NCBI GenBank assembly: GCA_964518805.1
Contig: CAZFKF010000001.1
Span: 1 to 26,863, forward strand
Source of the DNA: an uncultured Planctomycetaceae bacterium
Lineage (GTDB): Bacteria; Planctomycetota; Planctomycetia; Pirellulales; Thermoguttaceae
Direction: 5' to 3'
Length of the DNA stretch: 26,863 bases
The translations under genes were made by a program, and so were the position numbers. The notes beneath the pieces were generated by a model. It had not been told where the DNA came from. It searched no databases and saw nothing but the letters and a program-made list of their open reading frames with translations. Positions 1 to 26,863 of this stretch are shown here, one piece after another; positions within the stretch are counted from its first letter, which is position 1; the number at the start of each line of letters is the position of its first letter.

Positions 1-515
1 GAAAACGCCAGCCGGACGTACATGCCGCTCGAATAGTGCTTGACGGGGGTATCGAGAAATTCGTCGATCTCCGCGAAGGCGACGATCTCATCAAAGCGGC
101 GTCGGACGTAGGCCCGGCTCATCCCCAGAAACGCGGCGTTGAGAAAGACGTTCTCTCGCCCGGTCAGGTCAGGATGGAACCCCGTGCCGACCTCGAGAAG
201 CGAGCCGACGCGGCCGAAGATGTCGGCACGGCCGGAGGTAGGCTCGGTGATCCGGGAAAGGAGTTTCAGCAAGGTGCTCTTGCCCGCGCCGTTGCGCCCG
301 ATGATGCCGACCACCTCGCCCCGCTTAATCTCGAAGGACACGTCCTTGAGGGCCCAGAACTCGGCCGGCGGCTCTTCGCCGCTGCCGAGCATGCCGCTGC
401 CGCAGCCGCCCATGGGTTTGCGCGTCAGGCCGATCCACTGGAGCAGCCTGCTTTGCGGCTCGTAGCGTTCGTAACGCTTGCTGAGCTTGTCCGCTCGGAT
501 AGCGATGTCGCCCAT
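1..515 (-). CDS. wzt: Polysaccharide/O-antigen ABC exporter ATP-binding subunit (Wzt/RfbB family), partial; runs off the left edge
   Basis: Not in the ORF track because no stop falls in the window. Manual translation from ATG at 515 gives [15 protein letters not shown]...[44 protein letters not shown]...[15 protein letters not shown]...[17 protein letters not shown]: Walker A (GRNGAGKST) and the YSSGM signature typical of Wzt. Starts 9 nt after the permease stop. Confidence 0.93.
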
Positions 516-524
516 CGATCGCAC

Positions 525-1457
525 CTACAAGTAGTCCGGCAGCGTCCGTTCGACACGGCGGAAGAGATACAAGGCCAACACCAGCAGGGCCGCGCTGAGG
601 GGACCGGACAAAGCAAACACCTCCCAACCGAAGTCAGCGGTCCCAAGCAGCGACCAGCGAAACCCGTCCAGTACGCCTGCCACGGGATTCAGACTGTAGA
701 CCGTTCGCAGTCGCTGGGGGATCATGGCCGCCGTCTCGTAGATCACGGGGCTGGCGAAGAAGCCAACCTGCAACAGGACCGGCACCGTGAAACGGATGTC
801 GCGCCACCGAACACTTAAGGCGGCCATCCACAATCCAATCGCTAGCGCCACGAGGGCAGCCAGGGCGACAAAGAGGGGTAGGAGCAGCGAGGCAAGGCCA
901 GGGACGATGCGATAGTAGGCCAATACCGCCGCCAAGACCACCAGCGCCACCTCCCAATCCACCAGCCCAACGATAACGGTCGCCAGGGGAAACGCCAGCC
1001 GCGGGCAGTAGACTTTGGTGATCAGGTGGACGTTGTTGGGCAAGCTGTTGGCCGTCGAGGTCAGCACCGAGGAGAAGAAGTTCCACACGACGATGCCGCA
1101 CAGCAAGCTGACCACGTAAGGCACGCCCGACGCCGTCGGCGAGTGCCCCAGGAGACCGAAGAAGACCACGAAGACGGCGAGACTGAACAACGGCTGCAAG
1201 AGCGACCACGCGATGCCCAGCAGGCTCTGGCGATAGCGGCTCTTCAAGTCGCGCGCTGCCAGCAGCCATACCAGCTCGCGAAACCGCCACAGTTCGCTCA
1301 GGTCGACGAGTTTGAGGCCCGACTCCCGTTCGATTACTGTATGGAGCGGCGTCGACGAGGAGCCGCTGTCCGGCCGACCCGGCCATTCATTGGCTTCGCC
1401 CGGTGCTGTCTCGTTGAACGTCACCCGATGGACTATGCTTGCCACGTCGAACCTCAC
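525..1457 (-). CDS. wzm: ABC-2 type polysaccharide exporter permease (Wzm/RfbA family)
   Basis: LWRFRELVWLLAARDLKSRYRQSLLGIAWSLLQP, KVYCPRL and FFASPVIY...LNPVAGVLDGFR motifs, about six hydrophobic segments, directly upstream of Wzt. Exact start uncertain. Confidence 0.92.
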   Translation of the reverse strand: MRFDVASIVHRVTFNETAPGEANEWPGRPDSGSSSTPLHTVIERESGLKLVDLSELWRFRELVWLLAARDLKSRYRQSLLGIAWSLLQPLFSLAVFVVFFGLLGHSPTASGVPYVVSLLCGIVVWNFFSSVLTSTANSLPNNVHLITKVYCPRLAFPLATVIVGLVDWEVALVVLAAVLAYYRIVPGLASLLLPLFVALAALVALAIGLWMAALSVRWRDIRFTVPVLLQVGFFASPVIYETAAMIPQRLRTVYSLNPVAGVLDGFRWSLLGTADFGWEVFALSGPLSAALLVLALYLFRRVERTLPDYL

Positions 1458-1508
1458 TCGTGCTCTTGCGTCGGCAAGTCAATATAGCCCCCGTGTGTTG
1501 CACGCAGA

Positions 1509-1523
1509 TTAGCGCGAGGTTAA
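1509..1523 (-). promoter_or_regulatory. Candidate 11-bp-period tandem site (TTAA-N7-CTAA) upstream of wzm
   Basis: Minus strand TTAAcctcgcgCTAA, about 50-65 bp upstream of the wzm start; same geometry as the triple repeat at 7291-7316. Confidence 0.25.
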
Positions 1524-1588
1524 TTCTGCGTCATCGGGCGCCGTTTGAGTCGGCCGACGTCCCTTGGGGATGAAGCAAGTTCCGCCGG

Positions 1589-3841
1589 CTACTTGCGCAG
1601 CCAGAGGTAGCGGAGAAGCCCGTGCAGACGGATGCCGCCGCCCAGGGCGAGGATGCGCTGCACCGGGCGCTGCGGATACGCCTGCTGGTATGCGTCCAGC
1701 TCGGTCTTGACCTCCTGAAACAAGTCCTCGAAGACCGGCTGAACTGCCTCGTAGAGGGCGGCGGAATTGGCGGCGCTGGCGGGGTTTCGCTTCCATTGCT
1801 CGGCTTTGGCGAAGGGGATGCGGAACTGGCGAACCAGGGCCTTGCTGGCCCGATCGACACCCATGCTCGCCGTGCGGAACCACAGCCAGTCCCGACCGCT
1901 GACGATGAAGTTGGTCGAATCGGCCCCGATGTCGAGGATGGCCACCGGCGCGTCGGAGGAGGGCGTTTCGGGGTGGGCTTCCGCGTCTGGCGACCCGAAG
2001 GCGTAGGACACGAAGTTGTGCAGGGCCAGGCAGTCGTGCTGGACGATGTCGATCCGTAGCCCCATGTTGTGCATCGCCGCCAGCCAGGTCTTGAGCAGAA
2101 GGCGATTGACCCCAAATAGCCCCACTTGGATCTTGCCCGGCGGATCCGCGAGGGCCGCGCTTTCGTCGAGAATGGCGGACCGCCATTCGAGATCCGCCAG
2201 CGCCATCGGGAACGCGCCGATGCCGGCGTACTGGAGGGCGGCGTCGAACTTGTCGGGGGTCAGCGGCGGCATTTCGACGGGGCGGACCCAAACGCTCCGC
2301 GGCGGCAGGCTGAGGCAGACCCGGTCCGCCGTGCAATCGTTCTTGGCGAAGAACATGCCCACCGACGCCTCGATCAGCGAGCGTTGTTGGGTCTCGCTGG
2401 CGGCCTGGCTGAGGATCTTGTCGTGTTCGACGACGTCGCAGGCGGCCAGGACGACCGGTTCGGCGGGATCGTCGCCGCGCGTGAGTTTGACCGCCTTGAG
2501 ACCGCTGGAGCCTAGATCGATTCCCCAGGCTGACCGTGCCCGCCGCTTCGACAGCCATCGCACGGCCTTCTGCCACAGCTTGCCGTCGTCGGGCAGCAAG
2601 TTGATCTCGATGGCCGCCTCTCCAAGTCCCTGGAGGGCCGCGCCGCAGGCCACGGCGAATCGCCCTGGATTCTGCAACAGCGGGGCGGGATCGAGGGCCG
2701 GATCGAGTTCAATCTGCCCCAGGCCAGTGGCCCACTCCACGGGGAGCCCGATCGCCGCGTGCTCAGGCAGCGTCTTCCATCCCGGTCCGATCTGATCGAG
2801 ATTGCGAGGATGGTCGCGAAAGCGTTTCTCCAACTTCGTGCACAGCAATGCCAGTTCGTCGTCCTGAGGCGCCATCTGGCGCGCCTTGGCCGCCAGTTCG
2901 ACAAGGCACTCGTCGATCAGCGGAGCGCTGCTGAGATCCCAACGAAGGTGGAGCATTTCCCATGCTCGATCGCGGATCGCCCGCAACTCGTCGGTCTGAA
3001 GCGACTCGGGGATTTGGCTCAGGATCTTCTTGACTTCGCTATAGCGGCACTTGGCCAGCCGGAGCTGAGCGACTTCCACCAGGCGGGCCGAAATCCGGGC
3101 CCCGAGCCGCGCTGCCTCGGCGTGATCGGGTTGCAGGGTCAGCAGCCGTCCTACCTTGGCCAACGCCTCAGGCGTCAGAGCCGCTTGCCCCAACGTGTCC
3201 AGTTCCACGCTCAACTGCCCAATGTCCCGGAGCGAGGATCGGCATTCCTCGATCAGGCGGGCGGACTCCTCGGTGCGAACCGCCGGCGGCACGGCTTCGA
3301 GCACCACCAACGCCTGTTGGAAGTCGCGACGAAGCATCAGGTCGCGGGCTTTCTTTTCCGCCGCGATGGTCTTCTCCTGCCAAGCCCGACTCTGGGAGAC
3401 GCACTGCGGAATACGCTGAGCGGCGCGCTCCGCGAAATCGCGCAACCGGGAATCCTGGAGGGCGGCGATGGTCCGCAACAGGGCTAGCGCCTTGTCGAAG
3501 TGTCCCTCTCTCTCCAATTGGGTCGCCCTGTCGAGTTCCCCGTCAAGCTGCGCTAGTTGCTCCTGGAGCCAGTCAAGAAGGTTGGCTCCGCAGGCCCCGC
3601 AGAACTTCTCCGTGGCCGCGTTCGACGTACCGCATTGATAGCACGGCTCCCAAAGCCCGTGGCCGCAGTCGTGACAGAAGCGGTTTGTGGGTGGGTTGAG
3701 CGCGCGACAGGCCGCGCAGCGAATGCGGTCACCGCGCGCAGGAGGCGCAGCAGAAGCGCCCCCGGCAACTGGATTCTCTCGACCGTCCGATGGCGGCGCG
3801 CTGTGGCCCGATGCCGGTTTGGTCGAACGGTGAACGGCCAT
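1589..3841 (-). CDS. pilM: Double zinc ribbon / alpha-helical / PilM-like (actin-fold) fusion protein, ~750 aa
   Basis: N-terminal CAAC...CHDC...CYQC...CGAC (four CxxC). C-terminal PilM/FtsA-like motifs: AWGIDLGSSGLKAVKL, VAILDIGADSTNFIV, KALVRQFRIPFAKAEQWK, ILALGGGIRLHGL. ATG at 3841 preferred because AGGGA lies just upstream and it avoids overlap with the stop at 3852. Confidence 0.82.
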   Translation of the reverse strand: MAVHRSTKPASGHSAPPSDGRENPVAGGASAAPPARGDRIRCAACRALNPPTNRFCHDCGHGLWEPCYQCGTSNAATEKFCGACGANLLDWLQEQLAQLDGELDRATQLEREGHFDKALALLRTIAALQDSRLRDFAERAAQRIPQCVSQSRAWQEKTIAAEKKARDLMLRRDFQQALVVLEAVPPAVRTEESARLIEECRSSLRDIGQLSVELDTLGQAALTPEALAKVGRLLTLQPDHAEAARLGARISARLVEVAQLRLAKCRYSEVKKILSQIPESLQTDELRAIRDRAWEMLHLRWDLSSAPLIDECLVELAAKARQMAPQDDELALLCTKLEKRFRDHPRNLDQIGPGWKTLPEHAAIGLPVEWATGLGQIELDPALDPAPLLQNPGRFAVACGAALQGLGEAAIEINLLPDDGKLWQKAVRWLSKRRARSAWGIDLGSSGLKAVKLTRGDDPAEPVVLAACDVVEHDKILSQAASETQQRSLIEASVGMFFAKNDCTADRVCLSLPPRSVWVRPVEMPPLTPDKFDAALQYAGIGAFPMALADLEWRSAILDESAALADPPGKIQVGLFGVNRLLLKTWLAAMHNMGLRIDIVQHDCLALHNFVSYAFGSPDAEAHPETPSSDAPVAILDIGADSTNFIVSGRDWLWFRTASMGVDRASKALVRQFRIPFAKAEQWKRNPASAANSAALYEAVQPVFEDLFQEVKTELDAYQQAYPQRPVQRILALGGGIRLHGLLRYLWLRK

Positions 3842-3851
3842 CGATTCCCTG

Positions 3852-6026
3852 CTATGGAAGCCCATCAGCAACGGGCTCCGCCCTGGCTTGCGCCTTCATC
3901 CTCGGGCCGGCTTGCAGCGACGGAACGGTGACGACCAGAACCTCAACCGTGATCTCCTGGCGCTTGTCCGGCGGTGTCTCCGACTTCGCGTTGGCCCTCG
4001 TCAGGAGCACGTCCACCGAGCGGCATTGGCCATCCTCATCGTTCGAGACAAGGCCCTCCAGCCACACCCCGTCGGAAATGGAGTGGGTCTGGGCCGGCTT
4101 GTCCATTCGCTGCTTGAACACTCGCAGGTAATGGCCCAGCACGGCTCGCGGAAAGCCCATTTCCTCAATCCGGACGTACGAGACATCGACGGGCTCGCAC
4201 CCTGCCCCTCCGTCCTTGGCCGCTTGGACTCCAGGCCAGCGGACGCGATGGGACGCCACCACCGACGCCTCCGGGTGGAGCGTGATTCCCGCCAACGGCA
4301 CCGCGTTCTCCGCATCCTTGGCGCGGTCTGATGCACGACGATCGCGGGCCTTTTCGAGACCCGCGATCAGCAGCCGTCGGCAATACTCCCTCACCACGGC
4401 CTCTTCCGCTGCGAGCCACGCCTTCCGCGCCTTCTCGGACTTCCCTTTCTCCGTCTTTCGAGCTTCCGCCTCGCTCTTCGATGGATCGCCCCGCTTCGCC
4501 GAAGAACGAACCGAAGCTGCGGCGCGTTTCGCTTCCTCGCTATCAGCGTTCGGACGGGTGTCCCGCACGCTTTTGAGCACGGGCAGGATTCCGGGCTCGC
4601 CAAAAAACGATTTCGTCCAGCCGGCAGAGACCAGCGCGTCGGGACTCTCTTCCCAATGTCGCGCGAAGGTACGCGCGAGTCGCAACCGGGCCTCGGTCCT
4701 GGGGATCGTGGCGGCAAGCAGCACTGTGGTCGGGCTCTGGCCGAGGGTGTCCATCGCCACTTGCCGCTCATTCAAGAGCGCCGCGACGCCCCTATCCCAT
4801 AGAACGCGGACGGCGCGAGCAACCCATTCGCCATTCGTCTCGGCACCGAGCGCGGCCGTACGCATGCGATCATCCCCCAATCCGAACACCTGGATCACGG
4901 CTTTATGGCTGCACTCCAGGAGTTGTCTCTCGATGCGCGTCTCGACCTCCGGAGCCATGCGTGCGCTTCGGAACAACAGCGATTGGGCTTCGAGGTTTTC
5001 CGGACGGTTCCGTTCCAGCAACGGAATCGCGAGATTGCGCAAGTCCGCGGCGCATGCCGGTTCCGCTATCTCCTTGGCGAGACGTTGCCGGATCCCGCTT
5101 CCTCCGCTTTGATCGATGACTCCGAGGGCCAGTCTCTGGAGGTCTGCAGGCGTTATCCGGCCTTGGCCGAAAGCGCGAACAACCCCGGGTTGGGTCAACG
5201 CCGCAAGCAGCACACTGTTGTTCTCGTCGGAAGGCGTCTCGGCCATGGCCTTCAACGTCGCCTGCAGCAGGGCTTCATCGTCTTCCAGACGCAAGGTGCC
5301 GGCCAAGATGTCGGCAATCAGTTGCCGGCCCGCCGACGTGCGGTTCGCCGCCAGCGTCTTCGCGATGAGAGCCAAGGCTTGCGGCGGAAGAGGCGGGGTT
5401 GCCAAGGGTGGTTTCGTGGCGGCTGCCGAGTCCTTGGCGTCGGTCGATGGTTTCGGCGCCAACAAGTTCCTCAGAAAGACCGCCTGTGGCTCCTCGTTCG
5501 GAAAACGCTCGGCCCGATACTCCAATGCGGCCAGCAACCGAGGGTCGTTTCCGGATCGAGCGGCGAAGAAGTCAGCGTCCTTCCAGGCGGCGAGATCTTT
5601 GGGAAGAGGTGCGGTTTGCGGCATCTTGGCTTCCGCAACGGACGGAGGCGTCGTTGCGGTGGGGCCCGGCGTAGGGTTGCCAGGACTTGCCGCCACCTTG
5701 GGTGGTTCGGCAGCGTTCTGTGCTTTCTTCGCTTCTTCTGCCGCCCGTTTGGCCTCGTCGTTCTTTCTCTTCTCAGCCTCCGCGTCCCGCCTGCGCTCCT
5801 CCTCTTTCTTGGCTTCTGACTCCCGACGGTCCTTATGTTGCTTGAGCCACTCCTCTTTGGACATTCCCCCCCAGGCAGCGAACGGGTCCGCCTTGCGCTT
5901 CCCATAGCCGCGCATCAGCACCGATCCCGCCACGGCAATCAACACGACAACAGCGACCGCACCCACGATCTTCCAAGGGATTTCGCGAGCCTTCCTGCCT
6001 CGGATCGTCTTCCCACGCGCTGCCAT
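3852..6026 (-). CDS. Hypothetical bitopic membrane protein (N-terminal TM, Lys/Glu-rich coiled coil, Pro-rich linker, helical domain), ~724 aa
   Basis: Long ORF; basic N-terminus followed by IVGAVAVVVLIAVAGSVLM; ESEAKKEEERRRDAEAEKRK charged stretch; its ATG (6026-6024) overlaps the TGA of the upstream gene (TGATG). Confidence 0.8.
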   Translation of the reverse strand: MAARGKTIRGRKAREIPWKIVGAVAVVVLIAVAGSVLMRGYGKRKADPFAAWGGMSKEEWLKQHKDRRESEAKKEEERRRDAEAEKRKNDEAKRAAEEAKKAQNAAEPPKVAASPGNPTPGPTATTPPSVAEAKMPQTAPLPKDLAAWKDADFFAARSGNDPRLLAALEYRAERFPNEEPQAVFLRNLLAPKPSTDAKDSAAATKPPLATPPLPPQALALIAKTLAANRTSAGRQLIADILAGTLRLEDDEALLQATLKAMAETPSDENNSVLLAALTQPGVVRAFGQGRITPADLQRLALGVIDQSGGSGIRQRLAKEIAEPACAADLRNLAIPLLERNRPENLEAQSLLFRSARMAPEVETRIERQLLECSHKAVIQVFGLGDDRMRTAALGAETNGEWVARAVRVLWDRGVAALLNERQVAMDTLGQSPTTVLLAATIPRTEARLRLARTFARHWEESPDALVSAGWTKSFFGEPGILPVLKSVRDTRPNADSEEAKRAAASVRSSAKRGDPSKSEAEARKTEKGKSEKARKAWLAAEEAVVREYCRRLLIAGLEKARDRRASDRAKDAENAVPLAGITLHPEASVVASHRVRWPGVQAAKDGGAGCEPVDVSYVRIEEMGFPRAVLGHYLRVFKQRMDKPAQTHSISDGVWLEGLVSNDEDGQCRSVDVLLTRANAKSETPPDKRQEITVEVLVVTVPSLQAGPRMKAQARAEPVADGLP

Positions 6027-7210
6027 CAATGGCTCCTTGAGCTGCCGAAAACTGCCAGTTGCACGTTCAGCCGCAGGCGCGGGACGCGCGGATGATCGGT
6101 CACGATCACGATCTCCCCGTGGTTGCTCGCCAAGAAGTTGCAGGGCGGCGCGTCAGAAGGAACCTCCACGGCGATTCGATAGACCCCGGCCTTGGCTGGA
6201 TCAACCACCAATGGGACCACGCGGACGCGAAGGAACTCGGGCCGGGTCTCGATCCGTTGGACCGCAATCCGCCGCGGCTCGCCGCGAACGATGAGTGTCA
6301 AGTGCTCTTGGATCGTCTCCCCCTGCTGCAAAACACCCAGCTTCAGCGCGTCGAACTCGATCTTCTCTCCCGAGATCTCCAGGAAACCAGGCACCTGCCC
6401 GCAAAGCTTGATTTGGCAGCTCTGGCGCGGCGCTGCCCCGTCGCGAGGGTCCACCTCAATGCGTAGGGACTCCGAGAAAGGGCCGCCGGTGGGCATATCG
6501 TCTGGCAACGTTATCTTGAGCCGATAGCCGGCAAGCGCGGCGTGCCGCTTGAGCCATTCCTTGTCCGCGGGCTCGACGCTGCACGCCACCTTCGCCCGGC
6601 TGGATTCGGTCTTGGCGACGACGAATCGCGGCCACTGTTGGGAGTAGACAAACGCTTCCGCCGTCTCCTTCGCCCCTGGCAAGACACTGCCGAAATACAA
6701 CTCATCCGGCTCGACGCCCAACAGAACCCGGACCGATCCCATGATTCGCAGCTTCAACTCGCGTTGGTCGGGATCGTTCGTGCGAATCGAGGCCGTCTGA
6801 TGGAAGGGCCCCTCCTTTTCCGTTGGTTTCAAGCGCAAAGTGATCCGTCCTTCTTCGCCGGGCATGATTGAGCGGTCGCTCAGGCCGCTCATGGTGCACT
6901 TGCAGGTGGTGGGCCCCTGCTCCAGTTCCAGCGGCGCGGTTCCCTGGTTGCGAACCACGAACACGTGTTCGACCTCGGCCAGCGGGGCCATGACGCCGAA
7001 ATTGTGTTCCGTCTTGTCGATGACCAGCCTCGGCCGGCCTTGGGGAATGGCGGGCGGCGGATCGGCGATTTGGACATTCTCTTTGACCTGCTCTACAGGC
7101 CGCGTCTCAGCGATCCGGGCCTGCAACGAATCCCACGCCTGAAGGCAAACCCCCGCGCCGCATAGCGTCGCCATGCTCAGGATGAGCACAATCCAGAACA
7201 ACCGCTTCAT
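6026..7210 (-). CDS. DUF1573 domain-containing (Ig-like) exported protein, ~394 aa
   Basis: Signal/anchor MKRLFWIVLILSMATLCGAGVCL; DUF1573 pattern IDKTEHNFGVM...HVFVVRNQGTAPLEL...TCKCT...IMPGEEGRI...IRTNDP. AAGGAG lies 5 nt before the ATG at 7210. Confidence 0.85.
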   Translation of the reverse strand: MKRLFWIVLILSMATLCGAGVCLQAWDSLQARIAETRPVEQVKENVQIADPPPAIPQGRPRLVIDKTEHNFGVMAPLAEVEHVFVVRNQGTAPLELEQGPTTCKCTMSGLSDRSIMPGEEGRITLRLKPTEKEGPFHQTASIRTNDPDQRELKLRIMGSVRVLLGVEPDELYFGSVLPGAKETAEAFVYSQQWPRFVVAKTESSRAKVACSVEPADKEWLKRHAALAGYRLKITLPDDMPTGGPFSESLRIEVDPRDGAAPRQSCQIKLCGQVPGFLEISGEKIEFDALKLGVLQQGETIQEHLTLIVRGEPRRIAVQRIETRPEFLRVRVVPLVVDPAKAGVYRIAVEVPSDAPPCNFLASNHGEIVIVTDHPRVPRLRLNVQLAVFGSSRSH

Positions 7211-7290
7211 CGACACTCCTTCCCACGCAGCGCATCGAGAAAGGGCACCAACGTACCCTGTCGTTAACGGCCCATCTTAAGGTTCACGCG

Positions 7291-7316
7291 TTAGTCGATC
7301 TTTAGGCCAACATTAG
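7291..7316 (-). promoter_or_regulatory. Triple direct repeat CTAA-N7-CTAA-N7-CTAA upstream of the DUF1573 gene
   Basis: Plus-strand TTAG at 7291, 7302 and 7313 (exact 11 bp period) in an AT-enriched intergenic gap about 80-105 bp upstream of the start. Confidence 0.4.
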
Positions 7317-7385
7317 AACTCGGTGAAGAACGCCCCGACGATCGAGTCCCACCCAAGCCTCGAGGAGCGGCCTGGATCTCGCCCC

Positions 7386-8804
7386 CTAGCCAGAACCAGA
7401 ACTACGCCGCAAGTCAATCGCGAGCAACTCCCTTTCGTTGCGCAAGAAGAGGATGCCGCCCGAGAGCGCGGGATACGCAAAACACGGAGCGGCCAACACG
7501 GGGTGTTCGGTGATGGCCAGGGGCGCCACGCCTTGGTCGGTCATCTGCAGCGAGGCCAGCAAGCCATTTTCGCCCCACAAGAGGTGGCGGCCTTCGACGG
7601 CGATGATCGTGCCATTGCGAATCCGCGAACGCCACTCCCACTGCAACTCGCCGCTAGCCAAGTCGAGGCATCGCAGCTTGCGGCGCGTCGTCGAATAGCC
7701 GCACACTCGTCGGCCCACGCACACCAGGTTGTTGTACTGGCTGTCGAGCAATTGACGCTTGTCGCGCCATAGTTCTTCATAGGAACCGCTGGGCAAGATG
7801 CGAATGCAGAGGTTGCCGATCTGGTAGCCCGACACGAAGACCATGTCCCCCGCCACCAGCGGCGTGGTGCCGTGGGCGGCTTCGTGATTGTTCGCGGAAA
7901 AAGGGATTCGCCAGCGGACCGCGCCGTCGGCCGGATCGATCGACACAAGGGCCTCGGCAGTCCACACGAACACGTGCCGTCGGCCGTGGACGGTGGCTGC
8001 CCGCGGCGTCGAGCAGCTTGCGCCATCGCGGGTTGCCGTCCAGAGGGTTCTTCCGCTCCCCTTGTCCAAGGCGATGACTCCAGCCCCGGCCTCCTTCCCG
8101 CCCAGGTTGAGAATCAGTCGCTCCCCATCCATGAGCGGACTTGCAGCCACGGGCCAGACGTCGATCTTCACCCGGTAGTCGTCGTGCAGGTTGCGGTGCC
8201 ACACTTCGGCGCCGTCGTCGAGGCGAAGGCAACACAACCGTCCCGTCGCCCCAATCGCGTAGACACGACCGTTGTCGATCACCGGGGTGCTGTAGGGGCC
8301 CGTACCGTAGCTGTGATTGCCGACGTAACTCGTGGGCCAGGAGAAATCCCACCGCGTGCTGCCCGTCTCGGTATCGAAGCACTCCACGATTTCGCGATCC
8401 TGCTTACGGTGCAAGAGGACCACCAAACCATCGATCGCGACCGGACCGGCATAGCCCGTGCCAACGTTGACACGCCATTTCTCCAACGGGCCGGCTCCCG
8501 ACCAGGAGAGGTTCAGGCCCGTCTCAGGCGAAGTCCCATCGTGCCGAGGGCCGAGAAGAGCCGGCCAACCCAGGGCGGTTCTTTGCGGCGGCGCAGCCTC
8601 GTGGCCTGCGGCTTCAGGCAGTGCGATCCGCTCCGCAGGCGCCGACGCGTCGCCCGAGGCCGTTAGGTCCCACGCCGGAGCGTGCTGCGTTCGCACGCCG
8701 GCCGAAGACCATCGCCGGCCCATCCAGTGCGCGCCGGAAACGACAATCCCCGTTATCGCCAGCAACAGGCCCCAGAAGACGGTGCGGCTCACGGCTCGTG
8801 ACAT
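7386..8804 (-). CDS. PQQ-type beta-propeller repeat protein (BamB-like family expanded in planctomycetes), ~472 aa
   Basis: WPALLGPRHDGTSPETGL, WRVNVGTGYAGP, CFDTETGSTRWDF, GPYSTPV, CLRLDDGAEVW, ALDKGSGRTLW, PALSGGILFLRN. GGAGG lies 4 nt before the ATG at 8804, preferred over 8900. Confidence 0.85.
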   Translation of the reverse strand: MSRAVSRTVFWGLLLAITGIVVSGAHWMGRRWSSAGVRTQHAPAWDLTASGDASAPAERIALPEAAGHEAAPPQRTALGWPALLGPRHDGTSPETGLNLSWSGAGPLEKWRVNVGTGYAGPVAIDGLVVLLHRKQDREIVECFDTETGSTRWDFSWPTSYVGNHSYGTGPYSTPVIDNGRVYAIGATGRLCCLRLDDGAEVWHRNLHDDYRVKIDVWPVAASPLMDGERLILNLGGKEAGAGVIALDKGSGRTLWTATRDGASCSTPRAATVHGRRHVFVWTAEALVSIDPADGAVRWRIPFSANNHEAAHGTTPLVAGDMVFVSGYQIGNLCIRILPSGSYEELWRDKRQLLDSQYNNLVCVGRRVCGYSTTRRKLRCLDLASGELQWEWRSRIRNGTIIAVEGRHLLWGENGLLASLQMTDQGVAPLAITEHPVLAAPCFAYPALSGGILFLRNERELLAIDLRRSSGSG

Positions 8805-8866
8805 GCAACCTCCGATGAACCACGACGGATTCGGGCACCGTGACTCCATCGAATAGGCGAGCCATG

Positions 8867-8887
8867 AGGCGAACTCCCTCTCCGCCT
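8867..8887 (-). other. Intergenic stem-loop with GAGGGAG loop after pilin A
   Basis: Minus strand AGGCGGA-GAGGGAG-TTCGCCT: 7 bp stem including one G-U pair, 25 nt after the pilin A stop. Confidence 0.35.
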
Positions 8888-8912
8888 GCAAGAATCCCAC
8901 TCGACGATCATG

Positions 8913-10079
8913 TCAGAATGCCGACAGCGGCCGTTTCTTTTCCAGAAACACGCCGCAGAACACGTCTCCGGGCAGCAATTCGATGGGTCCCGGCTTGTAT
9001 CCGCCCGCCTCTTGGCCCGTTTCGATGACGAACCCCGGGTTCAAATACCCATCGCGATTCTGATCGGCCACTTCTTTGACGCTCCCGTCGGCCATTAAGA
9101 GGTTGCACGACTTGCCATGAACGGCGCTCCACGCGCGCGTGTCCTGAAACCACGCGGGGCTACCCGTGCCATCCCGTTCGTACCGCACCTGACTTGTCAT
9201 GTCGATCGACGTCGAAGTGGCTTTCAAGAAGGCAATCGACTGGTTGGCGCTGTCGTACGTCGCGGGGCCTCGGTTGTAGGAGTTGCTCAGCGTGACCCCT
9301 GCCTGGATATACACCCTATTCGCGTCCTGGATGGTCGTCGACAGGACGGCGCTCTCCGCGCTAGGCAGACCACCGTCGCCTAGAAGCGGGATGTTCGAGC
9401 TCGGGACCACGCCGTTGTCCACGGTACGCGTGGTCAGCGGCCCCGTCGTGCCATACAGACCGACCGTGTTTCTTTCGGACTGGGGCGATTCCGCGTTCGG
9501 GAAGTACCACGTGTCGTTGGCCGCCGCTTTCAGCCGCAGCCCGCCTCGCACGAGAAACCAACTGGCCGCGTAGTTGGTGTTGTAACCCTTGGCCAGGAAA
9601 TTCCTGGCCAGATATGCGGCACGGTCTCCGGCGGTGCTGCCTCCAAATGTTCCGCTGCACGCGCCGGCAGTCAAGCGGTCCGCGGTTGCTCCGTCTAAGG
9701 GCGGCGTCGCTGTCGTGTCACCGGCAGTCAGCATAACGCCGAAGGCCTGGTTTCCCGACAAGTCGCCCGCTGGGTTCAAGAGGTCGCCGGGCCGGCAGGC
9801 TCCCATATTCACCAAGTCTGCCACCCAGCCCCACGTATCGAGACAACCGTCGCGTTGGTAATCGACCGCCCCGGAACAGAATCGGCCTTGGGGGTCTCTG
9901 GCAGCGAACTGCATCAATCCTAAACCCAACTGTCGGAGATTGGCCTTATCTTGACTATTGCGGGCCGACCCCCTCGCCTGGAGAATCGCCGGCAGCGCGA
10001 TGGCTGCCAAGAGCGCGATGATGGCAATCACCACGAGCATTTCGACGAGCGTAAAACCGAGCCGCGCCTTGTTGCACAT
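8913..10079 (-). CDS. DUF1559 family prepilin-like protein (pilin A), 388 aa
   Basis: Class III signal RLG|[23 protein letters not shown]; C-terminal H-X9-DG motif [12 protein letters not shown]; AGGAGGA ribosome-binding site. Confidence 0.93.
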
Positions 10080-10191
10080 GGCCGAATCCTCCTGACGAAG
10101 GGAACTATCCGGGCAATGCGGAGGAAGACTTTCACATCGGTCTTCATCCTAAGACTCTCCTGTCAGCCAAGTGTTAGAGATTCGACAAAAA

Positions 10192-11973
10192 TCAGTGGGG
10201 ATCGCCCCCCTTCTTTTGGGAACCCCGATCGTGCTCTTGGGCCTGGGCTCCTGCCCCCCCGTCTCCGAGAGACGCCGCGACCGCGTGGGCGCGCTGCATC
10301 TGAAGCACGACTTGGAGATTGGCCTCTGCCTGGGCGTAGTCGGATCGCAACTGCATCGCCAAACGATAGTGTTCAATAGCCTGGTCATATCGTCCCTGGC
10401 GGGCAAGAAGATTGGCCAGGTTGTTGTGGGCTTCTGCGTTCTGGGAATCGATCCTCAGCGCAACCAGATAGTGCTCCATCGCAAGGTCTGGCCGAGTCTT
10501 CTGAAGGAGATTGGCGAGGTTGTTGTGCGCCTCTGCAAGCAACGGTTGGAACTCCGTGGCAATCTTGTAGTGCCTGGCCGCCAAGTCCGGTCGCCGTGCG
10601 CGCAGGGCGTTGCCGAGGTAGACGTGAGCTCGAGCGTTGTGCGGCGCCTTCTCAACCACGTCACTCCACAAGGCGATCTCGTCGCGATAGACCTCGTTCC
10701 TCGCAACGGTCGCTATTCCCAACAAGACAGCGACGATGACCGCGGCCGCAGCCAGGCGACGCCTCCTCTCGCCCGACATGGTTTTCGACGGCGCCGAACG
10801 CCGGCCGAGTTCGTAGACGGCGAATACGGCCGCGGCTGTCACGGCCGCCAGCGGCAGGTACATGCGGTGCTCAAACGCCAGATCGACGATGGGGACGAAA
10901 CTCGATGTCGGAGCGAGCGTCAAGAAGAACGTCCCACCGAGGAATCCCCAGGCCGGCCGGAAGACGACGCACCACGCCGTCGCTGCGATCAGGCTTCCCA
11001 CGGCAATCAGCGGAGGCACGATTTCGGCGGATGTTCGAGCGACCGGCCAGGCGTAGTCCAGGCACTGTCCTTGTGGCCAGAAGCACAACCGCAGGTAATG
11101 AACGATGACCCCCGGCTGGGACAAAGCGTATTGAGCGATCGATACCCTGTTCGCGTCCATCACGCCGGCGCGAGCGTACGACGCTTGCTGCGCGTACCCA
11201 TACCAGGCTATGGCGCCGAGGACCGCGGCGAAGACTAGGTACAGTGGCCCGCGGCGTCTCCACAAACGGCCCCAGGACTCGGCGACGAGGGCGCGGTCAT
11301 ACCAGAGCAGAACGAACGGGGCAGCGACGGCTGTTTCTTTCGAGCCGAGGCCCGCAAACCAGCAAGCGACCGAGGCCGCATACCAGAGAAGTGGCCGATC
11401 CGCGTCGATCGCTCGCAGAAACGTGTAGAACGTCAGCAAGAAGAACAGTCCCATCAGCGACTCGAAGCGTTGATAGAGGTAGGTAACGCTTTGGGTTTGC
11501 AGCGGGTGGACAAGCCACAACAGGGCCACGGCCAGTGCCAGCCCCGGCGCCGCCTCAGCGTACTGCGAGGCCAGACGAGGGCCCGCCAGCACGCGACGCA
11601 CGATCTCAAAGAGCACCACCGCGGCCGCCACGTGAATGGCAAGGTTCACCGCGTGGTAGCCCCAGGCGTTCGGCCCTCCCACCGCGTAGTTGACGGCAAA
11701 CGAGAACATCGTCGCTGGCCGCGTTGTCCCCCGCATGGGCAACCAAGGCGGCCACCATTGTCGGATCGCCCGATTCTCTTCGATGAGATGGTGGCCATCG
11801 AAGACCCAGGGCGCCGAAAAGCTGTTGGCGTAGATCAGCACCCCGGCGGCCAGCAGCAAAGCGCGCGCCCACCACGCATGCAAGGCGGAACGATGCGGCG
11901 GACCGCAGGCAGCGCCCTCCGGGCATGCGGGTCGGCCTGGATCGCAAACACTAAACCGGGAGCGGCTACTCAT
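10192..11973 (-). CDS. TMTC-like GT-C membrane glycosyltransferase with C-terminal TPRs (paralog 1), 593 aa
   Basis: YANSF...FDG, TRPATMFSFAVNY, YHAVNLAIH, LWLVHPLQTQSVTYLYQRFESL, GSKE, FEHRMYLP, RNEVYRDEIALWSDVV; about three TPRs (AEAHNNLANLL occurs twice). Confidence 0.88.
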   Translation of the reverse strand: MSSRSRFSVCDPGRPACPEGAACGPPHRSALHAWWARALLLAAGVLIYANSFSAPWVFDGHHLIEENRAIRQWWPPWLPMRGTTRPATMFSFAVNYAVGGPNAWGYHAVNLAIHVAAAVVLFEIVRRVLAGPRLASQYAEAAPGLALAVALLWLVHPLQTQSVTYLYQRFESLMGLFFLLTFYTFLRAIDADRPLLWYAASVACWFAGLGSKETAVAAPFVLLWYDRALVAESWGRLWRRRGPLYLVFAAVLGAIAWYGYAQQASYARAGVMDANRVSIAQYALSQPGVIVHYLRLCFWPQGQCLDYAWPVARTSAEIVPPLIAVGSLIAATAWCVVFRPAWGFLGGTFFLTLAPTSSFVPIVDLAFEHRMYLPLAAVTAAAVFAVYELGRRSAPSKTMSGERRRRLAAAAVIVAVLLGIATVARNEVYRDEIALWSDVVEKAPHNARAHVYLGNALRARRPDLAARHYKIATEFQPLLAEAHNNLANLLQKTRPDLAMEHYLVALRIDSQNAEAHNNLANLLARQGRYDQAIEHYRLAMQLRSDYAQAEANLQVVLQMQRAHAVAASLGDGGAGAQAQEHDRGSQKKGGDPH

Positions 11974-12045
11974 GACGGGTTCTTGGAAGTATGGACGACA
12001 CGTGCACGAAGCGTACCCGCAAATCTGACCTGCAATTGACGAACG

Positions 12046-15000
12046 TCAACGTCTCGACGCACCGGCGTGGACACTTGTCTGTCGGCGAAGCAACTCCAAG
12101 TCGTTGGCCGCCTGCTCTTGGAGTGGATGGCCGATTGCTCGGTAGACCTGCCATCGCAGCACAAGGAGTTCTTCGTTCCAGGGAATATACGGCTCGTAGG
12201 CCAGAAGCGATTCGCTCACCGCCTCGCGCCCGACGTGCCGGGCAACCTCCAGGGCGGTCGATCGCCGGGTTTCTTCGTAGACCCAGACCGCAAGAGGTTC
12301 CCTCAACGCTCGGTACAGGCGGGGCGCCTGCTCGCGATCGGCCTCGACCACTCTTGAAACCGCTGGGAACGCGAGTTCCAACGCGTGGGCCAACCCCCAG
12401 GGGCTGGACCGCAACCGCGTGAGGACGCGGTGGAGCAGGTCCGCCGATTCTCGGTACTTGCCCTGTTTCGATGCCAGATAGGCGTCGATGGCGTCCGCCT
12501 CGGTCGGCCGGAAGGCCCGCAGCCGACGCGTCAATTCGCGTGCCTTGTCGCTGCCGAGGTTCGCGTAGCCGAGAGCAAGCAGCGCCGTCTCCGAGGGAAA
12601 CAGCGGCTCGTAGGCAGCCCTTTCCCATGTTTCCACCATTCCCTTCGTGTCGGCCTGCCAGTAGAGTTTCATCGCCTCGGCCCGAGCCTTGTGCTCCGCC
12701 GTGGGCTGGGATGGCAAGACGATCTTCCCCGCCAGCGCGTCGAGGATCTGGCGATGTCCCTCGACACGGTCCCAGTTGACCTCACTCTCCCCATCCAACG
12801 GCGGTCGATGCGCGCCGCACGCGACGGCCTCTTGACGCAGGTCTTGGATCGAGAAACCCGTCGACATTCCCACGCTTCGCGCAAACCCGTACTCGATGCG
12901 GTTGCGGTCATCGGTGTTGACCCACCCGGCCTCCTCGCCGGCAACCTCGTCCGCCAACGCTGATCCGGCTACGAATCGCGACAGCAGGCCCTCCAGGTCG
13001 GCGACGCGCCACCCACAGGCCACCGCGGTTCGAAAAGGATCCTGGGCGATCCTGTCGCGCAGACGTGCCGCGCGATAGCTCAACGGCCGGCGCGAGCACA
13101 CCAACAACATGTCGTCGTTCTTCGACTGCCAAACCTCGACGTATCCGAACACCGAACGGAGCGTCGCCAGGACAGCCCGCACCGTCTGCTCGTCGATCTC
13201 GTAGCCTTGCACCCATTGTACAAACAGTCCCTCCGGCTCAAGGCGAGCGAGCGAGGCTTCGTAGAATTCGCGAGTGAAGAGGCTGGCGACACCTGCCCGA
13301 TAGGGGTTCGACGGCTCTGAGGCAATGATGTCGTAGCGATCGGATGCCGTGAGCAGCACCTCGCGGGCGTCGTTGTAGATCCGCCGGACCTTCGGGTGGT
13401 GGAGGACATCGAAGTTGACCGCGGCGCAGCGGCGGGCCATCTCGTCGACGGCGGGTTCCAGTTCGACCACATCGACCCGCTCGATTCCCGGAACCTCGGC
13501 CAGCCATCCGGGAGTCTCGCCCGTGCCCAACCCGACTATCAAGCCCGTCCTGGGATTCGCGTGCAGCAGGGCTGGAAGCACGCCCAACATGATCTGCGTA
13601 CCAGCGTCGCCGATCGCATCGCCATCGCTCTTTCCGTTGACGAAGAAGGACAACCCGTTGGCAGCAACGAGAGCCACGCTGGCCTCAACGCCCTCCGCCT
13701 CCCACAGCACCTGGCGTCGTCTGGAGTTCACCCAATCGCGCAGCGTATTGGCGTCTCCGGCAGGCAGCGCGAAGCGGCCCGCCCCGATCCCGCTGTGGCG
13801 CTAGACGGCCGTAGGGCCGGTTGCCCCCAAGAGCAGAACGGACACGACTCCAGACGCAAGACAGAGCAGCGGTCCCAGTATCGAGTCCTTCGTCTTCAGA
13901 TGCCCGAGGCTCCCGGGAGTTGGGGCGTGTCCGGCGCGAGTCCCTCTCTCCCGCTTCGCATGAGCGACAGGAGCGGCGGAGACTCCTCCCCGGTTCAACG
14001 GCCGTTGACCTCGGACAACGATCAGAATCGCCGCCGCACTCAACAGCGCCAGCAGGCCCACCACGACCCGCCATGCTCCCAGCGCCGTGAGCAACGGCAA
14101 CAGGCCGAACCCGCCCGCCAGACTGCCGAAGATCGCTCCGGCGGTATTCCAGGCGGCGGTGAGCCCGACCTCCCGGCCAACCTCTTCGTTGCCTCGGCCG
14201 CAGAGCGCAATCAACAGCGGAAACTGGACGCCAGCCACCAAGGCCGCGGGGAAGACCGTGATCGCGGCGATCAGCGTCCAGCCTGCCGCGCGATCAGCGA
14301 AACCGGCGCTAGCCTGTTGTAGCACGGCCGCGTAGATCGCCAATCGATCGCCCAAGGCGTAAGGGACGGCAATGCCCACCGCCTCCAGGCCGCACGTCAT
14401 CGCCAACGCGTTCAGATTTGGGGACAAGCGACGGAATAGAAACGGATAGATCGCCCCGCCGACGCCGATCCCGGCAAGCGCTACGGCCAAAATCAGCCCG
14501 AACGTGTAGGTTGTGCCGCCCAGGATCGGACCGAGCATCCGGTACCAGACCAGTTCCATGACGAAGAACCCGAACCCGACGCCGCATGCTGTGGCGTAGA
14601 CGAACCAGAGCGGCGTCTGCACCAGAGCCCCGGGGGAGGACGCCCGCCGCCTCGCCCTATCTTGGCCGAGTGGTACCGGCGCCGCAGCGCCCAGGGGACG
14701 GCGTTCCGACCGCTTTATCTCAAGAATCCCCGCCCCGGCCGATTCCCGCACCCCACACGAGCTTACCCAGGCGACGGCGCCGACGATCATCCCCGTCAGG
14801 CACGCCATCCATAAGGTCAGGCGTCCGCTCAAGTGCGGGAGCAGCAGGAATGTGCTCACCGTTGCGCCAACGACGGCTCCCAGCGTATTCAATCCATAGA
14901 GCCGTGCGACGTCCCGGCGCGGACCGTCGTCGCACGCAGTGACTGCCTTGGCAGCCGCGGGAAGCGTGCCTCCCATCAAGAACGTCGGCAACGCGATCGC

Positions 15001-15396
15001 TGCGGCACACAGTGCCAAGCGCACCAGCGTCGCCCCCGCGGCCCCCAGCGCCGACTGTCCGCCCATCGCCATGTACGCCACCCGGCTCAGGTCGATCAGC
15101 CAAGGGCTCGCCGCGGCAGCCAGTGCAATTCCTGTTTCCAGAACGGCATACATCCTGACCGCATTGGGAGTTCGATCGGCCCTTCGCCCCAGAACCGCGC
15201 TGCCAACTCCCAACCCGCCCATGAAGACGGCCATCACCGCGGCGGAGGCCGCGGTCGACGACCCGAAGACCAATCGGAACTCGCGGAACCAGCTGGCCTG
15301 GAGCACCAACGCGGCCATGCCCGAGAAGAACACCAACGCGGCCATGAGCCAAATCGGGGCGCTCGCCGGCATGGGCGACCATCGGCCGCCCGGCAT
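12046..15396 (-). pseudogene. Fused multi-pass membrane / spermidine-synthase-like SAM-binding protein interrupted by an in-frame TAG at 13801-13803
   Basis: ORFs 13801-15435 and 12046-13731 share a frame and read continuously as ...GATGPTAV*RHSGIGAGR...; the N-half has two hydrophobic repeats (WFREFRLVFGSST, WYRMLGPILGGTTY); the C-half has IVGLGTGET, DVVELEP and YDIIASEPSNP. Start probably 15396 (AAAGGAAG upstream) or 15435. Confidence 0.8.
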
Positions 15397-15451
15397 TACG
15401 TCTTCCTTTGCGTCGTTTGCTGTCTTCACGATCATAGCTCGGGCGCTGTCC

Positions 15452-16966
15452 TCAATGGCGGCGATCGCTGCGAGACTGAAGTTCTCTCTCTGCGGTCGTC
15501 AGGTTGTGGTGGGCCGCCCCGTAACTCGGATCGATCTCGATGGCCCGCTTGAAGCACGCAATTCCTTCCTGTTGACGCCCCGCTCGGCAGAGAAATGTCC
15601 CGTAGTTGTTGTGCCCTCGTGCATTGGCCGGGGCCTTTTCGACCACGTCGCGCCAGAGCGTCAGGTCGCTCTGGTAGACCCGGTTGCGCAGGTACGTCGT
15701 GTACCCTAAGGCGCTAACCATCGCGGCCACCATGAGCACCACGGCGGCATTTCGGCCGGCGGAGCAGCGGCTGGACTTCACGGCGGAAGGCAGGCAAGGC
15801 GTCTGCCGGCAACTTCGTCTGCGCGACCGTCCCGCGCGAAGGCCCCCACAGAAGACCTCATAGGCGACGAGCACCGCCAGTGTCACGACGGCTGCGAGGG
15901 GGAGATACATCCGATGTTCGACAGCCGGATCTCGGATGGGCACGACACTCGATGTCGGAGCCAGGATCAGGAAGAACGCCCCTCCGAGAAATGACCATCC
16001 GCGATGGCGCCGTGTGGCCCAAAGGGTCGCAGCCAACAACCCTGCGACGACAATCGCTGAAGGAACGATTTCCCAAAGCGACCGGGCAAGGGGCCACCCG
16101 TAATCAAGGCACTGCCCTTGAGGCCACACGCAAAGCCGCAAGTAGCGCAAGATGACGCCGGGCTGCGTCAACGCATAGTCCAGCGGCGAGATTCCGTCCA
16201 CCGCCAGGGCGCCTCCGCCCACGTAGATCTGCCTGCGCATCAACAACGATGCGGCCAGCAGCGCCGGAACTCCGGCCAGCAGGGCGTAATACGAACCTCG
16301 TCTTCTTAGCACCTCGCTCCAGGTCGACGCCACGAAGGCTCGATCGTACCACAGGACGACCAAAGGGCCAACGGCGGCCACCTCCTTGCACCCCAGTGCC
16401 AACAGGGAGGAAATGACCGAGCTAGAATACCAAAGCACCGGACGGGGGGACGCCTGCGCGCGAGTAAAACCGTAGAGCGTCAACAGGAAGAACAACCCCA
16501 TCAGCGATTCATAGCGCTGATAGATGTACGTCACCGCCTCGGTCTGGAGGGGATGCGCCACCCAAACCAGCGCAACCACCAGCGCGAGACGATCGGCCAC
16601 GGGGCCGTACCGCGGGGCCAATCGCCCCTGCGACAGCGATCGACGGACAACTCCCAATAACACCAGCGCGCTCGCCACATGGATGGAGAGATTCGTCTCG
16701 TGATATCCCCGCACGCCGCTGCCGTGAAGGGCATAGTCGATCGCGAACGTGTAAGCCGCCACCGGCCGGGTCGAGGTGGCCAGACCTTTCCACGGCGGCC
16801 ACAAGGCGTGGTTCGCCGCGCCTCCCTGGATGCGTTGCAGATCGTCGAACTGGAAGGGGACTTCAAACGAATTCGAGTACGACAGTTCGGCCACAACGAC
16901 AATCGCCAAAACACCGAGCAATCGCAACCAAGGGCGCCATCGCTCTGTGCACACCTCGCACGCCAC
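15452..16966 (-). CDS. TMTC-like GT-C membrane glycosyltransferase with a short TPR tail (paralog 2), 504 aa
   Basis: YSNSF...FDD, STRPVAAYTFAIDY, VWVAHPLQTEAVTYIYQRYESL, GCKE, VEHRMYLP, RNRVYQSDLTLWRDVV; one TPR plus a capping helix. Confidence 0.88.
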   Translation of the reverse strand: MACEVCTERWRPWLRLLGVLAIVVVAELSYSNSFEVPFQFDDLQRIQGGAANHALWPPWKGLATSTRPVAAYTFAIDYALHGSGVRGYHETNLSIHVASALVLLGVVRRSLSQGRLAPRYGPVADRLALVVALVWVAHPLQTEAVTYIYQRYESLMGLFFLLTLYGFTRAQASPRPVLWYSSSVISSLLALGCKEVAAVGPLVVLWYDRAFVASTWSEVLRRRGSYYALLAGVPALLAASLLMRRQIYVGGGALAVDGISPLDYALTQPGVILRYLRLCVWPQGQCLDYGWPLARSLWEIVPSAIVVAGLLAATLWATRRHRGWSFLGGAFFLILAPTSSVVPIRDPAVEHRMYLPLAAVVTLAVLVAYEVFCGGLRAGRSRRRSCRQTPCLPSAVKSSRCSAGRNAAVVLMVAAMVSALGYTTYLRNRVYQSDLTLWRDVVEKAPANARGHNNYGTFLCRAGRQQEGIACFKRAIEIDPSYGAAHHNLTTAERELQSRSDRRH

Positions 16967-17011
16967 TTGTTCTCACCGCGCCCTTCACGAGTGCCGGGCG
17001 ATCCCTCGCCC

Positions 17012-17057
17012 GACAAAGCAAATCACAGGCGGGAGAGCCCGCTGGCCCTCCCGCCTG
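17012..17057 (-). terminator. Probable intrinsic terminator or mRNA-stabilising hairpin after pilin B
   Basis: Perfect 10 bp inverted repeat CAGGCGGGAG (17026-35) / CTCCCGCCTG (17048-57), followed on the minus strand by TGATTTGCTTTGTC. Confidence 0.6.
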
Positions 17058-17128
17058 CTTCAAGCCTTTACTGCTGCAATATCCGGACTACCGCGGATCG
17101 CTCGACCGCGAGATCGTCCTTTCGGACT

Positions 17129-18406
17129 TCATTCGTAGTTGACCAGCTTCTTCTGCCAGACGTTCTTGTAGAACATTCCGCTGAAGACCTGAGTGCGCGG
17201 CAAGTCCTCTTCGGGGCCGGTGAAGCCAACGCGGCTGGCGAGCGTCCCCGTCGTCGCATTGACCACGTACTGCACCGCGCCAGCGCCCGTGACCGGGAAG
17301 CCGGGGTTCAGCAGGCCGTCGCCGTTGGCGTCGCCGAACTGCTGGACCGAGCCGTCAGCCATCAGGATGTTGCACGACCCGTTGTGGTAGCACATCCAGT
17401 CGCGGGTGTCCTGGAGGCAGAGGCTGCCGTAGTTCGCACTCTGGGCTTCCTCGAAAACCTGCCCGGAATAGCTCGTCGTACCGGCGGTGTTGAGGTTCGC
17501 AACGACGCCGACGGTTGCATTGTTCGGGCTGACGGTATCGATCCCCGAGGCGCCGCCCCAGGTGGCCGGACCGTCGTTGAATGACTCGACCAACCGATCG
17601 CCAGCGCCGAGGAAAGGCTTGCCCTTGTAGGTGAGGGCCGCAAGCAGGACCGCCTCGTTCGGGTCGCCTGGGGTGCCGTCGCCCAGCAGCGGGATCATGT
17701 TGCTGGGGATGGACGACTTGTCGATGTCCGACCGGCGAATCGGGCCATCGCCGCAGTCCTTGGCCTTGTAATTGGTGTAGGCAACTCCCTGCCGCCCCAT
17801 CGATTCGGTGTGGATCTCATAGCCCGTGATCTTGCCGTTCGCAGCCTGTACGACGTTCGTGACCACGGTCCTCGGCTGCCCGCGGACGAAGAAGTTGCTC
17901 GCCACGTAGTTGGACGAGTAGCCCTTGTCGATGATGTACTTGCTGACCGCGTCGGCCGTAGCCGTCCCGCTCGCGTTAACTCCGATCATGTCCGTCTGCG
18001 AGCACGCCCCGGCCGCTTGATCCTTGACGTCGGCGACTTCGGCACCGGTGACCGAGCTGCCGCCCAACAGGTCGTTGAGCTTCTCCATCCCCTTGGCCGG
18101 GTTGGAGGGGCAGAGCATGTCGACCGGACGGCAATAGCCAGAATTCACCAGGTCGGCAACCCAGCCGTAGCTGTCGACGCAGCCGTCGCGGCGGTTGTCG
18201 TAGGCGCCGGTGCAATAGCGGGTGTAGGGGTCGTGATCCGCGTGGATCATAAACCCGATGCCGAACTGGCGCAGATTGCTCTGGCACTGGGCCGAACGGG
18301 CCGCTTCGCGGGCGCGGCTCAAGGCCGGCATCAACATGGCCACGAGGATGGCGATGATCACGATCACCACCAGCATCTCGACAAGAGTAAAACCTTTACG
18401 CTTCAT
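17129..18406 (-). CDS. DUF1559 family prepilin-like protein (pilin B, candidate major subunit), 425 aa
   Basis: MKRKG|[23 protein letters not shown]; [26 protein letters not shown]; GGAGA ribosome-binding site. The major-subunit role is inferred from the long leader and downstream hairpin. Confidence 0.94.
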
Positions 18407-18414
18407 TGTCTTTC

Positions 18415-18535
18415 TCCAGGTAAACGGAAACTGACGCTCATCCCTGCAACTCTACTTTGCTCACTCCAACTCACGCGACGTTCCGAGCGGCCACACCTCC
18501 TTTCCTCCTGCGATTGATTCCTTGTCTGACCTTCC
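18415..18535 (-). promoter_or_regulatory. GGA-rich 5' leader of pilin B; candidate CsrA/RsmA-binding array
   Basis: Nine GGA triplets counted in 121 nt on the coding strand, including ACAAGGAAT, GCAGGAGGA and CAGGGATG. Confidence 0.4.
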
Positions 18536-18753
18536 TTCTATTTCGCACCCCGCTGCCCCTGGCGAACACTTCGTCGTGTTGTCTCGTACTGAGATCCGCG
18601 GGCAATCGGTGCCCCACCGAACGGTGTCGCCGGCGAGAAAACTGGGTGTCACAGACTTGTGGACTAACCGCCGTGTTTTCAAATCCGTAACGCCGACTAT
18701 TATCCACGCCGATGTAAGCGCTTGATGCGTTGGCGATCAGAGTTCCGTCAGCT

Positions 18754-18777
18754 TTTCGAGATTTTGAGATTTCGCGA
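18754..18777. repeat. Three tandem imperfect 8-bp repeats
   Basis: TTTCGAGA TTTTGAGA TTTCGCGA on the plus strand. Confidence 0.55.
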
Positions 18778-18802
18778 GGGCGACTCGCATGGTGCGTTCG
18801 AA

Positions 18803-18819
18803 GGCATCGGTCGTTCCAC
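18803..18819 (-). promoter_or_regulatory. Possible sigma54 (-24/-12) promoter for pilin B
   Basis: Minus strand GTGGAACGACCGATGCC keeps GG-N10-GC, with mismatches to the TGGCACG-N4-TTGCW consensus. Confidence 0.25.
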
Positions 18820-19104
18820 ACGGATATCTTGCACGCATTCTCGCCGTGTCGGCTGGCAGACCGCGTGATTCCGTAGTGCGAGCGCGAGCCCTTGGGCGAT
18901 TCAACGGGCTGAAGTCCGCACCACAAACCTGCCGCCCGATGCAACCCCGCATCCGACCCCCGGCGCTGGCCATGCTCTACGCCGCCCGATCTTCATTTCC
19001 GTGGGGACGCCCCGGCGTTCCATTTCACGGGCTTGAAGTCTTCGATTATCGCGACGCGTGTTAAGAATTGATGGGCGGTCGGGCAGAATTCGGTCTTCTT
19101 GGCG

Positions 19105-19491
19105 CTAGAAATCGCCTTCCGGTGCGTTAGAAGCGGTGGGCATGGCAGACGAGGGGGAATGCGCCGCGCTGGGGCGCTCGAGATTCTTCGCGTATTTCAT
19201 GACTCGCGTACCATGGGCCAAGACGTGTCCGTTGGGCTCGATGACAACCTCGATTTGTCTCTCGCCGTCGATCCACATCCACCTGGCGTCCAGGGATGGA
19301 CCTGCGATACGACATTCTGTCGGATCCCCAAGCAACTCCACCAGATCCTCCCTCTTCATGTCGGAGCGGATCTTGTCGAAATTACGCTGAGTCACCTTGC
19401 TGGCGCCCTCCTCCTCCGGGGCGCAACCGCCGACCAACACGACCAGCATGGCGAGGCAACCGAGATACTGACGAAATCCAATGGAAACCAT
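19105..19491 (-). CDS. Small lipoprotein, SmpA/OmlA (BamE)-like or DUF3862-like, 128 aa
   Basis: Signal peptide ending in lipobox VGG|C; VTQRNFDKIRSDMKREDLVELLGDP resembles the 'I..GM...EV..LLG.P' motif. Confidence 0.7.
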   Translation of the reverse strand: MVSIGFRQYLGCLAMLVVLVGGCAPEEEGASKVTQRNFDKIRSDMKREDLVELLGDPTECRIAGPSLDARWMWIDGERQIEVVIEPNGHVLAHGTRVMKYAKNLERPSAAHSPSSAMPTASNAPEGDF

Positions 19492-19608
19492 GGGCAGACT
19501 TTCCTGGCGGAGGGAAACGGATTACGACCTTGGCGGAGACGGCTGTGCGAGAGGGCTCAGCGGCCCCTCCCCTTTCCACGCCTTGCTCTGCTTCACGGAT
19601 TCTCCGGC

Positions 19609-20769
19609 CTATGGATTCGGGATCGCTGGCGTGGGCGGTTTGGCTTTCAAATCCCAGCAACTGAAGAACTCGTCGGGCGGTAGCTCGACGATGTCGCTGG
19701 TGAAGCCGCCGTTGCCGCCGGGGAAACCGTTGTTCAGCAGCCCGTCCTTGTTGGTGTCGATCACGGTGCGCACGCCACCGTCGGCGAACAGCACATTGCA
19801 CCCCCCGCGATGCACCGGACCGAATTCCCGATAGTCTTGAAGCGTCTGGTTGTTCCAGATGGCCCACCAGCCGTCCGCGCCCGTGCGCGGCGTTCCCGCG
19901 GCCGGCGACGGCGCCACCAGGGTCGTCTTCAGCACCGGGCCTCGCGTCGTCGGTCGCACGGCGGGCGCATCTCGAAGCGACGCGATGTCCGCGTTCAACG
20001 AACCGCTCGGCGACCCGCACCCCATGAGCGGTACAAAACAACTGGACGACTTGGCAACGTCTGCCTGGGCCCGCGGCAACGGCCCCTGCGTACTGTGGAT
20101 CGACAACAACGAGGCTTCGCATCCCGCCTTGTCCGTCTTGAGTTGGCCCGAGTCGTTCAGCACCACAGCCGAACGGACCAGGAGCCAACTCGGCGTGTAA
20201 TTCGTATTGAAGTGCTTGTCGTAGATCAGTTTCTGCACGACGAAGACGCGTCCGGCACTGCCCGGTGCCATGTCCGCGATGGTGCGGCACGGGTTGGTGA
20301 TCGGGCTCCCGTCGGGCGCCGTCTCAGAGGGGCTGCCGCGGTAGTCGATGCAATCGCCGGGGGTCGGCGCTGGCACGGCGAAGTTCACCAGATCGTTGAA
20401 TGTCTCGCTGATCTGCGCGGGATTGGACGGGCACAGCATTTTTCCCAGGGCATAGCCTTGGGCGACCAAATCCGCCACCCAGCCTTTCTCGGTGACGCAA
20501 CCGTCGCGAACCCAGTCGAACGCCCCCGAGCACAACGTCCCGTGCGTTGTGGCGTGCGATGAAAGCCCGACGCCGATCTGCTTCAGGTTCATCTGGCACG
20601 CGCTGGAACGCGCAGTCTCCCGAGCGGAGTTGAGCGCCGGCATCAGGATCGCCGCCAGCAACGTCAAGATCGTGATGACGACCAGCACCTCGATCAGCGT
20701 CATCGCTCTCCGCACGGCAAGCCTCGCCGCGCCGGGAGCCCTCATGTCGATGCGATGCAATCCAACCAT
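19609..20769 (-). CDS. DUF1559 family prepilin-like protein (pilin C), 386 aa
   Basis: RRA|MTLIEVLVVITILTLLAAILMPA; ACQMNLKQ, LCPSNP, HRGGCNVLFADG; GAGGAG lies 6 nt before the ATG at 20769. Confidence 0.92.
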   Translation of the reverse strand: MVGLHRIDMRAPGAARLAVRRAMTLIEVLVVITILTLLAAILMPALNSARETARSSACQMNLKQIGVGLSSHATTHGTLCSGAFDWVRDGCVTEKGWVADLVAQGYALGKMLCPSNPAQISETFNDLVNFAVPAPTPGDCIDYRGSPSETAPDGSPITNPCRTIADMAPGSAGRVFVVQKLIYDKHFNTNYTPSWLLVRSAVVLNDSGQLKTDKAGCEASLLSIHSTQGPLPRAQADVAKSSSCFVPLMGCGSPSGSLNADIASLRDAPAVRPTTRGPVLKTTLVAPSPAAGTPRTGADGWWAIWNNQTLQDYREFGPVHRGGCNVLFADGGVRTVIDTNKDGLLNNGFPGGNGGFTSDIVELPPDEFFSCWDLKAKPPTPAIPNP

Positions 20770-21368
20770 CGCGTTCTCCTCAATACTGCGTACGACGCGC
20801 GCGGGCGCGCCACCGTTGCTGACGGTACCTCATTGGCACCCTCTATGTCATTATGCAAGCGCACGTTATTGATTCGTGTGCAGCGTGTTGTTTCTCGGTT
20901 AGTGTTTCATGAATCTCCACGGTCTCCGGCAGAATGCGTGGATCAGCAAGAACTGAAAAAGATCCGCCTCGGGGAGTTGGAGGTCCAAGGCGACTCCCGG
21001 CCAACGACGAGCCGGCCTGTTTGCTTCGGCCGCGCGAGCGCGATGCGGCGGGTAGTGTGGCTGCTATGGGGGATTATTGCCATTGAGATGAGCTTTCGAT
21101 GGGCATCGTGTTAGATGTCCAATCACGAGACTCGCGGTTGCCGGAATTGTTAAGTGGATATGTCGTGCGAGTTAATTGTTGGCGATTTCGCCCCAACGAG
21201 CGGTTTATCGGCTTGCCGGTTCGTAGGGCGGCCGGTCTAATCGGGGCAGGACGGAGGCGTCGCGCCAAGGGCGAGCACTGCCGCGCTAAGCCGAGTGAGT
21301 TGCATCTTCATCGGCCGCGTTCGGTCGCAGGATGAAGACACTTAACGAGGAGTCGGGAGTCGCAGACC

Positions 21369-22762
21369 ATGCTTCAGCAAGCTGCGCGAGGAAGAAGCCC
21401 ACGGGCAGTCATACCGCCCTCGCGAAAGCCCGCCCGAAAGTCGAGGCGTTGGTGGGGCCTTGCGATTCCGGTGGTGCTGCTTCTCGCCGCGGGTGGCTAT
21501 TTCCTCATGCCCAGCGGTCGCGGGAGCCCCGCGGCGGCGAAAGCCGAGCCGAAATCCGCCCCGAAACCGGCGGCCGCGAAGACGCCCGATCCGCCGCCGA
21601 CTCCGCGAGCCGATGCGAACGCTTCCGCCATGGGCGCCAACCCCGCGGACAAAGCCGGCGACCCTCCGGCAGGGGCCGTCGCGCTCTCGAAGAGTGGCGA
21701 TCCGCCCCAACCGCCGCCCCAGCCTCCGGCCGTCGAGATCGGCATTGCCTACGGCACAGAGAAACGAACCTGGCTGGAATGGGCCGTCCAGGAGTTCGGA
21801 ACCACGGAAGAGGGAAAGCGAATTCGGATCAAGCTGATCCCCATGGGCTCGCTGGAAGGCGCGCACGCGATCGTCGATGGAGACAAGACGATTCACGTCT
21901 GGTCGCCCGCCAGCAGCCTCTACCGAGAGACCTTCGTGCGCGACTGGAAGGCGCGGCAACAGGGGACCAACCCCATCGCCAGAGCGGAGAACCTTGCCTT
22001 GACTCCCATGGCGATTGTGATGTGGCAGGAACGTTACGACGCCTTCACGGCCAGGTGTCCCGAGGTCTCGCTGCGGACGATCAAGTTTGCCTTGGAGGCG
22101 AAGACGGGTTGGGAGCACATCGCCGGAAGGACGAGTGGGGGCATTTCAAGTTCGGGCACACCCACCCGAACCAATCGAACTCGGGCCTGATGACTCTGAT
22201 CCTGCTGGCCTACGAATTTGAAGAGAAGACGGCCGACTTGACGGTCGGCGAGGTGATGTCGCGGGACTTCCAGAAGCGTTTGGCCGGCTTTGAGCGGGCG
22301 GTGACCGGGCTGTCGAACTCGACGGGCAACATGATGAAGGAGATGGTCGCCAAGGGGCCGACCGGCTACGACGCGCTGATGGTCTACGAGTCCGTGGCCA
22401 TCGACTTTCTCAAAATTGCCCAAGGGCGGTGGGGGCAGTTGCATGTCGTCTATCCCAAATTCAACATGTGGAACGAAAATCCGTACTACATCCTCAACGT
22501 GCCTTGGTCGACGATCGAGCACCAGAAGGCGGCGGAGGCGTTCCTCAAGTTCTTGATGAGCGATCCCGCCCAAGCGCGGGCCTTGGACCATGGTTTCCGG
22601 CCGGGGAACCCTAAGGTGCCCATCCGGTTTCCCCAGAGCCCCTTCGTTCGCTACGAACCCAATGGACTGAGTGTCGAGTTGCCCGCCGTCTGCCAGGTGC
22701 CGTCACCCGAAGTCATCGAGAATCTCCTCTATAGCTGGGTCCGCAACGCCGTGCCGCGCTGA
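21369..22762 (+). pseudogene. Membrane-anchored extracellular solute-binding protein (family usually linked to vWA domains), frameshifted near 22128
   Basis: The 21369 frame encodes TM, Pro linker and VEIGIAYGTEKRTWLEW up to GWEHIAG. The continuation DEWGHFKFGHTHPNQSNSG to the stop at 22762 is in another frame. One added base restores a ~464 aa protein colinear with the downstream paralog. Confidence 0.82.
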
Positions 22763-22773
22763 GAGGTGAGACC

Positions 22774-24756
22774 ATGAGCGACCGACCGGCAACCGATGCG
22801 TACCATCGCTGGCTGGGAATTCCCCCGGAGGAACAACCGCCGGACCATTATCGCTTGCTGGGCCTGGAACGCCTTGAAGACGATCCCCGAGTGATCGAGC
22901 AACGCAGCGACGAGCGCATGCGTTTGGTGAACGGCTACCGCCGCGGTCCTCACGTCAAGGTGTGCGACCAGATCCTGCAACACATTAAGGTCGCGAGGGC
23001 CTGCCTGTTGAACCCTTCGTTGAAAGCCGCGTACGATCGAACCTTGAAGCCGCCGGCGTCAGCGGACCATGGCGACGACCAGGACAACTGGTTCGATTCC
23101 GAAGGAGGCTTCGTTGCGGCAGGGCGCTCTTCGGTCGATCCGGCCGAGACCGAAGGACGCGGTGCCGCGCCCGAGGCCAATCGCGTGCGGGACATCGCCG
23201 CCTCGCGCAGCGGCAAGCCGAAGGATCGCCCGTCGGAGCGTCCCGCTCCTCGAATGGCGGACTCCGCTTCGCATCGGTCCGCCGACCCGGCGCTCGCCAC
23301 TTGGCTGCCTGAAGACGCAGGTTATGAACTGTTGCCGCCACAGAATGGCGACGGGCTGGCAGAGGATGAGACGGCGATTTCGGCTGAGGCTGCCGTCCCT
23401 GAGGACAGCGAAGATCCTTCGGAAAACGACTCCGCTCCTGATGGCCGAGAGACGCCGCGGTCGAACAAACGGAGGGCGTTTCTCCTTGGATTTGTGGGAA
23501 CGACGGCTGTCATCGCCGTCGGAATTGCGTTTTGGACGGGATGGCTGCCCGCGGTGCCCAGCGAACGGCTCATGGGCGAATCGAGGAAGTCGTCCGAGCC
23601 GCTCGTTCCCCGAGCCAGCGCCGAACGGCCAGTGCCGAAGCCGACGACGCGCCCCCCGGACGCGCCTCGCGCCGAGGTCCCCAACGCCATGGCGACGTCG
23701 GTCACGGCGATAGCCCCGCAGGCAGGCGTTGAGATTGGCGTGGCCTACGGAACCGAAAAGCGATACTGGCTTGAATGGGCCGTTAAGGAATTCGCCGCCA
23801 GCCAAGAGGGGAAGGCTGTCCGAGTGAACTTGATTCCCATGGGTTCGCTGGAGGGCGCGCACGCCGTGATCGACGGCGACAAGCGGATTCACGTCTGGAC
23901 CCCGGCCAGCAGTCTCTATCGCGAAACGTTCGTCAGGGACTGGAAGGCCCGGCGGCTGGGCGACCCGATCGCCAAGCAAGAAGTGTTGGCGCTCACGCCG
24001 ATGCTGATCGTGATGTGGAAACAACGCTACGAAGCCTTCGCGGCCCGAGCGCCGGACTTCTCGTTCAAGACCTTGGCGTTTGCGATGGGGACGCCCGAAG
24101 GATGGGGACGAATCGCCGGCAGGCCGGAATGGGGGCGATTCAAGCTGGGCCATACGCACCCCAATCAATCCAACTCGGGATTGATGACGCTCGTCATCCT
24201 TGCCTACGAGTATACGGACAAGGACGCAGGGCTGACGGTGAGCGACGTGATGTCGCAGAACTTCCAGGACTTCGTCGGCCGGTTCGCGCAACGGGTTCAC
24301 GGATTCTCGAACTCCACGGGCAACCTGATGAAGGAAATGGTTCTCAAGGGACCGTCGAGCTACGATGCGTTGGTGGTCTACGAGTCGGTTGCCGTCGAAT
24401 TCCTCACCAGTGCCGAGGGCCGGTGGGAGCAACTCCAGATCATCTATCCGCGACACAACCTTTGGAGCGACAACCCGTACTATATCCTCAACACGCCATG
24501 GTCGACCCCAGAGCACCGGAACGCGGCCGAGGCCTTTCTGCGTTTCCTGACGGGCGAAGCCGCCCAGAAGAAGGCTCTCGAACACGGCTTCCGTCCGGGA
24601 AATCCGAAAGTGCCGGTCAAAGGGCCACAAAGTCCGCTGGCGCGCTACGAGAAGTACGGCCTGAAGATCGATTTGCCGGAAGTCTGCCAAGTGCCGTCGG
24701 CCGACGTTCTGGACAACCTGCTTCAGAGTTGGATTCGCGCGACGTCACCCCAATGA
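22774..24756 (+). CDS. J-like domain / TM / solute-binding domain protein, 660 aa
   Basis: N-terminal AYHRWLGIPPEEQPPDHYRLLGL...CLLNPSLKAAYD; acidic linker; TM AFLLGFVGTTAVIAVGIAFW; C-terminal VEIGVAYGTEKRYWLEW...HTHPNQSNSG...HGFRPGNP. GAGGTG ribosome-binding site. Confidence 0.88.
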   Translation: MSDRPATDAYHRWLGIPPEEQPPDHYRLLGLERLEDDPRVIEQRSDERMRLVNGYRRGPHVKVCDQILQHIKVARACLLNPSLKAAYDRTLKPPASADHGDDQDNWFDSEGGFVAAGRSSVDPAETEGRGAAPEANRVRDIAASRSGKPKDRPSERPAPRMADSASHRSADPALATWLPEDAGYELLPPQNGDGLAEDETAISAEAAVPEDSEDPSENDSAPDGRETPRSNKRRAFLLGFVGTTAVIAVGIAFWTGWLPAVPSERLMGESRKSSEPLVPRASAERPVPKPTTRPPDAPRAEVPNAMATSVTAIAPQAGVEIGVAYGTEKRYWLEWAVKEFAASQEGKAVRVNLIPMGSLEGAHAVIDGDKRIHVWTPASSLYRETFVRDWKARRLGDPIAKQEVLALTPMLIVMWKQRYEAFAARAPDFSFKTLAFAMGTPEGWGRIAGRPEWGRFKLGHTHPNQSNSGLMTLVILAYEYTDKDAGLTVSDVMSQNFQDFVGRFAQRVHGFSNSTGNLMKEMVLKGPSSYDALVVYESVAVEFLTSAEGRWEQLQIIYPRHNLWSDNPYYILNTPWSTPEHRNAAEAFLRFLTGEAAQKKALEHGFRPGNPKVPVKGPQSPLARYEKYGLKIDLPEVCQVPSADVLDNLLQSWIRATSPQ

Positions 24757-26411
24757 CAGGTGGCACGAACATGCGGGATCAACCTTCGCAGGACGAGCGG
24801 CGCGGCGCCGCCCGGGTTTTGTGCCCGGGCTGTTCGCACCCGCTGCGCCTTGTCCCGTCGCTCAGCGGCCGGCGTATTCGTTGCCTGGGGTGCCGCAGCA
24901 TCCTGGTCGTGGAAGCATCGGGCGCAGACCCCGCGTCGTGGAAGTGCACGCTGGTCGGCGACGCCGACGGCCGGCTGCAACTCTGCCCGGAATGCGGCGC
25001 CCGATTCCGGCTGGTCCCGCGGCTTCACGGACGCCGCGTGCGCTGCAAGGGCTGCCAGACCGTGCTGCGGGTCTCGGCGAAGCCCTGGAGTCTATCACCC
25101 GTACTACTTAAGAAGGCCAAACCAGACGAGGTCGCAACGGCCTCCGAACCGGCGAAGCGTCGCAACGCGAATGTCGCTCACGATCGCCCCGCCGTGCGGC
25201 TCTTTTCCGCGGAAGGAAGCGGCGGTCGGCCCGCGGGCCACGGATCCAACGACCAGGCAGCCGCGGCACCCCCAAGCGATGCAGCCCGGGGCGTCCTTGA
25301 ACCGAACGTGGCGTCTATCGAACACGATGGCGAGGAGGTAAAGAATGCCGATCCCGGGGAAGGCCAACCGGACGACAAGCCGGCGATCTCCGATCCTCCT
25401 GCGCCGCGCCCCCTGTGGACGCTCGCGAAATCCGAAAAGCGAATACCGTCGCGAGGCCTGACGGGGAGGGGGGCCACGGTCGCGGCAGCCGCGATTGCCG
25501 TGGTGCTCTTGGGACTTTCGACCGTTGGGGCTTTGGCCGTTGGGGCATGGTGGCTTCTGTTTCCCGTCTCCGTGCCCCCTCAGGCCCGATACCTGCCCGA
25601 CGATTGCGACCGATTCACTTCGATCGATTGGCAGCGATGCGTTGCCGGCGGAATGCTCAATGCCCCCAAGGAAATGCCGGAAGCCGGCCTGATGGAGCGT
25701 TGCCGGATGTTCCTCGCCAACGCAGAGCTGCCCAACGAGGCTGTCGAGCGGATTAATGCCGGACGCGCCGCGGACGGAACGGGCATGGTCGTCGCGTATT
25801 TCCTCAACCGTCCGGTCCAGCCCGAGGAGGTTTTTGAGAAGCGAGCATTTCGAGGCTCCGGCAAAAGGAGCTATGCCCCGGAGAGGATCGGCGGCGTTAC
25901 GGTCTACGTCTACCAGACCGTAGCCGTTGCCTTTCCGGAGCCGCAGGTCGTTCTGACCGGCGACCTGTTCGCAATTCGCAAGATCCTCACGCGATGGTCG
26001 AAGACCGTGCGTGAATCCATGAAGCCGCTCCTCGACAGCGTGGAGTTCTCCGCGCCAGCCGTCTCGCTCAGCGCCGTCGCCCCCAGAACGCTGTTGAACA
26101 CGCACCTCCAGGACTGCAAACACCTGGAATCCGCGATCACCGGAACGATCGACCTGCTGGAATTCGGGGAGACGATGCGGATCGTACGGCTCGTTCGCGT
26201 TGCGGACCCGTCGGCGGCCGAGACCATCCGGCGCTCCTTGAAGCGTTCGCTAACCGCAGCGGCCGCCAAGCCGCGGGTCCCCGAGTCAGTCCGCAAGGTG
26301 CTGACCTCGGTCGAGGTTGCCGAAGCCGACGGCGGCGTGAAGCTGACGGTGACTCTGCGAAGAGGCGAACTCACCAGTCCGGTGCTGTCGAGCCTCTCCG
26401 GATTGTTCTGA
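24753..26411 (+). CDS. Zinc-ribbon (MJ0042-like) bitopic membrane protein, ~550 aa
   Basis: CPGC/CLGC and CPEC/CKGC pairs, disordered linker, TM, then an extracellular domain starting RYLPDDC. Start is 24753 (ATGA overlap with the upstream stop) or 24771 (AGGTGG upstream), not 24015. Confidence 0.78.
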   Translation: MTGGTNMRDQPSQDERRGAARVLCPGCSHPLRLVPSLSGRRIRCLGCRSILVVEASGADPASWKCTLVGDADGRLQLCPECGARFRLVPRLHGRRVRCKGCQTVLRVSAKPWSLSPVLLKKAKPDEVATASEPAKRRNANVAHDRPAVRLFSAEGSGGRPAGHGSNDQAAAAPPSDAARGVLEPNVASIEHDGEEVKNADPGEGQPDDKPAISDPPAPRPLWTLAKSEKRIPSRGLTGRGATVAAAAIAVVLLGLSTVGALAVGAWWLLFPVSVPPQARYLPDDCDRFTSIDWQRCVAGGMLNAPKEMPEAGLMERCRMFLANAELPNEAVERINAGRAADGTGMVVAYFLNRPVQPEEVFEKRAFRGSGKRSYAPERIGGVTVYVYQTVAVAFPEPQVVLTGDLFAIRKILTRWSKTVRESMKPLLDSVEFSAPAVSLSAVAPRTLLNTHLQDCKHLESAITGTIDLLEFGETMRIVRLVRVADPSAAETIRRSLKRSLTAAAAKPRVPESVRKVLTSVEVAEADGGVKLTVTLRRGELTSPVLSSLSGLF

Positions 26412-26464
26412 CCGGATACTTGCCGGAGATGCCCATCCACATGATAGCATCGGCGTTCTTTCGT

Positions 26465-26863
26465 TTATCCGTCAACCGTATCGGGGTAGCCCAGACGCAC
26501 GACATAGCTCATGAGGATTCGTCCGTCGGGCAGAAGGATCAGGCTGGGATGGTGCCGCCCCCATTCGTAAAGAGTTTTGAGAGCGGACCATGTCTTGCCT
26601 TGATCTTTGGAAATGGAAATCCCGAGGCCGCTGTAGTGATCGAAAGCGGTGTGGGCGAACCGCCGCGGGTTGTCGGTGCGACACGCCGCCAGCCAATCGC
26701 CGTTACGGGCAATCAACATACTGACCTCGTTGACGCCGAGCCATTGCGGCACTTTCTCCGCCGTGCTCCACGTCTGGCACTCATCCGTGGTCCAGCGGAA
26801 GAAGGCTTGCGAGTAGGGGGCCGCTGCGGAGCCCCATGGAACACCCGTCGGCTTCCAGCAGCC
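26465..26863 (-). CDS. BNR/Asp-box (sialidase-like) beta-propeller protein, 3' part only
   Basis: Open from the right edge: ...RWTTDECQTW...NEVSML...WLAACRT...ISISKDQGKTW...HHPSLILLPDGRILMSY; two Asp-box-type motifs. Confidence 0.75.
   Translation of the reverse strand, partial: GCWKPTGVPWGSAAAPYSQAFFRWTTDECQTWSTAEKVPQWLGVNEVSMLIARNGDWLAACRTDNPRRFAHTAFDHYSGLGISISKDQGKTWSALKTLYEWGRHHPSLILLPDGRILMSYVVRLGYPDTVDG

Follow-up and report, generated by a model that had tools for sequence, protein, structure and literature searches.

Across planctomycetes, conservation of this locus is confined to a pilin-like module of four genes, namely two DUF1559 genes, a DUF1573 gene and a gene for a zinc-ribbon PilM-like protein. 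This cassette, apparently undescribed so far, is a more robust result than the reading of the locus as a glycosylation system. On balance we lean towards viewing the locus as this widespread Planctomycetota cassette in an expanded form specific to its lineage, with a core that would be pseudopilus-like and GT-C glycosyltransferases that would act on a part of it. The original prediction, of a locus for pilin glycosylation and assembly, is partly supported.

The window (the whole stretch analysed, 26,863 nucleotides from an uncultured Planctomycetaceae bacterium) carries 13 genes between positions 1 and 20769, all in one orientation on the minus strand and with domains matching the earlier description, which is confirmed in this respect:

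1-515, minus strand: Wzt, partial, truncated by the window edge (ABC_tran, PF00005)
525-1457, minus strand: Wzm, a Wzm-type ABC-2 permease (ABC2_membrane, PF01061)
1589-3871, minus strand: DZR + PilM_2 protein, with a double zinc ribbon, a helical region and a PilM-like actin-fold domain; core gene
3852-6029, minus strand: 725-aa single-pass membrane protein, family unassigned; frequent accessory adjoining PilM
6026-7216, minus strand: DUF1573 Ig-like protein (PF07610 and PF22544) with an N-terminal signal or anchor; core gene
7386-8900, minus strand: PQQ_2/BamB-like beta-propeller (PF13360, E 1.6e-29) with an N-terminal anchor; accessory
8913-10079, minus strand: DUF1559-A, third prepilin-type H-X9-DG protein, A/B-type lineage (PF07596, N_methyl, TIGR02532)
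10192-11973, minus strand: TMTC-like 1, putative GT-C/TPR glycosyltransferase, rare FDG variant, with TPR matches
12046-13731, minus strand: SpeE-like half, class I SAM-fold (PF01564 and NF037959), same gene and frame as the MFS-like half
13801-15435, minus strand: MFS-like half, the membrane half of a fused MFS/spermidine-synthase-like gene, terminated by an in-frame TAG at 13801-13803
15452-16966, minus strand: TMTC-like 2, putative GT-C membrane glycosyltransferase with a short C-terminal TPR and an FDD motif
17025-17058, minus strand: hairpin 3' of DUF1559-B with a U-rich tail, candidate terminator or attenuator
17129-18406, minus strand: DUF1559-B, prepilin-type H-X9-DG protein, A/B-type lineage (PF07596, N_methyl, TIGR02532, TIGR04294)
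18407-19104, minus strand: non-coding leader of ~700 nt upstream of DUF1559-B
19105-19491, minus strand: 128-aa lipoprotein-like ORF; accessory
19609-20769, minus strand: DUF1559-C, prepilin-type H-X9-DG protein, C-type lineage, first conserved-core gene (PF07596, N_methyl, TIGR02532)

The tight coupling described earlier is seen as a 20-nt overlap between the PilM-like and 725-aa genes, a 4-nt overlap between the 725-aa and DUF1573 genes, and gaps of 9-16 nt at three more junctions. The hairpin between DUF1559-B and TMTC-like 2 has 15 pairs, 11 of them G-C, and a stability of -42 kcal/mol (z -4.5; 0 of 200 shuffles equally stable). The leader contains no credible ORF and has no Rfam match, and is partly conserved in locus L009 (83% over 66 nt, 68% over 276 nt). 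With this hairpin 3' of DUF1559-B and ~700 nt of non-coding sequence before it, a single 13-gene transcript is unlikely. The 128-aa ORF, which has no family match in profile searches, encodes a hydrophobic N-terminal segment followed by a Cys; L005, L009 and L177 have homologues at the corresponding position.

A gene-neighbourhood survey had been proposed as one test of the prediction. We anchored it on motifs of the present DUF1559 subfamily, and it covered 80 genome loci from Pirellulales, Thermoguttaceae and Planctomycetaceae together with the cultured Novipirellula, Rhodopirellula and Botrimarina. The recurrent, co-directional order is DUF1559 C-type, DUF1559 A/B-type, DUF1573 and zinc-ribbon PilM-like. 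In most related loci the C-type orthologue comes before its A/B-type partner, and 35 of the 43 loci with enough flank have at least two genes of the DUF1559 subfamily. DUF1573 is present in 54 of the 80 loci (33 of the 43 with enough flank) and the PilM-like gene in 49 (30 of the 43). Because the core order recurs in dozens of species, the arrangement of the core genes is beyond chance. The survey upheld the synteny of DUF1559 with DUF1573 and the PilM-like gene across Planctomycetota. Linkage of TMTC-like genes to the cassette is confined to one small clade, and Wzm/Wzt is shared with the closest relative only. Genes for a prepilin peptidase, secretion ATPase, platform protein or secretin are neither linked in the window nor recurrent across the 80 loci.

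The PilM-like protein matches DZR (E 1.4e-8) and PilM_2 (E 5.6e-15; PF11104 score 55.6 against a cut-off of 27), has no transmembrane or hydrophobic segment, and has relatives that retain both domains. Its best NCBIfam match is the Amuc_1101 pilus-linked PilM-like family of Akkermansia, a related bacterium, with a score below cut-off (62 against 650), as is that for TIGR01175 (60 against 133). Only 11 of 42 relatives have an INLLP-like element ahead of the PilM domain. As with PilM of type IVa pili, the cytoplasmic domain of GspL of type II secretion and Amuc_1101, an actin-like PilM_2 domain is encoded with prepilin-type proteins; unlike these, the window protein adds an N-terminal double zinc ribbon and ~350 helical residues, and, in contrast to type IVa PilM, its gene is not followed by pilN/O/P/Q. 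The 725-aa protein has one transmembrane segment (residues 21-39) and no Pfam or NCBIfam match, with homologues in 13 of the 80 surveyed loci and in L174-L177. The PQQ_2/BamB-like propeller gene also occurs in L005 and in 10 of the 80 surveyed loci.

Sequence and modelling support the earlier assignment of the DUF1559 proteins as prepilin-type proteins. All three score above cut-off for TIGR02532, DUF1559-B does so for TIGR04294 as well, and the class III signal peptide has E at +5. DUF1559-A is 41% identical to DUF1559-B and 33% identical to DUF1559-C. The AF2 model of DUF1559-B (pLDDT 88.8) has a 51-residue N-terminal helix (residues 8-58) leading into a beta-rich head, to which a structure search matched no solved fold. 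As this head matches no solved pilin, filament formation is an inference. The class III signal peptide gives the DUF1559 proteins N-terminal matches to the GspG major pseudopilins; relative to GspG, the DUF1559 head is ~3 times larger and type II secretion genes are not linked. The C-terminal Asp/Gly-rich motifs (H-X9-DG and D-x-N-x-DG-x-LNPGF) presumably recall the GspG calcium site. The description of these proteins as Ser/Thr-rich was overstated, Ser+Thr content being 13.4-14.5% with no Ser/Thr tracts found. As to nomenclature, the Pfam identifier of the DUF1559 family (PF07596) is SBP_bac_10, and one public source labels a relative 'DUF1559 family PulG-like putative transporter'.

The original proposal that both TPR proteins belong to the GT-C enzymes, with TMTC-type motifs and C-terminal TPRs, is likewise supported by motifs and modelling. 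The AF2 model of TMTC-like 2 is confident (pLDDT 88.5, pTM 0.90) and its top PDB fold matches are all GT-C (Pmt4, ArnT, AglB, AftB and Pmt1/2); PMT_2 matches 14 of 52 relatives. TMTC-like 2 carries the family-invariant motifs, while TMTC-like 1, 47% identical to it and with a positional orthologue in L005, has an FDG variant that is rare within the family. The FDD/FDG, RP, HPLQTEAV and KE motifs resemble those of the eukaryotic TMTC1-4 O-mannosyltransferases, in which an N-terminal multi-pass GT-C domain likewise precedes non-cytoplasmic TPRs; DD after TM1, RP, HP(I/L)(H/Q)TEAV and KE(T/V) correspond by eye (PMC7801869). Unlike TMTC1-4, the window proteins are bacterial, would act on acceptors other than cadherin domains and have no DUF1736 Pfam match even at E up to 10; TMTC-like 2 has only 2-4 TPRs.

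The combination had been put forward as lacking any experimental description. A GT-C/TPR enzyme beside a pilin gene nevertheless has an experimental precedent, by analogy the closest: TfpW of Pseudomonas aeruginosa group IV, encoded beside pilA, which glycosylates pilin on Ser/Thr from a polyprenyl-phosphate sugar donor (bioRxiv 10.1101/2020.04.19.049825). The window matches TfpW in GT-C/TPR architecture and in adjacency to a pilin-type gene, and a like activity is predicted here from the genes. Whereas TfpW acts on PilA-type pilins, the window subunits are ~400-aa DUF1559/H-X9-DG proteins; moreover, the window has two GT-C paralogues, one with FDG replacing DD, and, in contrast to the TfpW system, no D-arabinofuranose synthesis genes.

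The association of GT-C genes with the cassette is clade-restricted, the sugar-transferase genes occurring only in a small related group. TMTC-like genes neighbour the cassette in the window and in four of the six closest relatives examined (L005, L173, L174 and L176), interleaved in the window and L005 and convergent after PilM in L174 and L176. The cassette-linked copies form a six-member clade among 118 sequences, and their linkage has survived divergence of the orthologues to just 48-60% identity. The seven close-clade loci contain at least 8 GT-C genes in 138 kb, against 2 in 1.26 Mb for the other 79, a ~36-fold higher density around the cassette in the window's clade than around the cassette elsewhere. 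A GT2 + GT2_TM_C gene of polyprenyl-phosphate-sugar-synthase type adjoins a GT-C gene in L172 and L173; the window has no gene for such a synthase. The five GT-C-bearing loci are related, so that the number of independent events behind them may be as low as one to three. The predicted link between GT-C and DUF1559 genes thus holds for one subclade in the window's clade, but TMTC-like genes are missing from about 75 of the 80 cassette loci. In the reverse direction, with the closest metagenomic TMTC-like genes as anchors, cassette genes were absent from all 80 loci. Together these results give no general substrate assignment for bacterial TMTC homologues, which the prediction had offered. Thousands of bacterial proteins belong to the TMTC-like family, mostly without linkage to a pilin-like gene, and tandem GT-C arrays also occur in unrelated contexts.

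In our preferred reading, a prepilin peptidase encoded elsewhere would process both pseudopilin-like DUF1559 proteins, after which the pair would assemble, either as a short pseudopilus-like structure resembling a type IV filament or as a complex anchored in the membrane. The cytoplasmic scaffold would be the PilM-like protein, the single-pass DUF1573 and 725-aa proteins would form the membrane/periplasmic part, and an ATPase and platform would be supplied in trans. In the window's clade, GT-C/TPR glycosyltransferases from a single subclade would have been added to the cassette, along with a SpeE-like protein fused to a membrane domain. The GT-Cs would most likely glycosylate some periplasmic component of the cassette, with a polyprenyl-phosphate sugar as donor; the leading acceptor candidate is the DUF1559 head domain, by analogy with TfpW on pilin. 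Gene content, core order, GT-C fold, the clade-restricted occurrence of the GT-C genes and the nonsense codon in the SpeE-like fusion are observed, while the filament, the acceptor of the GT-Cs and the sugar are inferred. Against this reading we count the lack of a solved pilin resembling the DUF1559 head, the relatedness of the five GT-C-bearing loci, the rarity of GT-C genes among cassette loci and the unlinked state of the family at large, the hairpin between DUF1559-B and the downstream GT-C gene, the want of Ser/Thr-rich tracts, the interrupted SpeE-like fusion, and the missing linkage of assembly-machinery genes and of a donor synthase gene in the window.

It is possible, if doubtful, that the GT-C and SpeE-like genes are passengers, inserted once in the ancestor of the small clade, passed on together with the cassette and having their targets elsewhere in the envelope (lipid, glycan or unrelated proteins), with DUF1559 unglycosylated. 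Such an origin fits the reverse test, the tandem arrays, the many cassette loci free of GT-C genes, the varying GT-C position, the intervening hairpin and the tract-free DUF1559 proteins. However, the cassette-linked GT-Cs are a subclade of their own, their linkage outlasts considerable divergence, their density is locally raised, and a donor-synthase-type GT2 adjoins in two loci.

Unlikely in our judgement is a system with no filament at all, in which the DUF1559 pair would be membrane-anchored binding proteins for substrate capture or signalling with DUF1573 and the PilM-like protein. The transporter-type names of the family, the large head (~350 aa) unlike any solved pilin and the lack of a nearby assembly ATPase or secretin are consistent with it, as are the 68 DUF1559 paralogues of Planctopirus limnophila, far above what filaments need (PMC10632474). 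On the other hand, the class III signal peptide, E at +5 and long N-terminal helix are determinants of type IV filament subunits. Moreover, PilM-family proteins are not known outside type IV filament machines.

Two further components of the predicted pathway fared poorly. The membrane SAM-binding fusion of the earlier description is two same-frame ORFs split by the TAG at 13801-13803, which sits at an invariant Trp position of intact homologues; these are uninterrupted reading frames of 1060-1070 aa and share 41-60% identity over the two halves. L167, a contig assembled separately and 99.97% identical, carries this TAG too, and the MFS-like half has ~11 hydrophobic segments and scores 68 bits for NF037959 (cut-off 40). 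The SpeE-like fusion is broken by a nonsense codon in the present organism. Wzm and Wzt, whose best NCBIfam matches are Wzm/RfbD for the permease and Wzt/RfbE for the ATPase, occur in 0 of the 80 cassette loci and are also absent from the GT-C-interleaved loci L172 and L173. They recur only in L174, the closest relative (Wzm 83%, Wzt 87% identical), opening an O-antigen-type nucleotide-sugar cluster that runs away from the cassette.

Wzm/Wzt-dependent protein O-glycosylation exists in other bacteria (S-layer), and this, the co-oriented and partly overlapping genes and the L174 copies would suit a 13-gene pathway with Wzm/Wzt as polymer exporter, the polymer being joined by the GT-Cs to Ser/Thr-rich DUF1559 pilins, which PilM would build into an external filament. 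Such a pathway is very improbable given the distribution and direction of Wzm/Wzt, the broken fusion, a PilM-to-Wzm spacing of at least 131 nt and the use by PMT/ArnT/TMTC-type GT-Cs of polyprenyl-phosphate monosaccharide donors that do not depend on an ABC exporter, as is established (PMC7801869). Wzm/Wzt is part of an adjacent O-antigen-type glycan cluster outside the conserved cassette. Compared with known Wzm/Wzt systems the scores are below equivalog cut-offs and the pair is not conserved with the cassette; the likeness to glycan export lies in the pairing of an ABC-2 permease with an ATPase and in the nucleotide-sugar genes that follow in L174.

Domain scans of the window picked out a single chain of minus-strand genes, and the gene content that the original prediction gave for it is correct.

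Genes of the window in transcription order
19609-20769, minus: DUF1559-C, prepilin-type protein
19105-19491, minus: 128-aa lipoprotein-like ORF
17129-18406, minus: DUF1559-B, prepilin-type protein
15452-16966, minus: TMTC-like 2, GT-C/TPR protein
13801-15435, minus: MFS-like membrane protein
12046-13731, minus: SpeE-like protein
10192-11973, minus: TMTC-like 1, GT-C/TPR protein
8913-10079, minus: DUF1559-A, prepilin-type protein
7386-8900, minus: PQQ_2/BamB-like propeller
6026-7216, minus: DUF1573 protein
3852-6029, minus: 725-aa single-pass membrane protein, without a family match
1589-3871, minus: double-zinc-ribbon (DZR) and PilM_2 protein
525-1457, minus: Wzm
1-515, minus: Wzt, partial

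Several junctions in this chain overlap or are 4-16 nt apart. The G+C content of the window is 61-67%, so many overlapping ORFs are spurious; we rejected ORF 18471-18944 (157 aa), along with further overlapping ORFs of high GC, as non-coding, since they are Arg-rich and have no family hits. Pfam searches up to E 10 gave nothing useful for either the 128-aa ORF or the 725-aa protein.

We surveyed one genome per GTDB species with two motifs of the DUF1559 subfamily described below, which returned at least 553 relatives, and searched each of the best 80 loci for every window protein. A co-directional order recurs among these loci: C-type DUF1559, A/B-type DUF1559 (the lineage of DUF1559-A and -B), DUF1573 and DZR-PilM. 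This four-gene cassette is a robust, phylum-wide entity, for which we found no published description in the literature on DUF1559, DUF1573 and H-X9-DG. Of the neighbours originally grouped with the DUF1559 proteins, DUF1573 (54 of 80 loci) and PilM (49 of 80) recur with the subfamily, but TMTC-like genes score above 100 bits in 2 loci and Wzm/Wzt occur in none. When counting is limited to the 43 loci that have 5 kb or more upstream and 6 kb or more downstream, DUF1573 is present in 33, PilM in 30 and two or more subfamily genes in 35. The 725-aa protein is found in 13 of the 80 loci, the propeller in 10 and the MFS/SpeE fusion in 5, in four of them directly after the A/B-type DUF1559 gene. The Planctomycetota label applies to 79 of the 80. 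The exception, L020 (CAXQOB010000024.1), is a contig binned as 'Nitrosopumilus sp.' that carries a planctomycete DUF1559-DUF1573-PilM cassette; its placement is probably a binning error in a metagenome-assembled genome.

Two further families accompany the subfamily. Eight loci without DUF1573 and PilM (L038, L053, L057, L061, L062, L068, L074 and L078) have a ~1100-aa protein following DUF1559 (for example L038, 3443-6742), with N-terminal zinc ribbons, HEAT repeats, a membrane segment and WD40-like repeats; it may be an alternative partner. After the PilM-like gene, 20 loci (L023, L033, L035, L040 and 16 others; for example L082, 4705-6816) encode a lipoprotein family of ~704 aa containing a generic DUF1559-like stretch (SWRVAILPLLG...EPWDS) and no pilin N terminus. 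Equivalence of the 725-aa and 704-aa families was rejected: profile comparison aligned 33 N-terminal columns only (79% probability), giving no detectable homology.

All three DUF1559 proteins have the N termini of prepilins. Each scores above the cut-off of the prepilin N-terminal model TIGR02532, PF07963 also matches, and the features of a class III signal peptide are present (a short basic leader, Gly/Ala at -1, a hydrophobic stretch and Glu at +5), with cleavage contexts KG|FTLVEM in B, LG|FTLVEM in A and RA|MTLIEV in C. PF07596 scores are 43.6-61.4 against a cut-off of 23.3. A C-terminal H-X9-DG is visible in DUF1559-A, -B and -C, and DUF1559-B scores 23.1 with the corresponding model, TIGR04294 (cut-off 19). 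Pairwise identity among the three is 33-41%, and they share the motifs of a sharply delimited subfamily: RDGC-x4-(24 protein letters not shown)-x9-DG, followed by D-x-N-x-DG-x-LNPGF and, at the C terminus, (F/Y)E. In the AlphaFold (AF2) model of DUF1559-B (pLDDT 88.8), a 51-residue N-terminal helix (residues 8-58) is followed by a beta-rich head. Foldseek comparison of this model with the PDB gave no match with E <0.3, and the long helix and large head may mask a small core shared with the alpha-beta roll of pilins. The description of these proteins as Ser/Thr-rich is overstated: Ser and Thr make up 13.4-14.5% of their residues and the richest 20-residue stretch contains 8, unlike mucin-like or pilin glycosylation tracts.

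The PilM-like protein is of cytoplasmic type, with no transmembrane segment. It matches the actin-like domain PilM_2 (PF11104; 55.6, cut-off 27) and scores below the cut-offs of the curated models TIGR01175 (60.4 versus 133) and NF045709 (Amuc_1101; 61.7 versus 650). PilN/O/P/Q families are absent from the window and the cassette loci. Prepilin peptidase, assembly ATPase and platform protein are likewise lacking from the window and from the recurrent families of the 80 loci: de novo ORF clustering there yielded no secretion ATPase, platform protein, peptidase or secretin as a recurrent family. Before the PilM domain, residues ~404-428 (2590-2660, minus strand) read FAVACGAALQGLG...EINLLP, which resembles the C-terminal end of PilM joined to the N-terminal motif of PilN. 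A tethered PilN peptide is not claimed: among 42 PilM-like relatives A.GLALQG is at least 80% conserved and INLLP is present in just 11.

We infer that the cassette could serve as a minimal type IV filament or pseudopilus platform, in which a pair of prepilin-type subunits would be built on a cytoplasmic PilM-like scaffold with single-pass partners; the motor and peptidase would be encoded elsewhere. The largest family of paralogues in planctomycetes is DUF1559, with 68 copies in Planctopirus limnophila, of which two are reported to be essential (PMC10632474). In supplementary file 3 of that transposon-sequencing study, Plim_0072 (DUF1559) lies four genes from Plim_0076 (PilM), which was scored essential, and two hypothetical genes that are likewise essential lie close by. 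As far as those entries go, the Plim_0072/Plim_0076 neighbourhood is a lead to a possible instance of the cassette.

The two TMTC-like proteins, 47% identical to each other, are members of a family of at least 4323 relatives. Their membrane domains match no Pfam family up to E 10, PMT_2 (PF13231) included, a model matched by 14 of 52 relatives (best E 6e-10). Sequence searches of the GT-C domain against the PDB returned only TPR hits or nothing, so a fold search was needed. The AlphaFold model of TMTC-like 2 (pLDDT 88.5, pTM 0.90) has Pmt4, ArnT, AglB, AftB, Pmt1/2 and EmbB as its top PDB matches, all of them GT-C enzymes; the matches are modest (probability 1.00, TM ~0.4, E 3e-3 or weaker). 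TPR hits fall after the last hydrophobic segment, an arrangement that recurs in the model.

The acidic motif that is catalytic in GT-C enzymes lies in the first non-cytoplasmic loop and reads FDD in TMTC-like 2, whereas TMTC-like 1 has FDG (residues 58-60). Its first Asp is at least 90% conserved in the 52 relatives; DD is found in 97 of 118 GT-C domains, and FDG is a rare variant, shared by both copies in L005 (6805-8931 and 14651-16519), a 60-kb contig of the window's own clade. The pairing of DD and DG paralogues in the window recalls heterodimeric PMTs. With eukaryotic TMTCs the family shares an invariant F-D-D after TM1, RP and KE(T/V), as well as HPLQTEAVTY where TMTCs have HPIHTEAV (TMTC motifs from PMC7801869), and in both the GT-C domain precedes non-cytoplasmic TPRs. 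It differs in lacking a match to DUF1736 (PF08409), the TM7-TM8 loop, for which the window proteins gave nothing up to E 10 and which is not among the 25 commonest of the 46 families matched by the 52 relatives. The window proteins are GT-C/TPR enzymes with TMTC-like architecture, not TMTC orthologues.

A reverse survey of 80 metagenomic loci anchored on the closest TMTC-like genes (38-51% identity) found no DUF1559-subfamily, DUF1573, PilM-like, MFS/SpeE or Wzm gene in any, so the TMTC-like family as a whole is not tied to pilin-like genes. Tandem TMTC-like paralogues are present in ~20 of these loci, and two close homologues inspected singly both lie in unrelated contexts. A GT-C/TPR gene does adjoin the cassette in the window and in four of the following loci (L005, L173, L174 and L176).

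Loci of the window's own clade
L005/L172, 60-kb Logan contig: TMTC-like, small ORF, DUF1559, intact MFS/SpeE fusion, TMTC-like, DUF1559, DUF1573, propeller, DZR-PilM
L003/L173, Pirellulales metagenome-assembled genome: DZR-PilM, DUF1573, GT2, GT2+GT2_TM_C in one direction
L174, PilM 70% identical: convergent TMTC-like gene just after PilM, then Wzm (83%) and Wzt (87%)
L176, PilM 70-84% identical: convergent TMTC-like gene just after PilM
L175 and L177, PilM 55-60% identical: core and 725-aa protein only
L170, closest DUF1559-B relative (63-65% identical): C-type, B-type, then MFS/SpeE fusion, with no GT-C between

The L005/L172 contig additionally has GT2, GT4 and GT2+GT2_TM_C genes upstream and a radical-SAM gene downstream. 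The divergent side of L003/L173 holds a TMTC-like gene, a methyltransferase and DUF1559, then another TPR/GT-C-like gene and a PMT_2 protein. Neighbour-joining of 118 GT-C domains places the five cassette-linked copies and a solitary gene of another locus (L002) in a single clade, within which TMTC-like 1 and the same-position L005 gene are mutual nearest neighbours. The seven clade loci (138 kb) contain at least 8 GT-C genes and the remaining 79 cassette loci (1.26 Mb) contain 2, a contrast that represents few independent events because the seven are relatives of one another. To the cassette, the GT-C/TPR genes and the MFS/SpeE fusion are accessory, having been acquired in a sublineage.

A functional link between these GT-C/TPR genes and the cassette is the best reading of the gene neighbourhoods, because the linked GT-Cs form a subclade, the linkage is kept between loci whose orthologues are ~50-60% identical, and a GT2 of the polyprenyl-phosphate-sugar-synthase type is adjacent in two loci. 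By architecture and adjacency, the closest experimental precedent appears to be TfpW of Pseudomonas aeruginosa, a GT-C of 11 transmembrane helices whose DDX motif and TPR domain are both periplasmic; its gene lies immediately downstream of pilA, and the enzyme adds D-arabinofuranose to Ser/Thr of the pilin (bioRxiv 10.1101/2020.04.19.049825). The window genes likewise combine GT-C and TPR domains and adjoin a pilin-like gene. A GT-C/TPR gene beside a pilin gene is therefore already known; what is new relative to TfpW are the DUF1559 subunits, the DUF1573 and DZR-PilM partners, the paired GT-C paralogues with FDG, and the phylum. By this analogy the DUF1559 head would be the leading candidate for the GT-C acceptor. 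In the TfpW case, pilin glycosylation is reported to protect against pilus-specific phages (bioRxiv 10.1101/150227).

Wzm/Wzt are part of a neighbouring glycan cluster. Their inclusion in the system had been proposed, but besides being missing from all 80 cassette loci they are absent from L172 and L173 and present only in the closest relative, L174. Beyond them, L174 continues with an NTP-transferase, epimerases/dehydratases, a DegT aminotransferase and TPP enzymes, which make up an O-antigen-type cluster. In L174 (ENA ERZ21831019 ctg28782l), DUF1573, the TMTC-like gene, an epimerase and a TPP enzyme are each split into adjacent ORFs, suggesting assembly indel errors and not real pseudogenes.

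The 'membrane SAM-binding fusion' is interrupted in the window. Both halves match NF037959 (fused MFS/spermidine synthase; 68.2 bits for the membrane half and 61.3 for the SpeE half, cut-off 40), but there is no single intact frame: the MFS-like and SpeE-like ORFs lie in one frame split by a single TAG at 13801-13803 (minus strand). The TAG replaces the invariant Trp of GPTA(V/A)-W-RH(S/A)GIGAGR, as seen in five intact homologues of 1060-1070 aa, to which both halves are 41-60% identical with no other defect. The identical TAG is present in a separately assembled contig (L167, Logan SRR6476075), 99.97% identical over 19.7 kb. Since that contig shares it and the halves are otherwise intact, the TAG is either a real, recent nonsense mutation or is read through. 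The SpeE-like domain (residues ~60-150) keeps the GxGxG SAM-fold motif as VGLGTGE. Its SEPSNP sits where spermidine synthases carry the catalytic D-S-x-D-P, and this half may not be an aminopropyltransferase.

A single 13-gene transcript is argued against by a hairpin after DUF1559-B and a long leader before it. The hairpin (17025-17058, minus strand), 71-104 nt past the DUF1559-B stop codon, is a perfect, G+C-rich 15-bp stem with a U-rich tail and a stability of -42 kcal/mol (z -4.5; none of 200 shuffles equally stable), a candidate terminator or attenuator inside the supposed operon. Apart from this hairpin, sigma-70 promoter and general terminator scans of the window gave nothing above shuffled controls. 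The ~700 nt of non-coding DNA 5' of DUF1559-B (18407-19104, minus strand) is unusually long, and the gap is similarly long (about 590-1000 nt) in L005 and two other loci, L009 and L168. Part of the stretch is conserved in L009, at 83% over 66 nt and at 68% over 276 nt. Rfam scanning of the window, this stretch included, returned no matches. A highly expressed subunit gene that has a leader and an attenuator of its own typically shows this pattern.

What remains of the pathway originally proposed is the pilin-like module, together with a GT-C link that is plausible but confined to one clade; inclusion of Wzm/Wzt or of the interrupted SpeE fusion is not supported. The full reading, a widespread but undescribed type-IV-filament-like module of Planctomycetota (a DUF1559 pair, DUF1573 and zinc-ribbon-PilM) whose subunits one sublineage would O-glycosylate with a dedicated TMTC-like GT-C/TPR subclade, strikes us as rather unlikely when taken whole. 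If true, it would be the first defined machine for the phylum's largest family of unknown function and provide the first natural substrate for bacterial TMTC-like enzymes. The cassette itself, found in dozens of species and also in cultured carriers (Novipirellula, Rhodopirellula europaea 6C and Botrimarina colliarenosi Pla108), offers a concrete and genetically testable entry into DUF1559 function. That a single GT-C/TPR subclade was recruited in one clade, in some loci alongside a polyprenyl-phosphate sugar synthase, points to a specific candidate acceptor for bacterial TMTC-like enzymes and parallels TfpW.

Divergent from the cassette, the plus strand at 21332-26411 encodes two paralogous SBP_bac_11 proteins in tandem, the second with a J-domain-like segment, YHRWLGIPPEEQPPDHYRLLGL, at its N terminus. 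The pair is followed by a likewise divergent 552-aa zinc-ribbon membrane protein.

Follow-up and report, generated by a model that had tools for sequence, protein, structure and literature searches.

In Pseudomonas aeruginosa and Thermus thermophilus, PilM and PilN are separate proteins: the N-terminal INLLP peptide of PilN binds a groove of PilM between subdomains 1A and 1C, and PilN continues into a transmembrane (TM) helix. The start of P. aeruginosa PilN, MARINLLPW, can be read in the chain of PDB entry 5EOU ('PilM:PilN1-12'). We analyzed a 26,863-nucleotide stretch of DNA from an uncultured Planctomycetaceae bacterium (hereafter, the window), in which a PilN-type peptide and a PilM fold are encoded in one chain. 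We propose, with a probability of about 70%, that this protein is a circular permutant of a natural PilM-PilN-type fusion minus its TM and periplasmic part, and that it represents a new variant of the fusion architecture.

Domain Organization of the Permuted PilM Protein

The product is a cytoplasmic protein of 760 aa, in which a zinc ribbon and a TPR-like domain are followed by a PilM C-terminal segment, a 13-aa spacer, NLLP, a basic amphipathic linker and the PilM core (Table 1); its AF2 model has a pLDDT of 86.6 and a pTM of 0.74. The cysteine positions of the zinc ribbon are almost invariant. The profile of the TPR-like region matches the TPR region of DNAJC3 (2y4t, E = 3.7e-5), and TPR_19 matches this region in 3 of 16 members. 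Matches to the N-terminal 445 residues (E ≤ 1e-30) come from at least 222 cluster representatives, and the family was found at 28 genome loci from independent Planctomycetota MAGs, 26 of which have the permuted architecture. Neither Rfam families nor tRNAs were found in the window.

Table 1. Features of the permuted PilM gene and its cassette neighbors (positions in the window; residues of the 760-aa product).
Feature	Position	Strand	Basis or description
Whole gene: zinc ribbon, TPR-like domain and circularly permuted PilM with internal PilN-type peptide (proposed)	1589..3871	-	ORF; Pfam DZR and PilM_2
Double zinc ribbon, residues about 49-97	3581..3727	-	Pfam PF12773 DZR, residues 52-95, 35.2 bits
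All-helical TPR-like repeat domain, residues 98-353	2813..3580	-	AF2 helices, pLDDT about 90-97
Displaced PilM C-terminal segment, residues 371-418, PGRFAVACGAALQGL	2618..2761	-	Last beta-strand of 2A and C-terminal helix of 1A
PilN-type INLLP motif, residues 423-427	2591..2605	-	Translation, conservation, 13-residue spacer
Basic amphipathic linker, residues 428-446, DDGKLWQKAVRWLSKRRAR	2534..2590	-	Connects INLLP with beta-strand 1 of the core
PilM core, residues 447-756, subdomains 1A/1C/2A/2B and predicted nucleotide-binding motifs	1604..2533	-	PF11104, TIGR01175, Foldseek
725-aa exported or signal-anchored protein, upstream neighbor	3852..6029	-	Overlaps the PilM gene by 20 nt
DUF1573 / Ig-like exported protein, cassette member	6026..7216	-	PF07610, 64.9 bits; synteny
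DUF1559 prepilin-like protein with N-terminal methylation motif, cassette member	8913..10079	-	PF07963 and PF07596; synteny

The core scored 55.6 bits with PF11104 (PilM_2; cut-off 27) and 60.4 bits with TIGR01175 (cut-off 133). The ten best Foldseek matches of the AF2 model are all PilM structures (E from 1e-11 to 1e-14; target-based TM-score at most 0.71) and FtsA ranks next, which points to an actin-like ATPase fold with subdomains 1A, 1C, 2A and 2B. The conservation analysis covered 169 full-length sequences of the family, most of them representing clusters at 50% identity, with residues counted by MAFFT column. The predicted phosphate 1, phosphate 2 and adenosine (GGG) motifs are conserved: G450 in 169, D452 in 164, D647 in 159, G649 in 165, G744 in 167, G745 in 158 and G746 in 142 of the 169 sequences. 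The protein has neither the TM helix shortly after the motif nor the periplasmic ferredoxin-like domain of PilN; no hydrophobic stretch after the motif and no match to the PilN family PF05137 were found in it.

Evidence for Circular Permutation

An earlier note on this DNA had put some 20 residues between INLLP and the PilM core that follows, which is borne out by the translation and by a PilM_2 match that begins at residue 450. It had also taken the motif for a free peptide in front of a normal PilM domain; the motif instead directly follows a displaced PilM C-terminal strand and helix, and we therefore interpret the protein as a circular permutant. INLLP would stand ahead of the PilM domain because the whole protein is a circularly permuted PilM-PilN fusion.

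The roughly 50 residues before INLLP (371-418) correspond to PilM's own C-terminal strand and helix, and align as a second phmmer stretch with residues 344-392 of M. xanthus PilM. An 83-position profile of residues 366-447 retrieved PilM C-termini as its top four PDB matches, the best being the engineered PilM:PilN1-12 chimera 5EOU (E = 0.0014), aligned through ARINLLP; thus, residues 423-427 match the PilN(1-12) part of the chimera, in agreement with the earlier suggestion of a PilN-type peptide encoded in cis. Residues A408, G410, A412 and L413 of the displaced segment are invariant or nearly so among the 169 sequences, and its AF2 pLDDT is 90-95. The PilM core ends one helix, about 14 residues, past GGG (exactly 14 in 96 of the 169 members) and is without a C-terminal strand and helix of its own. 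The chain order of colinear PilM, in which the 2A strand and the 1A helix form the C-terminus, is thus not that of the window protein.

In the native order, PF11104 matches residues 450-756 to positions 1-294 of its 340-position profile and TIGR01175 covers positions 4-302 of 348; after moving residues 363-430 behind residue 760, the matches extend to 1-338 and 4-347, with gains of 4.7 and 5.6 bits, respectively. Scanned on its own against Pfam, the 85-aa segment gave no match, as the HMMER filters discard it. De-permuted family members align colinearly with natural fusions. Likewise, 314-323 Foldseek columns are aligned to PilM structures with the permuted model vs. 357-371 with an unpermuted relative. 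A literature search on circular permutation of PilM retrieved only permutations of the PilN/PilO ferredoxin fold and no account of the one seen here. Sequence comparison shows that the order is permuted, that the junction is homologous to that of the natural fusions, that the spacer does not vary, and that INLLP and the nucleotide-binding motifs are conserved.

Two pilM copies joined by misassembly, a frameshift or a chimeric contig could mimic such an order, and the window is indeed a metagenome-type contig with some fragmented or frameshifted relatives in the databases. The same architecture, however, is present in 169 full-length proteins from many independent assemblies and the synteny is conserved; downstream of the stop codon we found neither a further copy or remnant of the C-terminal segment nor another frame in which the protein carries on. 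These independent occurrences effectively refute an artefact, the probability of which we regard as next to nil. Short family members were considered as 'split' versions of the protein and rejected, as they are fragments or frameshifts.

Conservation of the INLLP Motif and Its Spacing

Apart from INLLP, no [IVL]NLLP occurs in the six translated frames of the window (about 0.07 occurrences expected from composition). The check for orthologue conservation proposed in the earlier note gave a positive result: the motif is kept across 40 close relatives (N in 36, L in 39, L in 31 and P in 22) and across the 169 full-length members, where N occurs in 133 sequences (plus D in 25), the first L in 156, the second L in 76 (A, M or V in 51) and P in 126; conservation thus amounts to 93% for N/D, 92% for the first L and 75% for P. 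Positions 428-430 just after the motif are variable across the same set. The distance from G410 of the C-terminal helix to the motif is 13 residues in 169 of 169 permuted members and in 96 of 96 natural unpermuted fusions, and 14 residues in 5EOU. As judged from these alignments, INLLP is a real, conserved and non-chance feature; since the second L and P are substituted in a sizeable minority of members (L426 is kept in 76 and P427 in 126 of 169), strict PilN-like recognition may be relaxed.

It is conceivable that NLLP is an evolutionary relic, i.e., a leftover fusion linker that no longer docks and is kept for spacing or for membrane or partner contacts. The replacement of L426 and P427 in many members fits such a scenario, and so does the fact that groove docking is deduced from sequences and models. 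We nevertheless consider a relic highly improbable: more than 92% of the 169 diverse sequences retain N/D424 and L425, whereas the adjacent linker positions vary freely, the spacer length is invariant, and the motif block is predicted with good confidence. In the AF2 model, block 421-430 has a pLDDT of 82, whereas the linker behind it has 56 and true loops stay below 50; the spacer and the N-F of NFLP reach 96 in P0045, an unpermuted relative.

Intramolecular Docking of the PilN-Type Peptide

Based on homology, model confidence and length constraints, the most likely arrangement is that INLLP occupies the PilN groove of its own chain and closes the permuted fold, so intramolecular occupation of the groove and independence from PilN, as raised in the earlier note, are the best-supported reading of the motif. 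INLLP in the 1A/1C groove would act as a permanent structural staple and as a part of the connector between the old C- and N-termini, which would lock the protein in a 'PilN-bound' state that needs no separate PilN. The models fit PilN-bound structures better than PilN-free ones: TM-scores normalized by target length are 0.69-0.71 for the permuted model and 0.79-0.81 for the unpermuted relative when compared with 5eou, 2ych and 3jc8, vs. 0.53-0.61 and 0.66-0.71, respectively, when compared with 5eox, 5eoy and 5eq6. This difference, together with the tight linker length and the pLDDT values of the motif block, indirectly favors docking in cis.

The linker after the motif spans 21-22 residues from P427 to W449 in 117 of the 169 members; among family members it has a mean net charge of +3.8 and a hydrophobic moment of 0.74-0.82. 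AF2 places a helix at residues 432-440, with a pLDDT of only 56. The linker stands where PilN has its juxtamembrane and TM region, and in the natural fusions the TM helix starts 12-14 residues past NLLP. Judging by its amphipathicity and charge alone, this linker may rest on the membrane surface and replace the lost TM helix.

A linker of such length and modeled confidence could in principle reach an adjacent subunit, where the displaced segment and/or INLLP would complete or occupy the neighbor's core to produce domain-swapped dimers or head-to-tail polymers. Proteins of the PilM and FtsA kind do oligomerize (the PDB lists FtsA double filaments, and 24 PilM chains are present across the architectural-model entries 3JC8 and 3JC9 of the pilus machine), and a monomer prediction is compatible with swapping. 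On the other hand, the AF2 monomer is confident both overall (pTM 0.74) and in the displaced segment (pLDDT 90-95), the 13-residue spacer equals that of the natural fusions and is only one residue shorter than in the crystallographic single-chain chimera 5EOU, and the narrow spread of linker lengths suits a fixed intramolecular distance more than a flexible tether. Docking in trans thus appears rather unlikely, and nothing found here favors the head-to-tail polymerization suggested earlier.

Autoinhibition had been suggested as well, and in a regulated form INLLP would be a reversible plug of the groove, which a genuine PilN-like partner, or a signal received by the zinc ribbon and TPR-like domain, would displace. 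PilN binding alters PilM conformation and partner choice in P. aeruginosa, according to the title of McCallum et al. (2016), as cited in PMC8389850; PilN-free and PilN-bound structures differ in their fit to our models, and the motif is somewhat relaxed at two positions. However, no gene with an NLLP-type N-terminus was found in the window or in the conserved cassette, and the N-terminus of the 725-aa neighbor is of the signal or lipobox type, with no conserved cytoplasmic tail. Release would also be costly for a peptide held at either end by short segments whose lengths are conserved. Nothing supports autoinhibition, which we consider improbable; the invariant spacer and the core's missing C-terminal segment argue for a constitutive structural role of the peptide instead.

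Natural PilM-NLLP Fusions and the Origin of the Permutant

We found 417 PilM proteins of Planctomycetota/Phycisphaerae, mostly of 650-690 aa. In these natural fusions the PilM domain ends with SFAVAYGLALQGL, followed 13 residues from the helix Gly by NLLP, a basic stretch and a TM helix. An NLLP encoded in cis is accordingly the norm for Planctomycetota PilM as far as the protein sequences tell. These fusions, annotated as 'type IV pilus assembly protein PilM', are related to NCBIfam NF045709, the Amuc_1101 family of Akkermansia. Their PilM core is homologous to that of the window protein (about 30% identity after de-permutation), and both share the helix 'FAVA(C/Y)GLALQGL', the 13-residue spacer, NLLP and the basic stretch after the motif. 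The natural fusions are colinear, with NLLP preceding the TM helix and about 290 periplasmic residues, whereas the window protein carries the strand, the helix and NLLP before the core, has no TM or periplasmic part, and possesses a zinc ribbon and a TPR-like domain; it scores 61.7 bits with NF045709 (cut-off 650). No Pfam PilN match was found in the C-terminal half of the natural fusions, so 'PilN-type' here refers to the motif and TM arrangement only.

A second group consists of shorter Planctomycetota proteins of the PilM-NFLP type that have no TM helix (377-398 aa; e.g., L027:7983-9179, P0045 and P0054). They resemble the window protein in that PilM is joined to the 13-residue spacer, [ND]FLP and a basic amphipathic helix in place of the TM helix; unlike it, they are colinear and have no N-terminal zinc ribbon or TPR-like domain (about 28% identity). 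These short forms are a plausible precursor type for the permutant. In a distance (neighbor-joining) tree, the de-permuted, long and short forms showed no polarity, and the parent type was not resolved.

The ancestral chain may have comprised the PilM core, the last beta-strand, the C-terminal helix, the 13-residue spacer, NLLP, a basic juxtamembrane stretch, a TM helix and a periplasmic part. The piece from the last strand to NLLP would then have moved ahead of the core, with loss of the TM helix and the periplasmic part; a short basic amphipathic helix would link NLLP straight to beta-strand 1 of the core, and the zinc ribbon and TPR-like domain would have been gained at the new N-terminus. 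The most plausible route to this order is that a PilM-NLLP gene was duplicated in tandem, the two copies were fused in frame, and both outer ends were then lost; we found no intermediate that still carries the tandem copies. The colinear PilM-NLLP fusions and the permuted family would thus represent, as a natural pair, the states before and after a circular permutation of the actin/PilM fold that proceeded by duplication and truncation and converted a protein-protein docking peptide to an intramolecular connector.

Conserved Gene Cassette and Possible Role

The permuted PilM gene is accompanied by genes for a DUF1559 pilin-like protein, a DUF1573 protein, a 700-aa protein of no known family and an ABC-2 permease. 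Among the surrounding genes there were no matches to PilB, PilC, PilN, PilO, PilP or PilQ, and the pilN-pilO-pilP-pilQ context is therefore absent. In about 17 of 28 genome loci, and also in L029 and L031, the gene directly upstream of the permuted PilM gene is of the 725-aa type. The 725-aa protein itself has no Pfam or NCBIfam match and only five close homologues by word search, and its homologues have a lipobox-like N-terminus. This neighbor was also considered as the source of the lost PilN TM and periplasmic part, and was rejected since it has no similarity to the C-terminal half of the fusions. DUF1559 proteins are the largest paralogue family of Planctopirus limnophila; their function is unknown, and two members are essential in this organism (PMC10632474).

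The zinc ribbon and TPR-like module may recruit other cassette partners, such as the DUF1559 pilin-like, DUF1573 and 700-aa exported proteins. For the following picture as a whole we would give slightly less than even odds: the family would be a widespread natural permutation of an actin-fold ATPase, with the peptide borrowed from PilN as the covalent connector of the old termini, and would mark a previously undescribed cytoplasmic zinc-ribbon/TPR component of a planctomycete-specific cassette around the enigmatic, massively expanded DUF1559 proteins; this component might be the platform on which those proteins are assembled or sorted, with an amphipathic helix rather than a TM helix as its membrane tether. 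Since the permuted PilM is linked to cassettes with DUF1559 pilin-like proteins, it offers an experimental handle on the role of DUF1559. In Planctomycetota the PilM-PilN interaction would be hard-wired in cis, provided that the peptide docks as proposed, and this matters for annotation, because all such proteins are presently labeled 'PilM'.

Comparison With Other Known Systems

GspL of type II secretion similarly unites a PilM-like cytoplasmic actin-fold domain and PilN-like parts in a single chain, and the PilMN complex is regarded as a GspL orthologue (PMC4471445). Unlike the window protein, GspL is colinear and membrane-spanning, and has no NLLP peptide-in-groove arrangement. The GspL profiles stayed below their cut-offs, PF05134 (T2SSL) with 17 bits (cut-off 25.5) and TIGR01709 with 21.3 bits (cut-off 65), only on the de-permuted construct, and the Foldseek TM-score of the permuted model to the GspL target was about 0.55.

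FtsA belongs to the same fold class as the window protein and provides the second-best structural matches; the title of PDB entry 7Q6I describes FtsA solved together with FtsN(1-29). The window protein differs from FtsA in its permuted topology and has no cell-division context, and its sequence scores are far below the FtsA cut-offs. The FtsN(1-29) peptide of 7Q6I reportedly binds the 1A-1C cleft of FtsA. FtsA binds membranes via a C-terminal amphipathic helix, to which the basic amphipathic helix predicted here and in the short forms is similar.

The engineered P. aeruginosa chimera 5EOU and the T. thermophilus PilM-PilN peptide complex 2YCH are among the best structural matches of the models. 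In 5EOU, the N-terminal peptide of PilN is joined to the C-terminus of PilM through a spacer of 14 residues, compared to 13 here; the chimera is an artificial and colinear construct, whereas the window protein is natural and, as we propose, permuted. The planctomycete protein would thus be a natural counterpart to the PilM:PilN chimera engineered for crystallography.

Circular permutation of the PilM domain

The earlier note placed the INLLP peptide about 20 residues upstream of the recognisable PilM domain, and the coordinates of the motif and of the Pfam PilM_2 match agree with this. [IVL]NLLP occurs once in the six frames of the window (about 0.07 occurrences expected from composition), and P. 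aeruginosa PilN begins MARINLLPW, as read from PDB chain 5EOU (described as 'PilM:PilN1-12'). A reading in which the peptide precedes an otherwise normal PilM did not hold, since the preceding residues are a displaced PilM C-terminal segment. Coverage of the PilM models stops at position 294 of 340 for Pfam and at 302 of 348 for TIGR01175, and the protein ends one helix past the GGG adenosine motif; a weak second phmmer stretch in the PDB aligns residues 371-418 (HAAIGLPVEWATGLGQIELDP...GRFAVACGAALQGLGE) to residues 344-392 of M. xanthus PilM, its C-terminal end; and the stretch preceding INLLP is the best-conserved part of the region, with A408, G410, A412, and L413 invariant. Together, these observations are at odds with a normal PilM plus a stray peptide.

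We searched all PDB sequences with a profile covering residues 366-447 and built on 36 relatives; the top four matches were all PilM C-termini: the engineered chimera 5EOU (E = 0.0014), 3JC8 (E = 0.014), 5EOX (E = 0.12), and 2YCH (E = 0.16). The alignment to 5EOU extends through '...ACGLALRSFDSSgMARINLLP'. When residues 363-430 were excised and rejoined after residue 760, PilM_2 aligned end to end (1-338 of 340; 60.8 vs. 56.1 bits for the native protein) and TIGR01175 coverage reached 4-347 of 348 (66.0 vs. 60.4 bits). Downstream of the stop codon, we found neither a second copy of the segment nor a frame-shifted continuation. We therefore regard the protein as a circular permutant derived from a PilM-NLLP fusion type, with a probability of about 0.9. 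An assembly artefact that merely mimics this order is excluded for practical purposes by its numerous independent occurrences.

Natural PilM-NLLP fusions and origin of the permuted form

The genome scan yielded 28 loci, every one from Planctomycetota MAGs. One of them (L027) encodes a colinear 398-aa relative ending '...EAFAVACGLALQGLGHVAVDVDFLPSGIQGKRRR...RRMAGRFLGRFRRRRP', in which PilM and the same helix are followed by an NLLP-type motif and a basic tail; it matches the NCBIfam Amuc_1101 family ('PilM-like pilus complex proteins') at 171 bits. Annotated and scanned sources assign its 417 homologues largely to Phycisphaerae and other Planctomycetota. The majority have 650-690 aa, read '...LSFAVAYGLALQGLDLTSVSTNLLPAEIARKRIWAKKSPWFAAAAAVLVAATAMPLY...', and consist of PilM and NLLP followed by a basic juxtamembrane stretch, a TM helix, and ~290 more residues; in this phylum, it is thus normal for PilM to be followed in cis by a PilN-type peptide. 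The periplasmic half of two such fusions (P0060 and P0075, residues ~350-670) gave no match to Pfam PilN (PF05137). A colinear subgroup of 377-398 aa (L027:7983-9179 (+); P0045, P0047, P0054) keeps the NLLP-type motif, with a C-terminal basic amphipathic helix (moment 0.69-0.79) replacing the TM helix and periplasmic part.

The junction of the permuted protein is homologous to those of natural and engineered PilM-PilN fusions, and its spacer length is strict: 13 residues separate the helix Gly from the N of NLLP in 96/96 natural fusions and in 169/169 permuted members, compared with 14 in the 5EOU chimera. The de-permuted family aligns colinearly with the natural fusions at ~30% identity, with the seam at 'GGGxxLxGLxxx' / 'LGxPVxW'. 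In the simplest scenario, a PilM-NLLP gene would have been duplicated in tandem and the copies fused in frame, after which the first core and the second C-terminal piece would have been lost. No duplication intermediate of such a gene was found, and a tree of de-permuted and unpermuted forms did not indicate the parent unpermuted type.

Conservation in the permuted family

Among 1.84 billion cluster representatives, 222 proteins matched the first 445 residues at E <= 1e-30; of the best 150 matches, most are 700-900 aa long, and most alignments reach or cross the motif region. The conservation of INLLP among homologues, which the earlier note proposed to check, was confirmed in 169 full-length members aligned with MAFFT: residue 424 is N in 133 sequences and D in 25; L occupies position 425 in 156 and position 426 in 76 (A, M, or V in another 51); and P occupies position 427 in 126, with positions 428-430 freely variable. 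The motif is thus selectively conserved, and the nucleotide-binding motifs are conserved in the same alignment. Because of this selective conservation, it is very improbable that NLLP is a relic that no longer docks. The linker from P427 to W449 measures 21-22 residues in 117/169 members and has a mean net charge of +3.8 and a helical hydrophobic moment of 0.74-0.82, values similar to those of the C-terminal tails in short forms lacking a TM helix. A permuted-PilM subfamily of 820-890 aa (P0014-P0018, P0246, P0261) carries an extra ~100-residue N-terminal extension; two fragments in it start 'DPY..LLNI..QRPL..YQ(I/L)L.LKP', J-domain-like in appearance.

Predicted structure and proposed mechanism

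The AlphaFold2 model, run on a 40-sequence alignment, reached pLDDT 86.6 and pTM 0.74. The displaced segment is predicted as strand 378-380, bridge 388-389, and helices 396-400 and 406-415, the same order as at the C-terminal end of the unpermuted relative P0045 (strand 313-315, bridge 322-323, helices 328-335 and 337-350); this places the new termini in the loop from the post-GGG helix to the last 2A strand. In Foldseek searches against the PDB, PilM structures rank first and FtsA next. Alignments span 314-323 columns for the permuted model, vs. 357-371 for P0045, as is expected from a sequential aligner on a permutant. Both models fit PilN-bound PilM (5EOU, 2YCH, 3JC8) more closely than PilN-free PilM (5EOX, 5EOY, 5EQ6), with target-length-normalised TM-scores of 0.69-0.71 vs. 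0.53-0.61 for the permuted model and 0.79-0.81 vs. 0.66-0.71 for P0045.

We propose that the displaced strand and helix fill in the missing parts of subdomains 2A and 1A within the same chain, and that the NLLP peptide probably docks in cis in the groove between 1A and 1C, in the manner of 5EOU and the T. thermophilus complex 2YCH. The docked peptide would act as a permanent staple, fixing the protein in a PilN-bound-like state and making PilN unnecessary. Reversible autoinhibition by INLLP is improbable, as no candidate competitor was found in the window or the conserved cassette and release would be difficult for a peptide held at both ends; a domain-swapped or head-to-tail assembly, in which the peptide would serve another chain, is unlikely. 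The basic amphipathic linker, which would sit at the former juxtamembrane/TM place, might tentatively be assigned a role in keeping the protein on the membrane, and partner recruitment may fall to the Zn-ribbon/TPR module, which would be attached on the 2A side.

Gene neighborhood

A cassette of a DUF1559 prepilin-like gene, a DUF1573 gene, a gene for a ~700-aa exported protein of no assigned family, and permuted PilM recurs in most of the loci with relatives (L001-L031); none of PilB, PilC, PilO, PilP, and PilQ accompanies it. In the 725-aa protein of the window, a hydrophobic anchor at the N-terminus is accompanied by one stretch rich in Lys/Glu and another rich in Pro, and a word search found just five close homologues. 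We rejected it as a surrogate PilN, since it has no similarity to the fusions' periplasmic half and its homologues in other loci have signal or lipobox-like N-termini (with '..GC' following the hydrophobic segment). In Planctopirus limnophila, DUF1559 forms the largest paralogue family and is without known function (PMC10632474); two further DUF1559 genes in the window fit the large expansion of this family in Planctomycetes. The spermidine-synthase-like/MFS-like pair is found again beside the cassette in locus L015 (51-56% identity). Because the 798-aa ORF overlaps a solute-binding-protein gene, its listed start is probably too far upstream.

Features of the window and of the 760-aa protein
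Feature	Position	Strand	Remark
760-aa ORF (permuted PilM)	1589-3871	-	ORF translation
Double zinc ribbon	residues 52-95 of 760-aa ORF	-	Pfam
N-terminal helical domain			TPR-like
True loops	residues 1-46, 629-638		pLDDT below 50
Displaced segment	residues 371-420		pLDDT 90-95
Motif block	residues 421-430		pLDDT 82
INLLP motif	2591-2605	-	translation; residues 423-427
Helix after motif block	residues 432-440		pLDDT 56
PilM_2 match	residues 450-756 of 760-aa ORF	-	Pfam
Cassette	3852-10079	-	DUF1559 gene farther upstream of DUF1573 gene
725-aa gene	3852-6029	-	no Pfam/NCBIfam match; 20-nt overlap (3852-3871) with permuted PilM gene
DUF1573 Ig-like gene	overlap at 6026-6029	-	4-nt overlap with 725-aa gene
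PQQ-type beta-propeller gene	7386-8900		inserted in the window's cassette
Spermidine-synthase-like gene	12046-13731	-	adjoins MFS-like gene
MFS-like gene	13801-15435	-
DUF1559, N-terminal methylation (prepilin-like)	17129-18406	-
DUF1559, N-terminal methylation (prepilin-like)	19609-20769	-
Solute-binding-protein gene	22774-24756		overlapped by 798-aa ORF
798-aa ORF	24015-26411	+	weak Zn_ribbon_5 match, aa 324-350

Comparison with known systems

The 760-aa protein scores above the Pfam PilM threshold and has a predicted PilM fold; it falls outside PilM in colinearity, in TIGR01175, in NF045709, and in gene context. No account of a permuted PilM turned up in full-text literature searches, and we class the protein as a new, permuted form of the PilM-PilN fusion, distinct from regular PilM, PilN, and GspL. 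The C-terminal amphipathic helix of the short colinear forms recalls the helices that target FtsA and MinD to the membrane. The permuted protein would work like PilM with PilN bound, and Planctomycetota PilM with a PilN-type peptide in cis resembles, by analogy, GspL.

Follow-up and report, generated by a model that had tools for sequence, protein, structure and literature searches.

The DUF1559 gene and its surroundings

The window, by which we mean the whole stretch of 26,863 nt analysed here, carries on its minus strand a coding sequence of 425 aa (17129..18406) that a preliminary description of the locus had named 'pilin B'. Its product is an H-X9-DG protein with a prepilin-type N-terminal methylation motif: a Pfam search returned PF07963 (N_methyl, 1.3e-8), then PF07596 (DUF1559/SBP_bac_10, 1.2e-15), and the named relatives are DUF1559 proteins from Pirellulales, Thermoguttaceae and Rubripirellula. 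By its domain content the protein belongs to the large DUF1559 family of planctomycetes. It carries the N_methyl prepilin motif (PF07963), but a pilin role is not demonstrated for it. DUF1559 paralogues number 68 in Planctopirus, where two are essential, and 74 in Rhodopirellula (PMC10632474, PMC2754498). Two paralogues lie in the window itself, at 20769..19609 and 10079..8913.

A 698-nt gap without a credible coding sequence separates the gene at 18406..17129 from its 5' neighbourhood. On the other side, ~70 nt past the stop codon, a strong terminator-like hairpin occupies 17025..17058 on the minus strand, its stem made of 15 bp, 11 of them G-C, and its tail rich in T; the terminator scan gave 2 matches, against 0.2 expected from shuffles. 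The position of this hairpin suggests a monocistronic unit, and the DUF1559 gene looks, from these features, like a transcription unit of its own. Its codon-usage score, at the 80th percentile, is unremarkable and gives no independent sign of very high expression. An Rfam search of 17000..21500 (E <= 1) found nothing relevant, only a chance sobemovirus match. The true Shine-Dalgarno (SD) sequence, GGAG, lies at 18414..18417 (minus strand), 7 nt 5' of the ATG at 18406, and most orthologues have a GGAG in the same place.

Further upstream on the minus strand, a conserved block of 29 nt, CATCAAGCGCTTACATCGGCGTGGATAAT (18699..18727), includes a -10-like GATAAT. The block is unique in this genome, aligns across the leaders of the orthologous loci L009, L010, L019 (two copies), L020, L034 and L031, and recurs in the metagenomic homologue L055. 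Wherever it is found, it stands upstream of the orphan SD described below, at a gap of ~17 to ~190 nt, an arrangement that would place the orphan SD within the transcript. We regard CATCAAGCGCTTACATCGGCGTGGATAAT as a candidate promoter or operator of the DUF1559 gene; a sigma-70 consensus scan of the gene's strand over 18300..19200 yielded no promoter and did not pick up the block. If CATCAAGCGCTTACATCGGCGTGGATAAT is the promoter, the 5' UTR would be ~290 nt long and the orphan SD would sit ~190 nt into it. A sigma-54-like site at 18803..18819 was rejected as a conserved feature: the region is absent from L010 and is coding in L019, L020 and L034.

Inside the putative 5' UTR, a small hairpin, GGGGC-ACCGATT-GCCC (18600..18615, minus strand), aligns in the nearest relatives (L009, L010 and L011) and is present in the MFE fold; it may be a 5' structural element. 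Its preservation in L010 and L011 comes with a U-A to U-G change in a neighbouring stem. The last 134 nt before the start codon (18407..18540, minus strand) form a purine-rich, weakly structured stretch with 66% A+G (G 49, C 21 of 134) that harbours nine GGA motifs, and within it lies the orphan SD.

An orphan Shine-Dalgarno island

The preliminary description had pointed to an SD-like sequence about 90 nt upstream of the true start. We find there the island GGAAAGGAGGTG (18494..18505, minus strand), an orphan upstream SD separated by 87 nt, counted from its last base, from the ATG at 18406. The 9-mer AAGGAGGTG at 18502..18494 (minus strand) extends to the full GGAAAGGAGGTG at 18505..18494. 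Our anti-SD reference was the 16S rRNA 3' end GGATCACCTCCTTTCTAAGG, located within the last 50 bases of contig C542, at the edge of this 4.5-kb contig; the genome's 16S 3' end there reads GGATCACCTCCTTTCT. Pairing between GGAAAGGAGGTG and the 16S 3' tail CACCUCCUUUCU is possible over the full 12 nt, with 11 Watson-Crick pairs and one G-U pair, and it is the two preceding G residues that bring the pairing in the window to all 12 bases.

The same description held that no suitably spaced start codon accompanies the SD-like sequence, which is correct: none usable follows GGAAAGGAGGTG. After GGAGG the window reads T-GTG-GCC-GCT-CGG, and the only start-like codons nearby are a GTG inside the motif and a GTG 1 nt past GGAGG.

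The 184-nt leader stretch with the GGA motifs has a predicted MFE fold less stable than those of its shuffled versions (z = +1.37), in which the island falls in a large loop. With a fold this weak, the island should be accessible. Pairing of the island with the pyrimidine stretch UUUCCGUUUACC that precedes the true SD was considered by eye and discarded, as it amounts to a bulged 7-bp match that is not conserved.

The island's sequence is rare in the genome. The 10-mer AAAGGAGGTG has only 6 copies in 7.08 Mb: this leader, the 16S gene, a coding match in mraZ, two copies of an intergenic repeat and a contig edge. The shorter AAGGAGGTG occurs 72 times on both strands together, of which 24 lie between genes and just 2 come to within 15 nt of a called start; these counts are similar to those of scrambled controls, and AAGGAGGTG was rejected both as a general leader element and as a common SD. 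In an intergenic repeat of at least three copies (contigs C93, C115 and C795), the sequence CGCGAAAGCGCGAAAGGGCGAAAACGCGA is followed directly by AAGGAGGTG.

Conservation of the island among orthologues

We looked for the protein in 61 relatives and then in 251 genomes of the family, and obtained 42 loci at which the start of the orthologue could be recognised; here the gene often follows another DUF1559 gene, in the same tandem order. Orthologues of 'pilin B' are found in 33 of the 251 family genomes, and beyond the family elsewhere in the order. A separate search for contigs with related loci returned only two irrelevant Abditibacteriota matches.

Of the 42 orthologous leaders, 18 contain AAAGGAGGTG, where 0.04 are expected from the single match in the remaining 308 kb of the same loci, both strands counted. 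Every copy has the sense orientation; the antisense strand has none. When partial versions such as AAAGGAGGA, AAAGGAGGGG and AAGGGAGGTG are included, the island is found in 27 leaders; about 15 of the 42 carry no recognisable motif. It lies between 72 and 295 nt ahead of the start, at distances that do not differ by multiples of three, and its flanks cannot be aligned between genera. When the leaders are anchored on GGAGG, information is high only at GAAAGGAGGTG (G-A-A-A-[GGAGG]-T-G), with the flanks at background. The genome's own 16S 3' tail is exactly complementary to this 11-mer. Several relatives extend the match in the same register: four of them to 12 nt, one to 13 nt, and L041 to 16 nt (AGAAAGGAGGTGATCC). 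The closest homologue, the metagenomic L055 (65% identity), keeps GAAAGGAGGTG at -106, in a comparison of metagenomic leaders that excludes P0003 and P0004, two of the closest homologues. Judged by these alignments, conservation of the island cannot be chance, and what is conserved across many genera appears to be the match to the 16S tail, not the nine GGA motifs.

In L014, L025, L026, L039, L045 and L046, the orphan SD is located ~30-130 nt past the stop codon of another DUF1559 gene. There it is intercistronic and not promoter-proximal, and sometimes lies just past a short stem-loop.

The absence of a usable start codon bears on the possibility that the island is the real ribosome-binding site (RBS) of a tiny upstream ORF, or of a start-stop element, which would begin at the motif-end GTG or at a non-canonical codon and regulate the downstream gene. 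This GTG is conserved as part of the motif (85%), which is equally explained by its being the complement of 16S CAC. In the window, GGAGGA stands 6 nt before the motif GTG, which opens a frame of 11 codons; the frame is 1 codon in L020, which reads GTG-TAG, and in L010 it continues into the main coding sequence in another frame. Ribosome binding at uORFs is known to protect mRNAs from RNase E (PMC9943677). Against such an element, no ATG, GTG or TTG is found 4-12 nt past GGAGG in any motif-bearing leader, and the indels that follow the motif have lengths not divisible by three. Because neither the peptide nor its length is conserved and the indels do not come in threes, a conserved leader peptide is unlikely, and we consider the tiny upstream ORF as a whole highly improbable.

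The island might also act other than through binding of 30S subunits to the sense RNA, as a DNA operator, as part of a promoter, or as the template of an antisense RNA with the anti-SD mimic CACCUCCUUUCC. Sequence alone cannot separate a function of the sense RNA from one at the level of DNA or of an antisense transcript, and a constant orientation relative to the gene is expected in all three cases. For an operator, however, the exact register of 11-16 nt with the 16S tail would be a coincidence. Unlike part of a promoter, the island varies in its distance to the start and in its distance to CATCAAGCGCTTACATCGGCGTGGATAAT (~17 to ~190 nt), and the scan of 18300..19200 detected no promoter-like site for an antisense transcript near the motif. 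We judge action by any of these routes very unlikely.

The GGA motifs and CsrA

The feature that first drew attention to this leader was its number of GGA motifs. The nine claimed are exactly what we count on the minus strand between 18540 and 18407, at offsets 5, 19, 32, 35, 40, 56, 73, 97 and 123 of the 134-nt leader. The accompanying expectation of 2-3 is right for the composition of the genome, in which strand windows of 134 nt contain a mean of 2.39 GGA and nine is attained in 0.11% of them, but it is too low for the purine-rich composition of the leader itself. Local composition predicts 5.3 motifs from mononucleotide frequencies (P = 0.037 for nine) and 4.6 from dinucleotide shuffles (P = 0.004). 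Nine or more GGA occur in 11 of 3089 called leaders (0.36%), where the Poisson tail for a mean of 2.84 predicts ~0.29%; these leader statistics are approximate because the genes were called with a crude home-made codon log-odds caller. The array is unusual for a single leader, yet no more so than a 7-Mb genome yields by chance.

The excess is not shared by the family. The leaders of 15 other DUF1559 paralogues in the genome have a mean of 3.6 GGA, and a general enrichment across DUF1559 leaders was rejected on this basis. Across the 42 orthologous leaders, the final 134 nt contain between 1 and 9 GGA, in most cases 2-5. Nine are counted in L019 and L036 and eight in L026; the closest homologue, L055, has four. 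Between the island and the true SD, with the SD-like island removed, 79 GGA are observed against 74.9 expected from local composition, and the 60 nt upstream of the island contain 46 against 39.5, with a mild purine excess (58%). Enrichment of GGA in orthologous leaders, whose lack the preliminary description had itself named as a refuting outcome, is largely absent outside the island. The comparison indicates that the GGA count is not the conserved feature. On the reading favoured below, most of the GGA motifs other than the island would have arisen in this lineage as a side effect of the purine-rich, accessible context around it.

These counts weigh on the proposal, made in the preliminary description, that the leader is under CsrA-type control or serves as a CsrA sponge. 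One or more of the nine CsrA paralogues would bind GGA sites that include the island and the true SD, repressing or activating translation, or the leader would titrate CsrA. The protein is at hand: the statement that planctomycetes have CsrA homologues holds for this genome, with nine PF02599 matches above the Pfam cut-off. Leaders regulated by CsrA/RsmA include those of the flagellin gene hag in Bacillus subtilis and of glgC and pgaA in E. coli. The leader studied here resembles them in having several GGA, one of which overlaps the SD, and some relatives are GGA-rich too. Two of its sites, ACAAGGA near 18525 and CAGGGAUG near 18445, resemble the E. coli SELEX core for CsrA.

The comparison nevertheless lends CsrA control no support. 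Neither of the two E. coli-like sites is kept in L010, L019 or L020, the multiplicity of GGA is not maintained in orthologous leaders, and other DUF1559 leaders of the genome are not enriched. The number of leaders with at least nine GGA genome-wide matches the Poisson tail, and the predicted weak fold presents no GGA in a short hairpin loop. Moreover, the conserved letters exceed CsrA recognition, since the AAA before and the GGTG(ATCC) after the GGA track the 16S sequence and are not needed for CsrA binding. CsrA could bind the island because any SD contains GGA, but such binding would not explain the conserved letters that are needed only for pairing with 16S rRNA. Overall, we consider CsrA control of this leader unlikely.

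The CsrA-domain genes (PF02599) are located on contigs C842, C1090, C501, C584, C218, C336, C758, C44 and C1281. Some of the matches lie in open frames of at least 200 aa, which suggests fused or extended forms.

A proposed upstream docking site for the 30S subunit

The reading that we favour, with a probability of roughly 0.55, is that a single orphan upstream SD (uSD), GGAAAGGAGGTG, docks the 30S subunit within a long, purine-rich and poorly structured leader. Pairing of 11-12 nt with the 16S 3' tail would permit stable docking of the 30S subunit without initiator tRNA or a start codon. The docked subunit could shield the downstream mRNA from 5'-end-dependent decay, which here would mean scanning by RNase E/G; it could also make 30S subunits more plentiful near the true RBS, the weaker GGAG 7 nt ahead of the ATG. 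One or both of these effects may operate. The presence of the motif in the mRNA, its binding of 30S subunits, and the direction and size of the effect on expression are inferred; the direction is taken from precedent.

The opposite direction is conceivable. A very long SD-antiSD duplex could trap the 30S subunit and lower translation instead of raising it. The island would then be a decoy that damps translation of the DUF1559 gene, and output would be tied to free ribosomes inversely or non-linearly. The conservation evidence is the same for a decoy as for docking, and duplexes of 11-16 nt far exceed the SD lengths that are optimal for initiation. In the precedents that have been tested, STAB-SD, the focA uSD and skp, an upstream SD raises expression (PMC12970973; bioRxiv 10.1101/2025.04.04.647229), which argues against a decoy and leads us to regard it as quite unlikely.

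If docking stabilises the mRNA, the nuclease countered would not be the one known from Bacillus. RNase J (TIGR00649) has no match in this genome, and none of 26 relatives exceeds the cut-off, whereas a gene for RNase E/G is present. The Bacillus mechanism therefore cannot apply as such, and without RNase J the protective route has to differ from that of Bacillus. Ribosome binding in the 5' UTR impedes RNase E scanning from the 5' end, the more so the stronger the complementarity to 16S rRNA (PMC9943677).

More tentatively, and with considerable doubt, we suggest that Pirellulales possess an RNase J-independent docking element. It would consist of an anti-SD complement of 11-16 nt located 70-300 nt upstream of one DUF1559 gene, would make the lifetime or the translation of that gene's mRNA depend on how many free 30S subunits are available, and would mark a special orthologue. 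Were this so, the element could act, for example, by blocking RNase E scanning, and the 'pilin B' orthologue would be a functionally special member of the phylum's largest paralogous family.

Orphan SDs in 5' UTRs are experimentally documented in few organisms, as STAB-SD in Bacillus and, recently, as hundreds of uRBS sites in E. coli, and comparative evidence for selection on such sites has been thin. Here an island of 11 nt is held in exact register with the 16S tail across many genera while its surroundings drift, in a lineage that lacks RNase J and belongs to a phylum where work on post-transcriptional control has hardly begun. The locus offers a clean, testable system in which to ask whether bacteria in general use upstream docking of 30S subunits, and against which nuclease. 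The island also sets one orthologue group apart from the many other DUF1559 paralogues as specially regulated, which could help to find the function of these proteins.

Relation to known systems

Orphan SDs of this kind are already known as STAB-SD or uSD elements. What distinguishes the island is its length, its deep and strand-specific conservation and its variable position, and also its restriction to one DUF1559 orthologue group and its occurrence in a lineage that lacks RNase J.

The STAB-SD of cry3Aa in B. thuringiensis, GAAAGGAGG at ~-125, has no start codon and protects the processed mRNA by holding the 30S subunit (PMC12970973, citing Agaisse & Lereclus 1994, 1996). A strong SD likewise blocks RNase J1 in hbs (PMC5737220), and related 5' polypurine stabilisers are found in Bacillus (PMC2358910). 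The island shares with these elements a perfect SD complement (GAAAGGAGG in Bacillus, GAAAGGAGGTG here) ~100-130 nt upstream in a long 5' UTR (a putative one here), which serves no start codon and is accompanied by a separate true RBS (PMC12970973, PMC2358910). The complement lies far from the start, at 87 nt here and at 72-295 nt in the orthologues, and in all motif-bearing leaders it serves no start codon and is followed by no conserved frame. The Bacillus element differs in acting at the processed 5' end by blocking RNase J1; stalling of that enzyme has no counterpart here, where RNase J is absent and RNase E/G is present. A further contrast is the greater length of the 16S match (11-16 nt), which in this case precedes a DUF1559 gene in a planctomycete host.

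The uSD at -213 of focA, identified in E. coli by 30S-seq, binds the 30S subunit without tRNAi, and its mutation lowers expression ~10-fold (bioRxiv 10.1101/2025.04.04.647229). Like the E. coli uRBS/uSD sites, the island is a strong, conserved SD far upstream that lacks a functional start codon and is separate from a weaker true SD, and its variable distance of ~70-300 nt falls within the reported range. A uSD is to lie at least 35 nt upstream of the start; the island does so by 87 nt, and CATCAAGCGCTTACATCGGCGTGGATAAT would put it in the 5' UTR. Conservation among orthologues, also expected of a uSD, is evident from the sense-only copies described above (18/42 vs 0.04 expected) and from L055. 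Two differences stand out. Binding of the 30S subunit and the effect on expression are demonstrated in E. coli and inferred here, and the E. coli motifs measure 5-7 nt, compared with 11-16 nt here, conserved across many genera.

Standby sites, such as those of the MS2 coat gene and the tisB +42 mRNA, are single-stranded landing places for the 30S subunit ~100 nt upstream of the RBS (PMC6690012, PMC7708055). The island resembles them in offering an upstream landing stretch, in a leader that is predicted to be weakly structured. Standby sites, however, use protein S1 and not an SD match, and they serve an RBS that is stably sequestered. Here the site is defined by its SD match and the true RBS is no more paired than in controls: its predicted pairing probability is 0.82 in the window, and the mean is 0.66 in the orthologues, compared with 0.63 in 300 control genes (Mann-Whitney P = 0.12). 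These values leave a strict standby requirement unsupported, and a classical standby site was rejected because the true RBS is not specially sequestered. The standby reading of the preliminary description pointed the right way in proposing a ribosome site without a start codon, but the sequestered RBS that it implies is not seen.

In about half of the orthologous leaders (L009-L053), a T-rich (T)GGTTTC is located 24-48 nt before the start. This motif, a little 5' of the true SD, could be an enhancer of the S1 type or a partner of the SD.
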